Virus record (IMG/VR): IMGVR_UViG_3300017917_002782
Location: 1,022 to 65,021 of that record
Source: a virus
Lineage: Duplodnaviria > Caudoviricetes
Direction: 5' to 3' (one strand)
DNA: 64,000 nucleotides
The notes beneath the pieces were generated by a model. It was not told the origin of the DNA and ran no database searches. It worked only from the letters and a program-made list of their open reading frames with translations. Every line of letters begins with the position of its first letter. Positions within the stretch are counted from its first letter, which is position 1. The position numbers and the translations under genes were made by a program. Positions 1 through 64,000 of the stretch are shown here, in pieces.

Positions 1-351
1 TTTGGTAATTCTTTTCACACCATATTCTTTTCTTACCTGTTCTTTGGTAACATAAGTAAAACCAACACAACCACTATCCCAACGACAACTAAAACCACTT
101 GTGTTCATTGTTATTCCGCTGTGGTCATAAAGGTACAAAGGTAATGATACACAAATTTCTTTACTCTTTAGAAATTCTCGAGCTTCTTCCCTTGAAAAAT
201 CGTGTTTGTCACCCAAGTTATAACGAGAATGAAAACATACCATTGTTCCCAAGTTATCGTCTTCACGAGGACTAAACGGATTTTCATCCTGAATGATTTT
301 AATTCTGTACTTTTTGTTGTCCTTAACAACATCTTTTGTTTCTATTGTCAT
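1..351 (-). CDS. hypothetical phage protein (partial, runs off window edge)
   Basis: ATG at 351 below an early promoter; open frame MTIETKDVVKDNKKY...LPLYLYDHSGITM...WDSG read by hand. Confidence 0.7.
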   Translation of the reverse strand, partial: MTIETKDVVKDNKKYRIKIIQDENPFSPREDDNLGTMVCFHSRYNLGDKHDFSREEAREFLKSKEICVSLPLYLYDHSGITMNTSGFSCRWDSGCVGFTYVTKEQVRKEYGVKRITK

Positions 352-406
352 AATGTTTTTTATTTAACGAGTACAAAGATATAACACTTTTTTATTTATA
401 CAAACA

Positions 407-625
407 TTATTTACAATTTTTTTGTAAGAATTTTAAAGTTGTGTTCAACTCTTCCTTATCACAACACACCGCCACTTGTCTATTCATTGGTATCCAAAAA
501 AATCTGTGGTTTCTCACAATTACATACCCCAAACAAAGTTTACCCTCATACCAATAAACTTGTTTATAGTATGTGTAGTTTAATTCTTCAAACCCACGTT
601 TAATAAAATCAATAAATTTTTTCAT
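407..625 (-). CDS. hypothetical protein
   Basis: ORF directly below promoter motif. Confidence 0.7.
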   Translation of the reverse strand: MKKFIDFIKRGFEELNYTYYKQVYWYEGKLCLGYVIVRNHRFFWIPMNRQVAVCCDKEELNTTLKFLQKNCK

Positions 626-740
626 AATGTTTTTTATTTAACGAGTACAAAGATATAACAAAAATTCTATTATACAAGAAATATTTTATTTTTTTTTCAC
701 CGGTACTGTTCCACCTGTCGGATTTTGTCTGGAATATTCC

Positions 741-929
741 CCAGACTAAATCTTGATCTGTCAACCAGATCGATCTGGTGAAAAACCAGATCGATCTGGT
801 GAAAAACCAGAATTCATCTGGTTATTGCTATTTTAATAATCTATTGATTTTTAAGTATCTAAGTTTTTCCAGACTAAATCTTGATCTGTCAACCAGATCG
901 ATCTGGTGAAAAACCAGAATTCATCTGGT
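741..929. repeat. local direct repeat containing palindrome ACCAGATCGATCTGGT (x3)
   Basis: ccagactaaatcttgatctgtcaa(a)ccagatcgatctggtgaaaaaccag at 741 and 869. Confidence 0.85.
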
Positions 930-996
930 ATAAAAAAACCCCCACCATTTCTGATGAGGGTTTAACCTGTCGCCAATCGGTTGTTACACCAATGTC

Positions 997-1854
997 TTAC
1001 ACCATTTCAACCATACGATTGAAGATTAAACGTTCACGATTACCATAGGTACTGAACATTTTATTTTCTTCATTCTTGGTTGAATCACCTCTATTCATTG
1101 AATGAGTTGTCCACTTGGTTACACCACTAAACAATCCCCAAAGGTTATCACCTTTACTTTGAAGTTCACCATTAAGGTCAATTTCAAAACGAGATAGTTT
1201 GTTACGAGTAACACTTGAAAGACTATCAACCTTATTAAGGTCAACATCTTTCTCTATGTCAAACAAGATACGTGAAACCCAATCTTGGTCTTTCTCACCA
1301 ATACGAATGTCGGAAAGTTTTTGAATGTTTTGGAACAATTCTTTTTCCTCTTGTAGTACATACTCCAAACTTCTACAAATATCATCAATTCTCATTGACA
1401 TATTTTTGGTGTGTCTAACCTTTGTTTCTAAGTTACGGAACGCCGCGAAAAAGGTATTCATACAACTGATAGTAATGTTACTAGGTCCAAATGCGAGTGA
1501 GGTTGAACCATCAAATGAGTTCACACCAGTAATGTACCCTTCAAGTTTGTCATTACCCAATCTAAAATCACTTGACTTTAATTGAATAAACACTTTCTCA
1601 CCATCACCGAATGAACCACCACGATGAATAGGTAAACCAACTTGTTGTGAAACTTTATCCAAAAGTTCAATAAGCTGATGATTTTGATAAGGTTGATACC
1701 CTTTACCATGAATTGATAACACTCTGTTGTTGTCATCTCTAACAAGGGCTTTCTTATCACTAATGATAATACCTGAAGCTGTTTGTACTTCTTCTTCTCT
1801 TACTGTCCAATTCAAACCCGTTTGATTTAGGACTTCATTAATTCTGTCTGTCAT
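997..1854 (-). CDS. DUF932 family (phage/plasmid-like) protein
   Basis: GLNWTV, YQPYQN, NSFDGSTS, CMNT, RHTKN, GDNLWGLFSGVT motifs. Confidence 0.8.
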   Translation of the reverse strand: MTDRINEVLNQTGLNWTVREEEVQTASGIIISDKKALVRDDNNRVLSIHGKGYQPYQNHQLIELLDKVSQQVGLPIHRGGSFGDGEKVFIQLKSSDFRLGNDKLEGYITGVNSFDGSTSLAFGPSNITISCMNTFFAAFRNLETKVRHTKNMSMRIDDICRSLEYVLQEEKELFQNIQKLSDIRIGEKDQDWVSRILFDIEKDVDLNKVDSLSSVTRNKLSRFEIDLNGELQSKGDNLWGLFSGVTKWTTHSMNRGDSTKNEENKMFSTYGNRERLIFNRMVEMV

Positions 1855-2094
1855 ATTGTTTAATTATGGTACAAATATAAATCTATTTTGAATATAACCA
1901 AAATAAATTTATTTTTTTTTTCTTGAGGATGACGGTGTCGCACTCCGGGTGCTTCATTTAGTCTGGAGTGTCATACAGATATGTTCCAGACTAAATCACG
2001 AGCTGTCACCAATGCTGAGGATTTCTTTGACAAAAAAAACCCCCGACTTTCGCCGAGGGTTATTGGTTGGTAAAGCAGGAAACCAATCAATATC

Positions 2095-2469
2095 TTATGT
2101 TGTGAAGTATGGATGTATTACTTCATTATCAGCTTCGACCATTCTCTTAACGTGTTCAACAGCCGACTTATCTTCGGGGTCATAAATGAAGTCCACGTTA
2201 CTTGAAGCGATTACAAACTGTCCATGTGTAATACCCCAAAAATAATAACGAACCGTATCATTAATATCTACGTTGTTTAAAGCTTTTTCACAAACCTCTT
2301 GAAGTTCGGGAAACAACTTTACATTACCGGTAATTGAAGACTTAATCGCCAACTTCATACTACCTTTTTCAAACTCATCAGCTACTTTGTTTTCACCGAT
2401 GTTTCTCAACCCTTGAACAAAGATTGATTTGTAACTTCCCGAAGGAGCTTTTGGAAATGGATTATTCAT
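2095..2469 (-). CDS. hypothetical protein
   Basis: ORF; start moved to MNNPF after the upstream stop. Confidence 0.65.
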   Translation of the reverse strand: MNNPFPKAPSGSYKSIFVQGLRNIGENKVADEFEKGSMKLAIKSSITGNVKLFPELQEVCEKALNNVDINDTVRYYFWGITHGQFVIASSNVDFIYDPEDKSAVEHVKRMVEADNEVIHPYFTT

Positions 2470-2473
2470 AATG

Positions 2474-2746
2474 TTAATTTTCAATGTTTCTAAAAAAATC
2501 TTTATCACCTTTTGTAATAACCAAAGACACCTTGTTATTTTTTGGGTTGACTTGGTACACGTTCAAAACCTCATAACCATAAAACCTTTTTAAATCACTT
2601 TTAGAGTAATCTTTAGTGTGTTCTATGGTATCTGTTGGATTTTTCCTTAAATGGTCTATAATCTCATTTTTGATAGTGTTACGGTCAAACTTGTCAAAGG
2701 TCTTAACTAACATATCTTTGTTTTGACTGAATAAATGATGTGACAT
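2474..2746 (-). CDS. hypothetical protein
   Basis: ORF below promoter. Confidence 0.7.
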   Translation of the reverse strand: MSHHLFSQNKDMLVKTFDKFDRNTIKNEIIDHLRKNPTDTIEHTKDYSKSDLKRFYGYEVLNVYQVNPKNNKVSLVITKGDKDFFRNIEN

Positions 2747-2804
2747 AATGTTTTTGATTTAACGTGGTACAAAGATATAACAAAAAAAGAATTATACAAG
2801 AACT

Positions 2805-2990
2805 TTATTCAACAAAATTAAAATATTTTGTTAACAAGTGTTTCTCAACTCGTTTTTCCACATAATCTTTCGGGTATTCCCAACCGATATTGAACCTATC
2901 GTTAACACCTTGTTCCTCGAATGCGTGTACACTTTTTACACAACGATAAAAAGGTTTTTGTTTGTTTGATACAAATGTGTGTAAACTCAT
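2805..2990 (-). CDS. hypothetical protein
   Basis: ORF in operon with upstream gene. Confidence 0.6.
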   Translation of the reverse strand: MSLHTFVSNKQKPFYRCVKSVHAFEEQGVNDRFNIGWEYPKDYVEKRVEKHLLTKYFNFVE

Positions 2991-2997
2991 AATGTTT

Positions 2998-3231
2998 TTA
3001 TTTTGTTTCTACCCTAATAACAAATAATTCATCTGACATTTCGGATTTATCCACCATATCCCTCACTTTCATTGCGGTTTGAATATGGTTATTATTACCA
3101 AACACCTCAATAATATATTTTGCTTTACCTTGTTTTTTCCCGTTAGGTAAAAAATACTCCCTTGTTGGTTCGGTAGTGTTACGAACTTTGTTGTCGTTGG
3201 TTGACACGTAAAAATTTTCTGTTGTTGCCAT
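2998..3231 (-). CDS. hypothetical protein
   Basis: ORF below promoter. Confidence 0.7.
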   Translation of the reverse strand: MATTENFYVSTNDNKVRNTTEPTREYFLPNGKKQGKAKYIIEVFGNNNHIQTAMKVRDMVDKSEMSDELFVIRVETK

Positions 3232-3467
3232 AATGTTTTTGAATTAACGTGGTACAAAGATAAAACAATTTTTCTTTTATACAAGGATTATTTTTATTTT
3301 TTTTTCACCTGAAGATCGCACCAGAATTCCCATCTCACTTTTTGTCTGGAACATTCCAGACTAAATTTCGATCATCCCCGATCTGAAGTACCGGTGGAAA
3401 ACATCCTGAAAACAAAAAACCCCCGACTTTCGTCAAGGGGTTAGTTGTCGTTAAACATTATGACAAA

Positions 3468-4151
3468 TTATAAAACAGATAGAAAAGCCGGACTTGGGTA
3501 TCTTACATTCTCTTTTTCTTGTTCCCTCATTGATATACCCTCAATATCTCGGTAAAACTCATCGGGATATATTTCGTAATCTCTACAAAACAATTGAAGT
3601 AACTCATAGTATGGTTTGTAGTACACCAACTCTTTAAAACCCATTGATGCCCATTTGTTGGCAATATTTTCACTTACACCTCTTGATTGTAGGTAATGTG
3701 TTTTATCTCTAAAGTCTTTCAATCCATATAACCCTACCGAACATACCGCATGGTAACCCTCTTCCTCCATTATCTCTGTAAGCTTTTCTTTACTGATAAT
3801 CTTGTATTCATCGGGGTATAGTCTAATAAGCTGACCATCAATATAGGTCTGTACCACATCACCCACATAATTCTCATTCCAACTCTTACTGTCAGCTTCG
3901 ATTTTCTCAATCTCTCTATTGATGTATTCCTCTTTATCTTCTTTTCTGAAAAAACCAATTGGTTTACTTTCATTAAAAACCAAATCCATTTCTTCCTTGG
4001 CGGTTTCGGTTAACTCTTTACGGATAACTGGTTGTTCCGAATAAGCCCACACAATTGTGAATTTCTGTATCGGGTTTCTTAACTCCACGAAGCTGAAAGG
4101 TCGCATAATCATTATGAACCCCTCTCTAAATTTATTTTTCGCGTTTATCAT
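3468..4151 (-). CDS. hypothetical protein (short YLQSRG motif reminiscent of the SufB/D C-terminus)
   Basis: 227-aa ORF with promoter and terminator. Confidence 0.7.
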   Translation of the reverse strand: MINAKNKFREGFIMIMRPFSFVELRNPIQKFTIVWAYSEQPVIRKELTETAKEEMDLVFNESKPIGFFRKEDKEEYINREIEKIEADSKSWNENYVGDVVQTYIDGQLIRLYPDEYKIISKEKLTEIMEEEGYHAVCSVGLYGLKDFRDKTHYLQSRGVSENIANKWASMGFKELVYYKPYYELLQLFCRDYEIYPDEFYRDIEGISMREQEKENVRYPSPAFLSVL

Positions 4152-4273
4152 GTGTTTATTGTTTTAACGTAGTACAAAGGTAAAACAAAAATTCATTTAT
4201 ACAAGGATTATTTTCAAAAAAAGAAAGGGGATACAACTTTCGTCATACCCCCTACTCTTTCGTTAAATCAAAT

Positions 4274-4822
4274 TTATACAGACAAGTACAAACGAGAATG
4301 GTTGTAATACGCTACGGGATTACCTTCAGCAAGTTCCCCATAGGTATCTTTTATAATGTTATACATCACTTCTTGTGGTTCACCGATACATTCCGATAAC
4401 ATTTCAACAAACCCATAGTTACTTTCATCAACTATGTCTTGTGTCGTCCCAGGTAAACCACAATAGTAAGCCTCACCTACTTCGGATATGAACATCCCAC
4501 TAAAAAATCCTTTTAGTTTGTAACGATTAACAAATTCATCAGCGTTACACCAAATGAATACTGTGTTATTCTTTTTATCTAATTCCTCAACCATTGTTTC
4601 GTCAATGATATAACCACCATTTGCTTGGAATTGTCCGACACTAAATAATCCAGAAGGACTACCATGTCCCATGAACATACATCTGTCGTGTTGTGAAATG
4701 AGTTCTTTAATTTCTTGTTTGGTTTTACCACCAGTTACCAATGTAACATTTTCCATATTCTTATAGATAATATCTAAGAATTGGGTGGACTTGTCTTTTG
4801 GATGAATAATTAATGTTTTCAT
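4274..4822 (-). CDS. hypothetical protein, possible clan CD (caspase/gingipain-like) fold
   Basis: FMGHGS ... VFIWCNA His/Cys motif pair. Confidence 0.55.
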   Translation of the reverse strand: MKTLIIHPKDKSTQFLDIIYKNMENVTLVTGGKTKQEIKELISQHDRCMFMGHGSPSGLFSVGQFQANGGYIIDETMVEELDKKNNTVFIWCNADEFVNRYKLKGFFSGMFISEVGEAYYCGLPGTTQDIVDESNYGFVEMLSECIGEPQEVMYNIIKDTYGELAEGNPVAYYNHSRLYLSV

Positions 4823-5063
4823 GTTTGTATTGATTTAACGAGTACAAAGATAACGCAAAAAAATTATAATACAAGTTTTTTTTTATTTTTTTCCCGGGGG
4901 ACCTGAGATGTTACTTTTAGTCTGGAGTGTAATACAACATTGGTCGGTTATAAATTCCAGACTAAATGTTGGTACCGGGAACATCTCCGATACGTCTGAG
5001 TGGAAGGGTGTGGTCATAAAAAAACCCCACCGATTTGGTGAGGTCTTTTGTTGTGTGTGGGTA

Positions 5064-5369
5064 TTACATAAACCTCACACTCGGAATATCGTTCAACTCA
5101 TGGTCGTCAAACTCACAATTATCGGGTTCGTTGAAGTAACGGAAGTGTACGTTCATTGTTCCGTTCTCAAACCACCAAATTCTAACTTGGGTACGATGTT
5201 CTGACACCATAAACCCCTCAATCTTTCTTAACTCACCGATTAACTTGTTTACATCATCTTCGGTTACGTTGTCCAACATTTCTTCGTTGTTCACAATAAA
5301 GTCATCAATAAATTCACAATCTCCGTCATAGTCGATTGAAAAGTCAATGTACATTGTTTCTTTACTCAT
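5064..5369 (-). CDS. acidic hypothetical protein
   Basis: ORF with promoter and terminator. Confidence 0.7.
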   Translation of the reverse strand: MSKETMYIDFSIDYDGDCEFIDDFIVNNEEMLDNVTEDDVNKLIGELRKIEGFMVSEHRTQVRIWWFENGTMNVHFRYFNEPDNCEFDDHELNDIPSVRFM

Positions 5370-5489
5370 AATTTTTGTTCTTTATTAGTTATTAATTAAT
5401 TAATTTAACGATACAAAGATATAACTTTTTTTCTTTAATACAAGAGAAAGTTATCCACACTTTGAATGTGGATAACCTCAATGTCGGTC

Positions 5490-5684
5490 TTAATGAAGAT
5501 ACTCATTAAGTATCTGTGTAAACTTCTCCCATTGGTCGAATGGTACTTGATTACCCTCTTCGTCCGTGATATTCACGATTGACGATAGGTCGGTTGTGTC
5601 GGGAATGAAAATGTCAAAATACGTTCCGTCCGTTTCAACTCGGAAACATTTCATTGGTACTTGGGTTACTGTTACGTTTTTCAT
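5490..5684 (-). CDS. hypothetical protein
   Basis: ORF below promoter. Confidence 0.65.
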   Translation of the reverse strand: MKNVTVTQVPMKCFRVETDGTYFDIFIPDTTDLSSIVNITDEEGNQVPFDQWEKFTQILNEYLH

Positions 5685-5937
5685 ATTAGTATAAATTAAA
5701 TTTAACGATACAAAGATATAACTTTTTTTCTTTAATACAAGTGAAAGTTATCCACATTTTTTTGTGGATAACCCCGGACGGGAAGGTTCAGGTGGATTTA
5801 GTCTGGAATGTAATACCCACTACTGATGTAATACCTCGGCGGGTTCCAGACTAAATGTTGTTACCGGGACTGTTCTGAGGACTTCAGAAACTCTTGGACA
5901 AAAAAAATCCCCACCATTTCTGATGAGGATATTTTTA

Positions 5938-6186
5938 CTACTCTTCCACTTCGATAGTGTCACATACGTGGTCAGTGATGTTGTCTATGAATTGGTTTAC
6001 CAAGTCTTGATTGATGTCAATCTTACTTGTTTTATCCCATAGACCACCAACAAATTCATCGGGTAACTCCTTTACCACTTCGTTGAGGAACTCCGTACCA
6101 CTTAAATCGTAGTTAATCATGTGTACAATTTTTTGAGAAACCATGTCCTTGACAATTTCTCTAATCTTAATCTGTGTGTCTGTCAT
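5938..6186 (-). CDS. hypothetical protein
   Basis: ORF with promoter and terminator. Confidence 0.7.
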   Translation of the reverse strand: MTDTQIKIREIVKDMVSQKIVHMINYDLSGTEFLNEVVKELPDEFVGGLWDKTSKIDINQDLVNQFIDNITDHVCDTIEVEE

Positions 6187-6434
6187 AATAATTCAAATAA
6201 CGAAGTACAAAGATATAATGTTTTTTTATTTATACAAGTATTTTTTTATGAAGTTATCCACAAGTAGTGAACACCCTGACGATCCAGGACTCACCTGTCG
6301 GATTTTGTCTGGAATGTATTACCCACACCTGATGTAATACTACACATATTCCAGACTAAATGTCGATTCCGGGATGGTCCTGAGGAATTCTTCGGAAACA
6401 AAAAACCCCCGACTTTCGCCGAGGGTCAATTGTG

Positions 6435-6647
6435 TTAAACCAACTTATACTCTAATATCTCTGTATCATCATCTTCGTGTAGTACATAATCTTTGGTTAA
6501 ACCTCGTACCGAAACGGAATTGGTAATTTCACCATGTGAGTTCACCCACACTTGAATATAAAAGGGTTCTTGATACCAACCATTCTTTTTAGCGATTTCA
6601 CCCCAACCCTTTCTGTGAAATTCAAATTTTTCTTTATTAATATCCAT
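6435..6647 (-). CDS. hypothetical protein
   Basis: ORF overlapping upstream stop. Confidence 0.65.
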   Translation of the reverse strand: MDINKEKFEFHRKGWGEIAKKNGWYQEPFYIQVWVNSHGEITNSVSVRGLTKDYVLHEDDDTEILEYKLV

Positions 6648-6834
6648 TTCTTTTTTTCTCTTTTGTTAGTTCACGAATATCGGTAACGAAATGATAAAAT
6701 AAAACAAATACCATAAACAAACCAAAAAAGAAAACTCCGATTTGGTTATCTGTTGGAATATCCCATTTAAAGGATGTCCAACCACTAAACACTATTGACC
6801 CAATAATGAATAGGTAACGTAGGAATGTAAACAT
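6637..6834 (-). CDS. small two-TM membrane protein
   Basis: two hydrophobic stretches; start moved to MFTFL. Confidence 0.6.
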   Translation of the reverse strand: MFTFLRYLFIIGSIVFSGWTSFKWDIPTDNQIGVFFFGLFMVFVLFYHFVTDIRELTKEKKRNGY

Positions 6835-6835
6835 A

Positions 6836-7018
6836 TTAGTCAAGTATTTTATATTCATCTTCACCAACAATCAAACCAAGACTTCTACCATTATCCCACT
6901 TCACGTTAATAACACCACCACCAACGTGGTAAATAGTTCCTTCTGTACCCGTTTCAATAGGGTTCGGGTCATCATTCATACTGATTAATTTAACCCTTTT
7001 TCCAATTAGTTCGTTCAT
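6836..7018 (-). CDS. DUF4314 family protein
   Basis: GKRVKLISMNDDP...GTEGTI...VKWDNGRSLGLIVGED. Confidence 0.8.
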   Translation of the reverse strand: MNELIGKRVKLISMNDDPNPIETGTEGTIYHVGGGVINVKWDNGRSLGLIVGEDEYKILD

Positions 7019-7085
7019 AATGTTTTAAATTTAACAATACAAAGATATAACAAAAAAACAATTATACAAGTAAAAGTTATCCACA

Positions 7086-7256
7086 TTATTCATCCCCTTT
7101 TAAACACTCCTCACAGGCGTTACAACTAAAACAATACGAACAACCACAACCCTTATCTTCTTCACGATTTCCACAATCACAACAATTGTACATACTACCA
7201 CAATCGTATTGTTTACCATTTCGGTCTGTACCTAAGTAACTTGATTTTTCACACAT
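7086..7256 (-). CDS. 56-aa cysteine-rich protein (missing from ORF track)
   Basis: MCEKSSYLGTDRNGKQYDCGSMYNCCDCGNREEDKGCGCSYCFSCNACEECLKGDE, 11 Cys, own promoter at 7280. Confidence 0.75.
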   Translation of the reverse strand: MCEKSSYLGTDRNGKQYDCGSMYNCCDCGNREEDKGCGCSYCFSCNACEECLKGDE

Positions 7257-7494
7257 AACTTTATTGATTTAACGTAGTACAAAGATATAACAAATTTTTA
7301 ATTATACAAATTTTTTTTTCACCCGTGTTCACCGGATGCAACTATTAGTCTGGAGTGTACTACAACACCTGATAGTGTAATACAGATTTCCAGACTAAAT
7401 TCGATCCCCGGTACTGTTCGAGTTCCCTGACGAAACGTATGGACAAAAAAAATCCCCACCGATTTGGTGAGGACTTTCATTAGGTCAGTTGAGG

Positions 7495-7899
7495 TTAGTT
7501 AGGACACATACCCATTTGAATTAGTGTGTCGGTAACTGATTGGGGTTTGGTGTCAACATCAATCTCATATATCTCATCGTAACCCGTAACTTCACTTGAA
7601 AATCTTAAATGTAACTTACTCTCATCCTCATCAAAAATCATTTCACATCCACAAAGAATCTCACATTCTTCTTCAACTATTAGGTGATTGGTAATAAATG
7701 AAACCGCGAGAATACCCTTGATTGGGTCATTGAGCGGTAAATCAAAAGGAGTAGTCATTCCACCCCTTTCCCCTCTTTGAACTAAAAAATGGATTTTTCT
7801 ACCGATAGAGAATACATCAATAGTACCCTCACTAACCATTTGGTTGAACGAATTTTTTGTACCTTGTACGAAAATTTCAATTTTTTCTTCTGTTGTCAT
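7495..7899 (-). CDS. hypothetical protein
   Basis: ORF below promoter; start moved to MTTEE. Confidence 0.7.
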   Translation of the reverse strand: MTTEEKIEIFVQGTKNSFNQMVSEGTIDVFSIGRKIHFLVQRGERGGMTTPFDLPLNDPIKGILAVSFITNHLIVEEECEILCGCEMIFDEDESKLHLRFSSEVTGYDEIYEIDVDTKPQSVTDTLIQMGMCPN

Positions 7900-8203
7900 A
7901 ATGTTTAAATTTAACAATACAAAGATATAACAAAAATAAATTAATACAAGAGAAAGTTATCAACACTTATCCACACAGACGAAGAACAAGAATGGACGGG
8001 AAGGTTCAGGGGGATTTAGTCTGGAATGTAGTACAACAACTGATAATGTAATACGATGTTCCAGACAAAATCGGCATCGATCAGGGATGGTAGGGTTCGA
8101 GTGGTACCTGAGGAAGTAACATAAAAAAACCCCCGATGGAAGTTCCACCGAGGGTCGTGTAAGTCAAAATTAAACCATGAATATAATAAACAAAAAAAAT
8201 CCT

Positions 8204-8521
8204 CTATTTTGAAAAAATCACATCAATATCTTCGGGTGATAGAATTGGTGTTTGGTCTAAATCCGTATCATCCCCAACATGGACGTAAACGTCAAACGAA
8301 CCCTCAAATTCGTTATCAACAACTGATACTACTACAACATCTTCATCCCAATTGTAAACCAACTCCTTTATCTCTTTGAATAAGAAGTCGATTATCTTTT
8401 GACAATCTTCTTTGGTTTCAGTTCCTTTTTCTGATACGAAGTCTACAACTTCTAAGTTACGATTAACACTAATACTAAGGTCAGTACGTAAGTTTGTGTT
8501 TGTTCTAATGTGGTTTGTCAT
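8204..8521 (-). CDS. acidic hypothetical protein
   Basis: ORF below promoter. Confidence 0.7.
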   Translation of the reverse strand: MTNHIRTNTNLRTDLSISVNRNLEVVDFVSEKGTETKEDCQKIIDFLFKEIKELVYNWDEDVVVVSVVDNEFEGSFDVYVHVGDDTDLDQTPILSPEDIDVIFSK

Positions 8522-8813
8522 AATGTTTTTTTTATTGATTTAACGAGTACAAAGATATAACCTTTTTAAATTAATACAAATTTTTTTTTATGAAGTTATC
8601 CACAAGTAATCAACACAGACGAAGAACAAGAAGGGACGGGAAGACACAGGAAATTTTAGTCTGGTGCGTACTACAACAACTGATAGTGTAATACGATGTT
8701 CCAGACAAAATGTTAATCCGGACGACAGGTGAGTTCTTCAAGGACGAGTGGTATGAAAACAAAAAACCCCCGATATTTCTACCGAGGGTTAGATTATATG
8801 AAACAGAAAAAGA

Positions 8814-9140
8814 CTAATCCTTGTATGCTTTTATCCTTTCAACATTGTTGTCAATGATTTCAACAAGGTCATCAAAGTAAACCATGTCAAACGATTTAAC
8901 CACGTTCCCATGTGTACTCATTAGGTGTACGTTGTAAGTGTCAGTCCAATCTAATGTAATAAGAACATAACCTTTGTGGTGGTGTCCGTTTACCTTAAAC
9001 ATTAACCCTTTACCAAACACGTTGGTTAGTTTATTAACCCCCCAACTCCAATAAACTGAACCACTACTTTTAAGAAGTAATAAAGTTTCGTTTACGTTGA
9101 ACTCCATTTTTAAAAGTTCCTCAATTTTTGAAATGTCCAT
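8814..9140 (-). CDS. hypothetical phage protein
   Basis: ORF with promoter and terminator. Confidence 0.75.
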   Translation of the reverse strand: MDISKIEELLKMEFNVNETLLLLKSSGSVYWSWGVNKLTNVFGKGLMFKVNGHHHKGYVLITLDWTDTYNVHLMSTHGNVVKSFDMVYFDDLVEIIDNNVERIKAYKD

Positions 9141-9429
9141 AGTTTTTATTGATTTAACGAATACAAAGATATAACAATTTTAAATTAATACAAGTAAAAG
9201 TTATCAACACTTATCCACAACACAGACCACCCTGAAGATGATCCAGGACTCACCAGATCTATTTTAGTCTGGAACCCATCACACATATTCCAGACTAAAA
9301 TTTATCACCGGCAGATCACGGGTGAGTACCTGATGGAGTAACATAAAAAAACCCCCGACTTCCGCCGAGGGTTTATTAAATCAAATAGTGTTCCTTTATC
9401 AATCAAGTCCCACCAAACCCCTTAACTTC

Positions 9430-9744
9430 TTATTGTGAAAGAAACCCCAATAGTTCATGTCTATTCACACCACACGAATAAGTTAAACCACTATCCGTTT
9501 TTAAAACCAATCTAAGATAACCCAAGTGTCTAACATCACCACTATCAAAATGGTATGTAACACCTTTAGAGGTTGTGAATTGTCCTTTAATACAATAATC
9601 ACCACATTCAAACTTCAAGTCAACACATCCACCACTTTTGAATATGTTTCTTAACCTTGTACGTTCCTTTTCAAAGAATCTTACTTTAAACTCTCTGAAA
9701 TCTTCAAAGGTTAATTTTCTACCTATATTTTTACTTACTAACAT
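9430..9744 (-). CDS. hypothetical protein
   Basis: ORF below promoter. Confidence 0.65.
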   Translation of the reverse strand: MLVSKNIGRKLTFEDFREFKVRFFEKERTRLRNIFKSGGCVDLKFECGDYCIKGQFTTSKGVTYHFDSGDVRHLGYLRLVLKTDSGLTYSCGVNRHELLGFLSQ

Positions 9745-10100
9745 ACCATTTGTTTTTTAAATGTGGATACAAAGATATAACAAAAATAAATTAATACAAG
9801 TGAAAGTTATCAACAGATACGAAGAAGGGAAATTCACCGGAAGACGCCAGATAATTTAGTCTGGAAATTTCTGTTTAACCTTTTACACAAAAACTTAAAC
9901 AAGGACTCCAGACAGATTTTTTTCAGGTCCACCGTACCAACGGGTTAGTATAAATTCCAGACTAAATATAAATCCGGACGGTCGGGTTCGGGTGGTCGGA
10001 GTTATTAACAAATTCAGTGTGGATAACTTAATAAAAAAAATACTTGTATAATTCAAAATTCGTTATATCTTTGTACTCGTTAAATCAATAAAACAAAGTT

Positions 10101-10634
10101 ATGACAACAGAAAAAAAATCAGTAAAAATCAACAAGGTTGAACTTTTACAATTATTAGTAGGTATTGAAAAATCAACTTTCATTAACCTTGTTACTGAAA
10201 CAAAGGTACGAATGAACAAAACAAACAATCCGTACTTTGATAAGGTAATCAAAAGAAACAAGTGTACATACCTTGTTGGTAATGACTACGAAAAAAGAGT
10301 AAACAACAACGAAGTAAAAGAGGGTTTAGAAGGGGATTTTAAATCAGAAGAAATGAAAGGTAAAAAACACATTAGTAAGTGTGTTTGTGTAGATACCAAA
10401 ACAGAGAGTGTTCACTACTTAATGGTTGAAAGATTTGATGAAGTTACACCACAGAAAACAGAATACATTTTTGAGGGTAACGGAATTGATAAACAACTTT
10501 TTGAAAGTTATATGACAAAGGTTTACGAAAGTAAGAAACAAGAACAAGATAGAAAAGTTATGGTAATAACCCCTAAACTTGATAGTATCAAAGAAATGAG
10601 TTTAGAGGGTACTCATTACATAGTTGAGGAATAA
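10101..10634 (+). CDS. hypothetical phage protein
   Basis: divergent early promoter at ~10043-10074; terminator at ~10653-10684. Confidence 0.75.
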   Translation: MTTEKKSVKINKVELLQLLVGIEKSTFINLVTETKVRMNKTNNPYFDKVIKRNKCTYLVGNDYEKRVNNNEVKEGLEGDFKSEEMKGKKHISKCVCVDTKTESVHYLMVERFDEVTPQKTEYIFEGNGIDKQLFESYMTKVYESKKQEQDRKVMVITPKLDSIKEMSLEGTHYIVEE

Positions 10635-10948
10635 AAGTGTCTTAAAACGAAAGAAAAAGGGGTACATTAGTTACCCCTTTTTTTATGTACCGAAGTTGAG
10701 GTGAAGGTTGAAGGGACATACCCCCGTCCCGATTTAGTCTGGAACCCCCTCCGTATATACCCCTCCCCCCTCCCGTATCCCCCCTTATATATAGGTTTTA
10801 GGGGTCTAAAATAGGGGGGTCAATACCCTAAATCAAATTTTTCCAGAAATTTTTTGGAAAAGTCAAAAATGGGGTCCTTTTAGAAAAAAAAATTTTCCAG
10901 AATTTTTCAAAAATTTGGACATTTTATTTTTTTTTATATTTTTGTATT

Positions 10949-12247
10949 ATGAGTAATACACACACCGAAGAAAATTTAGATAATGTAATTTCAAAATATG
11001 TGGGAATGGAATATGGTCCCTTTATTATTACTAAATTTGTGGGTAGATATGCACCAACGGGTGAAGTACACGAAAGAAATTATTTCGAAAAGGAATGTAA
11101 GTTCTGTGGTAGGAAAACAACCATCAATACTTCCATAATAAAAAAACAATTAAAAGAGAACCCAGTTTGTCGATGTCGTGGTAAAATTAATATACATACC
11201 AACGAAAAGAAATGTACCTGTTGTAATAAATGGTTTCCTGCAACTTTAGAGTATTTCCATAAATTCGGTAACAGGAGTTTCAACTTATCATATTACTGTA
11301 TAAAATGTGATAACGAAAAGCATAGTGTTCGTAGAAAAAGATATCGGGAAAAACAACCTAAGTCAATAAGAACGAGAAATCATACGGGTACCAAAAAACC
11401 CATAGAAACAATCGATAATGATGTGATAAAATTAAATGAAGAGTTCTTAGGTAAAGAATTCGGATCATTTGTTGTTATAAGTTATGATGGGAGATATAAA
11501 AAGGGTAATTCAACACATGAGAGATATTACTTCAAGAAGGAATGTAAGTTCTGTGGTAAACAGACTATTCAACCCGTATCCCAACTTAGAACGTCAATAA
11601 AGAATGAAATTAAGTGTAACTACTGTAGAGAAACGGTTAATGTCCACACCAACGAAAAAAAGTGTGCTGATTGTAATCTATGGTTTCCCGCAACCTACGA
11701 ACACTTTCCCCTATCAAAAAACAGATTTTTTGGTCTTCATTATTATTGTTTGGGGTGTCACAATAAAAAAGGTAGAAAAAGAAGAGAATCCAAAGAGGTC
11801 AGAAACAAAGAATATGAACAAAAGAAAGAAAGAACTAAAACCGATCCCTTATTCAAACTATCGTGTAGAATAAGGGTTCAAATTAAAAACTACATCAAGA
11901 GAGTTGATGTTAAAAACCCTAAACCTTGTAAAACCACCGATATATTAAGTTGTTCTTTTTTTGAGTTCAAAGAGTATTTAGAAAAACAATTCGATGATAA
12001 AATGTCGTGGGAAAATTATGGTAAATGGCATTTAGAACACATCATTCCAGTATCTTATGGCGAAACTGTTAATGAAATCGTTGAATTATGTCACTATACT
12101 AATTATAGGCCACTGTGGGGTAGTGAAAATATAAGTAAAAGTAATAAACTACATATCGATGAAATATCTGAAGAAAATAGAATCAAATATAAAAAATTTA
12201 TAGATAGATATGTCAAAAACCCAAGATATGTTCGATATGATGAATAA
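10949..12247 (+). CDS. HNH-type (homing) endonuclease with duplicated Zn-finger N-terminal module
   Basis: C-terminal WENYGKWHLEHIIP...HYTNYRPLW..ENISK; two copies of KECKFCG...HTNEKKC..C..WFPAT. Confidence 0.75.
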   Translation: MSNTHTEENLDNVISKYVGMEYGPFIITKFVGRYAPTGEVHERNYFEKECKFCGRKTTINTSIIKKQLKENPVCRCRGKINIHTNEKKCTCCNKWFPATLEYFHKFGNRSFNLSYYCIKCDNEKHSVRRKRYREKQPKSIRTRNHTGTKKPIETIDNDVIKLNEEFLGKEFGSFVVISYDGRYKKGNSTHERYYFKKECKFCGKQTIQPVSQLRTSIKNEIKCNYCRETVNVHTNEKKCADCNLWFPATYEHFPLSKNRFFGLHYYCLGCHNKKGRKRRESKEVRNKEYEQKKERTKTDPLFKLSCRIRVQIKNYIKRVDVKNPKPCKTTDILSCSFFEFKEYLEKQFDDKMSWENYGKWHLEHIIPVSYGETVNEIVELCHYTNYRPLWGSENISKSNKLHIDEISEENRIKYKKFIDRYVKNPRYVRYDE

Positions 12248-12320
12248 GACTTAGTGTAAAAAAACCTCTACATAACCGAAAAAAAATTTTTCAAAAATTT
12301 CTGCATCATATTTATATAAT

Positions 12321-12437
12321 ATGAAAATATTAATCACAGAATCACAACTAAAAGAGATAATTAAAGTCAGATCCGAAAAAGAGGATAATAGTGATATTAT
12401 CAAATCGTCAAATAACAGACTGATGATGTGTGATTAA
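12321..12437 (+). CDS. short ORF with MKILITESQLK leader motif
   Basis: TATTTAT motif upstream; N-terminus matches the motif shared by many genes here. Confidence 0.45.
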   Translation: MKILITESQLKEIIKVRSEKEDNSDIIKSSNNRLMMCD

Positions 12438-12460
12438 TATTTATTCTTAAACTACTTATA

Positions 12461-13999
12461 ATGGCAAATAACAAAGCCTTTGCATATAATCCATCAAATA
12501 TAAATGTTGACGGGACAATCAATGTTGGAGATCTTGCTATCGGTTTCAAAAAACAAAGTTATGCAAATAATTTTAGTGGATTAACATGGTGGGGAGGTCC
12601 CGATGAAGATCAAGGATACGTCATTGCATACCCCCAACCATCAAATACACATCCAACCCCTTTGGGGTTGAATTGGAACCCAAATAGACTTGGTAGTGGT
12701 AACACCTTATCAAATTCAAATAGGACAATAACAAATACGGGTTATAATACATCCGTTTTGGGAACAAATTTCATAACAGGTTCAACCCTAGTCATGTATA
12801 GTATAAGTGTGGAACAAACTGTAAATGGTGTCATAGGTTTTGGTAAAGATGATATGAATTTATCGTCTTATGTTGGTTCAGATGACTTTAAAAGTATTGG
12901 GTTCTCTTTTGATGGTTACCTTTATTATGGTGGTAACGTAATAGGTTCGTCACTACCAACTTGGGGTATCAATAGAGACATTGTTGATATTTGTGCTGAT
13001 ACCATAAATGACAAAATTTGGATTAGAGTTAATAATGGTAATTGGAACAATGATGGTAATCAAAACCCATCCAATAATGTATCAGATTATAGTTTACAGG
13101 GTTTATCGGACTTTTATCCTGCAATAACATCATATAGAGAAGATAATACCTCAGAGGTATTATTTTTAACACAACCAGAATATTCGGTACCTGGCGAATT
13201 TACTTACCTGACAAGAATATTTGCATCGGTTGGTTTTTGGGGAACAAAAAATTATGTGGACCCATTTGATGACCAAACATTTTTAAATTTGGCACAAAAT
13301 GTAACCAATCAAACATTTACATCGGCGGTTAATGCCAGTAATTGGTTATGGGATAACGGGTATTGGAATTCATATTATAGCCCAATTATAGTTAAACTTG
13401 ATGCTTCAAATACTTTATCATATTCTGGTTCGGGTTCCGTTTGGTATGATCTAACCGACAATTCAAATAACGGGACAATTGTAAATGCAACATATAATTC
13501 AGTATCAGGTGGAACTTTTTATTTTGATGGTGATGATGATTATGTGTCAATTGGACAACCAATCTCTGGTGGTTCAAGTTATTCAATATGTGCATGGGTT
13601 AATGTTAGGGACGCAATTGAGTCACGTAATATTGTGTCGTCTGAAAACACCCCCTTTTGGGTTGCCAATTCAAATCTATATGCTGGTCTTGCTGGAAATT
13701 ACACTTTGGTTGAATATAGTAATTTTCCATCAGATCAATGGATGTTTGTGTCGGTGACTTTTGATGACCCATCAAATACCATGAAATTATATGTAAATGG
13801 TGTTCTTGAAGATACAAACACAAATGTCACATCATCATATAGTGCGGAAGATATGTACATTGGTTCACATTTTTATTCAGGTGTGAATGTGTCGTTTTGG
13901 TCAGGATATATTTCAAAAGTATATATCTTCTCAGCAGCACAAAGAGATGATGAAATCTTGGCGTTGTTTAATAGAACAAAATCACAATACGGGTTTTAA
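12461..13999 (+). CDS. LamG/concanavalin-like (plus SPRY-like) virion protein
   Basis: LDASN..SYSGSG..WYDL, FDGDDDYV, LYVNG, G.IS.V.IF LamG-like motifs. Confidence 0.75.
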   Translation: MANNKAFAYNPSNINVDGTINVGDLAIGFKKQSYANNFSGLTWWGGPDEDQGYVIAYPQPSNTHPTPLGLNWNPNRLGSGNTLSNSNRTITNTGYNTSVLGTNFITGSTLVMYSISVEQTVNGVIGFGKDDMNLSSYVGSDDFKSIGFSFDGYLYYGGNVIGSSLPTWGINRDIVDICADTINDKIWIRVNNGNWNNDGNQNPSNNVSDYSLQGLSDFYPAITSYREDNTSEVLFLTQPEYSVPGEFTYLTRIFASVGFWGTKNYVDPFDDQTFLNLAQNVTNQTFTSAVNASNWLWDNGYWNSYYSPIIVKLDASNTLSYSGSGSVWYDLTDNSNNGTIVNATYNSVSGGTFYFDGDDDYVSIGQPISGGSSYSICAWVNVRDAIESRNIVSSENTPFWVANSNLYAGLAGNYTLVEYSNFPSDQWMFVSVTFDDPSNTMKLYVNGVLEDTNTNVTSSYSAEDMYIGSHFYSGVNVSFWSGYISKVYIFSAAQRDDEILALFNRTKSQYGF

Positions 14000-14308
14000 T
14001 TAACCCGGTATATTTGTGTCTGATGGTGTCTCAACATCTTTGTCCTTGGTGAATCTTCTTATTCCCAATAATGTTGCACTGATTGTAAATAATGCCACCG
14101 ACTGCATTGTGATTGTCGTTAGAATAATATTTGTTTGGTCAGTGGTTACTTTTGTGAATACCGCTTCCAATGACGAAACCCCAAAAACAATTATCGCAAC
14201 AACACACCCGAAGAATCCAACAACTCTACCTGGTGATGTTCTACCCTTTGAATCGTTAAACAATTCTGTCCAACTAAATTTATGTATATCTAACTTATTC
14301 ATATTCAT
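14000..14308 (-). CDS. two-TM membrane protein (holin-like)
   Basis: two hydrophobic segments. Confidence 0.55.
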   Translation of the reverse strand: MNMNKLDIHKFSWTELFNDSKGRTSPGRVVGFFGCVVAIIVFGVSSLEAVFTKVTTDQTNIILTTITMQSVALFTISATLLGIRRFTKDKDVETPSDTNIPG

Positions 14309-14401
14309 AAATATTTGAATTTATGAAAATCGATCACCGGCCGACCCACCTTCGGTGGGTTTTTTGTTTGTGTTATATATTTATATGTAAACATTTTATA
14401 A

Positions 14402-14971
14402 ATGAAACTACTTAACATCTTCGAAAATATTGTGTCCGATAATAAAAAGACACTCCATGAACAAGACCTATCATCTTTTGAACAATATAAAACAAATAAA
14501 GAATATGGTTATGGTGAAGGTGTTTCACAAGATATGTCAGCAGCAAGAAAAATTGCCATGTCAAACGCCAAAATTGATTTTGCCAAGAAAAATAATTTGG
14601 ACCAAGCAACAATCGGTTCACACGTTAGTGGTGATGAAAAAGCGTTTAAAGAACCAAATGGTCAAATTAAATTTATTGTTGGTCTTAAGTTTAAAACACT
14701 TGGTTCATCATCACAACAAGAACCAGAAAAAAACAAAGCATTACCAATACCAACATCAAATGAAACACCATCACAGGTTTATTCAAGATTGGTTAAGGAC
14801 GGAGCATTAAAAGGTAGATTGAGTGGTCAAAGAATTGTTTATAAAGGTGCTGATTTATCAAACAACACCAAAAACAAATTGATTGAACAACTAAAATCAA
14901 TGGGTTATGAATTATCAAGAGCAAATTACGATTATAAACAAGGTGACAAATTAGTATTTATTAAAAAATGA
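14402..14971 (+). CDS. hypothetical protein sharing its C-terminal domain with 39845..41911
   Basis: NETP...KGR..G.RIVYKG.DL...GDK.VF.K present in both proteins. Confidence 0.7.
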   Translation: MKLLNIFENIVSDNKKTLHEQDLSSFEQYKTNKEYGYGEGVSQDMSAARKIAMSNAKIDFAKKNNLDQATIGSHVSGDEKAFKEPNGQIKFIVGLKFKTLGSSSQQEPEKNKALPIPTSNETPSQVYSRLVKDGALKGRLSGQRIVYKGADLSNNTKNKLIEQLKSMGYELSRANYDYKQGDKLVFIKK

Positions 14972-15240
14972 GAAAGAAAACATTACTTGAGGAAATTTCA
15001 AGAACAAGAGAAATCATGGGTTTAAATGAAGCTCTTGATATGAACATATACGATAAAATCTTGGATATGTATAATGCATATGGTTTTAGAGGTTTATCGG
15101 ATGAAGAAATAGAATATTTAAAATCTGGTGGTGAATCTGAAATCCCATCATCATTCAGACAAGAAACCCCGCAAAGAATTTCTGCCGACAAGTTTTTTAA
15201 TGAACCAAATGATGATGAAGACCAAGAAGCTATTTCTTAG
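14968..15240 (+). CDS. hypothetical protein
   Basis: LLEEISRTREIMGLNE leader motif. Confidence 0.65.
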   Translation: MRKKTLLEEISRTREIMGLNEALDMNIYDKILDMYNAYGFRGLSDEEIEYLKSGGESEIPSSFRQETPQRISADKFFNEPNDDEDQEAIS

Positions 15241-15604
15241 TCATATAGTCATTAATAATTTTTATATTGTTCGGAATTATTTCCTTTGAATTTATCAAAT
15301 CATGATAAGTAAAGAATTTATATTCGGTGTGTTCCTCATTTAAATTAATTTCGTTTTCATCAAATTCAGGATTGTTTAAATAATAAACGAATATGTTTGT
15401 TGGGTATTTACCCAAAAATTTAAAACCACCCACACTTACACCAATTTCTTCCATAACCTCTCTTTTAAGAGATTCTTCAGGTGTTTCACCTTTTTCAATT
15501 CCACCACCAACTAGTCCAAATAATCCACCGAAGTTACCGATTTCTTCGGCTCTTCTTAATAATAAAAATTTATTGTTCTTAACAATTAAAAGTAACGATA
15601 CCAT
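15230..15604 (-). CDS. NUDIX hydrolase
   Basis: GGGIEKGETPEESLKREVMEEIG Nudix box. Confidence 0.9.
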   Translation of the reverse strand: MVSLLLIVKNNKFLLLRRAEEIGNFGGLFGLVGGGIEKGETPEESLKREVMEEIGVSVGGFKFLGKYPTNIFVYYLNNPEFDENEINLNEEHTEYKFFTYHDLINSKEIIPNNIKIINDYMTKK

Positions 15605-15631
15605 AGTATTTATTAAATATACGTTTTTTAA

Positions 15632-16264
15632 ATGAAAAAACTAAATCTTTTAATACTTGAACAACTAAATAAATTAAACGAGAACCCGACATCGGGTAAA
15701 CATTTCGTTGTTGTTGATGTGCAACCTGAGTATGAAAAATATATTTCATTCATTAATGAATTAGTTAATTATATAAACACCAATTATGAGTCAATGTCCA
15801 AACTTACATTTCTTTATAATGGTCACGATACTTTGGGTATGGTGACTGAGTCTGAATATAAGTATTGGTGGTTGGAACATGGTTTGGATGAAGATATTGT
15901 TGAAAGTGCCGAATTCTACGATAAGGGTTATGCTTTCTTCAGATATTGTATTGATAATAGTATAGACGAAGATAACATCGTTGATTTGGTTAGATTTATG
16001 TACCAAAGAGATGTTAATGACACCCGGGATATGACACCAGAATTTTGGGATGAGTTTATTGAATTGCACGGAGATGAGGAAATAAGAGAATTATTGGAAT
16101 TTTCTGGTGATGCAATAAACCTACCATCACTAATTGATGAAATAAAAGACTATAGAGGTGTTGTGTTATGTGGTGGAGGAATTGACGAATGTCTAAAAGA
16201 AGTGGAGATTGCATTTAAATCTCTTGATAAACCATACAGCGTATTATCAAAATTTACTTATTAA
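15632..16264 (+). CDS. isochorismatase/cysteine-hydrolase-like protein
   Basis: VVVDVQ and CGGGIDECL motifs. Confidence 0.55.
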   Translation: MKKLNLLILEQLNKLNENPTSGKHFVVVDVQPEYEKYISFINELVNYINTNYESMSKLTFLYNGHDTLGMVTESEYKYWWLEHGLDEDIVESAEFYDKGYAFFRYCIDNSIDEDNIVDLVRFMYQRDVNDTRDMTPEFWDEFIELHGDEEIRELLEFSGDAINLPSLIDEIKDYRGVVLCGGGIDECLKEVEIAFKSLDKPYSVLSKFTY

Positions 16265-16265
16265 A

Positions 16266-17306
16266 ATGAATTTAAACGAAGAAATAAATAGAATGAGGGT
16301 AATCATGGGTCTGAATGAAAATCTTCAACAGGCCGAGAAATTATACTTCAAAACAGGTAAACTATCCGATGAGGTTAAAAATGCAATTTTAGATATAACT
16401 GGTGGTGATAACTTCACAAGATTAGTTTCAGATTTGTATTATCATTTTATCAAATTCCGTCAAAATGGTGAGGGTGTTGACAATGGTACCATAAAACTAT
16501 GTGAAATGTTTTATCAATATCTTAAAGGATATGATAAGAACCTATTCCCCGTTCCTGGAATATTGGAAGATTATGGTTTGGGTAAGGAAAGTGATAAATA
16601 CCATGTATTAACCTTGTTTGGTACATTAAAAGAAAGAGAATATCTAATTAAACAATGGAACAAATTACCAACTCTTGTAAAAAGAAATTTGGTAAAACCG
16701 ATAAAGGACGAATTGAAGATTCCTTTTAATTCACCAGATTCAAATTACTTAGAATATGAGTATAGAAAAATGGGTGAACAAATGAAAAAAACGAATGATA
16801 CCATTACAAGATTACCAAAATCGACAGGTGAAAGTATGTTAAAGAAAATATTCTCATCCGTTAAGTCTTTTGATGATATTGTAAAAACAATAGATAATGT
16901 TTCAAAGGGTTTGAGTTTTATTGGTGATGACGATGCATTAGATAAAAACGAACTTTTAGATAATTTAGAAAACTATAATGCCGATTTAATATTAGATAAA
17001 GATAATGTGATTGTTGTTAAAGCAAACGATGTTGAAGCGATTCAAAAATTGGGTTGTTTCAGTTCGTGGTGTTTTAGTCAGTTTGGCGGTGAGGGGTATT
17101 GGGATGAATATGCACCTGACGGATATGTTTATGTTATTATTGATTTTAACAAGGATGTGGAGGATGCTAGATTCTTAATGACATATCTTCCTTCTACCGG
17201 TGATTTATATTTATCAAATAACATACCATATGAAGAGGCCTACCCCGATGGTGATCAAAACGAATACATAAATAGTATAGGAATACAACGCAAATATTTA
17301 ATATGA
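16266..17306 (+). CDS. hypothetical phage protein
   Basis: start moved to MNLNEEINRMRVIMGLNE; LG..SSWC motif. Confidence 0.7.
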   Translation: MNLNEEINRMRVIMGLNENLQQAEKLYFKTGKLSDEVKNAILDITGGDNFTRLVSDLYYHFIKFRQNGEGVDNGTIKLCEMFYQYLKGYDKNLFPVPGILEDYGLGKESDKYHVLTLFGTLKEREYLIKQWNKLPTLVKRNLVKPIKDELKIPFNSPDSNYLEYEYRKMGEQMKKTNDTITRLPKSTGESMLKKIFSSVKSFDDIVKTIDNVSKGLSFIGDDDALDKNELLDNLENYNADLILDKDNVIVVKANDVEAIQKLGCFSSWCFSQFGGEGYWDEYAPDGYVYVIIDFNKDVEDARFLMTYLPSTGDLYLSNNIPYEEAYPDGDQNEYINSIGIQRKYLI

Positions 17307-17842
17307 AACTAATAGAAATAGTAAATGAAATTCTAACCGAAAGTAGTTCACGTTATTTTGACGGATCAACTATGAACGTGAGTAAAAACTTTTGGAGACT
17401 AATAATGGAAGAAGAGGGAGACCCCAAAAAAAGAATTAATGGTATTAAACAACCTGTTCTTGTTGCATATAAGGATAGTGTGGGTGTTTTAACTATAGGT
17501 TATGGTCACACAGGACCAGACATTAGACCTGGTCTTAAGATAAATTCAAAAAAAGCAATGGACTTGTTGAAAAAAGATGTGAAAACCGCATCTGATTGTG
17601 TTAGACGAATGATGGGTGAATGGAAATCAAAAAAAATAAAATCGTACATGATTACTCAAGGTCAATTCGATGCTTTGGTTTCATTAGTTTTTAATGCTGG
17701 ATGTGATGCGGTTAGAACATCTGAATTTGTACAAAAATTAAAACGTAGAAAATACGGAACCGCGGCTAAATTAATCAAATCATTTAAATCGGCTGGGTTG
17801 GCAGACAGAAGACAAAGAGAAAGTAATTTGTTTATGTCTTGA
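17303..17842 (+). CDS. GH24 phage lysozyme
   Basis: EEG...AYKDSVGVLTIGYGHT, QGQFDALVSLVFNAG, GL..RR..E. Confidence 0.9.
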   Translation: MKLIEIVNEILTESSSRYFDGSTMNVSKNFWRLIMEEEGDPKKRINGIKQPVLVAYKDSVGVLTIGYGHTGPDIRPGLKINSKKAMDLLKKDVKTASDCVRRMMGEWKSKKIKSYMITQGQFDALVSLVFNAGCDAVRTSEFVQKLKRRKYGTAAKLIKSFKSAGLADRRQRESNLFMS

Positions 17843-17853
17843 TATTTATTAGT

Positions 17854-18357
17854 ATGTTCAAATACATATCAGAAATATTAAAGAGTTTTACACCCGCACA
17901 AAGACTAATGGCGTTGTTAATACTTGTGTGTTCAATTGTTATAATAACATTGGGACCATCGTTTATTGATTCAAACACCACCAATTGTGATGAACTAAAT
18001 ATAAGGGTTAAGAGTCAAGAAACACAAATTATTGAACTTAACAAAAGAGTGAACGAGTTAAACACAAATCTGATAAATTCACAAAAAGAATGTACCGATA
18101 ATCTTATCACAAAACAAAAAGAAATCATTGAAATTGTTAATGGTATGATTAAAGAAGTTGAAAATACAAACAAAATACAAAAATTATTTGGACAAACAAG
18201 AAGACCAGCAGGTGATGGTGGAAGTGATGGAGGTAATGGTCTTGCTAAAATGGAAATGTCCCCACCACCAACAATAATAGATGATAACAACTCGGATGAT
18301 ATGTTGAAAAAACTTAAATCAATGAAATCCAAAATACAAAAAAAACTTACAAATTAA
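17854..18357 (+). CDS. membrane-anchored coiled-coil protein (spanin-like?)
   Basis: N-terminal TM plus coiled coil, next to lysozyme. Confidence 0.55.
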   Translation: MFKYISEILKSFTPAQRLMALLILVCSIVIITLGPSFIDSNTTNCDELNIRVKSQETQIIELNKRVNELNTNLINSQKECTDNLITKQKEIIEIVNGMIKEVENTNKIQKLFGQTRRPAGDGGSDGGNGLAKMEMSPPPTIIDDNNSDDMLKKLKSMKSKIQKKLTN

Positions 18358-18360
18358 GAT

Positions 18361-18720
18361 ATGAAATACGTTATAACTGAAGATCAACTAAAGAAGATTG
18401 TTTTAAACGAACAAGAAACCAAAAAATCATTTAATGAATTTGCACTAAAAAGATTGGGTGGGGCACAAAAAATCGTTGATAATGCAAAGAAAAAGGGTGG
18501 ACCGGCAATGTTGACTTATCACCACTTTGTTGTTAAATTACCACACTATAAAAAAGCATCCGAAGGAAAATTTAATTTGGAGGAAACGAAAAAAGAATTC
18601 AAAGAAAAAATGGATAAACTTTGTAAACTTAACGAGGATGTGAATATTAATCAGGTTGAATTTCAAAAATTGGTTGGTCTTATCGAAGTTCTTGGTGAGT
18701 TGATAATAAAACATAAGTAA
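18361..18720 (+). CDS. hypothetical protein
   Basis: MKYVITEDQLKKIV leader motif. Confidence 0.7.
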   Translation: MKYVITEDQLKKIVLNEQETKKSFNEFALKRLGGAQKIVDNAKKKGGPAMLTYHHFVVKLPHYKKASEGKFNLEETKKEFKEKMDKLCKLNEDVNINQVEFQKLVGLIEVLGELIIKHK

Positions 18721-18721
18721 T

Positions 18722-19153
18722 ATGAAGATAATAATAAGTGAGTCACAGTTAAAAAATATTATCATGAATGAATCTGTTTCCGATTTATTTTCAAAAAAGG
18801 AAAAAGGAATTATGTCGGAAAAGGAGTGGGAAGAAATAGATGAGGAAAATAGTTATGATAAGATTAAAAACAAAATCAAACATGTTAGGGGACTTTCGGA
18901 CGAATGTAGACAATATGCGATGGAGAACCATGGTGATTGGTTAAATTCTGTTGGTAGTGGTAAAGTTACGGGTTTAAAATTACATCCAGAAATAAAAAAG
19001 AAAATCGAGGAGAAGAAATTACCTTCAGGTTTTTCAATGGGTGTTGATAAGGGCGGGTATTTTATTCATACACACAGGGCGAGAAGTAAATCTTATGAGG
19101 ACCCTAAAAAGATAACCGTAAAAGAAATCAAGTTCATCGATTCAACAGGATAA
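18722..19153 (+). CDS. hypothetical protein
   Basis: MKIIISESQLK leader; THRARSKSY motif. Confidence 0.7.
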   Translation: MKIIISESQLKNIIMNESVSDLFSKKEKGIMSEKEWEEIDEENSYDKIKNKIKHVRGLSDECRQYAMENHGDWLNSVGSGKVTGLKLHPEIKKKIEEKKLPSGFSMGVDKGGYFIHTHRARSKSYEDPKKITVKEIKFIDSTG

Positions 19154-19264
19154 AAATACTGGAGATTACTCTCCACATTAGGACCGGGACTAGTTCACGG
19201 GTTTTTGGGGGGAAGGTTCGCTACTCTTCCCCCTTTTTTTATTTTAAAGCAATATTTATATTAT

Positions 19265-20086
19265 ATGAAAAAGATTTTATTAGAAAGCGAGTTAAATCGT
19301 ATTAAACAAGTAATGGGTGTTATTAACGAAGATTCAATAACATCAGATGAAGATATTATGAGAACCCTAAAAAGACAGGTTTTGGGTATAAAAGGAACCG
19401 AAGGAAAAGAAATCGTTGTTGATTTGGTGGACAAAAGAGGTGGTAAAGAAGTTAAGAAAAACATTATAATGAAATATGATAATGATGGTAACTTAATCAC
19501 CACAAATATAACCGACAAAGAACTAGATGTTTCCGAAGATATTAAGGACAATCTGAAAGTGTTGGTTGCTTGTACTATTTTAGCAACAGGTGCCGTTTCG
19601 TGTAAAAAAGATACCACAGGTTTTGGTTATAATTTTGCAGCAAAAACAACAACATATTACACAGACAAAGGAACACCAAATAAAGAGGTGAACATATCAA
19701 CACCATGGGGTGAAACTAAGGTTAATGTTGATAGTACTATCTTCAAAAAACCATATTGGTCTGCGGGTCAAGGTTCTAAATTTAACAGACCATTAACACC
19801 AACCGAAGCTGAGATTATGAAAGCGGGTATTTCTTTACAGAGAGAAAGAAATATGAATAACAAAAGGGGTACACCTGAAAATGAAGTTTATGATTACGAT
19901 TATAAAGACGCTGAAGTTACAGGTAGCGGTACATATTATGAAGAAAATCCGGTTGCATTTGAAACATGTAGAGAACACCCATTGTGGGATTTAGGTTTAG
20001 AATATTTTAAAATTGAGGGTGTTGATGTACAATCAATGATCAATAAAGCAGACGAAGAGGTTAGAAACCAAGAATGGATTAAGTAA
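19265..20086 (+). CDS. hypothetical protein
   Basis: start moved to MKKILLESELNRIK; internal lipobox-like AVSC. Confidence 0.7.
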   Translation: MKKILLESELNRIKQVMGVINEDSITSDEDIMRTLKRQVLGIKGTEGKEIVVDLVDKRGGKEVKKNIIMKYDNDGNLITTNITDKELDVSEDIKDNLKVLVACTILATGAVSCKKDTTGFGYNFAAKTTTYYTDKGTPNKEVNISTPWGETKVNVDSTIFKKPYWSAGQGSKFNRPLTPTEAEIMKAGISLQRERNMNNKRGTPENEVYDYDYKDAEVTGSGTYYEENPVAFETCREHPLWDLGLEYFKIEGVDVQSMINKADEEVRNQEWIK

Positions 20087-20331
20087 TGAAATTAGAAACC
20101 ATAGGTTCCGTAAAACTATTTGCATTTGAATTCGAGCCAACTTCATGGTTATTGTGTGATGGTGAATTGGTTAGTATTTCTAAATACAGAAGCTTGTTCC
20201 AAATTGTTGGAACAAAATATGGTGGTGATGGTGTTGAAAATTTTGCACTACCAAATTTAATTGGTATGGAACCAATATTTGGTATGAGATATTACATTTG
20301 TTGTGATGGTCAATTCCCGACTATCGGATAA
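20086..20331 (+). CDS. phage tail-collar domain protein
   Basis: GSVKLFAF...WLLCDG...LFQIVGTKYGGDG..NFALPNL. Confidence 0.85.
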   Translation: MKLETIGSVKLFAFEFEPTSWLLCDGELVSISKYRSLFQIVGTKYGGDGVENFALPNLIGMEPIFGMRYYICCDGQFPTIG

Positions 20332-20332
20332 A

Positions 20333-21517
20333 TTAACCCTCTTGATCGTTCTCTAAAGATTTTAACATAGACTTAGTTAATGAATTATATATTTCTTCAC
20401 CAAATCTTTGTCTTATTTCGTTTTCGTCTCTTAAATCAATAAATCTACCTCTTACCATGAAACCTAACACATCTTTAAGATTTATTGTTCTCCAACATTT
20501 TTTAGCGGCGTCTTCTTTATTACCACCATTTTGTTTTAATGCTTTATTGTAAGCATTGATATCAACAACTCTTTTAATGTCGTTGTTTTTTTCTACATCA
20601 AGTTGTGCTTGAGTCTTTTCTTTCTCACTAGGTACATATGAACTAAGATATCTTTTAATTGTCATGTGTTTTACCGTACCATCTTTTTTAACATACGCAA
20701 CGCTTATCATAATGTTTTTATTAAGTGCATCGTGCAATTGTTCCATATCATCTCTATTTGTGAAATCTTCATAACCAAAATCATCTTCATTTACACTATC
20801 TTCACTTTCAGATATTGTACCTCTAAATTGTTTTGTAACATTTGTTATATTAGTTACTTTACCCTCGGTTGCATTTTTTACTAAGTTATAAATCTCGGCA
20901 ACGTTTGATACACTCGTATCATAATCAAATTTAAAAATTACAGAGTATTTTTGTGAATTACCCGTACCTGTTTTTGTTTTTAACGCACCTATTGGAAGAA
21001 TTGGTGATTTTGTTGCGGTATTATCGATTGCAATTTTTTGATCAAATTTAATCCCAGGTGTTGGTTTTACTGTGAATCTTACAAATTGTTCTGCATTTGC
21101 TTCTGGTGTATTTGCTTTAGTTGATTTACCAACAATACCAGACAAAATTGTATAATTACCCGTATCAACACCAGCATTTTTAAGTGCTGTTACGAAATTT
21201 GCTGCTCTTCTTTCTGCCAACGCTTGGTTATCATAACCCCTGTCACTTCCAACGGCAGATGCTCCACCCTGTATTTGAACAGTAGCTCCCGGTACGGTTT
21301 TTAAAACTGATAATGCATTTTTAAATTCTGAACTTCCTGTATTGATTTTATCACTACCAATTTTAAATAGGTTACTACCCATTTGAACGGGTCTGTCCAC
21401 GATTGATACTGTACTTCGTTCTGGTCCTGCATTTGTATCACCACCACCAAGTTGTTCACTAATGTTTGAATCTATTATCTTTTTAATTTGTGATTCAGAT
21501 ACTATAATTTTTTTCAT
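20333..21517 (-). CDS. OmpA-like domain fused to an SH3/WYL_2-like domain
   Basis: IQGGAS...DNQALAERRA (OmpA_C-like); YVKKDGTVKHM...WRTI (WYL_2-like). Confidence 0.6.
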   Translation of the reverse strand: MKKIIVSESQIKKIIDSNISEQLGGGDTNAGPERSTVSIVDRPVQMGSNLFKIGSDKINTGSSEFKNALSVLKTVPGATVQIQGGASAVGSDRGYDNQALAERRAANFVTALKNAGVDTGNYTILSGIVGKSTKANTPEANAEQFVRFTVKPTPGIKFDQKIAIDNTATKSPILPIGALKTKTGTGNSQKYSVIFKFDYDTSVSNVAEIYNLVKNATEGKVTNITNVTKQFRGTISESEDSVNEDDFGYEDFTNRDDMEQLHDALNKNIMISVAYVKKDGTVKHMTIKRYLSSYVPSEKEKTQAQLDVEKNNDIKRVVDINAYNKALKQNGGNKEDAAKKCWRTINLKDVLGFMVRGRFIDLRDENEIRQRFGEEIYNSLTKSMLKSLENDQEG

Positions 21518-21599
21518 AGAAACTTTTTATATATAAATAGTTCATAAAACAAAAAAAGGGGAATTAACCCCTTTTTTATGACCTTGTGATTAGTTTATT

Positions 21600-22445
21600 T
21601 TAGAATTTTGTTCCGCAATGAGGACAAAATTTATGGTTGTCTTTTTTTCTCTTTGAACCACATTCTGTACAATACACAACCAAGTCTTCTTTAACAAGAG
21701 CTTTTGTACTTACGGGTTTGATTTTCCACCAATTGGTCCAACTTGGATAAGAATTAAATGTTGAGTTGTCATAAGTAAACGATTGGTTAGAATCGGAACC
21801 CTTTTCAACTCTACCAGTCTCAACATGTCTAACTTCACTTGTTTTTGTTTTGTTGTAGTTAACATTTAAATCACTAGTCACCGAATCGTTTGTATGACTA
21901 TAGTTTGATGTTGTAAAAGTACCATCAAATGAACCACTAATATTTGAGGTGTTTGTAAAGTATGTGTTGTTAAGATTATTGGTGGTAAAAGTCCTAACAC
22001 CTGGTGGGTAATTTAATACACTACCCGTTGTACTCCACCATGGTTGTGATGTACCAACTGTTAATCTACCACCATAGTGATTGAAAATAGTTTCATTGTA
22101 AAATTTAACCACCACATCACCATTGTTGGCAATGGCATCTTTAACTTCTTGATTATTTCCATTTACAACGTATGTCTCAAACAAAAACTTCTTTGCTTCA
22201 TCCAAGTATCTTTCAAGGAATACTCTCTCACCAGGACGAAGCACAATACCTGTACCGATGGATTTACCATTCAATTCGATTTGTGCTAAAATTTTATTTG
22301 ATGTTGGGTTGTAAAGTTCAATTTCGAACTCATCACCGTTGTTAAGATAAACGGTGTCAATGTGTTGTTTTAATCTTTGTTTACTCTTGGTAACAAATGA
22401 TTGCGGAGCAACACTACCGCTGTTGATTGAAATTCTTCTATTCAT
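21600..22445 (-). CDS. hypothetical protein with C-terminal zinc ribbon
   Basis: YCTECG...KFCPHCGTKF. Confidence 0.75.
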   Translation of the reverse strand: MNRRISINSGSVAPQSFVTKSKQRLKQHIDTVYLNNGDEFEIELYNPTSNKILAQIELNGKSIGTGIVLRPGERVFLERYLDEAKKFLFETYVVNGNNQEVKDAIANNGDVVVKFYNETIFNHYGGRLTVGTSQPWWSTTGSVLNYPPGVRTFTTNNLNNTYFTNTSNISGSFDGTFTTSNYSHTNDSVTSDLNVNYNKTKTSEVRHVETGRVEKGSDSNQSFTYDNSTFNSYPSWTNWWKIKPVSTKALVKEDLVVYCTECGSKRKKDNHKFCPHCGTKF

Positions 22446-22583
22446 TTTCCTTATATTTTTTTTGTATTTGAACCCGAATTCGTTGGTATCAATTCCAACT
22501 CAAATGTCTCAAGGACACTTCCGATTCAACCACAAGGTCAATAATAAATATAAGGAAATCTTACAAAATGTAAAGTAAAACCC

Positions 22584-23066
22584 TTACAATGTGTAAACAT
22601 CAATGTTCATACCTGAAACAACGATATTACCATTTTCATCGTTTACTAATGTAATCTCTAAGGTGTCACCTATTGTGATGATGCCTTCATTTTTTGTGGA
22701 GTCCGTTTCTAATTTATCCCAATCTAAATTAATATCGACATACTCATAATCGGTTTCCCATTTTGTTTCTTCACTATTTTCACCATAGTAATTAACCCTA
22801 ATGTTTAAAGTTTCGGGTCCTTTAATTCCGTAAAGTGATAAATCTTTAATACCCCAAGACTTAATATCCATATCTATTAGGAAAGTTAATTTAACACCTT
22901 CGTTTGATTCAATACCATCAATCTCAAAACCTTTAAATGAGAAATTATCATAGTTATATAAAAAATCAACCTTAACCTCTCTTTTGTATGTATCGTCTGT
23001 GGTTATATCTTCTTTTAAATTTTTTGTCAGTTTTTTTAATTGAGTTTCGTTTAATATTACTTTCAT
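22584..23066 (-). CDS. hypothetical protein
   Basis: start moved to MKVILNETQLKKL. Confidence 0.7.
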   Translation of the reverse strand: MKVILNETQLKKLTKNLKEDITTDDTYKREVKVDFLYNYDNFSFKGFEIDGIESNEGVKLTFLIDMDIKSWGIKDLSLYGIKGPETLNIRVNYYGENSEETKWETDYEYVDINLDWDKLETDSTKNEGIITIGDTLEITLVNDENGNIVVSGMNIDVYTL

Positions 23067-23145
23067 AATAAATCTTTTACATATAAATATACGGCATTTG
23101 TGATATTTATAATTAAGAATAAACAAACAAAACAAACTTACAATT

Positions 23146-23970
23146 ATGTTATTAAAAACTGGTTCAACGGGGGAAGACGTAAAAAAACTTCAAAGAAAAT
23201 TAGGTGTTACCGATACAGGTAACTTTGGTCCATTAACTGAAGCTGCGGTTAAAGCTTGGCAATCGGGTAACGGATTAACAGCCGATGGTGTTGTTGGTCC
23301 TGGAACATGGTCAAAAATGTTTGGTGAACAAAATGTAATTACAGAACCATCACCAGCACCAAATGTTGGTGGTTTAAAATTAGAAAAGCTAAAGGGACAT
23401 ATACCAGACGCAGTAATTGCGATGATTCCCGACACCGCACAAAAATTCCAAATAAACACACCATTAAGATTAGCACACTTTTTAGCCCAATGTGGACACG
23501 AGTCTGGTGGGTTTAGAGTTACATCAGAAAACTTGAGTTATTCTGCAGACGGATTAAAAAAGATTTTTCCAAAGTATTTTCCGGGTAATTTATCAGAATC
23601 ATATGCAAGACAACCACAAAAAATTGCATCAAAAGTTTATGGTGGTCGTATGGGTAATGGTCCTGAGTCAACAGGTGATGGTTTCAAATTCCGTGGTAGG
23701 GGTTACATTCAATTAACTGGTAAAGACAACTATGTTGCTTTTGGTAAATCAATAAATGAGGATTTAACATCTAATCCTGATTTAGTTTCCTCTAAATATG
23801 CACTATTATCGGCGGCTTGGTTTTTCAGTAAGAATGGACTTAATAGAATGGCGGATGAGGGTTCAACAGATGTTGTTGTCACTAAAATTACAAAAAGGGT
23901 GAATGGAGGAACAATAGGTTTGGTTGATAGAATAAAACATTTCAAAGAATATTATTCTTTATTATCATAA
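23146..23970 (+). CDS. endolysin: peptidoglycan-binding domain + GH19 lysozyme/chitinase
   Basis: DGVVGPGTW PG-binding motif; AHFLAQCGHESGG, FRGRGYIQLTGKDNY, VNGG.IGL.DR. Confidence 0.92.
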   Translation: MLLKTGSTGEDVKKLQRKLGVTDTGNFGPLTEAAVKAWQSGNGLTADGVVGPGTWSKMFGEQNVITEPSPAPNVGGLKLEKLKGHIPDAVIAMIPDTAQKFQINTPLRLAHFLAQCGHESGGFRVTSENLSYSADGLKKIFPKYFPGNLSESYARQPQKIASKVYGGRMGNGPESTGDGFKFRGRGYIQLTGKDNYVAFGKSINEDLTSNPDLVSSKYALLSAAWFFSKNGLNRMADEGSTDVVVTKITKRVNGGTIGLVDRIKHFKEYYSLLS

Positions 23971-23981
23971 AAAAAGGGGAT

Positions 23982-25571
23982 TTAAATCCCCTTTTTTTCT
24001 TTAATATCATCCTGTTTTTCAAGTTCAGGTTTTATATCGGTATTTTGGTCAGCTAAGTTATAATCCTCAATCATTTTTAAGTATGAATCATAACTCATAA
24101 AGTAACCCTTATCACTTTTCCCTCTTTCTACAGGGTAAATACTTACAAAACTATCACTAGATGGTTCTGATGATTTACTGAATACCTCAACAAAGAACTT
24201 CTCGGATTTATTTGCCTTGTTCATCAAAATTGTTGGTTTTGGTGGATTATAATCTGGTGAATATTTTTTTCCTCCTTTTTCGTACCAATCTAGTTTTGAA
24301 CCATCATAAATACCATATTTAAATGGTGATCTGTATGTCTTTAGAATAAAGATTTTGTCATTGTTTATGTTATACCTGTGGATTAAAAATTGATTTTTTA
24401 ATAATCTTAACCCTAAGGTAACGATACCACCATTAAAACCAATTTTTAATAGTCTACTTTCTAAACTTTTTAGCTCTTGTTTGTTTTCTTTAATTTCATC
24501 AAAAAGTTCAATACCAAATCTTTCGTAAACAATATCCTTTTCCGTTAAATCTAAATACCCTCTTTTTAATTCGGGTGTCATACTTTTCCATGAAATCTTT
24601 TTTGTGATTGGTTTTTTTCTATCAATGATATATCGTCTTTTAAGTTCGGTTGAAATAGACGCGAAAAAATATTCACTTTCTGGGTTTGTTTCATTAACAA
24701 AATCAACAGGATCGGTTGTTTCACCCAATTCTTTAGCTGCATCATAATCCATAAATTCGATTTTATCCAAATGTTGTGCAAGTTTCGGATAAATTCTAAC
24801 TAACTCTTCTTTTGTTGTAACAGGATCGGTACCATCGTTAAGTATTGATGTTATTCTTAGATTTGTTGGTGAATCTGTTGAGTATTGTACCGCACTAACA
24901 TAGTATTGTGCAATCTTTGGGTTGGTTTCCACTTCAGGTGATTTACTTTCATCAATAACAAAGTAGAAAGATCTTCTCGGTCTATAACTAGTGTAAAGAT
25001 TGTCATCCCCATATCTACCAATACACCACGGTATGGCAGATAACCCATTAAATACTGGATATGGTTTTAACGTTGCTTGATAATAACCAAAAATTTTGGC
25101 AGTTGCTCTATCAGGTATTTTATACATACGAAAACCACCCTCATCAACAATTTTATATTGATCCCCAAACCAAAAACTTTTCGATGCACTTATTCTTTCT
25201 TCGTTTGGTTTTAAATTTTTACCTCTGAATATTGGGGGAATTGGATTTTCAACCTCTGGATTTTCATCCTCAATCCCAAAATAATCATTAACCAAAAATT
25301 TCATTTGATCAAACGAATATTTTTTAGGTTGTGTTAAATCAGTCTCCAAAAAACCCCTAAACCTATTTAAAAATGTAACTATAATTGGTAAGTCTGGTTT
25401 TAATCTGTTTTGCCCCTTTAATTGGGTGTACTTTTCAAGTAAATCCTCAACTTTACGTTTCTGTTCATCAGTTGGGGTTTCACCAAACCATTTATTTAAT
25501 AGGAACCTATATGTTCCAACATCTCTAACCTCTTCAAGTAAAATATCAAAAACCAAATCTGTTATTTTCAT
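23982..25571 (-). CDS. hypothetical phage protein
   Basis: long ORF; start moved to MKITDLVFDILLEE. Confidence 0.7.
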   Translation of the reverse strand: MKITDLVFDILLEEVRDVGTYRFLLNKWFGETPTDEQKRKVEDLLEKYTQLKGQNRLKPDLPIIVTFLNRFRGFLETDLTQPKKYSFDQMKFLVNDYFGIEDENPEVENPIPPIFRGKNLKPNEERISASKSFWFGDQYKIVDEGGFRMYKIPDRATAKIFGYYQATLKPYPVFNGLSAIPWCIGRYGDDNLYTSYRPRRSFYFVIDESKSPEVETNPKIAQYYVSAVQYSTDSPTNLRITSILNDGTDPVTTKEELVRIYPKLAQHLDKIEFMDYDAAKELGETTDPVDFVNETNPESEYFFASISTELKRRYIIDRKKPITKKISWKSMTPELKRGYLDLTEKDIVYERFGIELFDEIKENKQELKSLESRLLKIGFNGGIVTLGLRLLKNQFLIHRYNINNDKIFILKTYRSPFKYGIYDGSKLDWYEKGGKKYSPDYNPPKPTILMNKANKSEKFFVEVFSKSSEPSSDSFVSIYPVERGKSDKGYFMSYDSYLKMIEDYNLADQNTDIKPELEKQDDIKEKKGI

Positions 25572-25636
25572 AATAAAACAAATATATATAGTATAAATAG
25601 TTTGAAAACAAAGAATTTTCAACAAACACATAAAAT

Positions 25637-26188
25637 ATGAAACTAATAACAAAAATGGGGTTTTACTCCATATACGAAGATAAGGGAAGATACATTGCCG
25701 ATAGCGGTAAAATAATTTACTCCAAGAGATTTAAAAAGTACTATCCAAACCCATATAGGGACGTAAAAGATTTTGGTACAATTGAAAGTGCAAAAGAATA
25801 TGTTTTTAAAAAACTATCAAAACACACTAAAGAAAAAGAGAAGAAAATCAAATCTCTACCGAAATCGTTGTATCTTATTTTAATGAAAGAAGAGAAGTCT
25901 GGGTTAAGTTTTGTTAAAGTCGGGATTACCTCAAAAAGATTCCTTATTAGAAGGTTTAGTAAAGACTATGGGTATGAGGGGTATGTTATTGAAACAATAC
26001 TTAGAAGGATTGACACCGAGAAGGCCGAGGAACTTGAACAAAAAATAAAAGATGCGATAGCAAAGAAAAAAACAATTAAAAAATTCAGACCATTGTTGGA
26101 GAATTTTTCAGGATATTCAGAGTGTTTTTCTTACAACTCTTTGAATGATATTATTGGGGTTTTTGATAGACTTACAAAAAACGTTTAA
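25637..26188 (+). CDS. GIY-YIG/T5orf172-like nuclease domain protein
   Basis: LYLI...FVKVGIT...R...E..EQ...GYSECF. Confidence 0.55.
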   Translation: MKLITKMGFYSIYEDKGRYIADSGKIIYSKRFKKYYPNPYRDVKDFGTIESAKEYVFKKLSKHTKEKEKKIKSLPKSLYLILMKEEKSGLSFVKVGITSKRFLIRRFSKDYGYEGYVIETILRRIDTEKAEELEQKIKDAIAKKKTIKKFRPLLENFSGYSECFSYNSLNDIIGVFDRLTKNV

Positions 26189-26547
26189 GAGGTTCTTCTT
26201 CTGCCTCTAGCCGCTCTTGCAGGTTCTTCAGTCTTACTACTTTTAGTAGATTTAGTTGTTTTTTTAACCAATTCTTTATTTTTATCTTCCAAGAATTCAA
26301 CTTTAACCCTAAGTTCTGCAACTTGTTTGGTTAATTCCAATATCTTAGAACGTAAATCATCTTTTTCTTGTGATGATTTTTCTAATAAAACTTCTAGTTT
26401 TGTTATTCTTGTACGACACTCGTCTTTCATATAATCTTCAGATTTTTCTTTTCTCATGGCTCTTTTTTCATAAAATCTCCAGGCACTTGCCGAACCTAAA
26501 ACTGTTAGTGCCGTTATTAGTACAGTATAAAACGAGTTTGCATCCAT
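26185..26547 (-). CDS. TM + coiled-coil protein
   Basis: N-terminal TM and heptads; start moved to MDANS. Confidence 0.65.
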   Translation of the reverse strand: MDANSFYTVLITALTVLGSASAWRFYEKRAMRKEKSEDYMKDECRTRITKLEVLLEKSSQEKDDLRSKILELTKQVAELRVKVEFLEDKNKELVKKTTKSTKSSKTEEPARAARGRRRTS

Positions 26548-26634
26548 AGTATTTTGTTTACAATAAATATAATAATTTTCAATTAATTCCACAATCTAGT
26601 TTGAAATGTGTCCAATAATTGTTATATTTTTAGT

Positions 26635-27189
26635 ATGAGTGTCATTATAAACTTGTTTGGTGGTCCCGGAATTGGTAAATCAACACAGAGTGCGGAATTG
26701 TTTACCTTAATGAAAAAAAATCACATGGATGTTGAATTAACATTTGAATATCCAAAAATAGTTGCTTGGGAGGAAAATTACTCAGCAATTAAAGATCAGT
26801 TCTACATTACCGCAAATCAACATAGGAACATAAGTAGATTATATGGTAAGGTTAAGTATATAATTGTAGATTCTCCCATAATTTTGGGTATGGTTTATAA
26901 AGACATATATAATAATGAACCAGAATACCCATCATCGTATTATGATGAAAATTTTGATACCTTCATTGTTAATCTTTTTAAAAAATATAACAACCTTAAT
27001 ATTTTATTAAAAAGGGACGATTCAACATACGATGAGAATGGTCGTTTCCAAAATTTAGAACAATCAAAACAGATTGATAAAACAATAAAAGACAAGTTAG
27101 AAAAATTAAATTTACCATATGTTGAGTTTGGTGTGTGTGAAAATACTGCTTTGCAGATATTTAATTACATACAAACAAACCAATTATGA
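26635..27189 (+). CDS. NadR/AAA_28-like P-loop ATPase/kinase
   Basis: INLFGGPGIGKST, DSPI, GRFQ motifs. Confidence 0.8.
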   Translation: MSVIINLFGGPGIGKSTQSAELFTLMKKNHMDVELTFEYPKIVAWEENYSAIKDQFYITANQHRNISRLYGKVKYIIVDSPIILGMVYKDIYNNEPEYPSSYYDENFDTFIVNLFKKYNNLNILLKRDDSTYDENGRFQNLEQSKQIDKTIKDKLEKLNLPYVEFGVCENTALQIFNYIQTNQL

Positions 27190-27791
27190 AAAAAACAATA
27201 GTATTATCAAGTCTACTTATTGTGGTTATCTTTATAACCACGTCAATGCAAACCCTAAAAGATGTTGTTAATGTTAAAAACAACGTATTTGAGGTTAGTT
27301 ATTCACAAAAATTAAAAGAACCCCTTTGGTTGATATATAAATCAACAAACAGACCAACCAATGTTAATAGGGGTTCAATGGATTTCTATGGTGAAAAAAA
27401 CATTATTACTTCTGATGCTGCCGATTATAAAAACAATGTTTGGGATAAAGGTCACTTAGCACCAGCAGCAACGTTCTCAGATAATATGGAAAACCTAAAA
27501 CAAACATTCTCATATCTGAATTGCGCATTACAACATCAAGATTTGAATAGAGGTGAATGGCGTTTATTGGAAGAACAAGAGAGAGTGTGGGACGATAAAG
27601 AAAATTTAACAATCAAAATCGACTTGATTTTTGATGAGAAATCAACTATATTATCTTCAGGTGCAACGGTACCCTCTTTTTTTGTGAAACACGTTTATTT
27701 TGAAAAAACAAAAGCATGGAAATGTTTTAAATTTGAGAATACAAAACCAACAAAAAAATGGGGTGAACATCAAATAAAATGTACCCATTAA
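27186..27791 (+). CDS. DNA/RNA non-specific endonuclease (NucA-like), secreted
   Basis: signal peptide; WDKGHLAPAA, TFSYLN..LQ...LNRG.W..LE. Confidence 0.9.
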   Translation: MKKTIVLSSLLIVVIFITTSMQTLKDVVNVKNNVFEVSYSQKLKEPLWLIYKSTNRPTNVNRGSMDFYGEKNIITSDAADYKNNVWDKGHLAPAATFSDNMENLKQTFSYLNCALQHQDLNRGEWRLLEEQERVWDDKENLTIKIDLIFDEKSTILSSGATVPSFFVKHVYFEKTKAWKCFKFENTKPTKKWGEHQIKCTH

Positions 27792-27792
27792 T

Positions 27793-27993
27793 ATGTTTTG
27801 TAAAGAAATAATTACATTTAGAGATAAGTTATATCTTGTCCAAAGAAAATTTAAAGAGTCGAGTGTTAAATCCGATAAAATAAATGAAATTAAAGAGTTA
27901 TTAAACTCCTCAATTGTTTTAAAACAAAGAAATGGAGATACTGACTATTTATTTTTTTTAGATGAAATACCTGAACCAGAGATTGTTGAGTAA
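27793..27993 (+). CDS. hypothetical protein
   Basis: ORF in operon. Confidence 0.55.
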   Translation: MFCKEIITFRDKLYLVQRKFKESSVKSDKINEIKELLNSSIVLKQRNGDTDYLFFLDEIPEPEIVE

Positions 27994-28379
27994 TTTTTAA
28001 TTTCTTTTATACACTTTTTAGTGTATTTATACTCATTTCTTTTCGCCTGTCTTTCATATGGATTATGTGAGTAGTAATACAATTCCACGTAGTGTTTATA
28101 TTTTGTTCTTGATTGTAAATAATGTGTATACTCATGTATTATTGTTGCAACAAGATCGTACATACTTTTACAATTATTTAGATAAATCAATATACGATTT
28201 TTATAAAAACAATATGTACCATAAAAAATAAATTTATCTTTTTTCCTTATTTTTTCACTGAATTTTAAATCTAATTTTGTTCTTTTTCTACTATTGATAC
28301 CAAGATTTTTTTCGCACCATTTTAATGTTAATTTGGCATAAATCTCTTTTGTCTTGATATCAAGAGTTCTATTGCTCAT
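27945..28379 (-). CDS. HExxH metallopeptidase-like protein
   Basis: TIIHEYTHYLQ ... NPYERQA. Confidence 0.7.
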   Translation of the reverse strand: MSNRTLDIKTKEIYAKLTLKWCEKNLGINSRKRTKLDLKFSEKIRKKDKFIFYGTYCFYKNRILIYLNNCKSMYDLVATIIHEYTHYLQSRTKYKHYVELYYYSHNPYERQAKRNEYKYTKKCIKEIKNYSTISGSGISSKKNK

Positions 28380-28731
28380 CTGGTTTTTTCTCGGTCTTTA
28401 CAACCTTTTTTTGTTTGGTTGATGGGTCAACCAAACTACTTAATAGGTCAAAATTGTTTATAACATCCTTTAATGTTGACGCAAACTCATAGTTTTCTAA
28501 GTCTTCGTTTTTTTTCTGTAATACCTTTATAATGTCCAACAAATCGTTTTTACTTAAATTGGATTTTATACCGACATATTTTTTTACCAACTTTAGTGTT
28601 AGGTACTGAATAGCGACCTTTTTATCTTTGTTTATGGTAAAGTACTTTTCAATGTTAACATTCGATAAGATTGTTTTATTGAGATTCTCAATGTAAGAAT
28701 TCAATGCAGGATTGTTTGTGTTAATTTTCAT
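28369..28731 (-). CDS. hypothetical protein (UVR-like ENYEFA motif)
   Basis: ORF with TATTTAT upstream. Confidence 0.65.
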   Translation of the reverse strand: MKINTNNPALNSYIENLNKTILSNVNIEKYFTINKDKKVAIQYLTLKLVKKYVGIKSNLSKNDLLDIIKVLQKKNEDLENYEFASTLKDVINNFDLLSSLVDPSTKQKKVVKTEKKPDEQ

Positions 28732-28796
28732 ACTTTGCCCTTTCGTTTTTTAATAAATATTTTATAAAACAAAAATGGGGGTCAACCCCCCACTTT

Positions 28797-29153
28797 TTAT
28801 TTTCCCCATTTTCCACTTTTTACCAGTTGAGCGATTATCCCATAAACCGACAAATCTTTGTAGGTATCGTCTACCGCTTCACCGACATTGTCCTTTGTCC
28901 CCAATACAACTAGTTGTTTAATTCGTTGTATTTTATCATTCATTCTAAAGAATAACCCCATTTGTGATAGTTTTCTATCTTCCTCTTTGTCTAAATCCCT
29001 TCCTAATGAGATATTATCAGGTCCATAGTTAGATTGTTTTTTACAGAACAACTCGTATTGTTCTCTCATGATACGTTTAAATTCTTTGGTCATTTCAGGA
29101 TACTGCTCTTCAACCTGTTTTATAACCGGATTGACTTCTTTTTTTTCTTCCAT
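28797..29153 (-). CDS. DUF1599/nucleotide-modification-associated domain protein
   Basis: F.KKQSNYG..NI, RMNDKIQR, DT..DL..YGII. Confidence 0.75.
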   Translation of the reverse strand: MEEKKEVNPVIKQVEEQYPEMTKEFKRIMREQYELFCKKQSNYGPDNISLGRDLDKEEDRKLSQMGLFFRMNDKIQRIKQLVVLGTKDNVGEAVDDTYKDLSVYGIIAQLVKSGKWGK

Positions 29154-29228
29154 GTTCTAAAATATTATAATAGAAAAAATATATACAAATATTTTACAAA
29201 AACCAAATATTTATAATAAAAAGTAATC

Positions 29229-29462
29229 ATGCAGATAGAAGATTTTAACGAAGAACAAAAGAACGAAACAGTACCAAAATCAAAACAATTGGTACAAATG
29301 TTATCTTTTAGGGTTGTTCCAGCATATTTCAGGGAGATTGAAAAGATTGCAAATAAGAAGAAAATGAGTGTTTCAAAGCTAGTTAGAACATACATAAAAG
29401 AAGGTATGAAAAGAGACAATGCAATTGATTCTAACGAAGATAAAGAATTTAGAGTTGAGTAA
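29229..29462 (+). CDS. ribbon-helix-helix DNA-binding protein
   Basis: LSFRV...IEKIA....MSVSKLVRTYI. Confidence 0.6.
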   Translation: MQIEDFNEEQKNETVPKSKQLVQMLSFRVVPAYFREIEKIANKKKMSVSKLVRTYIKEGMKRDNAIDSNEDKEFRVE

Positions 29463-29468
29463 TCAGGT

Positions 29469-29783
29469 ATGAAAATAGAGGAAGACAAAATTCTAAACGC
29501 AGTGAAAAGCGTACTTTTGGAAGAGGTTTCTAAAGTTAATAGGTATGATTTTAACAAAGTTCAGTTTAAAATTGATGAACTTGAGAATCAATTAATGGAG
29601 ACTGTTAAAGAGTTACGTAAATTAGACGATTCTATTCCCGATGGGTTAAAAAACATAACAAATGGTAGAGTTAAAACTATTTCTACCAATTTATCAGGTG
29701 CTCACACCGCACTTAAACAATTAAAAAACAAAGTTAGAGAGTATAAGAAAAATTTATACCAACAACAAAACGATAAGAAATAA
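29469..29783 (+). CDS. coiled-coil hypothetical protein
   Basis: ORF in operon. Confidence 0.65.
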   Translation: MKIEEDKILNAVKSVLLEEVSKVNRYDFNKVQFKIDELENQLMETVKELRKLDDSIPDGLKNITNGRVKTISTNLSGAHTALKQLKNKVREYKKNLYQQQNDKK

Positions 29784-29787
29784 GTTC

Positions 29788-30147
29788 TTACGATTTTTTT
29801 TCAATTATTTTTTTTGCTTCTGATTTACCCTCATTGGTTAAAAAAAAGAATTCTTCACCATTTTCGTCCGTAATACAATCAATAAGACCTTTTTTTTGTA
29901 AAGATTCTAAATGAGAACCAACAACAATTTCGGTTAATATTCTTTCAAATTCTTCATCACTAAAAAACACTGGATCGTCATCCAATTCACCAGCAATAAA
30001 CTTTTCAGTTAAACTTTCACAAAATAAATTAAAAGCGTATGTTTTGTCTTTAATATCGTTTTCGGTAAAAAAATTATTTTCGTCTAATTCATCAATTATT
30101 AATTGTGATTTTTCAATAACTATGGGTTGATAAACCTGTTTTTCCAT
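29788..30147 (-). CDS. hypothetical protein (winged-helix-like C-terminus)
   Basis: L..KGLI...F.LT.EGK. Confidence 0.65.
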   Translation of the reverse strand: MEKQVYQPIVIEKSQLIIDELDENNFFTENDIKDKTYAFNLFCESLTEKFIAGELDDDPVFFSDEEFERILTEIVVGSHLESLQKKGLIDCITDENGEEFFFLTNEGKSEAKKIIEKKS

Positions 30148-30253
30148 TTTTTCTGTATTGTTTGTTAAATATAAATAAAAATTTCAATAAAAACAAACAA
30201 CGGGTTGACTTTGACCATATTTTTTAGTACTTTTTTTACATAAATTAATTATT

Positions 30254-31510
30254 ATGATTGAAAACGAAAAGATATTTATTCAGATTGCGTCATATCGTGA
30301 TCCTCAATTAGTTCCAACATTAAAAGATTGTATTGAAAAGGCTAAAAATCCCGATAATTTGGTATTTTCAATTGCTTGGCAACATTCAATTGAAGACGAA
30401 TGGGATAATTTAGATGAGTTTAGAAATGACCCAAGATTTAAAATTATAGACATTGATTATAAATTATCACAAGGGGCTTGTTGGGCGAGAAATTTACTCC
30501 AACAACAATACCACGGGGAAAAATATACATTACAATTAGACTCACACCATAGATTTATTGAAAATTGGGATGAAGAATGTATCAACATGATAAAACAACT
30601 ACAAGAGAAAGGACATGAAAAACCTTTACTTACCGGATACATTTCATCTTTTGACCCTGAAAATGAACCAAATGGTAGAGTTCAAATACCATGGAAAATG
30701 AATTTTGATAGATTTATTCCAGAGGGTGCCGTTTTCTTTTTACCCGCATCAATAGACAATTACAAAGAACTAACAGAACCAATACCTGCAAGATTTTATT
30801 CGGCACATTTTTGTTTTACTTTAGGTCAATTTGCTGTTGAGGTACCACATGATCCAAATTATTATTTTCATGGTGAGGAGATTTCAATTGCTGTTAGGGC
30901 GTATACTTGGGGGTATGATTTGTTTCATCCACATAAAGTTATTGCTTGGCATGAATACACAAGAAAGGGAAGAAAAAAACAATGGGATGATGATAGAACT
31001 TGGGTAAATAGAAATAACTCATCACACAAAAGAAATAGAAAACTATTTGAGATGGATGGTGAAATTAAGGATATTGATTTCGGTATTTATGATTTTGGTT
31101 CTGTTAGAACACTACAAGATTATGAAAGATATTCTGGAATCTCTTTTAAAAAGAGAGGTGTTCAAAAATACACATCAGATAATAATTTAGCACCAAACCC
31201 ACCATTATATGGTGAAGAGTTTGAAAATTCATTTATGTCGGTATTTAAACATTGTATAGATGTTTATAAACACCAAGTACCTTTAGATGATTATGATTTT
31301 TGGGTTGTATCTTTTGAGGATGAAAATGGAGAAACAATTCATAGGTCCGACGCCGATAAAAATGAAGTTAAAAGGATTATGTCAGATTCTGGTGATGGTT
31401 ACTATAAAGTTTGGAGAACATTTAATATCGATAAAAAACCTGCCAGATGGGTTATTTGGCCACACTCAGAATCAAAAGATTGGTGTGAAAGATTAGTAGG
31501 AAATTTATAA
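30254..31510 (+). CDS. GlcNAc-transferase (GT60/Skp1-hydroxyproline GlcNAc-T-like)
   Basis: IFIQIASYRDP, G.CWAR, LQLDSHHRF, FHGEEI...R.YT.GYD. Confidence 0.85.
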   Translation: MIENEKIFIQIASYRDPQLVPTLKDCIEKAKNPDNLVFSIAWQHSIEDEWDNLDEFRNDPRFKIIDIDYKLSQGACWARNLLQQQYHGEKYTLQLDSHHRFIENWDEECINMIKQLQEKGHEKPLLTGYISSFDPENEPNGRVQIPWKMNFDRFIPEGAVFFLPASIDNYKELTEPIPARFYSAHFCFTLGQFAVEVPHDPNYYFHGEEISIAVRAYTWGYDLFHPHKVIAWHEYTRKGRKKQWDDDRTWVNRNNSSHKRNRKLFEMDGEIKDIDFGIYDFGSVRTLQDYERYSGISFKKRGVQKYTSDNNLAPNPPLYGEEFENSFMSVFKHCIDVYKHQVPLDDYDFWVVSFEDENGETIHRSDADKNEVKRIMSDSGDGYYKVWRTFNIDKKPARWVIWPHSESKDWCERLVGNL

Positions 31511-31511
31511 A

Positions 31512-33083
31512 ATGGCAAACATATCTTTTTATGGGTCACACAATTCGGCGGTTGTCGTTGAGAATGAAGGAAAAATAATTTGTGTAATTGAAGTTGAGCG
31601 TTTTTTAAATGTTAAAAATGCTGGATATTCCCAATACCTTGTTTCAAAAACGAGACCATACTTGTTAAAAGAAATTATTAAGTGGATTGAGAAGGAGTAT
31701 GGTATTAGTGAATATGACAACTGTTTTTATTTGAATACCGACACACACGAACATGATAGAAAGGTTTTTTACCACGAGTTGATTCCTGCAAAAAACTATA
31801 TAAATTCCCTTCATCACCTATCACACGCAGCATGTGGATTTTATCAAACGAATTATAATGAGGCGTTAATCTTTTCTTTTGATGGCGGGGGTAATGATGG
31901 ATTTTTTAACATTTATCATGCAATAGATAGAAAAACAATTACACAAATCGACAAATTAAAATACGATTTAGGTTTTCCTTACATGATATTCGGTGATTAC
32001 TTATCTGACATAAAAAAAGAACCAGCATTAAATATTGGTAATTTAGTTTATTCAGGTAAAATAATGGGATTGTGTTCTTACGGAAATTTAAGAGAAGAAT
32101 GGTTAAATCCGATGAAAAAATTTTACTATTCAAAACCCGATGGATTGAATTATCATGAATTACTTAAAACATTAAGTGAAGAGATAGGAGTGACTTTTAA
32201 TAGTGAAAGACTTACAAACGAAATTGCTTGGGATTTAGCCAAAACCTCTCAAATTGCGTTTGAAGAGGTTTTTTTAGAATTGGTAAATCCATATTTAGAA
32301 AAAATTAAAGACATACCAGTCATTCTTGTTGGTGGATGTGCGTTGAATATTTTGTTAAACACAAGATTGAAACAGGAATTGGGTCGAGAAATTTTTGTTC
32401 CACCAAATCCAAATGATTGTGGTATTGCTGCGGGGATGATGTTGAATTATTTAAAACCAGACCACGCTATTGATTTAACATACTCTGGATTACCAATTTT
32501 AGATAAGGATTTATTAATGTCTTATTGTGAAGAAGATTGGAAATCCGAACCATTAGATATTAATATACTTGTTAATGATTTAATTAATGGTAAAATTATC
32601 GGTGTTGCTAGAGGGACATCAGAACATGGACCGAGGGCGTTAGGTAACAGAAGTATTATTTGTAATCCAACAAAACCAGACATGAAAGATATTTTAAATG
32701 CAAAAGTTAAAAAAAGAGAGTGGTATAGACCTTTTGCCCCCGTGGTTAAGTTAGAAAACGTTTCAAAGTATTTTGAATTTGAGGGTGAAAGTAGATGGAT
32801 GGGGTTTTGTCCAAAAGTAAGAGAGGAGTGGAGAGATAAACTAATCTCAATTACACATATTGATGGTACGGCGAGAGTTCAAACCGTTACGAAGGATCAA
32901 AACCCATTCTTATACGATTTGTTAACCGAATTTGAAAATAAAACAGGTGTGGGTGTTTTGTTAAACACATCATTCAATGTTGATGGTAAACCAATACTTT
33001 CAACCATCAAAGACGCCATGAATGTTTACAAAAACACACAAATGGATTGTTTATTAATTGAAGATTATTATTTTAAAAAATGA
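31512..33083 (+). CDS. carbamoyltransferase (CmcH/NodU family)
   Basis: HHLSHA, DGGG, GKIMGL, GGCALN, GPRALGNRS, RPFAP, LNTSFN. Confidence 0.92.
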   Translation: MANISFYGSHNSAVVVENEGKIICVIEVERFLNVKNAGYSQYLVSKTRPYLLKEIIKWIEKEYGISEYDNCFYLNTDTHEHDRKVFYHELIPAKNYINSLHHLSHAACGFYQTNYNEALIFSFDGGGNDGFFNIYHAIDRKTITQIDKLKYDLGFPYMIFGDYLSDIKKEPALNIGNLVYSGKIMGLCSYGNLREEWLNPMKKFYYSKPDGLNYHELLKTLSEEIGVTFNSERLTNEIAWDLAKTSQIAFEEVFLELVNPYLEKIKDIPVILVGGCALNILLNTRLKQELGREIFVPPNPNDCGIAAGMMLNYLKPDHAIDLTYSGLPILDKDLLMSYCEEDWKSEPLDINILVNDLINGKIIGVARGTSEHGPRALGNRSIICNPTKPDMKDILNAKVKKREWYRPFAPVVKLENVSKYFEFEGESRWMGFCPKVREEWRDKLISITHIDGTARVQTVTKDQNPFLYDLLTEFENKTGVGVLLNTSFNVDGKPILSTIKDAMNVYKNTQMDCLLIEDYYFKK

Positions 33084-33967
33084 AAACAAAAATAGTTACC
33101 GCATTTTATACAGGTATATCTGATTACCCATATTATGGTCATAGTGGTGTGGCGAGACACGAAAGGTATTTACACTCATTAAGAACATTGAATAATATGG
33201 ATGTTGAAATAATTTGTTTTTGTAACGAAAACCAATATGAAATGTTAGTAAATTATTGTAACGATTTTAACTTAAAAAATGTTGAAATAAAAATATCTAA
33301 CTTATCGGACAATCCAGTTGCTCAAAAAATGATATCAATAAAAGAAAAAACAGAAGACTTTAAATTTTATCATGAAGTGGATTGGAACAAGATTTATTTA
33401 CTTCAAAAAGAATATGATGAAAGTTATGATTATATATATTGGATTGATGTTGGTTTATCGCACAGGGGTTTGTTTTTAGAAAAATATAATCCATATGCCG
33501 AAAAGATAGATGGGTTATCTCGTACATACGAAAACTATTCATTTTTGGGGATATTCAATAGTTTATTTATTGAGAAAATGAATAATTGGGTTGGTAATAG
33601 ATTAATAAATCTTTCAAATAAACAATTATCACACAATATAAATTTTACAAATTCAGTAACCGAAACAAAAATTAATTACGAAAACTTAAGTGTTGGCGGA
33701 ATATTGGGTGGTAATATTAAAAACTTAAAGTGGTTCATTGATACATTTAACAATGAGGGTAATAAGATTTTAAACAAAAACGTAATAATTAATCACGAAG
33801 CATTAATATCTTACATATTTGAACAAAATCAAGAAATGTTTAAAACGTTTATATTTGAAACTTGGTACCATGATGATTTTTGGAAGACAACACCAATATT
33901 TGACAACGAAACAATAAAAGGTAAAACACATTTTGTACATTTTTTTGAAAAAGAACTAGGAATTTAA
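33080..33967 (+). CDS. HtrL/WlaTC-like glycosyltransferase
   Basis: KIVTAFY, YWIDVG, VGGILGG. Confidence 0.65.
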   Translation: MKTKIVTAFYTGISDYPYYGHSGVARHERYLHSLRTLNNMDVEIICFCNENQYEMLVNYCNDFNLKNVEIKISNLSDNPVAQKMISIKEKTEDFKFYHEVDWNKIYLLQKEYDESYDYIYWIDVGLSHRGLFLEKYNPYAEKIDGLSRTYENYSFLGIFNSLFIEKMNNWVGNRLINLSNKQLSHNINFTNSVTETKINYENLSVGGILGGNIKNLKWFIDTFNNEGNKILNKNVIINHEALISYIFEQNQEMFKTFIFETWYHDDFWKTTPIFDNETIKGKTHFVHFFEKELGI

Positions 33968-34022
33968 CTACCAGTCAATCTTTTTTATGATGACAAATTA
34001 ATTTATAAATTAATAGAATAAT

Positions 34023-36377
34023 ATGAGTAATTTTTTTGATAGGGGCTTACACCATTTAGGTAAGACCGGACAACAAATTTTTGTAATGAACATCGGAGCA
34101 ATGGATGGTGTGTTATTTGATGAAATGATAGGTTATACTAATATGTATAATTTTAAAGGATTATATGTTGAACCAATTCCATATCTTTTTGATAAACTGA
34201 AAAACAACATAGGTGACAAGGGTATTTTTGAAAACAGTGCAATATCTGATTACAACGGTGAAATAGAAATGTTAACTATTGACAAAGATGTTATTGATAG
34301 TGGTGCGGTTCACAATTGTTTTTATGGCATGAGTGCTGTTTACCCACCAAGAAATGGGTTGGGTAGTGAGTTTGATAGACCAACAGTTGAGAAGTATGGT
34401 AAATTGGTAAAAGTGTCTTGTATAACGTTTGAAACACTTTTAGAAAAACACAATATCACAAATTTTGATGTTGTTAAGATAGATGCTGAGGGTCATGATT
34501 ATCAAATTTTCAAACAAATAGATTTGGGTAAATATAGACCCAAAATAGTTAGAATTGAATGGGTAAATCTTAGTGATGAAGAAAAAAATGAAATAAAAAA
34601 TATCTTTAACAAACACAACTACCAAATTGAGTTGGATGGTCAAGATATTATTGGATTACCAAGTGAGTTTCATGATGAACTTTTCAAACCTAAAGAAAAC
34701 ACACAAACAAAAACAACTTTAGTAACAGGTCTTTGGGATATTGGTAGAAATGAATTATCAAGTGGTTGGTCAAGAACATTTGATCATTATTTGGAGAAGT
34801 TTGAACAACTTCTAAGAGTTGAAAACAACATGATAATTTTTGGTGACAAGGAGCTTGAAAGTTTTGTTTTCAAATACAGAAATCATGATAACACACAATT
34901 TATTTTGAGAGATTTGTCTTGGTTTAAACAAAATGAATTTTTCAATCTAATACAAGAAATAAGAAACAAACCAGAGTGGTACAACTCTGCTGGTTGGTTA
35001 AAAGAATCTACCCAAGCAAGACTAGAATGGTATAACCCATTGGTTATGTCTAAAATGTTTTTATTACATGATGCAAAAATATTTGATAAGTTTGATTCAA
35101 AATACATGTTTTGGATTGATGCTGGTTTAACAAACACAGTACATTCCGGATACTTTACTCACGACAAGGTATTAAATAACCTACCAAAGTACATAAATAA
35201 ATTTTCTTTTATTTGTTTTCCATATCAGGCAAGTAATGAAATACATGGATTTGATTTTAACTCAATTAACAGGATAACGGGTAATAAAGTGGAAATGGTT
35301 GCCAGAGGTGGTTTTTTTGGTGGACCTAAAGATTCTATAACAGATGTTAATAACATATATTATTCTTTAATGTCATCCACACTCAAATCTGGTTACATGG
35401 GTACTGAAGAATCTTTATTCTCAATCATGTGTTATAAACATAGTGATTTGATAAATTATTTTGAAATAAATGAAAATGGTTTATTGGGTACTTTTTTTGA
35501 AAATTTAAAAAACAATCAGTTAGTTGTTAAAACAAAAAACCCAAACGGTAATGTTGTTTTAAAAAATAAAAACAACACTGCACTTTATATCATTACATTT
35601 AATAGTCCAAAACAAGTACAAACATTGATTGACTCAATGCTAACTTATGACGAGAATTTCATACATAAACCTGAATTAATATTGTTAAATAACTCAACTG
35701 ACGAATCAACAACCGAAGGTTATAATCAGATATGTGAAAAATACAATATTGAACATATAAAGAAGGACAATTTAGGTATTTGTGGTGGTAGACAATTTAT
35801 TGCGGAACATGCGGAAGAAGGGGGTTATGATTTCTATTTCTTTTTTGAGGATGATATGTTCTTCTATTGTAAGGAGGGTGAAGTTTGTAGAAATGGTTTT
35901 AACCGAGTGGTAAAAAATTTATATGATAAGTCATTAGATATTATCAATAAAAACGGGTACGATTTTTTGAAATTATCGTTTAGTGAGTTTTATGGTGATA
36001 ATAGAGTTCAATGGGCGTGGTATAATGTACCACAAAGTTTTAGAGAACAGCATTGGCCAGATAAGAGGACACTACCAGTTCAAGGATTAGATCCAAATGC
36101 ACCGAGAACCAATTTTACTAAAATAGAAAGTTATCAAGGGGTTCCGTACGCTGAAGGTGAGGTTTATTATTGTAACTGGCCACAAATAGTTTCAAGAGAA
36201 GGTAATAGAAAAATGTTTTTAACCGAAAAATGGGCAAGACCATACGAACAAACATGGATGTCATATATTTTCCAAGAAACAATAAAAGGTAATATAAATC
36301 CATCATTATTACTTTTAACACCAACAGAACACAATCGTTTTGAACACTATGATGGAAAATTGAGAAAAGAATCTTAA
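34023..36377 (+). CDS. FkbM methyltransferase + HtrL-like + GT-A fusion
   Basis: NIGAMDG/VEP/KIDAEGHD; LVTGLWDIGR/FWIDAG/MGTEE; FFEDDM. Confidence 0.8.
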   Translation: MSNFFDRGLHHLGKTGQQIFVMNIGAMDGVLFDEMIGYTNMYNFKGLYVEPIPYLFDKLKNNIGDKGIFENSAISDYNGEIEMLTIDKDVIDSGAVHNCFYGMSAVYPPRNGLGSEFDRPTVEKYGKLVKVSCITFETLLEKHNITNFDVVKIDAEGHDYQIFKQIDLGKYRPKIVRIEWVNLSDEEKNEIKNIFNKHNYQIELDGQDIIGLPSEFHDELFKPKENTQTKTTLVTGLWDIGRNELSSGWSRTFDHYLEKFEQLLRVENNMIIFGDKELESFVFKYRNHDNTQFILRDLSWFKQNEFFNLIQEIRNKPEWYNSAGWLKESTQARLEWYNPLVMSKMFLLHDAKIFDKFDSKYMFWIDAGLTNTVHSGYFTHDKVLNNLPKYINKFSFICFPYQASNEIHGFDFNSINRITGNKVEMVARGGFFGGPKDSITDVNNIYYSLMSSTLKSGYMGTEESLFSIMCYKHSDLINYFEINENGLLGTFFENLKNNQLVVKTKNPNGNVVLKNKNNTALYIITFNSPKQVQTLIDSMLTYDENFIHKPELILLNNSTDESTTEGYNQICEKYNIEHIKKDNLGICGGRQFIAEHAEEGGYDFYFFFEDDMFFYCKEGEVCRNGFNRVVKNLYDKSLDIINKNGYDFLKLSFSEFYGDNRVQWAWYNVPQSFREQHWPDKRTLPVQGLDPNAPRTNFTKIESYQGVPYAEGEVYYCNWPQIVSREGNRKMFLTEKWARPYEQTWMSYIFQETIKGNINPSLLLLTPTEHNRFEHYDGKLRKES

Positions 36378-36455
36378 GACATATTTATATTTAGGATTAG
36401 TTATTAAACTAATAGATACCATAACACACTTAATATTATTCCATGGACCCCGATA

Positions 36456-36683
36456 GTGAGACAAAGATTAAAAACCAAGGAAACTCGTTTAGTTTTATTC
36501 AGAGATACCTCGCTTATGTTGGCGATGTTCTTTCTCCCCTTTGGTTACGACGCATTATTCAAGTTAATGATGGAAGTAACTGGTTCATATTGGGGAGCCG
36601 ATATCGTTTTTTATTCAATTTCAGGTTGTTTTTGGTTGTGTTATATATACTTATCGAAATTAACAAATAAAAAAACCCGGTAG
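36456..36683 (+). CDS. small membrane protein
   Basis: two hydrophobic segments (AMFFLPFGYD). Confidence 0.55.
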   Translation: MRQRLKTKETRLVLFRDTSLMLAMFFLPFGYDALFKLMMEVTGSYWGADIVFYSISGCFWLCYIYLSKLTNKKTR

Positions 36684-36830
36684 TTATTTACCAGGTTTCT
36701 TCTGTTCAGTTTTTGGTTTCTGTAAACCTTTTTTGTCTTCTTCCTTTTTAAGATAATGTTCTTTAGTTGCTGTTTTGTGTTTCTCAAGGATTTTTTTTCT
36801 TTCCTCTTCACTCATTTCTAATATTCCCAT
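36684..36830 (-). CDS. short basic protein
   Basis: MGILEMSEEERKKILEKH..., read by hand. Confidence 0.45.
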   Translation of the reverse strand: MGILEMSEEERKKILEKHKTATKEHYLKKEEDKKGLQKPKTEQKKPGK

Positions 36831-36853
36831 AATTCGATTCTTTTATGTTAAGT

Positions 36854-37207
36854 TTATTGAATTTTATTGTTAAAGTAAATGGTTGAATTATTTTCTATTT
36901 TCTTTTCTAATAATTTAAAACATTCATTGAACCCATCTATTTCAATCAGTTCTCTTGTTGATTTGAATTCTCCACAAGATAAAAACACATTACCACCAAC
37001 AATTGTGATAGTATATAACCAACTATCGTTAGTAAACCTCTCTACATTCAATAAAATACCTTGCGTTTCAAAAAAACGATATAGACTCTTTAACTCGTAA
37101 TATTTTAAAATTGAAATGCATGGAACCCCTATATTTGGAAACATAACATTGACAAACACATTTAGTGCGTTTGGGTATCTTATCTTTATGTTATTCCAAT
37201 CTATCAT
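36854..37207 (-). CDS. hypothetical protein
   Basis: ORF. Confidence 0.6.
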   Translation of the reverse strand: MIDWNNIKIRYPNALNVFVNVMFPNIGVPCISILKYYELKSLYRFFETQGILLNVERFTNDSWLYTITIVGGNVFLSCGEFKSTRELIEIDGFNECFKLLEKKIENNSTIYFNNKIQ

Positions 37208-37262
37208 ACCAGTAATTATGTTATATATTCAAATAATTGTATATATTGAAATATTTATTAGT

Positions 37263-37631
37263 ATGGATTTTTTAGAAGACAATAAAAAAGAAAAATTAAC
37301 TGAATTTGTGAGATTTGTTAAAGATGAACTTGGTTTAAAAAAATGCCCAAGTATAGTTTTGCAAAATGGTAAAGGAAAATTAAAAACCACTGCCAATTAT
37401 GATTATAACAAAGAAAACAAAGTAATAAGGGTTAATTGTAAAAATAGGGCTTTGGTTGATGTGATGAGAAGTATTGCACACGAAATGGTCCACCACAAAC
37501 AATATGAGGATGGTAGGTTAATGGTTAAACCACCAGATATTGGTGGTGAAATTGAAGATGAGGCAAACGCAAAGGCTGGACAATACATCAAAATGTTTGC
37601 AAGAAAAACCCCTTCAATTTACGAAGAATAG
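37263..37631 (+). CDS. HExxH metallopeptidase-like protein
   Basis: RSIAHEMVHHKQ...EDEANA; start moved to MDFLE. Confidence 0.7.
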   Translation: MDFLEDNKKEKLTEFVRFVKDELGLKKCPSIVLQNGKGKLKTTANYDYNKENKVIRVNCKNRALVDVMRSIAHEMVHHKQYEDGRLMVKPPDIGGEIEDEANAKAGQYIKMFARKTPSIYEE

Positions 37632-38222
37632 TTACCTCATAAAAGTCAATATAATTTTGACTGTAACCGCCTTATCCCTTGATCCGTTTGAATAATAAAG
37701 GTCAGTTACAATTTCAGGACTTATTAGTTTCAATTTATTTGGTGGAGCAACACCCCGGTTGTTAGTTTCAAAACTATAATCAGTTTTTAATCCAATGGTC
37801 TGATCTAAAACCGACATTCTAGTGTATTCCGTATACAAATAGTTAGGATATGATACCCAAAATGGTTCGTGTGATGGTGTGGTACCACCAGAACCATTAA
37901 CCCATTCACAATACAAATGGTAACCATCAAATTCCCACTGAGTTTTGTTTTTAATAAACCTTCTTGAAATACTGGTTTGTTTATAGTTCTGAGACATTAA
38001 AACACCACCACTAACGAAGGTTTGGTTATTAAACGAATTTATACATATTGTATCATTTTTAATAATTTCAACAGGACTTGCCGAACTTATAACAATAATA
38101 TCATAATCAACAAAAGTCCACTTACCTCCACCCATAAATAAAACGGGTTCGCTTGGTTGTTCATATTTTTCACAACCAACCAATGTTGTCACAAGTAATA
38201 GTATTAAAATTATTTTTTTCAT
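37632..38222 (-). CDS. lipoprotein
   Basis: MKKIILILLLVTTLVG-C lipobox. Confidence 0.75.
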   Translation of the reverse strand: MKKIILILLLVTTLVGCEKYEQPSEPVLFMGGGKWTFVDYDIIVISSASPVEIIKNDTICINSFNNQTFVSGGVLMSQNYKQTSISRRFIKNKTQWEFDGYHLYCEWVNGSGGTTPSHEPFWVSYPNYLYTEYTRMSVLDQTIGLKTDYSFETNNRGVAPPNKLKLISPEIVTDLYYSNGSRDKAVTVKIILTFMR

Positions 38223-38309
38223 GATATTGAAATTTGATGCTAAATTATGTGGTTTTATTATAATACCAAAATTAATTTTATATATTTTTATGGATATTTA
38301 TAGTAAAAT

Positions 38310-38573
38310 ATGAAAATCATAATCTCCGAGAAACAACACGAACTAATTTTAGGGCACCTAAAAAAAACACAAGATGTTGGTGAACAAGTGGATACTGCTG
38401 CTGCTCAACCAAGTACAGGTACTGGTAGTTCTGGTAGTAAAGAGGGTTATCCTGAAGTTGGGAAATGGGAAACTGGTGTGACGAGGGGTCCTGCCAATCA
38501 AGTTGGGGTAACTAAGTGGTCGGACATTGTTGGTTCAAAACTGACAAGAGGTAAAGCTAATCAGTTAAAATAA
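38310..38573 (+). CDS. hypothetical protein with repeated RG.ANQ motif
   Basis: KWETGVTRGPANQ / KW....LTRGKANQ. Confidence 0.7.
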   Translation: MKIIISEKQHELILGHLKKTQDVGEQVDTAAAQPSTGTGSSGSKEGYPEVGKWETGVTRGPANQVGVTKWSDIVGSKLTRGKANQLK

Positions 38574-38596
38574 GAAAACCCTAATATTTATATAGT

Positions 38597-39841
38597 ATGT
38601 ATAAAAACGGAAAACTTTTAATAACAGAATCAGATAGAAATAGAATCATGGGTCTATATGATAGGCCTGTTTTATCTGAATCTATTGTTATATCTGATTG
38701 GTTATCACCAGATGAAAAATATTGTATTTTTCTTGATGAGTTATATGATATTGAAAAGAAAGAAAAACTAGGTAATGTTTGGGAAAATTTTGAACATTTC
38801 AAATTCTTTTTGAAACATTCATTTGAAGTGGCACAAAATGTACCACAGGAGATAAAAGAGTCAGTATTAACATCATTAAATTCTTTTGTAATAACCGAAT
38901 CAAATCAAAACATGGTTGGATTAAAACCATACTTTAAAGATTATTTAATCAATGAAGGATTAGGTGATTGGATTTCAGGTGCGGGAGAATGGTTAAAGGA
39001 TACCGCAAAATCTACAGCACAAGGTGTTGGAGATTTTTTAACAAAATCATATGAAGGTGCATCAAAAATTATTAGTGGTATTAGTAAGGGTGAATGGTCT
39101 GAAGTTCTTAACTTACTAAAGAAAGGTTCATTATGGGTTGCGAGAAAAATTAGACAAGCATTATATAGTCCTGTTGGATTAATCCTTGATGCGATTTTAG
39201 TTGCAACTGGTATCGGTAAAGCGGGCCCATTTATTTTATGGGGTATTGTTGTAGCATTAGATATATATGAACTAACAACCAATAACTACGAAAACCAAGA
39301 TGAAAGTTTTTTAACAAGACTATTTTTTACTGGTGTTGATATTATTGGTATGGTTACCGCAGGAGTGGCAGCAAAATCTGCAAGGGGATTGTTAGGGGGT
39401 ATTTTTAAGAAATTTGGAACAACAACCGAAGGTTTAACTAAAGCGGCAAAATCAAATCCCGCTTTTAGGGGTACTTTGGAAAAGATGTTAACATCGGCAC
39501 AGGGTGCATCAGGGGTAATGGGTAAAGTAAGTTCATTCTTATCTAAAAAATCACCCATGTTATTTAAATTTGTCTCATCAATTATTAGTGGGTTAACAAA
39601 ATTTGTAAAAAAAATAATTCAAACTATAACTAAAATATTAGGAATACCAGGAAAAGCAATTGAGAAAACTTTAGGTGGTGGTAAACTGGGTAAAGGAACT
39701 AAAGCGGGTGTTGAAACCGGAGCAATTGTTGGTGGTTTGGGCACACGAGAAAAAGTAAAAAATATTGAAGGTCAAAATCAATTATATGACGCACTAAAAA
39801 ATTCGGAAGTAGTTCCTGAATACGATATAAACCAAATATAA
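38597..39841 (+). CDS. probable virion/ejection protein with amphipathic C-terminal half
   Basis: G/A/K-rich helical region with hydrophobic segments. Confidence 0.65.
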   Translation: MYKNGKLLITESDRNRIMGLYDRPVLSESIVISDWLSPDEKYCIFLDELYDIEKKEKLGNVWENFEHFKFFLKHSFEVAQNVPQEIKESVLTSLNSFVITESNQNMVGLKPYFKDYLINEGLGDWISGAGEWLKDTAKSTAQGVGDFLTKSYEGASKIISGISKGEWSEVLNLLKKGSLWVARKIRQALYSPVGLILDAILVATGIGKAGPFILWGIVVALDIYELTTNNYENQDESFLTRLFFTGVDIIGMVTAGVAAKSARGLLGGIFKKFGTTTEGLTKAAKSNPAFRGTLEKMLTSAQGASGVMGKVSSFLSKKSPMLFKFVSSIISGLTKFVKKIIQTITKILGIPGKAIEKTLGGGKLGKGTKAGVETGAIVGGLGTREKVKNIEGQNQLYDALKNSEVVPEYDINQI

Positions 39842-39844
39842 AAT

Positions 39845-41911
39845 ATGAAAAATAGAGATACACAAATGATAAGAAAGTATTTGAATTTAATGGAGTCAGT
39901 AGATTCTAAAATAATTTTAGAAAATAAAACAAAAACCTCGGATAAAATTTTATCTGAAGCAAACCCTTTAGGTCAACTTATTAGAGGTGAACTTAAAGGT
40001 GCAAAAATAGTGGCTGCCGATTTGGCTCCAATTTTTAATTCACTTAAAGCAGATGCCAAGATATCCTCGGAATTGTTGAAAGTAGGAGTAAAAGATGCAG
40101 ATACCTTACTTGAGTTAATAAAGAACGATTTTAAACTTGTTGCCCCTAAACTTGGAAAGTTAAGCGATAAGTTGTCAAGTCAAGTTAGAGGTGCTGTTGA
40201 GTTAAACATACTTAAATCTAGTACAACAAAAAAAGAGTTGTTAGATATTTCTGCTGAAAACCTTGTTAAAAATAATATTTTCCGTGATAAATATAAGGCA
40301 TATGGGAAATCAAGCGACTTAATTGATAAACTTAAACAAGAAGGATATTCAAAACAAGGTGCGGAAGCAATTGCAAAAAAATTGGATGACCTTAAACAAG
40401 GTAAACTTCAAATCAAACCAAAAACACAACCAACACCAGTCACAACAGCATCCCCTAAAATTACGGAAAGATTAAAACAACTACCAAAAAACATAAAAGA
40501 TGGATTAATGAATCTATTGAGAGCAAAAAAAGGATGGAGAGTGATTGCTAAATGGGGAATTTTGGCTGGAGTTCCATTAGGGGTTTTATGGTGGTTTATT
40601 CAGGATCAAATTGGTGGTGGGGAAATGCCACCTGAAGGTTATCCACAAAACGCTCCTCAAGATTTTCCACCATGTGTACAAGACTTAATTAAAAATAAAA
40701 GCGGTGAAGTTATTACCGATACAAATGGTGGTGTTATTATTTTAGTTAAAAACAATGAATACCCTGATGGGTTACGATTCTATTCAAACAGTAGAGTTGT
40801 GGATGTTAAGACAGGTAAAAGAGGAACATATAAATGTAAAGGTGAAAAGGTTGCTTTACAAGAACAAGGTACAGAAATAGATCTTGATACCATGACAAAT
40901 TATGTTGACACTGCGGTGGATGATTTAGATGGATATGTTAATGCGGGTAATTTAAATAGTTTAATGACTATCCTTAAAAATCTAAAAGGTAAAACATTCC
41001 AAGGGAAAAATGCGTTAGGTGAATTTTTATCCTTATATAAGGATGAGGAAGGTACCGATTTCATGTCGGATGTTGATGGTGTAGGTGTTAGAACTATTGG
41101 AACAAAAGGAATACTTGCAAAAAGAGAGGTCCTATCATTGTTAAGTGGTGGGGGTGAAAACACCCCAACCACACAGACAACTTCTGGTGATTTATCGGGT
41201 ATCGATATCACTTGGGACACAAAAACACCGGGTGGTGGCACTAGTGGTGGTGGTTCATCAACTAAAACAAAATACACACCTAAAAGTGATTTTCCATTCC
41301 CAAGAGGAACTAGTAATGAAAAAATAAGAGAGATTCAAAAATGTTTGAATTTTCCAGCAGAATTTCAAACTGGTAATTTTGGTCCAAAAACAGAAAAGGG
41401 ATTAATAGAATTTATTGGTAATAGTGATAACGTAAAATATGGTTTAACTGGTGGTTTTAACATCTATATAGAAGAATTGAAAACAAAAGGTATAACAAAA
41501 GAACTTTACGATATTGTTATGAAGGCGTGTTCTAAAACACCAACAACAGGAACCCAAACAACAACTGGTGAAACCCAAACAACAACAGGAACCCAAACAA
41601 CAACTGGTGAAACCCAAACAACAACAGGAACCCCAACACCGGGTACAGAAACACCATCACCTGAAAAAACACCAGCAACAACCAATGAAACACCAGCACA
41701 ATTATTTAACAGATTTGTAAAAGAAGGGACGATAAAAGGTCGTTTTAATGGAAGAAGAATTGTTTATAAAGGTGGTGATTTAACTGACGGTGATAGGGAA
41801 AAATTGGAATCACAATTAAGTTCGATGGGTTTTAGAGTTTCAAGAGAAAATCGTGACTACCGAGAAGGTGATAAAATTGTTTTCAAAAAGAGTGAAACCG
41901 AAGAAAAATAA
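39845..41911 (+). CDS. large probable virion protein with PG-binding-like motif and Thr-rich repeats
   Basis: EIQKCL....TGNFGPKT; TTGTQTTTGETQ repeats. Confidence 0.7.
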   Translation: MKNRDTQMIRKYLNLMESVDSKIILENKTKTSDKILSEANPLGQLIRGELKGAKIVAADLAPIFNSLKADAKISSELLKVGVKDADTLLELIKNDFKLVAPKLGKLSDKLSSQVRGAVELNILKSSTTKKELLDISAENLVKNNIFRDKYKAYGKSSDLIDKLKQEGYSKQGAEAIAKKLDDLKQGKLQIKPKTQPTPVTTASPKITERLKQLPKNIKDGLMNLLRAKKGWRVIAKWGILAGVPLGVLWWFIQDQIGGGEMPPEGYPQNAPQDFPPCVQDLIKNKSGEVITDTNGGVIILVKNNEYPDGLRFYSNSRVVDVKTGKRGTYKCKGEKVALQEQGTEIDLDTMTNYVDTAVDDLDGYVNAGNLNSLMTILKNLKGKTFQGKNALGEFLSLYKDEEGTDFMSDVDGVGVRTIGTKGILAKREVLSLLSGGGENTPTTQTTSGDLSGIDITWDTKTPGGGTSGGGSSTKTKYTPKSDFPFPRGTSNEKIREIQKCLNFPAEFQTGNFGPKTEKGLIEFIGNSDNVKYGLTGGFNIYIEELKTKGITKELYDIVMKACSKTPTTGTQTTTGETQTTTGTQTTTGETQTTTGTPTPGTETPSPEKTPATTNETPAQLFNRFVKEGTIKGRFNGRRIVYKGGDLTDGDREKLESQLSSMGFRVSRENRDYREGDKIVFKKSETEEK
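41541..41636 (+). repeat. 39-bp coding tandem repeat (~2.5 copies)
   Basis: caacaacaggaacccaaacaacaactggtgaaacccaaa. Confidence 0.85.
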
Positions 41912-42087
41912 AAGTAATCAGATATTTATTATATGAGAGTTTGGTGGTTTGGTCGCCACTAGATGATAATAGAGCTAGAAACGAAAGGAGGGGTCCATTA
42001 TCTCGGCAAGGGGGTCTTAATTGACTCCTTTGTTCGTTATAGGGACTCAATAAAAAAACCCACCGAATTGGTGGGTTTATTTATTAA

Positions 42088-42507
42088 TGGTGGAGCCGGA
42101 GGGATTCGAACCCTCGTGTTGTTCGTTTTATTGTAGATGGACTACACGTTTATTCGATTATTCACAACCGACAAATAAATGGTTCCTATTTTGACATCGT
42201 TACCAATAACTGTGTCGGGTTCACTTTTACCATTTTCATGGGTTTATAGGTAGTTCCCTGAACGAGACCTTTGTTTCTTTTCGGGTAGAAACCACACCAT
42301 AGAGACTTCTGTTCCAAGGTACATGTCCGCCGACCCGTTAGTCACCACCGATTAGGCAGCAACTTTAGAAGTTGCAAGTAAACCTGCTACTTCCATGTTG
42401 TTGTAAACGTTGCCGTTTAAAATTCACCACCATGGATTAAAGTCTTAGATGACATCAGACTACGTGCCCATTTACACTAACAACGCCAATCAATTCCATT
42501 CGACCCC
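42088..42507 (-). ncRNA. ssrA: tmRNA, tag (A)GNVYNNMEVAGLLATSKVAA
   Basis: 5' GGGGTCG...3' GGTTCGAATCCC...GGCTCCACCA with G3-U70; internal ORF ending ...VAA-TAA; smpB nearby. Confidence 0.93.
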
Positions 42508-42543
42508 ATATTTTAAAGAACTGTTACAAATATAAATACAAGT

Positions 42544-43284
42544 TTACATATCCACAAGCTCAATTGTTAATTTTTTATCTATTTCTTTCACATCCAATAC
42601 AATTGGTTCATTAATTGGGTGATATCTTTCGGTACAAGTGGATGCATTAACAAATGCGGTATCATTTATTAACATTGAACCATACGCTCCGTGAATGTGA
42701 CCAAAAACATGTAATAAAAGATTCATATTATCCACACGTTGTCTCAAAAGTTCACAACCTACATTTTGATTACCAAACATGGTAAAATCTCTTATTAAAT
42801 GTGGTGGACCATGAGTAATAAGAATGTCGGTATCATCTGGGATTTGATCCCATTTTTCTTTTAGTTCGTTTCCATTTCTTGGTAGATTAAACGCCCAATT
42901 ATAAAACTCTGGTTGCCACGGACTACCATATATTTTTAATGGTCTTGAAATGTCTGGGTGTTTGTATGTAAATTCACTATCATGTAAATAAACAACATCT
43001 GATTGTGATAAATTTTCTTCGTTCAATATATGATGTAACCATGGTGCTTCATTATGATGTCTAATACCATTATAATTTTCAAAACCAAAATCATGATTAC
43101 CGGCAATAAAAATTTTACAATCAAATCCTTTTATGTTTTGAAACCATTGAACAAATTCAATTATTTCTTTTTCTTTACCAACGTTTGTACAATCACCTGA
43201 ATGTAATAACAAATCACCTTCAGGTAGTTTATGTAACATCCCCTTATGTAGTGAATGTGTGTCGGAAATACATACTATTCTCAT
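42544..43284 (-). CDS. calcineurin-like metallophosphoesterase (MPPED-like)
   Basis: SDTH, GD, GNHD, THGPP, GHIH. Confidence 0.9.
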   Translation of the reverse strand: MRIVCISDTHSLHKGMLHKLPEGDLLLHSGDCTNVGKEKEIIEFVQWFQNIKGFDCKIFIAGNHDFGFENYNGIRHHNEAPWLHHILNEENLSQSDVVYLHDSEFTYKHPDISRPLKIYGSPWQPEFYNWAFNLPRNGNELKEKWDQIPDDTDILITHGPPHLIRDFTMFGNQNVGCELLRQRVDNMNLLLHVFGHIHGAYGSMLINDTAFVNASTCTERYHPINEPIVLDVKEIDKKLTIELVDM

Positions 43285-43394
43285 ATCAGTAATATAGTTA
43301 ATCTAATTAAATAAAAAAAGGAGAACCGGAGTTCTCCTTTAGGGGCTTGACCGGAGTCTACCTTCCACCACTTGGTTTGGACAAACCAAGAAAA

Positions 43395-43841
43395 CTATTT
43401 CACATCCAAAAGTTTAGAAATTGCTTCTAACTCCATTTGTGCTTTTAACTCTGGTGAGATAAGAGCATTTAAACGAGCTTCGATTTCCGCAAGTTCTTTA
43501 CGTTTTTCTTGGATAGAAATTTGGTTTACACGAGTTTGGAAATCTTCTTTCCACTCTTCAACCATAAAACCTAACCATGTGAATTTGTAATCCACACCAA
43601 GTTCATTAGCAGCAGCCTCTGATTTATCTTTTCTTTCCATTAAGAAAGCATACATCTCAACCAATTTACGAACATCAGTAATCGTTGCGATTGATGTTCT
43701 GTCATGTGCTGAGTTTGCGGAATAACCAAAGTTACCACTTGTTTTCCAACAAGGTCTTTCTGCTTTTTCAATTGCTAATTTTTTGTTTTGTACTAAGTCA
43801 AATAACTCTTTAACTTTAGCATCTGTTGTTTTTGTTGCCAT
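43395..43841 (-). CDS. hypothetical helical protein, last gene of the ROT-TerD/ncRNA operon
   Basis: ORF followed by terminator ~43313-43340. Confidence 0.75.
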   Translation of the reverse strand: MATKTTDAKVKELFDLVQNKKLAIEKAERPCWKTSGNFGYSANSAHDRTSIATITDVRKLVEMYAFLMERKDKSEAAANELGVDYKFTWLGFMVEEWKEDFQTRVNQISIQEKRKELAEIEARLNALISPELKAQMELEAISKLLDVK

Positions 43842-43900
43842 AATAAATGTTGTTTTTTTTTGTTGTTAATTATGTTGTTTATTTTTTCCCAGATGGGAAA

Positions 43901-44026
43901 TGGCGGGGAGGGTGGGATTCGAACACCACGACCACGAGGTTAACAGCCTAAGAAGTAACTTAGCTTATAGCCGTATGTACAGAAATTAAACCAGTAATAC
44001 GTGCTCTACCACTGAGCTACCTACCC
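43901..44026 (-). ncRNA. tRNA-Asn(GTT)-like RNA with a 50-nt structured insert in the anticodon stem
   Basis: acceptor GGGTAGG/CCTCCCC-G-CCA, D arm GCTC/GAGC, CG[insert 43950-43999]AGG-CTGTTAA-CCTCG, T loop TTCGAAT. Confidence 0.8.
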
Positions 44027-44031
44027 GAGTA

Positions 44032-44655
44032 TACTGGAAATTGAACGAGTGAGTTTTTGCTTTGTTTTTGTTTTTTAGAAGTAACTCTCATATGTTTCAA
44101 TATACCATGAAACATACAACTCATAGCCAGTAAAAGATTTTAAAGATGGTAATTATTTGTCTATAATAAAACCCCTTTTGAGGGTTCTATAGGATTCGAA
44201 CCTATTAAACCAATTAGAAGTAAGACAAAATGTAGCCATCAAATATTTTGATATTTAAAGAACTAAAGTAAATGGAAATCGTGTCAGTGATGTTTCAGTA
44301 AAAGTGAATAGAAGTAACTGAACACATAGCCATTAGTATTTTTTAAAGTGGAGATTCCATAACTAATTCAATTTTCAGGTTTGATAGAAGTAAGTGTATG
44401 GATAGCCACTTAATAAGGTAGACGGAAAGGATATGAGTAATAAACATCCAATTGTTGATAGAAGTAACTACATACATAGCCGTCAATAAGTTTATGTGGA
44501 GATTGTGTGTCTAACGTTGTATCTGATAGTTGTATGTTAGAAGTAAGACTTTTGCACCAATACTTTTGTCAATTCTAAGACCCAAAACAGAACCACTCCG
44601 TGGTTTGATGTGATGGGTGGTTGACTATCCTCTCAGTGACTCACATAGCCACATA
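44032..44655 (-). ncRNA. array of six Y-RNA-like structured units (44032-44132, 44145-44240, 44271-44334, 44346-44411, 44421-44484, 44493-44655)
   Basis: each unit: closing stem ending GG-CTA(T/C), second stem, invariant TTACTTCT, variable loop, then CC; stem sequences differ but pairing is kept. Confidence 0.8.
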
Positions 44656-44681
44656 TAATATTTCAAAGAACTGATGGGTAA

Positions 44682-46754
44682 TTACACACCCATCAATTTT
44701 CCTGTCTCTTCATAAGAGTAACAGAAGTCCTCGTACTTGAAGAATGTATCAACATTCTCGTCAAGAGTAACTTGTTTACCACGACCTTCTACGTGTAGAA
44801 GAACAAGGTCATAAACACTTACCTTTGGTAACTCAGCGTATTGTTGAATTACTTTAATAGTGTTTTTGAAGTCACTTCTTGCGGTTACGAAACCACTTGA
44901 ATCAATGTCCAACATGATGTACTCTTTAGTTTCCAAATCAATAATTGCGATTAACGTATTGGTTGATTTAGATTCCAATGATTGACAATTTGAAATTGTC
45001 TCAGGTAACCATGTCCTGTTTGATTCAGGGTGTTCTCTCTCCATGATACCGAAAGATGTTTCAAGTGTATCCAAACCACGACCATTGAAGTTTCTCACGT
45101 CAATAACCGCATATTTGTAACCACTCTTCAACGCATCTTGGATATCGATGTCGATGTACTCAGCACAAGGTCCTCTTCTGTGTCTCACATCACCTGAGTG
45201 AACTGATTTACCTACTTTCAAGTTACTGAAAGAAAGTACATCACTTTTTTTCTCACCAACAAAGGTAACACTTAAATCCAAGTCTTCAGAACCTCTTTCG
45301 TCCATCCAATGAACAAATGGTCTAATAACTTTTGCATCAGGGTTATCGAGTGGAACTCTTTGACCTCTGATTGTTGGTTTAGTTGAGAAGTTCATACTTC
45401 TCATGTTGGTTGGTAAAGGAATCTTTTTCAACTCCTCATCAATCCAACAGTTACCCAAAGAATCCATTACTGAAAACTTATCTCTAAGTGTTTCAAATAA
45501 TTTAGAGTGGATTGTTTCCACAATCTCTTTAGGAATTGCTGGTAGATTAGGTAATTCAGTACGTTTTCTTGCCCCTTTAATCATAATTGACCTATTTGTT
45601 TTAGGTTCAGTACGACCTTCGAAGTGTGAGTAAACTTCAAACAATACCTTGTTTGATGTACCTTTTACCGCCTCACCGAAGTATTTCATGATAAGTTCAA
45701 TATCTTTTGGATATGTACGAACCAACCAATCCATTCTTCTTGAGAATTCACCTGGTTTTTGAGATAAAACCCTCAAACCATTCTCCAAACCTTTTTTGAA
45801 TGATTCGTTAAGTAACCCATACCAAGAAGTAACCTTCTCGTTACGAATCTTATTGAACGATTCATAAGATTTAGGGAATAATTTCTTATATTCGCCTGGA
45901 TGTAAAATTTCACCCAAACGAACCCATCTTTGGTCTCTTAAAACCATTTCGCGAGTATCGCAATTGGTTTGTTCAAGTAAACCTAAGATGTATTTTCTTT
46001 CTTTACGAGAGAATTTTTTAAATTTGAATTTCTCTCTTTCAGGGTTTGTACCTTTTGTAGATGACCATCTGTTTAATCTAATTTCCTTTTCAGGAACTTT
46101 AGGTAAAGAGATATCACCACCCGAAAGATGAACCGCAATTCTTAACACATCGGTTGTGGTTTTAACTGGTAACCCTTCAATACCCATTGCTGCCAATGTA
46201 CACAAATTTTCTTTGAATGGAATTGTTCCAGGAAAAACAAGTTTATCACCACTTGATACGAACCACTTAACAATCTCAAGATCTTGAGGTGTTAATGAAG
46301 TGTTGATTGACACCAAATCAGTGAAGATTTTTGAAAACCTCTCTGATGTGCCATACTTAATCAAATTGTATTTGATTTTTTCGAACTTAATATCCTTTTC
46401 GTATGTATGGGTTGATGGTTCCCATTGACCATTACTCCAATAGTGCATGATTGCGTTCATGTACAATTCGAAGTCTGACATCACCATAACTTCTTGTGGG
46501 AAGTTTTTATATAATGGTTGGTAATTGCGTTTTCCGCCCATTACATTTTTCAAATGATTCAGAACTTCATCATTGAAGTTTTGGATAAACGATAAATCTG
46601 CTTTGGATAATTCGAAGAAGGCATCTTCGTCTAACATGTATCCCCATTGCATTAAGTGGGATTGTACTGTTGCTACTGCAATTCTGTTGTCCATACCATC
46701 GTTTGGAGGACATACCAAACCTTTTTGAAAGGATACTAAATTTCTTGTTGTCAT
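44682..46754 (-). CDS. helical (ROT/TROVE-like) + C-terminal TerD-like domain protein
   Basis: QPLYKNFP, TTTDVLR, LGEILHPGEY, PGEFSR; TerD-like HW...DLDLS...HSGD...AEYIDID. Confidence 0.75.
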   Translation of the reverse strand: MTTRNLVSFQKGLVCPPNDGMDNRIAVATVQSHLMQWGYMLDEDAFFELSKADLSFIQNFNDEVLNHLKNVMGGKRNYQPLYKNFPQEVMVMSDFELYMNAIMHYWSNGQWEPSTHTYEKDIKFEKIKYNLIKYGTSERFSKIFTDLVSINTSLTPQDLEIVKWFVSSGDKLVFPGTIPFKENLCTLAAMGIEGLPVKTTTDVLRIAVHLSGGDISLPKVPEKEIRLNRWSSTKGTNPEREKFKFKKFSRKERKYILGLLEQTNCDTREMVLRDQRWVRLGEILHPGEYKKLFPKSYESFNKIRNEKVTSWYGLLNESFKKGLENGLRVLSQKPGEFSRRMDWLVRTYPKDIELIMKYFGEAVKGTSNKVLFEVYSHFEGRTEPKTNRSIMIKGARKRTELPNLPAIPKEIVETIHSKLFETLRDKFSVMDSLGNCWIDEELKKIPLPTNMRSMNFSTKPTIRGQRVPLDNPDAKVIRPFVHWMDERGSEDLDLSVTFVGEKKSDVLSFSNLKVGKSVHSGDVRHRRGPCAEYIDIDIQDALKSGYKYAVIDVRNFNGRGLDTLETSFGIMEREHPESNRTWLPETISNCQSLESKSTNTLIAIIDLETKEYIMLDIDSSGFVTARSDFKNTIKVIQQYAELPKVSVYDLVLLHVEGRGKQVTLDENVDTFFKYEDFCYSYEETGKLMGV

Positions 46755-46859
46755 AAATGTTGTATTAAAATGTTTTATTAATGTTGTGGTACAAATATAC
46801 TAAACTTTTTTTAAATGTCAAGTTTTTTTTTATTTTTTTTTAAAAAGGTTCTGAATCGT

Positions 46860-47364
46860 CCCCACGCCATTTTGGGAGAACCTTTCAAGTTTTAGTAGTT
46901 TGGCGATATAGTATCCCTACCTATATTCCCAAGATTCGTTGGAACATAGTAACCATCCAAGGTAGGTCTCTTGTACTTTGGTCCGTCTGTCATCATACCC
47001 ATCCACCTTACGGCTTCTACACAGGTACTCTTTTCACCATTTCCTCAGGACATCTTCACCCTACCCCCAAAGTTACGTGGTGAGTCTCACTCGGAAGCTG
47101 AGTGTGTATTGTAGAATTGTCCAGTATTTCTACAACTTGTGGATTCTATTACGACTAATTAAAGCCCCTTACCCCCTCAATCCATAATGGGGAACTCTTT
47201 TTTAAAGTTTCCAACATACCTGACGGAACTTCCCCATCGTCAGTAAACCCCGTTTATTAGAGGTTATATGAATTTCACTTTTTGTGTATCCTCCCCCATA
47301 GCCTTGAAGACTTCAAGTCAGGTTCACACACCATAACGGACGAGTACCTCCGTTAATCGTGGGG
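46860..47364 (-). ncRNA. ~500-nt ORF-free structured RNA candidate
   Basis: GC-richer than its surroundings, many hairpins, ends CCCCACG/CGTGGGG complementary; directly follows a tRNA. Confidence 0.55.
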
Positions 47365-47368
47365 TCTT

Positions 47369-47443
47369 TGGTGGCTCCGGCGGGAATCGAACCCGCGACT
47401 ACCAGTTTTAGAGACCATAATGTTACCATTACACTACGGAGCC
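47369..47443 (-). tRNA. amber suppressor tRNA (anticodon CTA)
   Basis: GGCTCCG/CGGAGCC-A-CCA; loop CT-CTA-AA; T arm GCGGG-TTCGATT-CCCGC; weak anticodon stem. Confidence 0.8.
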
Positions 47444-47448
47444 ATTCG

Positions 47449-47519
47449 AGGTCGGGGATGGATTCAAACCACCCTAAAAGAGCTTGCGACTCTTCACCTA
47501 ATCGCTCGGTCACCCGACC
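47449..47519 (-). tRNA. degenerate tRNA-Cys(GCA)
   Basis: GGTCGGG/CCCGACC-T; loop TC-GCA-AG; T loop TTTGAAT (non-canonical). Confidence 0.55.
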
Positions 47520-47572
47520 ATTTGTGATTGATAACCTTAATCATCAATCACAGGTACAATATTAGAGATTAG

Positions 47573-47926
47573 TTACAACATCTCCAAATTATTTTGAAGA
47601 TTTTTTTCATAATCTTCTTTTTTGGTTTTTTTCTTAGGTGTATAACCCCTCTTAACTCTTTCTTTTTGAACTCTTTTCTTTAGACTTCTGTCTTGAAAAT
47701 AATTCCTCAATTCTTGAGAAGATTCTTCGTAGATCTTTTTAATTTCATCAAAAAGTTTTGCCTTATCTTCATCAGTTAATTTGGTTTTTCTTTTTTCTCT
47801 AACACAATCCCACCATTCTCTTGAATAGCGTTTGTGTTCGATGCATTCACCTAATAGTTTATGAATCTTGTTCGAGAAAGATGATTTAATCATCATTGTT
47901 GGGTTGTGTTGTGTTGTCTTTTTCAT
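47573..47926 (-). CDS. basic hypothetical protein
   Basis: ORF in the amber operon. Confidence 0.65.
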   Translation of the reverse strand: MKKTTQHNPTMMIKSSFSNKIHKLLGECIEHKRYSREWWDCVREKRKTKLTDEDKAKLFDEIKKIYEESSQELRNYFQDRSLKKRVQKERVKRGYTPKKKTKKEDYEKNLQNNLEML

Positions 47927-47928
47927 TT

Positions 47929-48183
47929 TTAAAAAATTTTAGCTGTTATTATGTTATTATTTTCCTCAATCTCCAAATTTGCTTTGAATTTTATACTCCC
48001 TTTGGTATGAGGATTATCAGGAGTTTCTTTTGTTGAGAATCCCACACCCGGTGAGACATCAACGTGATGAACATAATAAGTGTCGCCCCGACATTTCACA
48101 ACCCACATAGGAATTGTCGGATCTTCCAAGTGTTTTTTGTTAAAGTGAAAAACGATTTCACATTTTTTGTTAATCTACTTCAT
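47929..48183 (-). CDS. hypothetical protein with in-frame TAG at codon 3
   Basis: ATG AAG TAG ATT AAC AAA... in frame with track ORF 47929..48129 (MK*INKKCEIVFHFNKKHLEDPTIPMW...). Confidence 0.7.
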
Positions 48184-48188
48184 GATTT

Positions 48189-48542
48189 TTAAAGATTAAA
48201 TTGTTTATTATATTCCTTTAGAGATAAAGGCAATGATGATGTTAATTTTCTCGTTTCTTCAGTTTCGAGAAAACAAATAGAAGTTAATTGATTCCCAATA
48301 TCGGGTTCAATAAAATAAGACACGGGTATTCCGAGTTCTTCTATTCTATAAAGTAATTTTTGTAATTTTTCTTTTGAATCAATGGATAAAGAAATAAGAA
48401 AATTATTATTCCATTGTTTTGAAAGTTCGGGATGTTCTAAAATGAACTGAGATATTGCATGTCCCGATTGTGCAATTTGATACCCGGGATTTAAGTCTTT
48501 TCGGGTTACGACTATTAGTTTGTTAATCTATAAATTTTTCAT
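48189..48542 (-). CDS. Pth2-like peptidyl-tRNA hydrolase with in-frame TAG at codon 5 (missing from ORF track)
   Basis: MKNL*INKLIVVTRKDLNPGYQIAQSGHA...FIEPDIGNQLTSICF...LTSSLPL; Pth2-like R.DL..G...AQ..HA motif. Confidence 0.8.
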
Positions 48543-48594
48543 AACTATAAATATTGTGTTACAAAGATAAATATTTTTATTTAAAAAACAATCT

Positions 48595-49029
48595 TTAAAT
48601 AAAATTTTTTATTTCTCTTTCAATTTCCCTTTTTTTGATAGTCTCTCTTTTATCGAATTCTTTTTTACCCTTCACCAATGCAACCTCAACTTTAATGAAT
48701 CCCCTTTCACTTAAAAAAATACGATAAGGTATAATCGAGTATCCTTTAATTAAATCGTTTTTTAATTTCAAGAGTTCACGTTTTTTAAGTAATAGTTTTC
48801 TATCTCTGTTGGGTTCGTGTGAGTATGGTGAACCATCACTATTAATATTAATTCCTTTAACAAATAATTCGGTACCATTAAAGAAACAAAAAGAATCGGT
48901 CATAGATGCATTTCCGTTTCTAATTGATTTAACCTCACTACCGGTTAATTTAATACCAGAAATTTCGGTTCGAATAAATGAATACTCGAACCTAGATTTC
49001 CTGTTAACAATTTCAATTTTAGATTTCAT
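48595..49029 (-). CDS. smpB: SsrA-binding protein SmpB
   Basis: NRKSRFEY, GIKLTGSEVKSIR, RKLLLKKRE, KGKKEFDKRE. Confidence 0.95.
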   Translation of the reverse strand: MKSKIEIVNRKSRFEYSFIRTEISGIKLTGSEVKSIRNGNASMTDSFCFFNGTELFVKGININSDGSPYSHEPNRDRKLLLKKRELLKLKNDLIKGYSIIPYRIFLSERGFIKVEVALVKGKKEFDKRETIKKREIEREIKNFI

Positions 49030-49490
49030 TAGATTCTTACTAAGTGATTTGCTCCATAGGTTATCATTGCACCATTGTGTTTGTATCTAACCTTATAACC
49101 CATACCTTCAACCAAACCAACAGCTTGTCTAAGTGCTTTGTTTGATTTGTAACGAGGGTCTGGATTTAAGTCAATATCAATCCACGTTGTTTTTGGTAAA
49201 CCACTATTTTTTAATAGTTCGGCAACCTCAACCGCTTTCCAAACTTCGTTGATAAGTCTTGTTGAAAGGTCTCTCTCCATTTGAGTCGATTCTTTAGTAC
49301 AAAGTACGTGTGCACCTTTTCCTTTCGTGTAAAGTGCTATAACCACACCATAAACGGTTTTACTATTATTATAACATTGAGAATCAGATCCAATTAGAAT
49401 CTCAACATCCTCTTTGTCCGTTAAGTAATTTTTGATGTATTCAACTACATCAGGTATGATTTTTCCATACAATGTTTTAAATGTTCTCAT
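49029..49490 (-). CDS. RNase H-like YkuK family protein
   Basis: ILIGSDSQ, RLINEV, IDIDLN...KSN. Confidence 0.8.
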   Translation of the reverse strand: MRTFKTLYGKIIPDVVEYIKNYLTDKEDVEILIGSDSQCYNNSKTVYGVVIALYTKGKGAHVLCTKESTQMERDLSTRLINEVWKAVEVAELLKNSGLPKTTWIDIDLNPDPRYKSNKALRQAVGLVEGMGYKVRYKHNGAMITYGANHLVRI

Positions 49491-49537
49491 AACAAGTTTC
49501 CTTTCTACATAACTATCTATTTTTTTTAATTTATGTT

Positions 49538-49626
49538 TGGCGGAGAGAGAGGGGCTCGAACCCTCGCGGCTGTAACACCCTATCAGTTTAGCAAACTGAC
49601 CCCTTCACCAACTTGGGTATCTCTCC
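49538..49626 (-). tRNA. tRNA-Ser(GCT)
   Basis: cloverleaf, long variable arm, encoded CCA. Confidence 0.92.
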
Positions 49627-49876
49627 ATTTAGTTTTTCTATTATGCTTCCAAGTTTTATAACTTCTTTTTTTGAAAGACATAAGAAACTTTTTTTTAGAA
49701 TGAGAAATAATTCCATCATCCCAATAAATCGGATAATTAATTCCAATTTGTAAATAACGATATTCTTTATCGTTATGTGCTTTGTCCAGTTTTGCTCTGT
49801 TTCTGTTTTTTGACATAATCTATTGAGTTTATTCAATAGAAGTCGTTCATTTTTTTCATATTGGTAATTTTTGTTG

Positions 49877-49947
49877 TTCTCCCCCAAGGATTCGAACCTC
49901 GATTCTGTGGACCAAAACCACATGTCCTGCCCTTAGACGAGAGGAGA
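49877..49947 (-). tRNA. tRNA-Gln(TTG)
   Basis: cloverleaf, loop TT-TTG-GT. Confidence 0.9.
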
Positions 49948-50063
49948 ATTTTGGATAAGCAGTGACCTCTTATCCATGGTACTTAAGGTTTCGAGTTGTT
50001 TAACGACCTACTCTGAATGTCATCCGCCAGGGTGTACTTGTACCTTAAACCCGGAGCCACTTA

Positions 50064-50141
50064 TGGAGCGAGTAGTCGGACTTGAACCGACCCTATTCCG
50101 CATTGGAAGTGCGGTGCCATAACCAACTAGGCGATACTCGC
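50064..50141 (-). tRNA. tRNA-Gly(TCC)
   Basis: cloverleaf, loop CT-TCC-AA, CCA. Confidence 0.9.
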
Positions 50142-50192
50142 ATGGAGAGGGACAGGTTATTTATACCTTTAAGGGACTCCCTCAGACCCTTG

Positions 50193-50264
50193 AGCAGGTA
50201 ATCAGAATCGAACTGACATCCTCGGCTTGGCAAGCCGATGCACTAACCGTTGTGCTATACCCGC
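50193..50264 (-). tRNA. tRNA-Gly(GCC)
   Basis: cloverleaf, loop TT-GCC-AA. Confidence 0.9.
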
Positions 50265-50321
50265 TTGGAGTGTAGTAGGACTGCAGTTCCTTGAGGTTCC
50301 TACACAAATTATTCCTCTTTG

Positions 50322-50395
50322 TGGGCCTTATAGGATTCGAACCTATCACCTACTGATTATGAGTCAGTTGCTCTAACCTAATGAGCTAAAGGCCC
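50322..50395 (-). tRNA. tRNA-Ile2(CAT), lysidine type reading ATA
   Basis: CAT anticodon with GGGCCTT acceptor body typical of Ile2. Confidence 0.8.
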
Positions 50396-50400
50396 TAAAT

Positions 50401-50946
50401 TTATTCCGGTAAAACAAACTCAATAATGGTGTATCTTACCTCTTCATCATCATAGATTTTGATATTCTCAGGTTCAATGTTATATGAACACATATCACAA
50501 TCCCATAACGCGAATCTCAAACCCTTTTTAAATTCATCCATGTTTTGGATATTCATCAAATCCATAACACACTTTAACGGATTTGGTAAATATTTTTTTT
50601 CCAACATTTTATTGTGTTGATGATATGATTCCCACTTTTCTTTATCTCCATTTTCATCTTTACCATTCCATTCTCCACCATGTCTTGTTGTTATATACCA
50701 CTCATTATTCAACCTTTCATTTTCCAATGTGTCTTCTTCAGATACTTCAATCACATTGTGTGTTTGTAGTGGATCTGTTGATAATGTTGGTAAATGATGA
50801 TTAACAATATTCAACCCAACATAATATCCAAGTTGGTAATTAACAGTTAAGTTTTTCCTTTTTTCAATCCTCTCTTGTTTCCATTTTTCTTCCATTTCTG
50901 GAGTTATGGATTTAAGAAAGTCTTCAAATACTTTACTTCTAGCCAT
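50401..50946 (-). CDS. hypothetical protein inside tRNA operon
   Basis: 181-aa ORF between tRNAs. Confidence 0.7.
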   Translation of the reverse strand: MARSKVFEDFLKSITPEMEEKWKQERIEKRKNLTVNYQLGYYVGLNIVNHHLPTLSTDPLQTHNVIEVSEEDTLENERLNNEWYITTRHGGEWNGKDENGDKEKWESYHQHNKMLEKKYLPNPLKCVMDLMNIQNMDEFKKGLRFALWDCDMCSYNIEPENIKIYDDEEVRYTIIEFVLPE

Positions 50947-50961
50947 GACTTATTTTATTTG

Positions 50962-51043
50962 TGCCCGCAGATGGACTCGAACCACCGAACTCCGAAGAGG
51001 ACAGATTTACAGTCTGTTGCAATTGCCGCTATGCGATACGGGC
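50962..51043 (-). tRNA. tRNA-Tyr(GTA)
   Basis: cloverleaf with variable arm. Confidence 0.9.
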
Positions 51044-51055
51044 ATTTATTTTTTG

Positions 51056-51135
51056 TACCTCGGGTCGGACTCGAACCGACACGTCTCTCGACACGGTTTC
51101 TAAGACCGCTGTGTATACCATTCCACCACCAAGGC
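51056..51135 (-). tRNA. tRNA-Leu(TAG)
   Basis: cloverleaf, loop CT-TAG-AA. Confidence 0.9.
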
Positions 51136-51226
51136 AAATTGTGGGACATCGCTTAACCCACAGTGATTGTACTTCTCACTTTTGACGTTACCATATTTTT
51201 ATATGTTGGCATCTAACGATTTTTTG

Positions 51227-51298
51227 CTCCCCGGGGGAATTTCGAAATCCCGACCCCATGATTAACAGTCATGTGCTCTGCCTCTGAGCTACCGAGGA
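51227..51298 (-). tRNA. tRNA-Asn(GTT)
   Basis: cloverleaf, loop CT-GTT-AA. Confidence 0.9.
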
Positions 51299-51646
51299 AG
51301 TTTGTGTGTCTTCCCACACCTCCAGATTGTTCCCCTCACCACTCTAATTTCTTAGTGTAGGAATCGAACCTACATGGGCGACTTACCGTAACCTCAATCA
51401 ACGAGTGGACTCGAACCACATTCGTAGTTGGGAGAGGATTCGAACCCCTTCAGGGAGCTACCCGTCATCCATGACCTTCCATCGGACTCGAACCGACCTT
51501 CTACCATAGCCCAACTATTTTCACTTTCCATTACAAAGTGTAAGTAGGTTTAGTTGCGAACTTTCCTTTCAGTGGGACTCTCATGGTTTTTCGTAGAGTC
51601 TGTTATCCCACAATTTTAACACATTGACTACATGTGTTGAGCATCG

Positions 51647-51743
51647 CAGTTAGAACAGGAATCGAACCTGCGTCTTAGTTACTTTGTTTTAACTGTAATT
51701 CTACAAAACATTTCACTACGTGGTGCCACTCCACTATCCAACT
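51647..51743 (-). ncRNA. tRNA-like RNA with expanded anticodon arm
   Basis: acceptor AGTTGGA/TCTAACT and T arm GCAGG-TTCGATT-CCTGT; no 7-nt anticodon loop. Confidence 0.55.
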
Positions 51744-51947
51744 ATTTCGGGACGAGAGTAAGCTGCTCTCATTTGTCCCTACTTTTTTCTATCGTTTGAG
51801 TTTCAATTTAAGGTCTGGAAACTCCTTCGGTAAGGAAAGAGACCACAGTTTTCTGGTAAACTTACAAAAACCCCAAATTGCTTACATTGTTACTTTAACG
51901 TCTCAACAATCAAACTCATTCGGAAGAACTCGAAAAAAGACGGCTTG

Positions 51948-52062
51948 CCGACTAAAAAGGGTTTGAACCTTAATCCTGCATCCCCTTTCAGAACCGGCGA
52001 AAGCGTAATGCTTTTCGTATTCTTACTCCGTTCTGCTGTGCCACCTATTACACCATAGTCAA
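51948..52062 (-). ncRNA. tRNA-like RNA with expanded anticodon arm
   Basis: acceptor TTGACTA/TAGTCGG, D arm, CAGAAC...GTTCTG arm, T loop TTCAAAC. Confidence 0.5.
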
Positions 52063-52112
52063 TCGAGAGTTTCGAACCTCTCAGGTGCCGAGTTAATTAC
52101 TCTCGGACTTTG

Positions 52113-52187
52113 TAGAGTATGCGAGACTCGAACTCACACGATGTCTTCATCCCAAATGAAGCGGCTTACCAATTAGCCCAATACTCT
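52113..52187 (-). tRNA. tRNA-Pro(TGG)
   Basis: cloverleaf, loop TT-TGG-GA. Confidence 0.88.
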
Positions 52188-52192
52188 ATGAA

Positions 52193-52328
52193 AAGATAGT
52201 GATGGGATACCCGTCTCGTCCCAATCTTAATTGCTTCCTGAGTTTTAATGAGGCCTCAGCAAAGGGTGCTGAATTCCGATTCCACTCTGGATTGTCGACA
52301 TCCAGTGAGTGGGGAAAACCACTATCTT
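52193..52328 (-). ncRNA. structured RNA between tRNAs
   Basis: closing stem AAGATAGTG/CACTATCTT around several hairpins. Confidence 0.5.
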
Positions 52329-52330
52329 AG

Positions 52331-52404
52331 TACCCCCAACAGGATTCGAACCTGTGGCCCACAGTTTAGAAAACTGTTGCTCTATCCAGCTGAGCTATGG
52401 AGGC
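52331..52404 (-). tRNA. tRNA-Arg(TCT)
   Basis: cloverleaf, loop TT-TCT-AA. Confidence 0.92.
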
Positions 52405-52409
52405 ATTTG

Positions 52410-52494
52410 TGCTCGAGGCGGGAATCGAACCCGCACGGATGTTGAGTCCACAGAATTTTAAGTCCTGCGTGTCTACCAGTTCCACCACCCGAGC
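52410..52494 (-). tRNA. tRNA-Leu(TAA)
   Basis: cloverleaf, loop CT-TAA-AA. Confidence 0.92.
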
Positions 52495-52546
52495 AATTTT
52501 TTTACCAATATGTCAAAGAACACAACAAATATAAATCAAAAGGTTT

Positions 52547-52585
52547 AAAAAACAAAAAACCCGAACATTTTATTGTCCGGGTTTC
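52547..52585 (-). terminator. attenuator terminator of tRNA operon 1
   Basis: AAACCCGGACA/TGTTCGGGTTT stem followed by a U tract. Confidence 0.8.
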
Positions 52586-52611
52586 TTTTATAAGTTTTTA
52601 TAATTTTTGAC

Positions 52612-52716
52612 TTACACTTTTTCGAAATCCGAACATGGATGACATAAATATATACCTCTCCCATTGCCACTAAGTGGGTTGTTTGACGGTTGTTGTATGT
52701 TTACCAAATTTTTCAT
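52612..52716 (-). CDS. leader peptide 1 MKNLVNIQQPSNNPLSGNGRGIYLCHPCSDFEKV
   Basis: lies between promoter (TATCTTTG at 52738-52745) and terminator; carries antiterminator segment 52624-52635. Confidence 0.75.
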   Translation of the reverse strand: MKNLVNIQQPSNNPLSGNGRGIYLCHPCSDFEKV

Positions 52717-52796
52717 TCGTTTTTCAAATAAGTATCACAAAGATACGAAAAGTTTTTAAAATATCAAACTTTTTTTTAAAATATTTTTATTTTTTG

Positions 52797-52868
52797 TAGC
52801 CCCTACGGGAATCGAACCCGTCTTTTCAGGATGAAAACCTGATGTCCTAACCGATAGACGAAAGGGCC
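52797..52868 (-). tRNA. tRNA-Glu(TTC)
   Basis: cloverleaf, loop TT-TTC-AT. Confidence 0.9.
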
Positions 52869-52904
52869 ATTTAACAATTATTGGTCTTTAACTTTATTTA
52901 TGTC

Positions 52905-53210
52905 TTAGGAGTGTAAAACTTCCTTTTGACTATTTTTTATTTTGTTTTCCAATTTATCTAATCGAGAGTCTAATTGGGAAAAGACCTCTCTTTCTGTGTT
53001 ATCAATCCTTCGATTTACATCATCATGGTTATGATTAATTAAATCATAGATTTCTTTTTTTATGTTATCCAATTCATTGGATAGATTATTTTGAAAAGAT
53101 TCTAAGTTCTTTTCCACTTTTCCTACCTTGACGTATCCAACCACAGCCAGTATTGCAATTACAACACCAACCACAGAAGACACCCCTAAAATAAATGATA
53201 ATGTTTCCAT
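52905..53210 (-). CDS. TM + coiled-coil protein
   Basis: start moved to METLSF; the upstream part of the track ORF is tRNA-Ser. Confidence 0.7.
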   Translation of the reverse strand: METLSFILGVSSVVGVVIAILAVVGYVKVGKVEKNLESFQNNLSNELDNIKKEIYDLINHNHDDVNRRIDNTEREVFSQLDSRLDKLENKIKNSQKEVLHS

Positions 53211-53257
53211 AATTTTAAAGTTGTTTTTAAATTTGTCAAAGAACAATAATTGTTTTG

Positions 53258-53340
53258 CGGAGGATGAGGGAATCGAACCCCCAAGGCTTTTACACCCAGC
53301 TGATTTCAAGTCAGTGTCCTCGTCCATTCGGGCACCCTCC
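53258..53340 (-). tRNA. tRNA-Ser(TGA)
   Basis: loop CT-TGA-AA, long variable arm. Confidence 0.88.
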
Positions 53341-53352
53341 TTTATTTTTTTG

Positions 53353-53486
53353 TGGTTAGGACAGGAGTTGAACCTGTATCACCGGATTAGTATACTTACG
53401 GCATTCGTCCTCAGTTATCTATTTTACAAGTCACCTCACAGGACTAAGCGTCTTCCCGAACAAATATGTTCTTCCGCCACCTAACC
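53353..53486 (-). ncRNA. tRNA-like RNA with D-loop hairpin and large anticodon-arm insert
   Basis: acceptor GGTTAGG/CCTAACC, TTAGT...ACTAA stem, T arm ACAGG-TTCAACT-CCTGT. Confidence 0.6.
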
Positions 53487-53713
53487 AAAATTTGCCCCAC
53501 ATTGAGATTCGTGTGAGGACTAGATTGCGTCGGTTTCTTTCACTGTTTCAAGAACCTGTTGCATCTCTGCGTTTAAACCCGTCAACCCAACGTTGGAGGA
53601 ACTGGATATTGAACCTTTATCCCAACGACCCCCTCTTTAAGTTACGGAGGAGACAACTATATCATTTGATCACCAAAACGATACCAAATGGTCTGAGTAT
53701 CTCTTACTCATTG

Positions 53714-53786
53714 CAGTCCCAACGGGAGTTGAACCCGCTCCATACTCCGTGACAGGGAGATATCTTAACCGTTTGACCTTGGGACT
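53714..53786 (-). tRNA. tRNA-Asp(GTC)
   Basis: loop CT-GTC-AC. Confidence 0.85.
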
Positions 53787-53793
53787 GTATGTG

Positions 53794-53878
53794 AGCCTCC
53801 TGACGGATTCGAACCGCCGATGTTCTTTCGATTCCTGATTACAAATCAGGTGCTCTCGACCAACTAAGCGAAGGAGGC
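53794..53878 (-). tRNA. tRNA-Thr(TGT), long variable region
   Basis: loop TT-TGT-AA. Confidence 0.85.
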
Positions 53879-53885
53879 TTATTTG

Positions 53886-53958
<73 letters not shown>

Positions 53959-54013
53959 ATGTTATATCCAAATATAGATAAAATATTTTAAAGAACAAAA
54001 TGTTTTTTAAAAG

Positions 54014-54087
54014 TTGCGGGGGAGGGAATCGAACCCTCGTCATTCAGCTTATGAGACTGAGCTGGTACCTCTCCAGTCCACCCCGCA
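54014..54087 (-). tRNA. tRNA-Met(CAT)
   Basis: loop CT-CAT-AA, lacks GGG/CCC. Confidence 0.82.
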
Positions 54088-54092
54088 ATATT

Positions 54093-54169
54093 TGGTTGGA
54101 ACAATAGGAATCGAACCTATAACCTTTCGCGTATCAGACGAATGCTCTAACCAATTGAGCTATATTCCA
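54093..54169 (-). tRNA. tRNA-Ile(GAT)
   Basis: loop CT-GAT-AC, CCA. Confidence 0.9.
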
Positions 54170-54262
54170 ATAAGAGTCCCGTTTGCAATTTTTCAATTAC
54201 TTCATAAGGGTTTAGTTTCATTCATCCATCACGGGACCACGAGGAGAACTAATTCCTTACTT

Positions 54263-54338
54263 TGGGTGACCGAGGAGGTTCGAACTCCCGACCCTCTGAA
54301 CCACAATCAGGTACTCTACCAACTGAGCTACAGCCACC
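54263..54338 (-). tRNA. tRNA-His(GTG)
   Basis: loop TT-GTG-GT, G-1. Confidence 0.9.
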
Positions 54339-54394
54339 ATATTATAAGGTCTGAGACTTATAATTGTCAATTATAAGGTTATAACCTTATATTG

Positions 54395-54477
54395 AGCTCA
54401 TGGACGGATTTGAACCGCCGTGGACCTAAGTCAATGGTTTTGCAGACCACTCCATTCAACCACTCTGGCACATGAGC
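54395..54477 (-). tRNA. tRNA-Cys(GCA), long variable arm
   Basis: loop CT-GCA-AA, U73. Confidence 0.85.
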
Positions 54478-54482
54478 ATTTG

Positions 54483-54555
54483 TAGTTCCTAAAGGATTCG
54501 AACCCTTATCAAATCATCCGTAGTGATTTATTCTATCCAATTAAACTAAGGAACC
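54483..54555 (-). tRNA. tRNA-Arg(ACG)
   Basis: loop CT-ACG-GA. Confidence 0.88.
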
Positions 54556-54558
54556 ATC

Positions 54559-54990
54559 TTATTTTTGTATGTTATCCCAATCTTCTTGTGTGCCCAACTT
54601 AATTGGTACAAACAATGCAAACCCATCATCATCTTCAAAGTGGTTACATTCATCTTCTCTCCAACCAAATTTGTATCTCATGTATTCAAATTTGTTTTCT
54701 TTTTGATTCCATCGAGCAATGGTTGTTCTTCTATGTTCACCAATATAAATTTGACCATCAATCAAATCTTTTTTTGGTATTGCACCAGCCTTAATAAGTT
54801 TTGGTACATAGAACTCTTTCCACTCTTTTTCATCCACCACCGGTAGTTGAGGAACATCTTCTGGATTATTGAATTTTGGTAATTCATTTTCCCAATATTC
54901 TTTAATCTTTTTCAATTTTTCTTCTTTCATCTTCATTTTCTCCGCCTCAAACTTCATTTTGGCGGCATCCAATCCTATTTGATTATTCAT
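54559..54990 (-). CDS. hypothetical protein inside tRNA operon
   Basis: 143-aa ORF between tRNAs. Confidence 0.7.
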   Translation of the reverse strand: MNNQIGLDAAKMKFEAEKMKMKEEKLKKIKEYWENELPKFNNPEDVPQLPVVDEKEWKEFYVPKLIKAGAIPKKDLIDGQIYIGEHRRTTIARWNQKENKFEYMRYKFGWREDECNHFEDDDGFALFVPIKLGTQEDWDNIQK

Positions 54991-55006
54991 AATTTTGTTT
55001 TTTAGT

Positions 55007-55093
55007 TGGCACGGACGGTAGGATTCGAACCCACGATGAACTTTCGTTCCCGGTTTTGGAGACCGTTGCCTTTAACCACTCGGCCACGTCCGT
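55007..55093 (-). tRNA. tRNA-Trp(CCA), long variable arm
   Basis: loop CT-CCA-AA, GAAC-GAAA-GTTC arm, G73-CCA. Confidence 0.85.
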
Positions 55094-55102
55094 GTATTTT
55101 TG

Positions 55103-55178
55103 TAGTTCCTATTGGAGTCGAACCAATGATCTTCACTTTGTAAGAGTGACGCTTTAAAACCAACTAAGCGAAGGAACT
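55103..55178 (-). tRNA. tRNA-Val(TAC)
   Basis: loop CT-TAC-AA. Confidence 0.88.
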
Positions 55179-55185
55179 ATCTTTG

Positions 55186-55259
55186 CACCGCCTGGGGGAC
55201 TCGAACCCCGACCTTCTGAGTGACAGTCAGATATACCAAACCATTATACGACAGACGGT
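55186..55259 (-). tRNA. tRNA-Asp(GTC)
   Basis: loop CT-GTC-AC, slightly atypical acceptor/T junction. Confidence 0.78.
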
Positions 55260-55267
55260 GTTTATTG

Positions 55268-55352
55268 TGACCCCGGTGGGACTCGAACCCACGACTCCCA
55301 CATTAAAAGTGTGGTACTCTAAGCTTACGCAAACCAACTGAGTTACGGAGTC
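55268..55352 (-). tRNA. tRNA-Lys(TTT) with D-loop insertion
   Basis: loop CT-TTT-AA; D loop carries an extra GC-GTAA-GC. Confidence 0.85.
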
Positions 55353-55359
55353 ATAAAAA

Positions 55360-55435
55360 TGGTGGTGACGAGTGGAGTCGAACCACTATCATCGGATTTT
55401 CAGTCCGTTGCATAGACCACCTTTGCTACGTCACC
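55360..55435 (-). tRNA. tRNA-Phe(GAA)
   Basis: loop CT-GAA-AA, CCA. Confidence 0.9.
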
Positions 55436-55467
55436 AAGTTAAACCAATATGTCAAAGAACCTATTTG

Positions 55468-55538
55468 TGGAATATTTGGGATTCGAACCCATACCTCCCG
55501 CCGTCTAGCGGTTGCACATCCTTATGTGCTTTTATCCC
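55468..55538 (-). pseudogene. tRNA-like element with no readable anticodon
   Basis: D and T arms present, G3-U70 pair, anticodon loop shortened (CCGC-TAGACG-GCGG). Confidence 0.55.
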
Positions 55539-55543
55539 TTTTG

Positions 55544-55616
55544 TGGACCGTCCGGGACTTGAACCCGGGACTGAAGCTTGCAAAGCTACCGTGTTAGCCA
55601 ACTATACCAACAGCCC
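55544..55616 (-). tRNA. tRNA-Ala(TGC)
   Basis: loop TT-TGC-AA, G3-U70. Confidence 0.9.
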
Positions 55617-55618
55617 AT

Positions 55619-55654
55619 AAACAAAAAAACCTCGAGAGATTATCCCGAGGTTTT
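55619..55654 (-). terminator. attenuator terminator of tRNA operon 2
   Basis: AAAACCTCGGGA/TCTCGAGGTTTT stem plus U tract, immediately before tRNA-Ala. Confidence 0.85.
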
Positions 55655-55682
55655 AATATATTTTGTTTTCAATTATAACAAA

Positions 55683-55778
55683 TTACACAATCCCTCGGGA
55701 CATACGAATATCAGCCACCTCTGCCCATTTCGAACAGGTTGTAAATGACATTGTGATAATATGTGTAAATCGTTTCAT
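55683..55778 (-). CDS. leader peptide 2 MKRFTHIITMSFTTCSKWAEVADIRMSRGIV
   Basis: lies between promoter (TACCTTTG at 55825-55832) and terminator; carries antiterminator TCCCGAGG (55693-55700). Confidence 0.8.
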   Translation of the reverse strand: MKRFTHIITMSFTTCSKWAEVADIRMSRGIV

Positions 55779-55965
55779 CGAATTTTTTATTTATTAGTTT
55801 TTACTTTATTTCTTAAATCGAATACAAAGGTAATCATAAATACCAATATAAACAAGAAAAAAACAATTTTTTTTAAAAAATATTTTTTTTTAGTCAAAAA
55901 AAGAATCGTTTAAGTCCAATATTTATTGGTGATACAATTATAAACACAAAATTAAAAAAACAATT

Positions 55966-56535
55966 ATGGAAAACAAAACAAACACAGGTTTTAGAGAACT
56001 TTTAAGTTCAATGATGAAAAGAAGATGGTATATCACCGCCATGGTTCTTGGAGGATTTATGTTAATTATGGGTGGTATATTCGTTGCGATTTTCGACAAA
56101 AACGAAATAAGTGGTGAATGGAAAGAATTATTATTGTTATTGTTGGGTGCGTTTATCGGATCTTATGGTAAAATAATTGATTACTGGTTCAGTGATACCG
56201 ACAAAGACAAAATGTTGGTGCAAAAAATGGATGAAGAAGATGGTACTGCGTTATCTAACACAGCAGATTTACCAAACAACCCACCGACACCACAAACACC
56301 GATGGTGTTAAGTACTGAATCAACAACAACCAGTTCTGAATCACCATGTGAGAAAAAAGGTGTTGAAGTTGATGAAGATGGTGATGGTGTTATGGATGGT
56401 TTAGATTTTGATAATGATGGTGTTATTGATGAGTATTTCCCACATCGTCAGTGTGAACACGTTTGGGGCGACTCAAATAATGATGGTGAATTGGAATGTT
56501 TAAAGTGTGGATTATTGAAAGAATTGCAGGATTAA
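55966..56535 (+). CDS. two-TM membrane protein with acidic DxDGDG repeats
   Basis: two TM segments, DEDGDG/DFDNDG, CxH...CxxC. Confidence 0.7.
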   Translation: MENKTNTGFRELLSSMMKRRWYITAMVLGGFMLIMGGIFVAIFDKNEISGEWKELLLLLLGAFIGSYGKIIDYWFSDTDKDKMLVQKMDEEDGTALSNTADLPNNPPTPQTPMVLSTESTTTSSESPCEKKGVEVDEDGDGVMDGLDFDNDGVIDEYFPHRQCEHVWGDSNNDGELECLKCGLLKELQD

Positions 56536-56865
56536 TCAGTCATTAACCCCAATTTTTTGGTATAATGCATGAATTTCTCCACAAGTTTCATAATCTTCTA
56601 TCGACTCAAAATATGGTAGAACTTCTTTATACAAAACAATAACATTCTCTCTTGAGAACTTTAAATCGGCTTCCCAATGAAGCCCGTTAATTTTAGCAGA
56701 AAGGACAAGGATTAGATTATTCTTGTCCTTTCTTTTTAAACTCTTAAATAAAGAAAAAATATTTTGATATATTAGTGTTTTATTTTCATTATAAAAACTA
56801 TTATAATCTTTGTATTCTTCTCCTACTCTTAGTTTTTTTATGATGGTATCTTTTGGTTTTTTCAT
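56536..56865 (-). CDS. hypothetical protein (UVR-like EDYETC motif)
   Basis: ORF translationally coupled to upstream gene. Confidence 0.65.
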   Translation of the reverse strand: MKKPKDTIIKKLRVGEEYKDYNSFYNENKTLIYQNIFSLFKSLKRKDKNNLILVLSAKINGLHWEADLKFSRENVIVLYKEVLPYFESIEDYETCGEIHALYQKIGVND

Positions 56866-57275
56866 TATACCGTATGTTCAATTTGGACCCTAACACAGTT
56901 TTGTGGTAAACGATTTATGTGTCTATAATTATTAATATAACCCATCATATTTGCACTACCAATTGCATTGGCAGAATGAACCACAACATCAACCACGGGT
57001 TTGCCGTCCATCCATTGTTCCACCAACCATTTAGTACAATCCATACCTGTTTTTTCGGTAATGTTATCGTAATTCAATTCATAATTATGATATACGTTCT
57101 TATGCCATTCCGCCATTGCAGAATCACCTAAATCGTGGTCCAATGATATTAGAGATATGTTCTCTAAACCAATTTCATTAATTGTATTTACGAACTCATC
57201 GTAATTTCTAACTATAACCCATTGGTCTTTTTCAACAGGTGTTCTCACATCATCTAAATAAATTCTTGTTTTCAT
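56865..57275 (-). CDS. cyclic-phosphate-processing receiver-domain protein
   Basis: IYLDDVR, ISLDHDLG, TG.D...WL, VHSAN; start moved to MKTRIY. Confidence 0.8.
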   Translation of the reverse strand: MKTRIYLDDVRTPVEKDQWVIVRNYDEFVNTINEIGLENISLISLDHDLGDSAMAEWHKNVYHNYELNYDNITEKTGMDCTKWLVEQWMDGKPVVDVVVHSANAIGSANMMGYINNYRHINRLPQNCVRVQIEHTV

Positions 57276-57291
57276 TGTATAATTTTTTTTA

Positions 57292-58359
57292 CTAATTCTC
57301 TTCATTTCTTTTAAATGGTTTTGAGTATGGTGGATAAAGTAATTTCCAAATTTGTTCCGAATAATCTCTACCATCCAACATATTAAATAATAAATTAGGG
57401 TGCTTATATCTTTTCGCATATTCTGCAAAAACTCTTCTCTCTTTAATCCCCGGTGATCTGTTTATTATTTTGAATATCCATTTGTATTCATTCTCAATAG
57501 TGTTGTATTGTACGATTAAATTTTCTTTTGTTTCTTTTACCCAGTCATAAAACTCGTCTGGGACCTTATCTAGAATTTCATCCATAGGTTTACCATCTTT
57601 CAAATACTCCCAAATATCCCTATTAGATATGTTGGTTAATATTCGATGTAATCTAACATATTCATCACCCTTGATTTTCATTCTAAAACCATTTTTAAAA
57701 CGAATTACATAACCTTCTTTATCGTTTGATATTTCTTCTTTTAGTATATCAAACCCCTCACCCCATGTTTTGTATAAAGTAACGACTTTGAATCCTACGT
57801 TATTAATCATGTTGTTTAAACGAATATCTTCGTTGTAATCATTGTGAATGTTAACTTCATTACCGCTTTCCGTATGAATCACACCTAATAAAATCAAATC
57901 CTCAAAATCATAAACGCACACAATTCTATTCTCAGGATAAATGATTTCAAACAGGTAAGTATAGTCAGTATGTAACCGGTTGTAATGATACTTCTCAAGT
58001 AATTGACGACCTTTGATTGATTGTTCGGAAGTGAATGAACCACGGGTTGCCATTACCCATTCACCATTGTAATTAAACAATATACCTAACGAACCATCTA
58101 ATTTTTCATAAACATCAAAATATTCGTTTGGAATTTCTTCTGGTTTATGTTCTTCATAATTAAAGAATTTTTTGAATGGTCTTGCGATAACCTTACCTTG
58201 ACTATTGGTCACTAATCCACGACATTGCATGGTGATATCATCCCACAATCTTTCATATTGAACTTTTGGTGAATAATTCCAAATGGTTAAATCGAGAGTT
58301 AGATGAGTTTGTTTGTGTAACAAACCATCATTATGGTATTTTTCTAATACTTCTATCAT
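57292..58359 (-). CDS. T4 Rnl1-like RNA ligase
   Basis: CRGL, RPF.KFFN, EKLDGSL, ATRGSF, FEII, EGYV, KIK. Confidence 0.9.
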   Translation of the reverse strand: MIEVLEKYHNDGLLHKQTHLTLDLTIWNYSPKVQYERLWDDITMQCRGLVTNSQGKVIARPFKKFFNYEEHKPEEIPNEYFDVYEKLDGSLGILFNYNGEWVMATRGSFTSEQSIKGRQLLEKYHYNRLHTDYTYLFEIIYPENRIVCVYDFEDLILLGVIHTESGNEVNIHNDYNEDIRLNNMINNVGFKVVTLYKTWGEGFDILKEEISNDKEGYVIRFKNGFRMKIKGDEYVRLHRILTNISNRDIWEYLKDGKPMDEILDKVPDEFYDWVKETKENLIVQYNTIENEYKWIFKIINRSPGIKERRVFAEYAKRYKHPNLLFNMLDGRDYSEQIWKLLYPPYSKPFKRNEEN

Positions 58360-58754
58360 AGACTTACCTCGAAACGGGTTTTCATTTGTTCTAACTTATC
58401 TTCAGGTACACCATGTTCATTCACCCCACCATGTCTGTTTTCAACTATCAATGAATATACTCTATAACCATATTGTTTGGCTAACTCATAGTAAGCATCC
58501 ATTTCCCATTCTTGAGTGAATGTGTTTGATACAACTACAGGCGAATGCTCATACTTCATAGCAAATTCAATTTCCTCACGACACCAGTTATGAGCCTCTT
58601 TTAATTTAGTTGGGTTAAACTTGTAGTTACCATCGGAATCTACAAAGTACATATCAGCCTCTTTATGACAATAATCCTTATCACCAACTAGCATTTTGGC
58701 TAATGTTGATTTACCCGAACCAGGTAATCCTCTTAATAATATTAATTCTTTCAT
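58356..58754 (-). CDS. P-loop polynucleotide-kinase-like protein (AAA_33)
   Basis: RGLPGSGKST, EAD.YF, VSNTF, HGVP. Confidence 0.85.
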   Translation of the reverse strand: MKELILLRGLPGSGKSTLAKMLVGDKDYCHKEADMYFVDSDGNYKFNPTKLKEAHNWCREEIEFAMKYEHSPVVVSNTFTQEWEMDAYYELAKQYGYRVYSLIVENRHGGVNEHGVPEDKLEQMKTRFEVSL

Positions 58755-58841
58755 TTTTCTTTTTAATTAAAAAATGTGAGCTGTGGTGTAACACAATACA
58801 TTTAACTCACATTACCACCATAGGTAGTAAGCACTCACATT

Positions 58842-59021
58842 TTACATTGAAATAGTGTCGATCAACATCTCACTTGATTCAGTTTCAAGTGAATCGGTTA
58901 ATGTTTCATCTTCAACAATAGTTGTTGAGTCGATTTGTTCGGTTTTTGTGGTTGACCCATTACCACAAGCACTCATTACTACAATAGCAACAAGGGCAAA
59001 AATGAATGTATATCTTTTCAT
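58842..59021 (-). CDS. small lipoprotein
   Basis: MKRYTFIFALVAIVVMSA-C. Confidence 0.65.
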   Translation of the reverse strand: MKRYTFIFALVAIVVMSACGNGSTTKTEQIDSTTIVEDETLTDSLETESSEMLIDTISM

Positions 59022-59189
59022 TATTACAAATATACAAAAAATTATTGTAAAAAAAAATCTCCTCAACTAGTTGTCGAGGAGATTGTGGTCATTTTGTGGT
59101 TTCAACACCACGGACTAAAACGAAAGGATATCGGCAAAGATGTCCTATTTAGATATAAATATATATGTTTTTAATAAAAAACCAAGTAT

Positions 59190-61211
59190 TTACTTATTTT
59201 TTTTAAAAATTTTTATTTCACCATCTTTAAATTTCAAATTAGCATTCACATTTTCTTTAATGTTACCTTTCAAAATTTCCTCACTTAGAAAATCTTCACA
59301 CATATTTTGTATAATTCTTTTGATTGGTCTTGCGCCATAATTTTCTTGTGTGTTTAATTCAGAAATTCTTTCGATGATTGTTTGGTCGAAACTTATTTTA
59401 TAGTTTTTTTCTAACAAACGATTTTTTAATTTATCCAATTCAATTTCAATAATTTTGTTTATGTTTTCTTTTGATAATGGATTGAAAAGAATTATATCAT
59501 CGATACGATTTAAAAACTCTGGAGTAAATTGTTGTTTTAGTGATTTTTGTATTATTGATTTTTTAACCTCTTCTTTTTGAAAAGATGATGTTGATGTGTT
59601 GAACCCGAGACCATTTCCAAAATCAGAAACTTTTTTAGCACCAATATTAGATGTCATGATTATTATTGTGTTGGTGAAATTAACTTTCCTACCAAAAGAA
59701 TCTGTTAGATGTCCCTCATCCAATATTTGTAATAAAATATTAAAAACATCTTTATGACCCTTTTCTATCTCATCAAATAAAACAACTGAAAATGGGTTGT
59801 TTTTAATTTTTTCAGTTAATTGACCACCTTCATCATAACCAACATATCCCGGAGGTGAACCAATTAATCTTGAAACATTGTGTTTTTCCATGTACTCACT
59901 CATATCAACACGAATGACTTTATTTGGGTCACCAAATAACATTTCAGCAATTGATTTTGCTAATAAGGTTTTACCAACACCTGTTGAACCTAAAAACATA
60001 AAAGAACCAATGGGTTTATTTGTATCTTTAATTCCAACCCTGTTTCTTCTTATTGCTTTTGATATTATTGCCAAAGCATCATCTTGACCGATAACTTTTG
60101 ATTTCAAACCATTTTCAAGATTCAACAAGTTGGTCGATTCTTTATCATCAAGTTTACTGATTGGTATACCAGTCATCTGTGATACTATCTCATAAACATC
60201 ATCAATGGTTACAGGTGTTTTATTATCTTTTTGTTTGTTAAACCACTTTTGTTTTTCTTCGTCAAGTTTAGTTAGTACTTTCTTTTCCTCATCCCTCAAC
60301 TTTGCTGCTTGTTCGTAATTTTGACTTTTTACTACTTGAATCTTTCTATCTTTAATTTCATCACATTCTTTTTTCAATTTTTCAATTGACTCGGGAATCT
60401 TAGTATTAATTTTTTTATCTGAACCAAGTTCGTCTAAAACATCAATTGCCTTGTCAGGATATTGTCTATCGGTAATAAATCTACCCGATAACTTAACAAT
60501 CGTTTCGATAACATTTTCTTCGTAATTTACTTTATGATAAGACTCATATGAAGTTTTAAGATTACTTAGAATTTGAATTGTTTCATTTTCAGTCGGTTCC
60601 TTCAAGATTATTTTTTGAAATCTTCTTACAAGAGCACTATCTTTTTCAATGTGTTTTTTGTACTCATCAAATGTTGTTGCTCCGATACATTGAATTTCAC
60701 CTCTAGCCAATGCTGGTTTTAAAATGTTTGCGGCATCCATTGAACCACTAGCATTTCCCGCTCCAACCATGGTGTGTAACTCATCAATGAATACCACAAC
60801 ATTAGGTTCATTTTGTAACTCATTTAAAATTGCTTTAACCCTCTCTTCAAATTGACCACGATATTTTGTTCCTGCAACCAATGAGGTTAAATCTAAAGAA
60901 ACAATTCGTTTATCTAAAAGAGATGGTGGACAATCACCCTTAACAATCATTAAAGCTAGCTTTTCAACCAATGCAGATTTACCAACACCAGCATCACCAA
61001 CAACAACCACGTTATTTTTTTTCTTTCGTGATAAGATTTGTAAGACTCTTTTAACTTCTTTGTCTCTCCCAATAACAGGGTCAATTTTACCCTCTTCAAC
61101 TAAACGATTTAAATCCCTTGAAAAATTATCAAGAATTGGTGTGGTTGAACCTTTTTTACTTTTCTTTGGGTTTGTAACTGAAGAACCCTCTTCAAAAAAA
61201 TCTACTGACAT
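59190..61211 (-). CDS. clpC: ClpC-type AAA+ ATPase lacking the N-terminal Clp repeat domain
   Basis: two Walker A motifs ([16 protein letters not shown]), RVDMSEY, GYVG, UVR-like [11 protein letters not shown]. Confidence 0.9.
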
Positions 61212-61383
61212 ATTATTTATAATTTTTCATAAAGATACTAAAATTTTACGTAAAAACCAAACATATCTATTTTTTAATTTTATGGTTTGGTTTGTTACGA
61301 AGATACATAAAATCAAATTATTTCACCAACCATATGTTTTTTTTTTTGATTTAAGTTATATTTATATGATAAAAAGAAATTTT

Positions 61384-61830
61384 ATGAAAAAAAATATTAG
61401 ACTAACAGAATCAGAATTAAAGAAAATTGTTAGAAAAGTAATTAATGAAGAAAAGAAAAAAAAGATTATAAAAGAAAGTAAAGTTCAAGTTGACATTAGT
61501 GAATTAATTGGAATCGCGGAAATGGCCGCGAGTATGAGACCCAACGCAAAATGGAATGATTATTTTAGTTCATTTGTTAAAATTTTTAGAAATATGGATT
61601 TAACCGAAGAACAAGGTGAATTAATTTTTGATTGGTTTACTGAAAATTTCCCATCGGCACCAAATGATAGACTTTCGGATTATATACCATCTTTAGCTGG
61701 TAGGTCATCTGAATGGTATGCAGAAGGTGGTTTTCAACATAGTAAAAATTGGGACGATTCACCAGAAGATGCTAAATGGTATGGTGATGATAATTCGGAT
61801 GATTTATATGATAATCCAGATAATTTTTAA
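61384..61830 (+). CDS. hypothetical protein
   Basis: start moved to MKKNIRLTESELKKIV. Confidence 0.7.
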   Translation: MKKNIRLTESELKKIVRKVINEEKKKKIIKESKVQVDISELIGIAEMAASMRPNAKWNDYFSSFVKIFRNMDLTEEQGELIFDWFTENFPSAPNDRLSDYIPSLAGRSSEWYAEGGFQHSKNWDDSPEDAKWYGDDNSDDLYDNPDNF

Positions 61831-61928
61831 TCAAAAGAAATTTTATGAAAAAATATTATCCCCATCCCAAAAAGATGGGGTTTTTTATTTGATATTTATT
61901 GTTTATATTACCAAATAAAAAAAACACT

Positions 61929-62174
61929 ATGGGTATTATTTCAGAAAAAATTGAAGGTAAAATGATTGAGGTAACTATCTCATCATCAAATCTTAAATCA
62001 GCAAAGTTCAATACAGAAGATGAAACTCTATTGATGGAATTCAATAATGGCTCTATTTATGAGTATGAAAAAGTTCCGTGGGAGTTATTCACAAAATTTA
62101 GAATGGCGGAATCTCAAGGTTCTTTTTTCAGTAAAAACATTTCAAGAACATTTAAATACAAAAAGGTACAATGA
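61929..62174 (+). CDS. KTSC domain protein
   Basis: SSNL...F......L.MEFNNGSIYEY.KVP......F..AESQGSFF...I. Confidence 0.85.
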   Translation: MGIISEKIEGKMIEVTISSSNLKSAKFNTEDETLLMEFNNGSIYEYEKVPWELFTKFRMAESQGSFFSKNISRTFKYKKVQ

Positions 62175-62941
62175 GTTTATTTGAGGAATTAATAGAAGAT
62201 AAAGATATGGACAAAGAGATTATTAAATCTTTTAAGTCAAAAGATTCTTTGTCTGATACTATTTTTTCTAATGATAATGGAAATTATAAATTAAAAGACG
62301 ATATAAGAGAAAAAATGTTAGAGGTATCTAACGATTTTTTAAACTTTATTGAAATTAATTTTTTTGTTTACGACATTATTTTAACAGGCTCTTTAGCCAA
62401 CTATAATTGGTCGAGTTATTCGGATGTTGATTTACATATTTTAATAGATTTTGAGGAATTTGGGACAGACAATAAAATATATTCACAGATAGTTAAAGAG
62501 TTCTTTGACGATAAAAAAACGTTATGGAACAACAATACCGATGTAAAAATAAAGGGGTTTGATGTTGAAATGTATTTACAAGATATCAATGAAAAACATG
62601 TTTCGTCTGGTGTTTATTCTGTTTTAAACAATCAATGGGTTGTTGAACCTGAGAAATCAAATCCAAATATCGATGATAAAAAGATTCTCGAAAAAGGGGA
62701 AGAATATGCAAAACAGATTGATGATCTGATTAAACTATCGGAAAAGGGTGAAGACGTTATCGACAAGTCAAAAGAATTAAAGGATAAGATTAAAAAATTT
62801 AGACAAAGTGGTTTGGAATCGGGTGGAGAATACTCATACGAAAACCTTACGTTTAAATTGTTAAGAAGAAACGGATACATTGAGAAGTTACTAAACGTAA
62901 AAAACATTGTAAGAAACAAAAAATTATCACTCCCACAATAG
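62171..62941 (+). CDS. Pol-beta-superfamily nucleotidyltransferase
   Basis: LTGSLANYNW..YSDVDLH. Confidence 0.8.
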   Translation: MSLFEELIEDKDMDKEIIKSFKSKDSLSDTIFSNDNGNYKLKDDIREKMLEVSNDFLNFIEINFFVYDIILTGSLANYNWSSYSDVDLHILIDFEEFGTDNKIYSQIVKEFFDDKKTLWNNNTDVKIKGFDVEMYLQDINEKHVSSGVYSVLNNQWVVEPEKSNPNIDDKKILEKGEEYAKQIDDLIKLSEKGEDVIDKSKELKDKIKKFRQSGLESGGEYSYENLTFKLLRRNGYIEKLLNVKNIVRNKKLSLPQ

Positions 62942-63019
62942 ATAACCCGAATTTTTTTCCTATATGTATGTATTTATAGGATAACGAAGAATAATTATTT
63001 TCAATAAATTTTAAAAAAA

Positions 63020-63964
63020 ATGGCAGAATTAAAACCGCTAGGAAGTGAGAAACTACAAGGTGACGACAAAATAAAAAGGATCCTTGAGTTGACTTATTAT
63101 GGTAATAATCCAAAATCAAAACCATCTAATTCACCTTTAAACAAAGTTGAACATCTATCTGAATCAGTTAATGGTGTTTATGGTATTGTTAAAGAAAAAG
63201 ATGGTTATTATGTAAAAAAGGGTTTGAATGAAGGTTCATTAGATTACATCGGTGGACTTTTTATGAAAAATAAAAATAGATTTAATTCATATGCGGAAGC
63301 GTTAAAAAGACTTGATCTATTAAATGGTCAAGAACTTCAAGAAGCCACAAAATATGTTTTGAAACAAACAAAAAAGGAAGAGGTTACACCATTACCATCG
63401 GATACTCCATCACCTGATATGGGTGCTGAAGAGGTTCCGTCTCCTGAATCATTACCTTCTGATGATATGGGTGCTGAAGAAGAACCAACAGCTGAACCAA
63501 AACCATCTGATTATATGACCGAAATTCAAAAATTTTCGGGTAAATTAGGTCAAGAATTAAGAGATCAAAAAATAAAAATGGAAAGTGATGATATTAAGTA
63601 TGTTCTTAATATGATTATATCAGCAGTTGATTTAACTAAACTAAGTGATGAAGATATTGAGGAAATCGGTAAAAAATTCGATAGGGAAGTTGAAGATGAT
63701 GTTGAATTAAGTGATGAGGTTCCTTCAGATGAAGATACTGCGGAAGTTCCACCAGCGGATGAAGATTTAGGCGAAATGTCAATGATGGATAGGTTAGAGA
63801 GTTTCATTAACTCACCCGCAGTTCAAGACGAAGAAATTGATTTGTCAAAATATTCAGATTTAGATGAATATGAAAAAGACGATATTAAAGAGATCGATTT
63901 AGAAGAAATAAAAAAAGAAATAAACCAAAGCATCGAATCGACTTTAGGTAAATACTTTAAATAA
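63020..63964 (+). CDS. acidic hypothetical (probable virion) protein
   Basis: 314-aa ORF with TATTTAT upstream. Confidence 0.7.
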   Translation: MAELKPLGSEKLQGDDKIKRILELTYYGNNPKSKPSNSPLNKVEHLSESVNGVYGIVKEKDGYYVKKGLNEGSLDYIGGLFMKNKNRFNSYAEALKRLDLLNGQELQEATKYVLKQTKKEEVTPLPSDTPSPDMGAEEVPSPESLPSDDMGAEEEPTAEPKPSDYMTEIQKFSGKLGQELRDQKIKMESDDIKYVLNMIISAVDLTKLSDEDIEEIGKKFDREVEDDVELSDEVPSDEDTAEVPPADEDLGEMSMMDRLESFINSPAVQDEEIDLSKYSDLDEYEKDDIKEIDLEEIKKEINQSIESTLGKYFK

Positions 63965-64000
63965 AATGCGACTAATATATGTCAACGAAATTGGTTCCGA

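Follow-up and report, generated by a model that had tools for sequence, protein, structure and literature searches.

The window, a 64,000-nt stretch corresponding to bases 1022–65021 of a 65,021-bp IMG/VR virus record (21% complete by CheckV), probably carries an accessory region for translation maintenance from a ~310-kb freshwater jumbo phage, organized as a mosaic of five cassettes, each inherited separately, that lie within or around a variable tRNA bank, and not as a single co-inherited system. An earlier sequence-only reading had listed a tmRNA with SmpB, a Pth2-like gene, a metallophosphoesterase (MPE), an Rnl1-like ligase, a PNK-like kinase, a cyclic-phosphate receiver protein, an RNase H-like YkuK protein, tRNAs for all 20 amino acids, and ClpC and KTSC close by. 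All of these were recovered by RNA and protein family searches, Pth2 weakly so. Judged by family, each assignment fits a role in replacing tRNAs, in healing and sealing RNA ends, or in rescuing ribosomes. All features described below lie on the minus strand, with the exception of KTSC and a nucleotidyltransferase-like open reading frame (ORF).

The first cassette (kinase, Rnl1, cREC, and p109) is a conserved core of this phage clade. The P-loop, polynucleotide-kinase-like kinase (58356–58754; AAA_33, E = 2.6e-14) has 132 aa and consists of the kinase domain alone, without a phosphatase domain. Its gene overlaps by 4 nt that of an Rnl1-family RNA ligase (57292–58359; PF09511, E = 9e-20), and these are accompanied by a cyclic-phosphate-processing receiver domain protein, cREC_REC (56865–57275; PF20274, E = 1.8e-22; phrog_1479), and by p109, a conserved 109-aa protein (56536–56865). 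A conserved neighboring block holds a ClpC-like AAA+ protein (59190–61211), KTSC (61899–62174, plus strand), and the nucleotidyltransferase-like ORF (62171–62941, plus strand). Surroundings were examined within 10 kb in 80 loci with Rnl1 relatives (58–87% identity), and the kinase adjoined the ligase in 79 of these, while ClpC was present in 71, KTSC and the nucleotidyltransferase-like ORF in 70 each, p109 in 69, and cREC in 63.

T4 Pnkp, a kinase-phosphatase fusion, and Rnl1 carry out tRNA repair that counters PrrC, and the family assignments suggest that the first cassette may operate in the same manner. Cleavage by an anticodon nuclease would leave a 2′,3′-cyclic phosphate and a 5′-OH; cREC, perhaps with the distant metallophosphoesterase, would open or remove the cyclic phosphate, and the kinase would phosphorylate the 5′ end before Rnl1 sealed the break. 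The block resembles T4 Pnkp with Rnl1, and jumbo-phage cRec-ligase operons, in that an Rnl1-family ligase adjoins a P-loop kinase and a predicted cREC, and differs from both in including p109. Unlike T4 Pnkp, the kinase stands alone without a HAD phosphatase, and unlike T4 RnlA, the ligase scores 90 bits against TIGR02308, far under the 242-bit equivalog cut-off. Both the cyclic-phosphate activity of cREC, as a prediction, and the operonic linkage of phage cRec to RNA ligases appear in passages of Iyer et al. 2021 (PMC7824862).

The second and third cassettes would comprise, respectively, the tRNAs, as stand-ins for damaged or scarce host tRNAs, and YkuK, SmpB, and tmRNA, through which stalled ribosomes would be released. 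ARAGORN placed 28 tRNAs in 47369–55616, which together serve all 20 amino acids and include the anticodon CUA, and Rfam added an extra tRNA match at 53714–53786. The tRNA bank itself (49538–55616; ARAGORN and Rfam) holds 26 of the 28, interspersed with small ORFs, including p181 (50401–50946), a membrane ORF (52905–53327), and p143 (54559–54990); among relatives, its size ranges from 4 to >25 tRNAs. A YkuK-type RNaseH_like gene (49029–49490; PF04308, E = 1.7e-18) and SmpB (48595–49029; PF01668, E = 8.8e-43) follow, and the tmRNA lies at 42088–42507 (ARAGORN; Rfam RF00023, 70.2 bits, gathering score 47), with a tag peptide, GNVYNNMEVAGLLATSKVAA, identical in relatives L090 and L101. Components and proposed roles are like those of the tmRNA-SmpB pairs, tRNA banks, and PTH2 described for huge and jumbo phages in parts of Al-Shayeb et al. 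2020 (PMC7162821), which covers tmRNA with SmpB, and of Iyer et al. 2021.

The tRNAs and translation factors could also represent ordinary translational supply and not counter-defense, matching phage codon usage and sustaining late protein synthesis after host shut-off. This would agree with the low GC of the phage (33% in the window), the complete set of 20 tRNA specificities, and the wide variation of bank size between relatives, and sections of Al-Shayeb et al. 2020 discuss genes of this kind chiefly as a means to redirect or sustain translation. It would, however, leave unexplained the RNA ligase/kinase/cREC operon, for which broken RNA is the only known kind of substrate, and we consider ordinary supply a possible though somewhat unlikely account, one that is compatible with a counter-defense role.

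The fourth cassette would consist of Pth2, p66, p117, and a suppressor tRNA. The Pth2-like peptidyl-tRNA hydrolase (48189–48542) is a weak match to PF01981 (24.4 bits; cut-off, 23), and its frame lacks an ordinary start: an ATG is followed by three codons, a TAG in frame at codon 5, and ATT. The order of ATG, two to three codons, TAG, and ATT was retained in the five orthologous Pth2 loci examined. The neighboring p66 (47929–48183) begins ATG AAG TAG ATT AAC AAA, again with an early in-frame TAG; neither p66 nor p117 (47573–47926) matched a family in Pfam, PHROG, or NCBIfam. The amber suppressor tRNA, with anticodon CUA and an encoded CCA end, lies at 47369–47443 (ARAGORN; Rfam, 59.4 bits). 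In 23 phage loci holding the protein p690 (see below), many of them close relatives of each other, so that these counts overstate the number of independent cases, Pth2 and tRNA-CUA occurred together in six of six loci holding either, and all four members occurred together in 6 of 23. The suppressor tRNA probably lets Pth2 and p66 be translated through the early amber codon. Stop-codon-recoded phages with suppressor tRNAs have reportedly been found, and the present phage is like them in encoding tRNA-CUA alongside in-frame TAG codons. Unlike in those phages, no window-wide TAG recoding was found: TAG terminates 8 of 64 long ORFs in the window, reading TAG as sense there gave no coherent merging of ORFs, and the leader TAG is confined to the two neighboring genes Pth2 and p66. 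The conserved early TAG and the constant linkage to tRNA-CUA also distinguish this Pth2 from PTH2 of other huge and jumbo phages.

The fifth cassette would comprise p690, an array of hairpin RNAs, p148, and the metallophosphoesterase. What the sequence-only reading called a Ro-like RNP is evidently the 690-aa ORF at 44682–46754 together with the 840-nt non-coding stretch after it. The protein, p690, combines N-terminal helical repeats of Ro60/TROVE-like fold with a C-terminal TerD-fold β-sandwich at about aa 473–639. The best structural matches of aa 139–455 were three Ro60 (Rsr) entries, a likeness that extends to Ro60 of Thermus phage phiLo (PDB 9l5y); the N-terminal model is of moderate confidence (pLDDT 81.9), and a Foldseek search with it returned nothing at E ≤ 0.001. 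Unlike Ro60, p690 has no TROVE sequence signal: TROVE was absent from the whole record even at E ≤ 1, Pfam TROVE matched 0 of 49 p690 family members, and hhalign aligned p690 to TROVE with a probability of 0.11%. The likeness of p690 to Ro is one of fold and arrangement only. Its C-terminal domain is TerD, not the vWA of Ro60, and unlike known TerD proteins, a tellurite-resistance family of Ca-binding β-sandwiches (PDB 2qz7, 2kxt, and 3ibz), it is fused to a 470-aa helical domain and encoded outside any ter operon. No conserved protein neighbors of the p690 family were found in bacteria. In the phage, p148 (43395–43841; 148 aa; phrog_2574, E = 7.4e-14) always follows the RNA array, with a promoter-like site before it (43840–43869) and a terminator-like site after it (43317–43340); in the Atlas it matched viral hypothetical proteins only, apart from a lead to Nmad5 whose value of 0.77 falls short of the reliable range. 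The calcineurin-like metallophosphoesterase (42544–43284; 246 aa; PF00149, E = 3.2e-13; PF12850, E = 1.6e-10) is a candidate end-healing enzyme for 3′-phosphate or 2′,3′-cyclic-phosphate ends.

Seven hairpin RNA copies adjoin p690, one of them inside a tRNA-like scaffold. Five are tandem modules in 44033–44484, namely M2 (44421–44484), M3 (44347–44410), M4 (44271–44334), M5 (44145–44240), and M6 (44033–44131), matched by covariance model R2 with E values from 3.7e-15 to 4.4e-3. In each, stem P1 ends G-G/C-C and is followed by an internal loop (5′ CUA(U), 3′ NUUU), beyond which a second stem, P2, shows covariation and is capped by an apical loop starting UUACUUCU; the apical part of M5 holds a T-arm-like GGUUCGAAUCC hairpin. 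M1 (approximately 44495–44660) has a GGCUAUG half near 44650 and a UUACUUCU half at 44539–44546, parted by a ~95-nt insert, and is weakly supported because the covariance-model match is only partial (44509–44549, E = 0.64). The tRNA-like RNA (43904–44026; Rfam tRNA, 32.4 bits, with the insert visible in the alignment) has an acceptor stem, D arm, T arm, and encoded G-CCA 3′ end, and a 63-nt insert carrying module 7 (GGCUAU...UUACUUCU) replaces its anticodon arm. The same chimera occurs in L088, L089, L097, and L103, and in the Puia MAG locus L111 (9680–9801, 60.8 bits). The tRNA-like part holds the RNA ends and the module takes the anticodon position, a layout that is the reverse of YrlA.

Rather than a stable partner RNA, the hairpin might be a cis-regulatory leader of the adjacent p690-family gene, either a riboswitch or a site of autorepression by p690; the phage arrays would then be duplicated leaders, perhaps regulating the downstream p148 and metallophosphoesterase. 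By comparison of coordinates, most of the 76 matched bacterial loci carry one to four copies at most ~350 nt upstream, on the gene's strand. The 3′ stem of the last copy in Paenibacillus L163 ends at the GGAG preceding the ATG, and motif and gene in Priestia L133 are separated by a terminator-like hairpin. The upstream position and these two layouts fit a leader as well as a partner RNA, and the Firmicutes loop UUCCUUCU might base-pair to purine-rich ribosome-binding sites. In the 23 phage loci and in L111, L112, L113, L152, L178, and L187, however, the copies are downstream of the gene, and runs of up to seven consecutive copies are unusual for a leader. Moreover, some copies in the phages are joined to a T-arm-like hairpin or enclosed in a full tRNA-like scaffold whose CCA end is encoded, which points to processed, stable RNAs. 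A leader role in place of a partner RNA seems to us unlikely, and the two are compatible, since one protein can bind both a partner RNA and its own leader.

The sequence-only reading had united all of these parts in one layered counter-defense island (sense, replace, repair, rescue, and decoy), selected as a unit against translation-targeting immunity. The layered idea is already in print for jumbo phages in parts of Iyer et al. 2021 and Al-Shayeb et al. 2020, the former describing tRNAs, Rnl1/Rnl2/RtcB, PNK, cRec, and calcineurin-like phosphatases, as well as ROT/TROVE with a tRNA-like partner, PTH2, and KTSC. The parts have a common theme and share one strand over 17 kb, although phage genome arms commonly share orientation. 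The whole gene order is retained only in close relatives, G001 and the 23 p690 loci; G001 matches the window collinearly, even across its contig ends, although it has no Pth2 cassette. A compact ~10-kb form, with ClpC, kinase, (Rnl1), cREC, p109, four tRNAs, YkuK, p690, array, p148, and metallophosphoesterase, is found in six p690 loci, of which five (L092–L094, L096, and L109) are near-identical. Conserved linkage, named in advance as a test of the island, gave a mixed outcome: the kinase-Rnl1-cREC block was conserved, and SmpB, Pth2, p690, and the metallophosphoesterase were within 10 kb in 0 of the 80 Rnl1 loci (YkuK in one). Where at least 9 kb downstream was available, any tRNA was found there in only 7 of 35 Rnl1 loci, and a tmRNA in none. 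Four larger records (74–100% complete) were searched, and SmpB and p690 were present in G001 only, being altogether absent from the other three. Among the 23 p690 loci, p690, the array, and p148 co-occur in every case and the metallophosphoesterase follows p148 in 22, while YkuK (16), SmpB (8), tmRNA (7), and the Pth2 cassette (6) are each present in only some of the loci, with the cassettes varying independently of one another. A sensor or decoy role was supported for no particular gene. An island selected as one unit is quite improbable on these data, and we favor the mosaic of separately inherited cassettes.

Several observations support the hairpin modules as structured RNAs. Within 600 nt fall 7 of the 12 TTACTTCT sites of the 64 kb, and the paired pattern GGCTA...TTACTTCT was observed five times against 0.03 expected. 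In alignment A4 (13 base pairs), whose units were delimited by constrained folding such that P1 is paired by construction, 90.9% of cells were paired, compared with 66.1% for shuffled versions, none of which (0/500) reached that level; in A7, which was fitted to the covariance model, the values were 93.9% and 57.3%. Covariation is exemplified by pair 16–77, with UA 19, CG 8, GC 6, GU 3, AU 2, UG 1, and none broken. Model R2 gave 138 matches in 76 of 80 bacterial loci holding p690 homologues, many of these loci likewise being close relatives and the count of independent cases overstated, and had no match in 1.38 Mb of p690-free DNA from related phages. When viral contigs were scanned by pattern alone, a model-valid motif turned up at six loci, and four of the six records hold a p690 homologue. 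In RNA-library contigs, the p690 coding sequence was covered in four of four runs but the array touched in only one, with DNA carry-over possible. That the units are instead DNA sites (promoters, iterons, or operators) for a DNA-binding p690, as short conserved boxes in 75–140-bp repeats adjoining the gene might suggest, is extremely unlikely given that variable stretches covary as two helices, pairing drops to 33–53% when partners are slid, hairpin inserts of 30–95 nt are tolerated between the two boxes, and all 138 bacterial matches lie on the gene's strand.

We propose that p690 binds the adjacent hairpin RNAs, which would make up the 3′ portion of the p690 transcript itself, and that the tRNA-like parts fused to some of them would permit tRNA-type processing. 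As a ring-like helical protein of Ro60-like fold, with TerD in place of the vWA domain, p690 would assemble with these RNAs into a Ro/Y-RNA-like particle whose targets would be damaged or misfolded RNA. As with Ro60 and Y RNA, one to several small structured RNAs lie on the same strand within ~1.7 kb of p690, and some carry a T-arm or whole tRNA-like domain; unlike Y RNA or YrlA, the hairpin has a GG-CUA/UUU-CC internal loop and a UUACUUCU loop, and it matched no Rfam model, Y_RNA and YrlA included. Bacterial rsr adjoins rtcBA, and p690 in the phage similarly sits beside RNA-repair genes. The rsr/Y-RNA arrangement, with several RNAs on the same strand within 4 kb and with tRNA-like domains, is outlined in portions of Chen et al. 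2014 (PMC4201824), and rsr next to rtcBA is the subject of PMC7790460. Collectively, most genes in this cluster are of kinds already described, and the Ro-like RNP is the new part: p690 seems to be a hitherto undescribed relative of the Ro protein, accompanied by small folded RNAs of a family of their own.

The 65,021-bp IMG/VR record was estimated by CheckV to be 21% complete, which implies a genome of ~300 kb, and its closest large relative, G001, is a record of 310,691 bp (93% complete). The GC content of the window is 33%, and the DNA sequencing runs containing this stretch came from freshwater, lake, pond, and aquaculture metagenomes. No near-identical phage was found in GenBank, where matches were only tRNA-sized. 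Features are on the minus strand unless marked otherwise.

The sequence-only reading had described an integrated island of translation rescue and RNA repair, and its gene calls largely held. The tmRNA (42088-42507; RF00023, 70.2 bits) contains a tag reading frame whose tag ends in VAA, and SmpB (48595-49029) matched its profile at 146 bits. Also present were a metallophosphoesterase (42544-43284), a YkuK-type RNase H-like protein (49029-49490), and, close by, a ClpC-like ATPase (59190-61211) and a KTSC protein (61899-62174, plus strand). The cREC protein (56865-57275) scored 80.2 bits against PF20274 (cut-off 27), and the Rnl1-family ligase (57292-58359) scored 71.9 bits against PF09511 (cut-off 28.3). 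As the latter scored only 90 bits against TIGR02308, below the equivalog cut-off of 242, it is a member of the Rnl1 family and not an equivalog of T4 RnlA. Read by eye from the translation, rather than from an alignment with T4, EKLDGS, KEGYVIRF, and RMKIKGDEY correspond to nucleotidyltransferase motifs, namely the KxDG lysine, the EG of motif IV, and the KxK of motif V. The claim of a PNK-like kinase was sustained for the P-loop domain (58356-58754; AAA_33, E 2.6e-14; GLPGSGKST), but no HAD 3′-phosphatase was found in this protein of 132 aa. The stand-alone domain would match the kinase half of T4 Pnkp in function without being a Pnkp, and the kinase-Rnl1-cREC block would work like T4 Pnkp and Rnl1, although the ligase falls far under the T4 RnlA equivalog score. 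cREC adjoins Rnl1 in the window; that it acts as an enzyme is a prediction from the literature (Iyer et al. 2021, PMC7824862).

Two large ORFs of 414 and 688 aa (38597-41911, plus strand) adjoin the tmRNA. Neither has a Pfam family, and their counterparts, found at this position in G001 and further relatives, share only 27-38% identity with them.

As had been claimed, tRNAs for all 20 amino acids were found; the total of 28 includes one of CUA anticodon. Three of the tRNAs, tRNA-Trp (55007-55093, 87 nt), tRNA-Thr (53793-53878, 86 nt), and one tRNA-Cys (54394-54477, 84 nt), have long, class II-like extra arms; the same tRNAs in G001 measure 73, 77, and 71 nt, respectively. An additional tRNA at 53714-53786 (Rfam, 52.2 bits) was missed by ARAGORN, which, with introns allowed, reported a 98-nt tRNA-Tyr-like gene at ~51646-51743 in a stretch without ORFs.

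Much of this inventory has a published framework. In Iyer et al. 2021 (PMC7824862), the cREC domain is defined and is described as sharing operons with phage RNA ligases; tRNA provisioning, PNK, and calcineurin-like phosphatases are presented as means by which jumbo phages respond when the host attacks translation, and ROT/TROVE with a tRNA-like partner, PTH2, and KTSC are counted among them likewise. Huge phages with tmRNA and SmpB are reported by Al-Shayeb et al. 2020 (PMC7162821). The interpretation first given to this DNA, a layered counter-defense, is therefore a restatement: it is plausible, but its general form is already in print, and the island as first described is one further jumbo-phage example of the published picture.

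We then examined whether the genes travel together. The ligase served as probe: of 238 related loci in viruses, 80 (58-87% identity, ±10 kb) were fetched and searched with 22 window proteins. The kinase lay beside the ligase in 79 of 80 loci, ClpC in 71, KTSC and a nucleotidyltransferase-like ORF in 70 each, p109 (56536-56865) in 69, cREC in 63, and a further protein, p189, in 42. YkuK was found in a single locus, and none of the 80 contained SmpB, Pth2, p690 (the protein of the proposed Ro-like particle), or the metallophosphoesterase within ±10 kb. Where at least 9 kb of downstream sequence was available (35 loci), tRNAs followed in 7, with 3-9 tRNAs each, and a tmRNA in none. Among four larger related records searched whole, SmpB and p690 occurred in G001 only, being absent from G002 (74% complete), G003 (95%), and G004 (100%). 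The window and G001 are collinear across the contig ends of G001, which has 5 kb extra after p109 and lacks Pth2, its neighbors p66 (47929-48183) and p117 (47573-47926), and the tRNA of CUA anticodon (tRNA-CUA; 47369-47443).

The other end of the region was examined with p690 as probe, giving 23 loci at 74-96% identity, several of them near-duplicates, so that the independent cases are fewer. All 23 carried p690, an RNA array, and the ORF p148 (43395-43841), and 22 carried the metallophosphoesterase; YkuK was present in 16, SmpB in 8, and a detectable tmRNA in 7. Pth2, p66, p117, and tRNA-CUA were found in 6, always jointly, and the ligase block was separated from YkuK by anything from 4 to more than 25 tRNAs. 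The region consists of tight sub-blocks in variable surroundings and is not inherited as a whole unit. Conserved linkage thus exists within the sub-blocks but, given the empty count for SmpB, Pth2, p690, and the metallophosphoesterase at the ligase loci, not across the island, and with cassette presence varying in this way, a single integrated unit of counter-defense is unsupported.

The jointly inherited Pth2 cassette is, in our judgment, the second most worthwhile feature to follow. The Pth2-like call was only partly upheld: PF01981 matched at 24.4 bits (cut-off 23; profile positions 2-81 of 115), but only the codons that follow a TAG form an open frame. Pth2 starts (48528-48542) ATG AAA AAT TTA TAG ATT AAC AAA, and the next gene, p66, starts (48175-48183) ATG AAG TAG ATT AAC AAA. 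In five orthologous Pth2 loci (L088, L091, L097, L105, and L107), the ATG...TAG ATT arrangement is kept while the codons between ATG and TAG vary in sequence and in number (2 or 3). Across the 23 p690 loci, Pth2 never occurs without tRNA-CUA, nor the reverse, and because this linkage is strict we favor suppression, in which the tRNA would read the leader TAGs of Pth2 and p66. The alternative is a mini-ORF of 3-5 codons followed by restart at the ATT, and the in-frame TAG arrangement alone fails to discriminate between the two. Genome-wide recoding of TAG, TGA, or TAA was rejected, as ORFs re-called with each stop read as sense did not merge coherently. The anticodon arm of tRNA-CUA (GGUCU-CUAAA-ACUGG) is close to that of the window's tRNA-Trp (GGUCU-CCAAA-ACCGG), from which it may be derived. 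If suppression is real, the amber-gated Pth2 would be a compact case of a phage translation factor dependent on the phage's own suppressor tRNA.

Most worth following is p690 together with the RNA beside it. A Ro-like RNP had been proposed here, and what survives of it is a protein gene with an adjacent RNA array; nothing in the record matched the TROVE profile at E ≤ 1, so "Ro-like" can mean only p690 (690 aa, 44682-46754) and the 840 non-coding nucleotides that follow. None of 49 p690 family members matched Pfam TROVE, and 2 of the 49 matched Pfam TerD. By its sequence p690 is not in the TROVE family as that family is defined; the attempt to place it there by hhalign returned a probability of 0.11% (against a TROVE alignment of 23 sequences with low diversity) and was rejected. 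A sequence search of p690 against the PDB gave no matches. The whole-protein AlphaFold2 model (pLDDT 93.7, pTM 0.89) has a C-terminal TerD beta-sandwich fold, where Ro60 and TROVE proteins instead have a vWA domain. Residues 1-465, modeled alone with a 42-sequence alignment, reached a pLDDT of 81.9, and Foldseek with the N-terminal model returned nothing at E ≤ 0.001; in the whole-protein search, hits ranked after the TerD entries were of low probability and were attributed to chance. The Foldseek, Pfam TROVE, and hhalign results count against a true relationship with Ro60. We read the model as a putative Ro60-like ring architecture, arising by very distant homology or convergence, with TerD replacing vWA.

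The RNA array lies between p690 and p148, for which an Atlas look-up returned viral hypothetical proteins only. On the coding strand, the box TTACTTCT occurs seven times in 600 nt of this interval, against a total of 12 occurrences in the whole 64-kb window where 3.25 were expected, and GGCTA followed 5-35 nt on by TTACTTCT was found 5 times (0.03 expected). Folding revealed a common hairpin: helix P1 ends in G-G/C-C pairs, an internal loop has CUA(U) on its 5′ side and NUUU on its 3′ side, and P2, a variable helix of ~8 bp, carries an apical loop that starts with UUACUUCU, a U-A pair without variation closing this loop. An alignment of such units was made by constrained folding, with the GG forced to pair and the CUA and loop box forced unpaired. 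From 66 distinct units, 8 with a different fold were dropped along with any not 55-85 nt long, to leave 50, of which 39 were aligned and 11 were left out as near-duplicates. RNAalifold recovered both P1 and P2, with compensatory changes in 10 of 13 pairs. Paired cells amounted to 90.9%, compared with 66.1% in shuffles (0 of 500 reached the observed value) and 33-53% with slid partners, the pairing of P1 being partly by construction and that of P2 not.

Several phage modules are elaborated. The apical region of module M5 contains a T-arm-like hairpin, M6 and M1 have long apical inserts, and module 7 takes the place of the anticodon arm in a tRNA-like RNA (43904-44026) that retains an acceptor stem, D arm, T arm, and encoded G-CCA end. 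No Rfam family matched the array at E ≤ 1, and Rfam searches covering the array and the insert described below, at E ≤ 1 and E ≤ 10, yielded only tRNA and noise. Upstream of p690 is a sigma-70-like promoter (11 of 12 positions), and a terminator-like site follows p148; between p690 and the array no terminator-like site was seen except a small hairpin in M1 (44591-44605) that scores as one. In RNA-library contigs from lake metatranscriptomes, the p690 coding sequence was covered in 4 of 4 runs and the array was reached in 1 of 4, through one 273-nt contig of a relative; as contigs show neither ends nor strand, they are no proof of array transcription or processing. Between tRNA-CUA and the p690 promoter lies a 540-nt non-coding insert (46830-47368) of 39% GC (window, 33%). 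No Rfam family matches this insert, and its predicted fold does not stand out from those of shuffled sequences (z −1.36). Relatives lack it, having a gap of ~90 nt, except for its last ~90 nt beside p690.

The p690 family comprises 2,394 cluster representatives at E ≤ 1e-3, all named ones being "hypothetical," and the nearest NCBIfam model is the MXAN_6230/SCO0854 family. We fetched 80 of 168 bacterial loci (homologues of 27-59% identity; 1.015 Mb), including Paenibacillus, Priestia, Brevibacillus, Planctomycetota, Armatimonadota, Acidobacteriota, Melainabacteria, Bacteroidota, and others. A first covariance model, for which phage-type units and their nearest bacterial counterparts were used, gave 69 matches at E ≤ 1 in the 1.015 Mb, every one on the strand of the gene. 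A second was rebuilt from 85 matches, whose model-fitted alignment was 93.9% paired compared with 57.3% in shuffles; at E ≤ 0.1 it gave 138 matches, 138 of 138 on the gene's strand, in 76 of the 80 bacterial loci. In 1.38 Mb from the 80 Rnl1 loci, which lack p690, neither model matched at all, and the association of the RNA with this protein family is strict. Two of the four loci without a match to the second model (L148 and L177, but not L140 and L175) start at the gene, so that upstream DNA is absent from them.

By coordinate comparison, most bacterial copies lie within ~350 nt upstream of the gene, with 1-4 in tandem. They lie just downstream in six loci (L111, L112, L113, L152, L178, and L187), and a single copy sits 0.9-1.4 kb upstream in L124 and the Obscuribacterales group. 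The tRNA-like parts are confined to some modules, and the copies in bacteria are simple hairpins. On 10 of the 80 bacterial loci, Rfam at gathering thresholds found nothing but tRNAs, and no protein neighbor of the bacterial homologues was conserved beyond one closely related group. An exact-pattern scan of viral contigs returned mostly single matches, taken as chance; among the matches listed, 6 of 80 loci passed the first model, and 4 of these 6 records have a p690 homologue. One of the six is an unrelated 57.6-kb virus with the RNA 30 nt upstream of its p690 homologue, and p690 was not found in the other two (6% and 16% complete). One 16.5-kb contig (L112; region 9601-10314), binned as a Deltaproteobacteria MAG, has a p690 homologue of 51% identity, three hairpin RNAs, and a tRNA cluster in which one tRNA has the anticodon UUA, an ochre-suppressor type. 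The contig appears to be phage DNA within the MAG.

The main rival explanation makes the hairpin RNA a cis-regulatory leader. Firmicutes have UUCCUUCU as their loop box and not UUACUUCU (L163, 5687-5923; L133, 5698-5850), and UUCCUUCU could pair with ribosome-binding sites. A leader would also account for the Paenibacillus locus L163, where the 3′ stem of the last copy abuts a GGAG preceding the ATG, and for the Priestia locus L133, where a terminator-like hairpin lies between motif and gene. Arrays downstream of the gene, tRNA-like fusions, and up to seven copies in phages argue against it. The partner-RNA and leader readings can both be true.

As a partner RNA, the hairpin invites comparison with Y RNA and YrlA, whose genes, according to Chen et al. 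2014, lie on the same strand within 4 kb of the protein gene, often in several copies. The placement is shared, the seven modules of the window lying within 780 nt of p690, and so is a tRNA-like domain in some phage modules (a whole tRNA-like chimera at 43904-44026 and, in M5, a T-arm-like hairpin). The RNAs themselves differ: the Rfam Y_RNA and YrlA models have no match at E ≤ 1 in 43280-48600, and the conserved positions here, GGCUA, UUUCC, and UUACUUCU, are different from the Ro-binding motif GNCGAAN0-1G in the long stem of Y RNA (Chen et al. 2014). By analogy with Ro and Y RNA, the array RNAs would be bound by p690, and in the phage they may be cut from the p690 transcript with the help of the tRNA-like parts. 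Following the same analogy, and the criteria of Chen et al. 2014, the particle may act on damaged or misfolded RNA beside the candidate end-healing phosphoesterase and tmRNA.

The p690-hairpin RNA pair is presented as a candidate Ro/Y-like RNP that is widespread among bacteria and that these phages have amplified. In its full form, to which we give somewhat less than an even chance, the proposal is that the p690 family (~2,400 clusters in Firmicutes, Planctomycetota, Armatimonadota, Acidobacteriota, Melainabacteria, Bacteroidota, and phages) and its Rfam-less hairpin RNA would form a second widespread class of Ro/Y-RNA-like RNP, with a Ro60-like ring and a ligand-binding TerD domain for vWA; jumbo phages would have expanded the RNA to arrays with tRNA-like handles and, with an end-healing phosphoesterase and tmRNA as neighbors, enlisted it to survey or repair RNA in infection. 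The literature searched, whose coverage stopped short of supplementary files and subscription journals, describes neither the p690 family nor its RNA, and we found nothing there on TerD with a structured RNA, motif, or riboswitch. Nor did any work connect TROVE with TerD, as judged by titles and by the available part of Iyer et al. 2021.

The significance of the pair rests on the conservation of the RNA in 76 of 80 bacterial loci and its amplification in phages. To our knowledge, Ro/Y-RNA particles are the only RNPs of their kind known in bacteria, and their function is only partly understood. If the proposal is true, the hairpin RNA would be a further family for the catalogue of structured RNAs, and a second protein family, unrelated in sequence and similar in fold, carried by Priestia megaterium and Paenibacillus, would be a new and genetically tractable entry point to Ro/Y-like RNPs.

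Follow-up and report, generated by a model that had tools for sequence, protein, structure and literature searches.

What occupies the stretch between an amber suppressor tRNA gene and the promoter of the next gene in this viral DNA? The window, by which we mean the whole 64,000-nt stretch that was analysed, is part of a 65-kb viral contig with a completeness estimate of 21%, and its relatives are 310-kb phages. An earlier note, made from the letters alone, had placed at 46844-47366 a candidate for a large, highly structured noncoding RNA of no assignable family. On the minus strand the order of the locus is a small protein gene, a tRNA-like gene, tRNA(CUA), the RNA module, a promoter-like site and a 690-aa gene, with the following coordinates.

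47573-47926, minus strand: small protein gene at the upstream end of the locus.
47448..47519, minus strand: atypical tRNA-like gene, the first of the small operon, called Cys-GCA by ARAGORN.
47369..47443, minus strand: tRNA with anticodon CUA (amber suppressor type), called by ARAGORN and matched by the Rfam tRNA model at 59.4 bits.
46841..47367, minus strand: whole RNA module in its long form, about 525 nt, from BLAST limits, the nhmmer hit and row 1 of alignment A1.
46794..46821, minus strand: promoter-like site of the next gene, P0001 (TTGACA, 16 nt, TATATT; 11/12 matches).
44682-46754: P0001, a 690-aa gene of unknown function, the next gene after the RNA unit.

The RNA module is 1 nt apart from the end of tRNA(CUA), which confirmed the proposed position directly 3' of the suppressor tRNA. 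Its 5' end reads AGACCCCAC, its 3' end consists of the P12 hairpin and UUUUU, and the promoter-like site at 46794-46821 forms the downstream limit of the RNA unit. When compared with other contigs by BLAST, homology started at 47367 and ended at 46844 with unrelated flanks, limits essentially equal to those proposed, and the nhmmer family profile matched the window at 47367-46842 (E 1.1e-120). The stretch had also been described as poor in ORFs and richer in GC, and both descriptions held. The longest sense-strand ORF in the module was at most 36 aa with table 11, reading from stop to stop with TAG as Q gave at most 67 aa, and the G+C content was 0.39-0.475 in 200-nt windows wholly inside the module compared to 0.27-0.36 in windows beside it. 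The minus strand of the module is G-rich. Among the neighbours, the tRNA-like gene at 47448-47519 gave in Rfam only a tRNA-Sec match of 20 bits, below threshold; the flanking proteins P0001 and P0002 had no Pfam match, and P0001 matched only an unknown-function family in PHROGs. Despite the CUA tRNA, the ORFs of the window were lengthened no more by reading TAG as sense than by reading TGA as sense, so amber recoding was not indicated.

Close relatives of this phage lack the module. There were 23 loci related via P0001, with 74-96% identity, and in a BLAST search of the region against them the tRNA alone was matched, in 3/23. The closest relative, L002, has a P0001 that is 96% identical, and here the tRNA is joined directly to the common promoter region, so that about 520 nt present in the window are missing in L002. 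None of 22 upstream regions of related loci contained the module, the family profile found no match with nhmmer in loci L002-L032, and a BLAST search of five related phage records, with a completeness of 93% and 100% for two of them, gave no match. The module is thus dispensable for that phage type, an observation that would fit a selfish element as well. A blastn search of the element against 50,697 GenBank phage records also gave no match.

Homologues were instead found in environmental sequence collections. A word pattern from the 5' end was present in two other viral contigs, both with homology from 47367 to 46844 and unrelated flanks. A second pattern was present in three contigs, including L035, which shares the 18-base word only. 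A core motif pattern identified 21 viral contigs, and a hairpin-tolerant pattern that left the P6 stem free identified 55 contigs in the viral set and at least 120 in the metagenome set, counts that are not additive because the two sets overlap. The P6-tolerant pattern and a 20-mer, both searched as exact patterns, had no match in 185,579 prokaryote species with one genome each. The nhmmer profile gave exactly one match in each of 176 pattern-selected sequences and none in 31 other loci. After removal of 36 partial and 26 duplicate matches, 114 unique full-length copies remained, with a length of 402-537 nt and a median of 456 nt. Two size classes, a long and a short form, were seen in the family. 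Five large phage records of 195-304 kb carried one copy apiece (5/5), and BLASTP detected no P0001 homologue in any of them, which suggests that the RNA family is spread over different phage lineages. All contigs with the family were drawn from viral or metagenome collections, and the family is carried by freshwater phages inside tRNA gene arrays.

To compare the copies, 42 full-length unique sequences were aligned with MAFFT into 571 columns (alignment A1), and counts were made on 41 distinct rows. The MAFFT alignments were built without reference to any structure. RNAalifold proposed 82 pairs on A1, of which 43 showed compensatory double changes. Pairing across these 82 pairs in the 41 rows was 98.2%, compared to 87.1% for shuffled alignments (0/500 reached the observed value) and 36-48% when the structure was slid along the alignment, a control over which the tested structure is favoured because it was derived from A1 itself. 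The number of pairs with double changes was 43 compared to 28.4 after shuffling and 8-20 after sliding by 1-3 columns, and the covariation score was 0.376 compared to 0.167 and at most 0.099, respectively, statistics to be taken with caution because the aligned sequences are mutually related. When 50 more unique metagenome copies were included, giving 91 distinct rows, each nested helix was at least 90.8% paired and 12/14 helices were paired at 97-100%. Tertiary pairings were found by a mutual-information scan and a helix scan and were then counted; in the 91-row set, PK-a and PK-b were 100% paired and PK-c was 83.5% paired, where the alignment is loosest. Several pairs, among them 205:235, 210:227 and 242:270, were G-U in all or nearly all sequences. 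Such pairs would be mismatches on the opposite strand, and the strand of the RNA is thus the minus strand of the window. In contrast to the comparison between homologues, from which the evidence for structure comes, the single-sequence folding energy of the window copy was ordinary (z = -1.36; 6/100 shuffles folded equally well). The global MFE model of the window copy, which used an unsupported helix between the 5' and 3' ends, was dropped. The conserved covariation that the earlier note had asked for was thus found, in 43/82 pairs, in three pseudoknots and in insert 1 as described below, and a real, conserved, structured RNA family almost certainly exists. The elements of the structure, from 5' to 3' in the RNA, are as follows.

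47294..47364, minus strand: 5' domain, with P1 enclosing P2 and P3.
47360-47364 with 47294-47298, minus strand: P1, CCCCA with UGGGG; never varies; predicted.
47350-47354 with 47335-47339, minus strand: P2; 4/5 pairs with double changes.
47318-47322 with 47302-47307, minus strand: P3; 2/5 pairs with double changes.
47289..47310, minus strand: PK-a, three P3-loop bases (47308-47310) with 47289-47291; 100% paired.
47199..47283, minus strand: optional insert 1, a three-way junction with the CTGACG/CGTCAG hairpin; covariation.
47172..47193, minus strand: P4 hairpin, UCCCC with GGGGG; loop of 12 nt, conserved.
47151..47168, minus strand: P5 hairpin, whose loop has an invariant UUAA; 100% paired, double changes in 2 pairs.
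47108..47136, minus strand: P6 hairpin of 9 pairs, TTGTAGAA/TTCTACAA; 100% paired, 5 pairs with double changes.
47119-47122 with 47048..47051, minus strand: PK-b, P6 loop GGAC with GUCC (columns 331-334); 100% paired.
47063..47104, minus strand: P7, P8 and the G-rich core region.
47100-47104 with 47088-47092, minus strand: P7 (ACTC/GAGT).
47079-47085 with 47063-47067, minus strand: P8.
46978..47039, minus strand: P9, the stem at the base of insert 2 (46982-47035), which is variable; 94.5% paired, double changes in 3 pairs.
46960-46966 with 46916-46922, minus strand: P10; 100% paired, 6/7 pairs with double changes.
46939-46944 with 46927-46932, minus strand: P11, within P10; 100% paired, 6/6 pairs with double changes.
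46865..46905, minus strand: PK-c, CGCC (46902-46905) with GGCG (46865-46868) of the terminal-hairpin loop.
46845..46884, minus strand: terminal hairpin P12/P13, followed by UUUUU.

The pseudoknots were supported by changes at individual column pairs. In PK-a, which joins the P3 loop to columns 81-83, the pair 61:83 was GC in 29 rows, UA in 9, GU in 2 and AU in 1. In PK-b, the pair 257:333 was GC in 24 rows and AU in 17, and the pair 256:334 was GC in 38 and AU in 3. The four pairs of PK-c showed 17, 10, 17 and 15 double changes. A long-range helix that RNAalifold placed at columns 184-197 competes with P4 and PK-b; the P4 pair 187:202 was CG in 32 rows and UA in 9 without exceptions, and the covarying combination of P4 and PK-b is tentatively favoured over the long-range helix. 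Insert 1 is 85 nt long and was present in about 15/41 distinct sequences, while the short forms are without it. Its 15 pairs were 88.6% paired compared to 26-46% when slid, and 11 of them had double changes. The window's version of insert 2 is common to L068 only, and by our reading of the coordinates the P9 register in the window is one base off. P1 and several core helices are invariant and are thus predictions only. Conservation in columns 233-278 is partly by construction because the search pattern fixed these columns or limited their variation, and the same applies to the invariant G-rich core UUUGGGGGUAGGGUGAAG in the 47063-47104 region, a motif that served as one search pattern.

The hairpins listed in the earlier note could now be compared with the family structure. 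Five of the six were retained with compensatory changes, namely TAACGG/CCGTTA (P2), CTGACG/CGTCAG (in the insert), TTGTAGAA/TTCTACAA (P6), ACTC/GAGT (P7) and AAAGGTTCT/AGAACCTTT (P12, with double changes in 7/7 pairs). The sixth, CTTGAAG/CTTCAAG, had the wrong register; covariation backs CCTGA/TCAAGG, columns 48-52 with 64-69, so that the proposed stem becomes the loop. The note had also joined the two ends of the RNA by a closing helix between CCCCACG (47358-47364) and CGTGGGG (46860-46866), and this helix has to be given up. It was only 60.8% paired without any double changes, 500/500 shuffles equalled it, and its middle pair was kept in 7/41 rows. Its 5' segment is invariant, while its 3' segment changes and pairs locally in P13 and with the upstream CGCC in PK-c. 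Finally, the last hairpin had been described as terminator-like. The hairpin and its U run are conserved in the family and the hairpin loop takes part in PK-c, but a tRNA begins 2-11 nt later in 53/110 homologues, so a plain terminator may be too simple a description. A terminator scan did not call the P12/P13 hairpin, whose loop is larger than the scan allows. In the window phage, where the next element is a promoter, the terminal hairpin with five U's probably ends the transcript.

The resemblance of the module to known RNAs was then assessed. With Rfam 15 at the gathering score, no family was found for the module in the window or for the elements of 12 homologue loci. Lowering the threshold to E<=10 gave no match either on the long form (46500-47700) or on the short form of L043, and this includes the models for RNase P and for group I and group II introns. 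One G-rich segment of the module bears what we take to be a loose resemblance to an RNase P motif. A description of the family was not found in the main text of openly accessible literature. The assessment as a large structured RNA of no assignable family was thereby upheld, by the covarying structure together with the Rfam result. The family is absent from Rfam 15 and the searched literature, and it is of the same kind as GOLLD and ROOL: the RNA is longer than 400 nt, has covarying helices and pseudoknots, is non-coding, is without a conserved protein neighbour and is located in tRNA islands. The comparison with these two RNAs near phage tRNA clusters had been drawn in the earlier note and is borne out by the tRNA that lies 2-11 nt downstream in 53/110 copies.

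GOLLD itself is present in the neighbourhood of two members of the family. In L043 and L044, true GOLLDs lie 5-6 kb away from the new RNA and reached 317 and 325 bits with the GOLLD model (RF02032), which shows that the family is distinct from GOLLD yet shares its neighbourhood. Since the family profile had no match around these GOLLDs, the family is not the variable 5' half of GOLLD. The freshwater-1 RNA was also found in L043 in the Rfam 15 scan. A preprint (Kretsch et al. 2024) describes GOLLD and ROOL as RNAs of phages and prophages that frequently lie close to tRNA islands, have no known function and form RNA-only nanocages. Like the new RNA, GOLLD is a large ornate phage RNA without known protein partner, often near tRNAs. 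The two further share a lake or freshwater origin and a division into a conserved part and variable parts, and they co-occurred in 2/12 scanned loci. They differ in that the new RNA had no match to the GOLLD covariance model at E<=10 and in that many GOLLDs exceed 800 nt compared to 402-537 nt for the new RNA. GOLLD forms a homo-oligomeric nanocage, whereas the new RNA is known here from sequence comparison. ROOL likewise has multiple pseudoknots, no protein partner and no known function, and it is carried by phages and prophages, in many cases close to tRNA islands. In contrast to ROOL, the new RNA had no Rfam match at E<=10, in a scan that had no ROOL-positive control, and ROOL occurs in bacterial prophages while two exact patterns of the new family gave 0 matches in 185,579 species genomes. 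The size of ROOL is about 500-600 nt. We presume that the host range of ROOL differs, since promoter-like boxes near the new RNA look Bacteroidota-like.

Two other precedents are relevant. The tRNA cluster of phage T4 encodes the stable non-tRNA RNAs species 1 and 2 (rnaC/rnaD), whose function is unknown and which are freed from tRNA precursor transcripts by tRNA-processing enzymes. They are thus RNAs of a tRNA cluster with the processing route that we propose below for the new RNA, but at about 140 nt they are structurally simple and much smaller. In addition, Fremin et al. (2023, PMC10690425) obtained 8,495 unnamed structured-RNA candidates with covariation by comparative structure prediction on IMG/VR, the same viral contig collection. 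The accessible part of that paper covers tRNA-like motifs, terminators and leaders and describes no large tRNA-array RNA; parts of the new family may be listed unnamed among its candidates.

The surroundings of the family members were examined for tRNAs and proteins. The module is bordered either by a tRNA end and a promoter or by tRNAs on both sides. When same-strand tRNAs flanking the 114 unique copies were tallied with ARAGORN, a tRNA started 2-11 nt 3' of the RNA in 53/110 evaluable copies, and the identities of these tRNAs were diverse (Glu, Phe, Ile, Asp, Met and others). At the 5' side, a tRNA ended 1-3 nt before the RNA in 10/108 copies, including the window, and a conserved 62-nt extended hairpin module was found 5' of the RNA in 30/108. 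A tRNA was located 55-80 nt upstream in 13/108, the spacing expected with the 62-nt module in between. These counts are lower bounds because ARAGORN misses interrupted tRNAs. In several contigs there is a box just upstream of the 62-nt module that we take to resemble the Bacteroidota -7 promoter element. No protein was a regular neighbour of the RNA; the commonest cluster of real ORFs occurred in 17/91 loci, and a cluster with a cREC_REC domain, of the RNA-repair type, in 12/91. The largest cluster of neighbouring ORFs (22/91 loci) corresponds to an antisense ORF within the RNA and was discarded as spurious. Endonucleases, integrases and reverse transcriptases were not regular neighbours among the 91 loci.

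The tRNA-flanked layout suggests that RNase P and tRNA 3'-end enzymes may free the RNA from tRNA-operon precursors. As a whole, the explanation that we find rather probable is an ornate, trans-acting phage RNA that derives from a tRNA operon and is cut from precursors. The RNA would be transcribed on the tRNA strand within a tRNA-operon precursor, which in the window would consist of the tRNA-like gene, tRNA(CUA) and then the RNA. Trimming of the 3' end of the upstream tRNA would set the 5' end of the RNA, and in most relatives the RNase P cut at the tRNA 2-11 nt downstream would set its 3' end. The window copy has no tRNA directly downstream, so RNase P could not set the 3' end there, and in this phage the terminal hairpin and U tract of the RNA would terminate the transcript instead. 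Such a processing route via tRNA-maturing enzymes is, taken separately, somewhat better than an even bet. The freed RNA would fold by itself into a compact particle with at least 13 covariation-supported helices and three pseudoknots and would act in trans during infection. Judged from GOLLD and ROOL, it could serve as an accessory RNA-only scaffold, an assembly or a decoy tied to translation or tRNA biology, and would not control an adjacent gene. We put forward this scaffold or decoy role tentatively and rate it slightly below even. What the data show directly is the family with its limits, structure and strand, its place in tRNA arrays, its absence from Rfam 15, its sporadic occurrence in single copy and its presence in assemblies of RNA libraries. 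That the RNA is co-transcribed with the tRNAs, is processed by RNase P and tRNA 3' enzymes, works in trans and has an assembly or decoy role is inferred. A bolder version, in which the family is a third, unrelated class of RNA-only machines made from RNase P-cut tRNA precursors, acting as a particle or as a ribozyme on tRNA or translation and serving freshwater Bacteroidota phages as an anti-defence weapon, appears unlikely.

Other readings of the same observations have to be weighed against this. The sharp-edged presence or absence between phages whose neighbouring protein is 96% identical, the dispensability in two related genomes of 93% and 100% completeness, the flanks that vary from contig to contig and the single copies in large phage records without a P0001 homologue by BLASTP would all fit a selfish mobile cassette, an ORF-less, intron-like or ribozyme element spreading between phage tRNA arrays with a structure that serves its own mobility. 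Yet no group I, group II or self-cleaving ribozyme matched in Rfam 15 at E<=10, and the module sits between genes and has no exons to rejoin. Target-site duplications or terminal repeats were not seen at the junction between the window and L002, mobility-type proteins (endonuclease, integrase, reverse transcriptase) were never regular neighbours, and multiple copies were never observed. Subtypes appeared to travel with particular downstream tRNAs, which by an untabulated reading of the alignment looks like ordinary recombination of array cassettes. We regard the selfish cassette as quite unlikely. At the other extreme, the stretch could be no functional RNA but a spacer rich in hairpins, the remains of a gene or a site at the DNA level, for example for recombination or packaging, and its ordinary single-sequence folding energy and its absence from close relatives agree with this. 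The covariation and the evidence from insert 1 already contradict it, with compensatory changes in 43/82 pairs and 98.2% of cells paired, and so do the strand-specific G-U pairs, the conserved ends in 114 unique copies, the lack of an open frame and the insertion of optional domains at the tips of helices, a trait of other large RNAs too. We hold this reading to be very improbable.

Two functional alternatives concern the tRNAs directly. The RNA could act in cis on the neighbouring tRNA, as a leader or a platform for processing that guides or times RNase P, protects the precursor or senses a signal controlling tRNA output. The tightly clustered spacing of 2-11 nt between RNA and tRNA in 53/110 copies speaks for such a leader, as do several contigs in which the RNA and the 62-nt module lie between a promoter-like box and the tRNA. 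It is nevertheless improbable, since ARAGORN detects no tRNA directly downstream of the window copy or of at least half of the evaluable copies, the downstream tRNAs where present are of varied identity (Glu, Phe, Ile, Asp, Met and others), a length of 400-540 nt with three pseudoknots is far beyond the needs of known tRNA leaders, and a related phage (L002) carries tRNA(CUA) without the module. Alternatively, the RNA could work in trans as a ribozyme and, for example, stand in for a tRNA-processing or tRNA-repair activity in the phage. Large ribozymes typically share its size, its pseudoknots and its invariant unpaired segments in the core, it is located in tRNA arrays, and RNA-repair-type neighbours occur occasionally (the cREC_REC cluster, 12/91 loci). 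However, neither RNase P nor any other ribozyme family in Rfam 15 was matched, the sporadic and dispensable distribution is unlike that of a core processing enzyme, and the letters alone give no chemistry, so that we consider a ribozyme improbable as well.

The family is of interest for several reasons. To our knowledge, bacteria and phages have few large, ornate RNAs that lack a protein partner, and the earlier classes (OLE, GOLLD, ROOL and raiA) each opened new structural biology. The new class is abundant and occupies the niche of GOLLD and ROOL, the tRNA islands of phages, with an unrelated fold, and it thus provides an independent handle on what is selected in this niche. The 114 unique natural variants can be used for structure work, and the family allows a concrete test of release by tRNA-processing enzymes. 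It is also worth adding to RNA catalogues, because it fills gaps of about 500 nt in phage annotations that would otherwise be left blank.

Family members were also looked for in RNA libraries. An index search returned 20 rows from 18 studies with six RNA libraries, and the evidence used here comes from three RNA runs and one DNA run. The RNA-library contigs did not extend over the window's own flanking tRNAs and gene; flank cover was limited to a short piece near 47600-47650 in X17 and one low-depth contig over a P0001 relative in X19. Since the flanks are phage-specific and the runs mix relatives, missing flank cover is uninformative on the limits of transcription. Contigs with family members were present in 3/3 RNA-library runs from three studies, two riverine and one lake, which, as the runs were seen as assembled contigs, denotes presence in an RNA library rather than transcription, ends or level. 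These contigs represent mixed members of the family: short forms skip the inserts, and some contigs extend into the 62-nt module.

In 30 of the 108 copies evaluable upstream, the large RNA was directly preceded on its 5′ side by an extended hairpin, conserved and some 62 nt long, which the copy in the window was without. Example loci of the 62-nt hairpin module were:

L034:1077-1150, minus strand
L054:2236-2305, minus strand
L043:6300-6369, plus strand
L053:3375-3444, plus strand

Compensatory changes between loci were seen by eye in the closing stem and in one inner stem, and the folding z-scores ranged from -2.2 to -3.7. A comparison of the hairpin with Rfam gave no match at E ≤ 10. The hairpin may be an optional 5′ domain of the large RNA or a separate small RNA.

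On two of the contigs carrying the large RNA, L043 and L044, true GOLLDs and a freshwater-1 RNA were found to share its phage tRNA arrays:

L044:2193-2606, minus strand, GOLLD RNA (325 bits)
L043:11836-12243, plus strand, GOLLD RNA (317 bits)
L043:3348-3409, plus strand, freshwater-1 RNA

It follows that two different large RNAs are present in some phages. In the related loci L002–L023, which do not carry the large RNA, the stretch from the tRNA array to the 690-aa gene was a mosaic hot spot that held differing small genes, tRNAs or nothing, depending on the relative, and the promoter region was conserved. The window itself encodes a phage tmRNA with the tag GNVYNNMEVAGLLATSKVAA, and, by our own reading, upstream of the 690-aa gene relatives have an SmpB-like ORF. 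The tmRNA and two unusual tRNA-related features lie in the window at:

42088-42507, minus strand, full-length tmRNA (70 bits)
47448-47519, minus strand, atypical tRNA-like gene ahead of tRNA(CUA), called Cys-GCA by ARAGORN
43904-44026, minus strand, 123-nt tRNA match in Rfam

The atypical gene was preceded by a perfect hairpin and matched only tRNA-Sec in Rfam, at 20 bits and below threshold; the same gene pair with tRNA(CUA) was present in L002, the closest relative. Since ARAGORN did not report the 123-nt match, this suggests an interrupted tRNA. By eye, insert-bearing GTCAGGTGGCG-type tRNAs were found in several loci, and at about 3500-3950 of L016 the tRNA halves lay apart, with roughly 250 nt of inserted A+T-rich sequence between them.

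Despite the tRNA with a CUA anticodon, the window, which covers 21% of the genome, gave no evidence of amber recoding. The long ORFs of the whole window summed to 13,993 aa with the standard code and to 15,434 aa with TAG read as sense, which was less lengthening than in the control with TGA read as sense (17,274 aa), and only 5 of the 46 long ORFs had a TAG stop.

Proteins carrying the cyclic-phosphate-processing receiver domain cREC_REC, whose family has a link to RNA repair, were encoded less than 3 kb from the large RNA in 12 of the 91 loci checked, namely 11 others and

L078:1668-2213, plus strand, cREC_REC protein (domain E 9.7e-21)

Follow-up and report, generated by a model that had tools for sequence, protein, structure and literature searches.

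How are two adjacent genes translated when a TAG interrupts each reading frame within the first five codons, and does a tRNA with the matching CUA anticodon, encoded downstream on the same strand, take part? The question was examined in a virus of the Caudoviricetes. The analysed DNA comprises 64,000 nucleotides (positions 1,022 to 65,021 of the IMG/VR virus record IMGVR_UViG_3300017917_002782) and is referred to as the window. The operon is located on the minus strand and consists, in 5' to 3' direction, of a promoter-like octamer, gene A, gene B, gene C, a tRNA-like element and tRNA(CUA).

The octamer TATCTTTG (48562-48569) lies 19 nt upstream of the ATG of gene A. It matches the form TAnnTTTG, which we take to be the Bacteroidota -7 element. 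Ahead of gene A, the octamer is conserved in the loci L001-L004, with the form TACTTTTG in L004. Gene A (48189-48542; 117 codons including the leader) opens with ATG (48542-48540) AAA AAT TTA TAG (48530-48528) ATT AAC AAA, so that UAG is codon 5 and AUU follows, and is open until a TAA at 48191-48189. Gene B (47929-48183; 84 codons) opens with ATG (48183-48181) AAG TAG (48177-48175) ATT AAC AAA, with UAG as codon 3 and AUU next, and is open until a TAA at 47931-47929. The coordinates and reading frames given for both genes in an earlier sequence-only reading were confirmed. In the window sequence the frame is continuous across each TAG, with no +1 frameshift. The Pth2 domain of gene A and the FHFN motif of gene B both come after the TAG, and no canonical start codon separates them from it.

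Gene C (47573-47926), located between gene B and the tRNAs, is a lysine-rich ORF of 117 amino acids with a plain ATG start, and family searches against Pfam, PHROG and NCBIfam gave no match. It is followed by a tRNA-like element (47448-47519), which was assigned as tRNA-Cys(GCA) by ARAGORN and was absent from the Rfam tRNA-model matches up to an E-value of 0.1. Four nucleotides further downstream, tRNA(CUA) (47369-47443; anticodon 47411-47409) was detected by both ARAGORN and Rfam as a class I tRNA with an encoded CCA end (RF00005: 59.4 bits, gathering score 29, E 7.9e-12). It begins 486 nt after the stop codon of gene B, on the same strand, in agreement with the earlier estimate of about 500 bp. 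No convincing terminator was seen in the stretch between genes A/B and tRNA(CUA). A tmRNA, SmpB and a set of tRNAs are encoded near the operon.

The 12-nt context TAG-ATT-AAC-AAA, to which the sequence-only reading had drawn attention, is indeed identical in both genes. As a repeated regulatory element it did not hold: TAGATTAAC was tried in this role and rejected, as it is not enriched in the window (15 occurrences with at most one mismatch, 29.8 expected).

A phage with TAG recoded to a sense codon throughout (a 'code 15' phage) would offer a simple answer, in which both TAGs are ordinary sense codons placed early by chance. The presence of a CUA tRNA and the low GC content (33%) agree with this, and the contig is a fragment of about 65 kb, with close relatives estimated to be 41-45% complete at 136-142 kb. 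TAG, however, terminates 9 of the 73 window ORFs of at least 100 amino acids. The read-through tails of these TAG-ending ORFs look non-coding, translation past the stops was therefore rejected as coding sequence, and a NUDIX domain ends directly before its TAG. No in-frame TAG was found in the large genes of the window. Reading TAG as sense also gained nothing in the relatives. A close relative of 136 kb (G001) had 46 ORFs of at least 300 amino acids with TAG as stop or as sense alike, and a complete relative of 482 kb (G005) had 125 such ORFs in the standard code, compared with 131 or 146 when TAG or TGA, respectively, was translated as sense. In the latter genome, TAG terminates 47 of 716 ORFs.

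The early TAGs were also confined to genes A and B. An early-start pattern was defined as an ATG at most eight codons upstream of a TAG combined with the absence of canonical starts from the 12 codons that follow. Of the 35 window TAGs with 60 or more open codons behind them, three showed this pattern. Two of them belong to genes A and B; the third (position 49934) lies in antisense orientation over tRNA genes and does not look like coding sequence. Genome-wide scans gave genes A and B as the only credible early-TAG genes of G001. In G005 gene A was the sole credible case; the filter excluded gene B, which is present in that genome. Judged by its sequence, the phage uses the standard code and its early TAGs are local features, not part of a genome recoding, as had been proposed from TAG acting as an ordinary stop elsewhere in the window. 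Recoding of the whole phage is considered highly improbable.

Conservation of the early stop was assessed in homologues, as the sequence-only reading had suggested, and in both genes the position was found to be kept as a stop rather than a sense codon. In gene A, the early TAG is present in 32 of 34 scorable loci at identities down to 38%, or in 29 of 31 once three rows repeating a contig are dropped. An exception, L005, carries an internal TAG at codon 33 instead. A further instance is a diverged copy of gene A in L044 with the opening ATG AAA TAG ATA. At the gene A-like stretch of Lak-B4 an early TAG was not seen, and single-protein scans for more Pth2-like loci yielded one and three loci only.

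For gene B, 205 loci were examined, of which 171 contained the gene, representing 124 distinct sequences. A start codon, zero to eight sense codons and a TAG were found in 103 of the 124 (ATG in 102, GTG in one); the other 21 are 20 sequences with a plain ATG start and a single one whose TAG is internal. Counting the start codon, the openings are one to five codons long in 101 of the 103 and nine codons long in the other two. Early TAA or TGA was found in none of the 124 distinct sequences, though TAA is the main stop codon in these genomes. The alignment contains 14 invariant columns, with strong constraint downstream of the TAG. Across the homologues of the two genes, internal TAGs also occur in L068, at codon 18 within a conserved motif, and in LR756501, as a second TAG.

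These data bear on the view that genes A and B are broken genes (pseudogenes) or products of assembly errors. Gene callers do truncate both genes, and the corresponding entries in a protein atlas and in GenBank are shortened or missing, as would be expected of such genes. Against this stands the occurrence of the stop at the same place in more than 100 distinct sequences, together with the strong constraint on the downstream protein. Furthermore, in independent assemblies (contigs from four studies) neither TAG and not the anticodon was touched among the 40 of 146 differences that were listed. The probability of broken genes or assembly errors is regarded as negligible.

The products of the two genes were compared with known families. 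Gene A matched PF01981 (PTH2) with an E-value of 2.1e-5 and 25.1 bits, above the cut-off of 23, with the match beginning at the third codon downstream of the TAG. A profile built from gene A relatives matched Pth2 structures (2zv3, E 4.1e-8; Bit1, 1q7s, E 1.1e-5). With archaeal and eukaryotic Pth2 (PF01981), gene A has in common the core R-x-D-L ... Q-x-x-H-A, the H of which is invariant. In comparison to 2zv3, the loop at GKGK is two residues shorter in gene A, and the stretch D-A-G-x-T is replaced by E-P-D-x-x-N-Q-x-T. Scores were far below the cut-offs of the NCBIfam Pth2 equivalogs TIGR00283 and NF003314 (17.7 vs 82 and 16.3 vs 126, respectively). The earlier description of gene A as Pth2-like is thus upheld at the level of the Pfam family, but not at that of an equivalog, and the canonical loop is shortened in the alignment. 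From its sequence, gene A is classed as a distant PTH2-superfamily protein and a putative hydrolase.

Gene B encodes a highly conserved protein, predicted to be all-beta, that matched no family in Pfam, PHROG, NCBIfam or PADLOC. Neither gene A nor gene B resembled a release factor in Pfam, PHROG or NCBIfam. The structure of the short form of gene B was predicted with a pLDDT of 91.6. Comparison of this model with the PDB gave no convincing match (Foldseek, best E 0.81; VIA, best Z 3.8 with an rmsd of 4.5 over 56 residues), and only uncharacterised viral proteins were found in BFVD. A long form, predicted with a pLDDT of 83.5, has an extra C-terminal domain that resembles a ferredoxin/ACT/RRM-type fold of a generic kind. 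VIA gave 6lpi_E as its best match (Z 5.4, rmsd 3.3 over 75 residues), and Foldseek returned nothing below E 0.03. Assignment of a function from this domain was rejected because the arrangement is too common. In the protein atlas, gene B gave no match of at least 0.9 and is present from residue 23 only. In GenBank, homologues are unannotated or shortened in Rhizobium phage RHph_I1_18, Serratia phage BF, Cronobacter phage GAP32 and Atu_ph07. The early stop accounts for gene callers missing or shortening these genes.

The CUA tRNA was then followed across the homologous loci. It occurs within 3 kb of 89 of the 124 distinct gene B sequences and is encoded on the same strand as gene B in all 89. 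Of these, 70 have it upstream, at a minimum distance of about 20 nt from the ATG, and 19 have it downstream. Of the gene B sequences that bear a TAG, 76 of 104 are accompanied by a CUA tRNA. The 35 sequences without a CUA tRNA within 3 kb include 11 with short upstream flanks. In Rhizobium phage RHph_I1_18 the CUA tRNA begins 12 nt after gene B, and in Serratia phage BF and Cronobacter phage GAP32 the opening is ATG, two codons, TAG and AAT, the CUA tRNA being located some 3 kb further downstream.

The type of stop co-varies with the anticodon across relatives. In Agrobacterium phage Atu_ph07 the Pth2 gene opens with ATG, five codons, TGA and ATT, and UCA is the sole suppressor-type tRNA found in the 153 kb examined. 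Its relative Phosso has ATG AAG TAT TAG and a CUA tRNA. In the metagenomic contig L194 the early stop is TGA, and the locus has a single tRNA, with anticodon UCA; with Atu_ph07 this contig makes up the two TGA/UCA cases. The CUA tRNA of the window has no close paralogue among the other tRNAs of the window (best 69%). The nearest isotypes of 107 CUA tRNAs were scattered, with Gln nearest in one.

An alternative that dispenses with suppression would treat ATG-X-TAG as a separate upstream ORF of two to four codons. The proteins would then begin at the AUU by re-initiation or by direct weak initiation, and tRNA(CUA) would be irrelevant or would add a longer isoform. Among the 103 gene B sequences, 81 have ATT directly after the TAG. 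This codon is enriched over other Ile codons, making up 81 of the 90 Ile codons at this position compared with 49.5% of the Ile codons in the same ORFs, in a set of sequences that are related and not independent. Eight TAG-less long-form relatives of gene B have their ATG at the position of the TAG or one codon later. The gene of the mycobacteriophages Myrna and Catera opens with GTG/ATG TAG GTG, where the Shine-Dalgarno spacing suits the GTG after the TAG; suppression is probably not needed there.

Several of the homologous sequences do not fit a start after the TAG. In 13 of the 103 gene B sequences the codon after the TAG is AAC, AAT, AAG, AAA, CAC, GTA or GTT and would be unable to initiate, and two loci (L048, L063) contain no start-like codon from the TAG to the conserved FHFN motif. 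The internal TAGs of L005, L068 and LR756501 are not accounted for either. The stop of the mini-ORF is TAG in 103 of 103 sequences and never TAA or TGA, and the TGA cases (Atu_ph07, L194) carry a UCA tRNA; nor would such a start explain why all 89 nearby CUA tRNAs share the strand of gene B. In the SD-type loci inspected, Shine-Dalgarno motifs were seen by eye, and uncounted, 6-8 nt upstream of the ATG, a spacing that suits this codon. Relatives of gene B that lack the TAG open with ATG CTT AAT ATT, which equals ATG AAG TAG ATT in length. Initiation at ATT, named earlier as an observation that would speak against read-through, is compatible with the sequence of this window taken alone; many homologues are not explicable by it. 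As a general explanation, the AUU start is considered unlikely.

The openings also recall minigenes. The lambda bar minigenes, which are linked to Pth, provide the short-ORF model. By the same logic, the ATG-X-TAG openings would produce short peptidyl-tRNAs by drop-off, and expression of the Pth2-like enzyme would be tied to the load of peptidyl-tRNA and not to a suppressor. Openings of one to five codons in 101 of 103 gene B sequences, the membership of one gated gene in the peptidyl-tRNA hydrolase superfamily, and the tmRNA and SmpB nearby would all suit such a coupling. It leaves unexplained why the stop is constantly TAG and switches to TGA together with a UCA tRNA, why internal TAGs occur and why the tRNA is linked on the same strand. 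A minigene mechanism is accordingly given a very small likelihood.

With early TAGs that are real, conserved, local and linked to a same-strand CUA tRNA, suppressor-dependent translation is the best reading, and we infer that the stops are read through by the phage's own tRNA. The operon is quite likely a suppressor-gated translation unit in an otherwise standard-code freshwater jumbo phage. Ribosomes would initiate at the ATG and reach the UAG two to four codons further on. Where charged phage tRNA(CUA) outcompetes RF1, the ribosome would proceed into the conserved protein; where RF1 wins, a peptide of two to four residues would be released. As the UAG is placed in the non-conserved N-terminal tail, an inserted residue of any kind would be tolerated and aborted products would be tiny.

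The nucleotide context of the stop favours the suppressor gate as well. Directly after the TAG, 97 of the 103 gene B sequences have an A, compared with 35% A at the first codon positions of the same ORFs. A purine at +4 raises amber suppression; for SupE, suppression became 10-fold higher on replacing C by A (PMC6266110). An A nearly always following the UAG would thus be a context that favours amber suppression. Weighing against the gate are the 20 of 124 gene B sequences that manage without a TAG and the 35 of 124 without a nearby CUA tRNA.

As to the purpose of the gate, one may guess that the amounts of the tRNA-hydrolase-like enzyme and its companion protein are tied to suppressor activity, either as a homeostat or as matched rescue capacity. 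The gate would operate alongside the phage tmRNA, SmpB and the nearby tRNA set. A response to weak RF1 termination and a positive feedback, as put forward in the sequence-only reading, would be conjectural additions to the gate. With the tRNA at the end of the same operon, an 'accumulation' of suppressor would not obviously be separate in time from the mRNA. A further-reaching idea is that a portable sensor of translation, complete in itself, is made up of tRNA(CUA), gene B and the Pth2-like gene, as a natural counterpart of engineered amber-suppression switches. Gene B would be a new factor acting on the decision at the UAG (e.g. against RF1 or on the suppressor tRNA), and the hydrolase-like enzyme would reset the tRNA. 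Having spread among standard-code jumbo phages, such a module would have given rise to full TAG or TGA recoding of phage genomes. This larger scheme is doubtful.

An early in-frame stop with a regulatory role is known from prfB (RF2), which is autoregulated via an early in-frame UGA. In both cases the output of a translation-factor gene would be coupled to termination efficiency at that stop. In prfB a +1 frameshift is needed and the product itself reads the stop, whereas here there is no frameshift, a dedicated tRNA would read it, and neither gene product is known to have a part in termination. The suppressor gate also resembles laboratory amber mutants and suppressor switches, in which expression of a gene with an early UAG depends on the matching charged suppressor tRNA. 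Those are mutants or engineered, whereas the wiring described here is natural and conserved, and the phage carries its own tRNA. The operon would be the natural counterpart of the engineering trick, with a tRNA and a release factor competing to control gene expression.

Phages with code 15 (TAG = Gln) have been described, in the accessible parts of a recoding preprint, to possess phage suppressor tRNAs and 'code-change modules', and in-frame stops were proposed there to control which phage genes are translated (bioRxiv 10.1101/2021.08.26.457843). A CUA tRNA encoded by the phage that overrides a host stop codon would be common to those phages and to the present one. In the present phage, in contrast, TAG is a normal stop, in-frame TAG occurs in two small genes only, start-proximal and beside the tRNA, and the CUA tRNAs do not look Gln-derived (Gln nearest isotype in one of 107). 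The gated genes are related to translation and not to lysis or structure. Those parts of the preprint make no mention of start-proximal stops or Pth2 (bioRxiv 10.1101/2021.08.26.457843). The same source places acquisition of suppressors first and recoding later; the module is consistent with this order.

Suppressor tRNAs have also been reported from phages with the standard code. According to the available sections of the original papers, XacN1 (PMC5852040), RsoM2USA (PMC8504454) and Atu_ph07 (PMC6102473) are standard-code jumbo phages with many tRNAs, one or two CUA/UCA tRNAs and a peptidyl-tRNA hydrolase gene. The authors of XacN1 stated that target genes of the suppressor tRNA could not be identified (PMC5852040), and in those sections on RsoM2USA (PMC8504454) and Atu_ph07 (PMC6102473) the targets were only guessed. 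Read-through at the C-terminus was sought in these studies, as far as their accessible text goes; the targets proposed here are start-proximal stops. XacN1 carries its gene A-like domain as part of a fusion, ORF364, where it has no stop. In the openly accessible main texts consulted, no account was found of phage suppressor tRNAs being matched by stops close to a start codon. The puzzling suppressor tRNAs of standard-code phages thereby gain a concrete candidate target, namely a conserved gene pair with a matching start-proximal stop. Cultured phages that offer the system are Serratia phage BF, Cronobacter phage GAP32, Rhizobium phage RHph_I1_18, Atu_ph07 and Phosso.

On the minus strand of the window, the gene for SmpB (48595-49029; PF01668, E 8.8e-43) is separated by a short spacer containing the element TATCTTTG (48569-48562) from gene A, which opens ATG AAA AAT TTA TAG ATT AAC AAA and whose frame is open to 48189. 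Gene B begins six bases past gene A, opens ATG AAG TAG ATT AAC AAA and is open to 47929. It is followed on the same strand by gene C (47926-47573), a tRNA-like element called as tRNA-Cys(GCA) by ARAGORN (47519-47448) and, four bases further on, a tRNA with the anticodon CUA (47443-47369). The latter was called by ARAGORN and scored 59.4 bits with the Rfam tRNA model; the Cys element was not reported by this model at E-values up to 0.1. Of 89 related loci, 9 have a Cys(GCA) call no more than 250 nt from the CUA tRNA; the element in the window is possibly a degenerate tRNA or else a mimic of one. No convincing terminator was detected between gene A and the tRNA, the few weak stem-loops being located within genes or the tRNA-like element. 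Sequence, ARAGORN and Rfam thus agree on the operon described in the sequence-only reading, in which two early-TAG genes precede a CUA tRNA on one strand.

Relatives of gene B were collected by pooling 84 best-hit loci with 120 loci obtained with the peptide pattern FHFNKKH. The gene was present in 171 of 205 loci, corresponding to 124 distinct sequences. An early TAG, preceded by a start codon (ATG in 102 cases, GTG in one) and zero to eight sense codons (exactly one in 77), was found in 103 of these, and an early TAA or TGA in none of the 124. In the gene B of locus L068, TAG stands at codon 18 within the conserved D-P-x-I-P-x-W stretch. The first reading had named sense codons in place of the stop in homologues as a refuting outcome; most homologues keep the stop, and a plain ATG opening was found in 20 of the 124 sequences, one of them (L183) ambiguous. 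In 89 sequences, gene B has a CUA tRNA no more than 3 kb away, always on the same strand, either upstream (70 sequences; the nearest of these tRNAs stops about 20 nt short of the ATG) or downstream as in the window (19 sequences). Among the 35 sequences with no CUA tRNA within 3 kb, 11 have less than 1.5 kb of upstream flank.

For gene A, the 35 rows of the first locus set with this gene directly upstream of gene B were used, 34 of which could be scored. The proposed conservation of the early stop in Pth2-like genes was confirmed: ATG, one to four codons and TAG were kept in 32 of the 34 rows, down to 38% identity. The exceptions are L036, which has no TAG, and L005, which has a plain ATG, an in-frame TAG at codon 33 and a CUA tRNA beginning directly after the gene. 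A diverged copy of gene A in L044 also opens ATG AAA TAG ATA, and the same kind of opening occurs in two published genomes of huge phages, LR756504 and LR756501. The homologue in the 735-kb phage LR756501 (1992-2380 of locus L249) contains two in-frame TAGs, one at codon 3 and one internal, close to the site of the internal TAG of L005. In Lak-B4, a TAG-recoded phage, a tRNA with the anticodon UUA, which reads TAA (1344-1416 of locus L247), lies about 600 nt upstream of a gene A-like stretch in which an early TAG was not seen. In XacN1, a gene A-like domain without an in-frame stop makes up the C-terminal part of the 279-aa ORF364 (961-1800 of locus L250). It therefore supplies no target for the two CUA tRNAs of XacN1, for which none could be found in the original description either (PMC5852040).

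TAG is not recoded in this phage. It is the terminal stop in 9 of 73 window ORFs of at least 100 aa, and no in-frame TAG was found in large window ORFs. When TAG-ended ORFs were extended past the stop, the tails were hydrophobic, cysteine-rich and unlike the remaining proteome; a NUDIX domain ends six residues before the TAG of its ORF. The 136-kb relative G001, with a gene A about 85% identical, is covered to 88.9% by ORFs of at least 100 aa with code 11 and has 46 ORFs of at least 300 aa, a number unchanged when TAG is taken as a sense codon. The complete 482-kb relative G005 has 125 ORFs of at least 300 aa; there are 131 when TAG is taken as sense, fewer than the 146 obtained when TGA is, and TAG terminates 47 of 716 ORFs. 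These counts bear out the earlier view that TAG is an ordinary stop elsewhere, as far as it concerned the absence of recoding. In a scan for ATG, few codons, TAG and a long open frame without a nearby start, the sole credible cases were genes A and B in the window and G001, and gene A in G005; gene B of G005, which opens ATG ACT TAG ATA, was removed by the scan filter. G005 (L092-L116) carries three CUA tRNAs, at 358020-358092 (-), 368276-368349 (+) and 374278-374351 (+); despite these, genes A and B are apparently its only credible early-TAG genes.

Read-through would be unnecessary if the proteins were started at the codon after the TAG. AUU can be used as a weak start codon, and ATT follows the TAG in 81 of 103 gene B sequences. 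Of the 90 Ile codons at this position, 81 are ATT, whereas ATT makes up 49.5% of the Ile codons in the remainder of these ORFs; this alternative, already raised in the sequence-only reading, was therefore taken seriously. However, the codon is AAC, AAT, AAG, AAA, CAC, GTA or GTT in 13 of the 103, a start-like codon is absent ahead of the conserved motif in L048 and L063, and internal TAGs occur in three genes (L005, L068 and LR756501). In the loci inspected by eye, Shine-Dalgarno motifs are located 6-8 nt upstream of the ATG. TAG-less short-form relatives of gene B open ATG CTT AAT ATT, equal in length to ATG AAG TAG ATT, whereas eight TAG-less long-form sequences have an ATG at or adjoining the position of the TAG, which keeps the later start alive for some lineages; the GTG/ATG TAG GTG opening of mycobacteriophages Myrna and Catera likewise has a Shine-Dalgarno spacing that fits the GTG past the TAG. 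Among these sequences the early stop is invariably TAG, although the genomes concerned favour TAA as a stop by a wide margin. On balance, a start after the TAG is considered quite improbable, and read-through is preferred. The base after the TAG is A in 97 of 103 gene B sequences, in agreement with the better amber suppression known for a UAG followed by a purine (PMC6266110).

The type of stop tracks the anticodon of the suppressor. The GenBank CDS of the Atu_ph07 Pth2 starts at an internal ATG; its frame extends back to ATG ATT GGC GAA CAC TTT TGA ATT AAT. One UCA suppressor tRNA is reported for this phage, with its targets given as unknown (PMC6102473); it was located at 430713-430787 by ARAGORN, and no CUA tRNA was found in the 153 kb of the genome searched. 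Phosso has the same gene order and, by eye, a closely similar Pth2, which opens ATG AAG TAT TAG GTT, with a CUA tRNA at 446731-446806. In contig L194, Pth2 opens with ATG, six codons and TGA, and the sole tRNA of the locus is UCA. These two TGA cases, the only ones, point in the same direction as the 89 gene B sequences near a CUA tRNA.

Further openings were found in cultured phages. Serratia phage BF has ATG ACG CAC TAG AAT in an unannotated gene (CUA tRNA at 289666-289741), and Cronobacter phage GAP32 has ATG GCA CAA TAG AAT (CUA tRNA at 293273-293345) with a CDS annotated from an internal start. The unannotated gene B of Rhizobium phage RHph_I1_18 opens ATG AGT GAG TTC ATG TAG AAC, with a CUA tRNA 12 nt past its stop. 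Atu_ph07 and Phosso, the pair compared above, are likewise in culture. In the cluster C phages Myrna (L124) and Catera (L126), the early-TAG opening is at 1474-1482 of each locus, at the start of the Pth2-like gene; the CUA tRNA called by ARAGORN 130-250 nt downstream bears another isotype in its GenBank label.

Judged by profile matches, gene A is a member of the Pth2 superfamily (Pfam match just over the cut-off; 2zv3, E 4.1e-8; Bit1, 1.1e-5) that differs widely from canonical Pth2: its scores are far under the NCBIfam equivalog cut-offs, one loop is shorter and one conserved stretch is altered. It falls into a PHROG family without an assigned function, and relatives are present in 234 phage records, 206 from Mycobacterium phages, where the gene lies amid tRNA genes. 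Searches of Pfam, PHROGs, NCBIfam and PADLOC placed gene B in no family, and it is cut short in public gene calls. It has 14 invariant columns over 34 sequences with 54-94% identity to the window's copy, and is confidently modelled as an all-beta protein, for which no convincing solved relative was found. Besides the short form of the window, there is a long form with a predicted ferredoxin-like C-terminal domain and an acidic tail, and a third form, fused behind an N-terminal extension and lacking the stop, in Atu_ph07 and Phosso.

From the observed arrangement, its conservation, the tRNA linkage and the covariation of stop and anticodon, we infer that ribosomes starting at the ATG would require charged phage tRNA(CUA) to get past the UAG. 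The UAG would be placed in a tolerant N-terminal tail and a suppression-friendly context, so that the gate would be cheap and would pass well when the tRNA is active. Since the tRNA is co-transcribed with genes A and B, a pure timer seems unlikely; since a sense codon would suffice were the tRNA solely for these two codons, the arrangement would be sensible only with an output that tracks a property of the suppressor or of termination. That the amounts of the tRNA-hydrolase-like enzyme and its companion are matched to suppressor activity is a guess, and a rather doubtful one; such a unit would act beside the phage's tmRNA, SmpB and tRNA set. Most likely, suppressor-tRNA read-through serves here as a conserved local gene gate. 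No description of start-proximal stops matched to phage suppressor tRNAs was found in the literature searched, which consisted of main texts outside subscription journals.

The window contains 28 tRNAs and one tmRNA according to ARAGORN. The operon is flanked by the tmRNA (42088-42507) on one side, and by a YkuK-type RNase H-like protein (49029-49490) and an array of 26 further tRNAs (49538-55616) on the other. The window also encodes a metallophosphoesterase (42544-43284), and a metallophosphatase likewise comes after the gene B homologue of Atu_ph07 and of Phosso. The source contig has 65,021 bases and the closest relatives of 136-142 kb are rated 41-45% complete, so it is a jumbo-phage fragment. 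Metagenomes of at least ten studies, which cover freshwater, lake, pond, plankton and aquaculture samples, contain near-identical DNA. Just past the CUA tRNA (47300-47368), contig depth is several-fold above that of the operon in all four DNA runs compared, and numerous contigs part from the window sequence exactly at 47368, which suggests a short element common to several different genomes. Three ARAGORN calls are overlong for class I tRNAs, namely Trp (55007-55093, 87 nt), Thr (53793-53878, 86 nt) and Cys (54394-54477, 84 nt), and possibly represent introns or miscalls.
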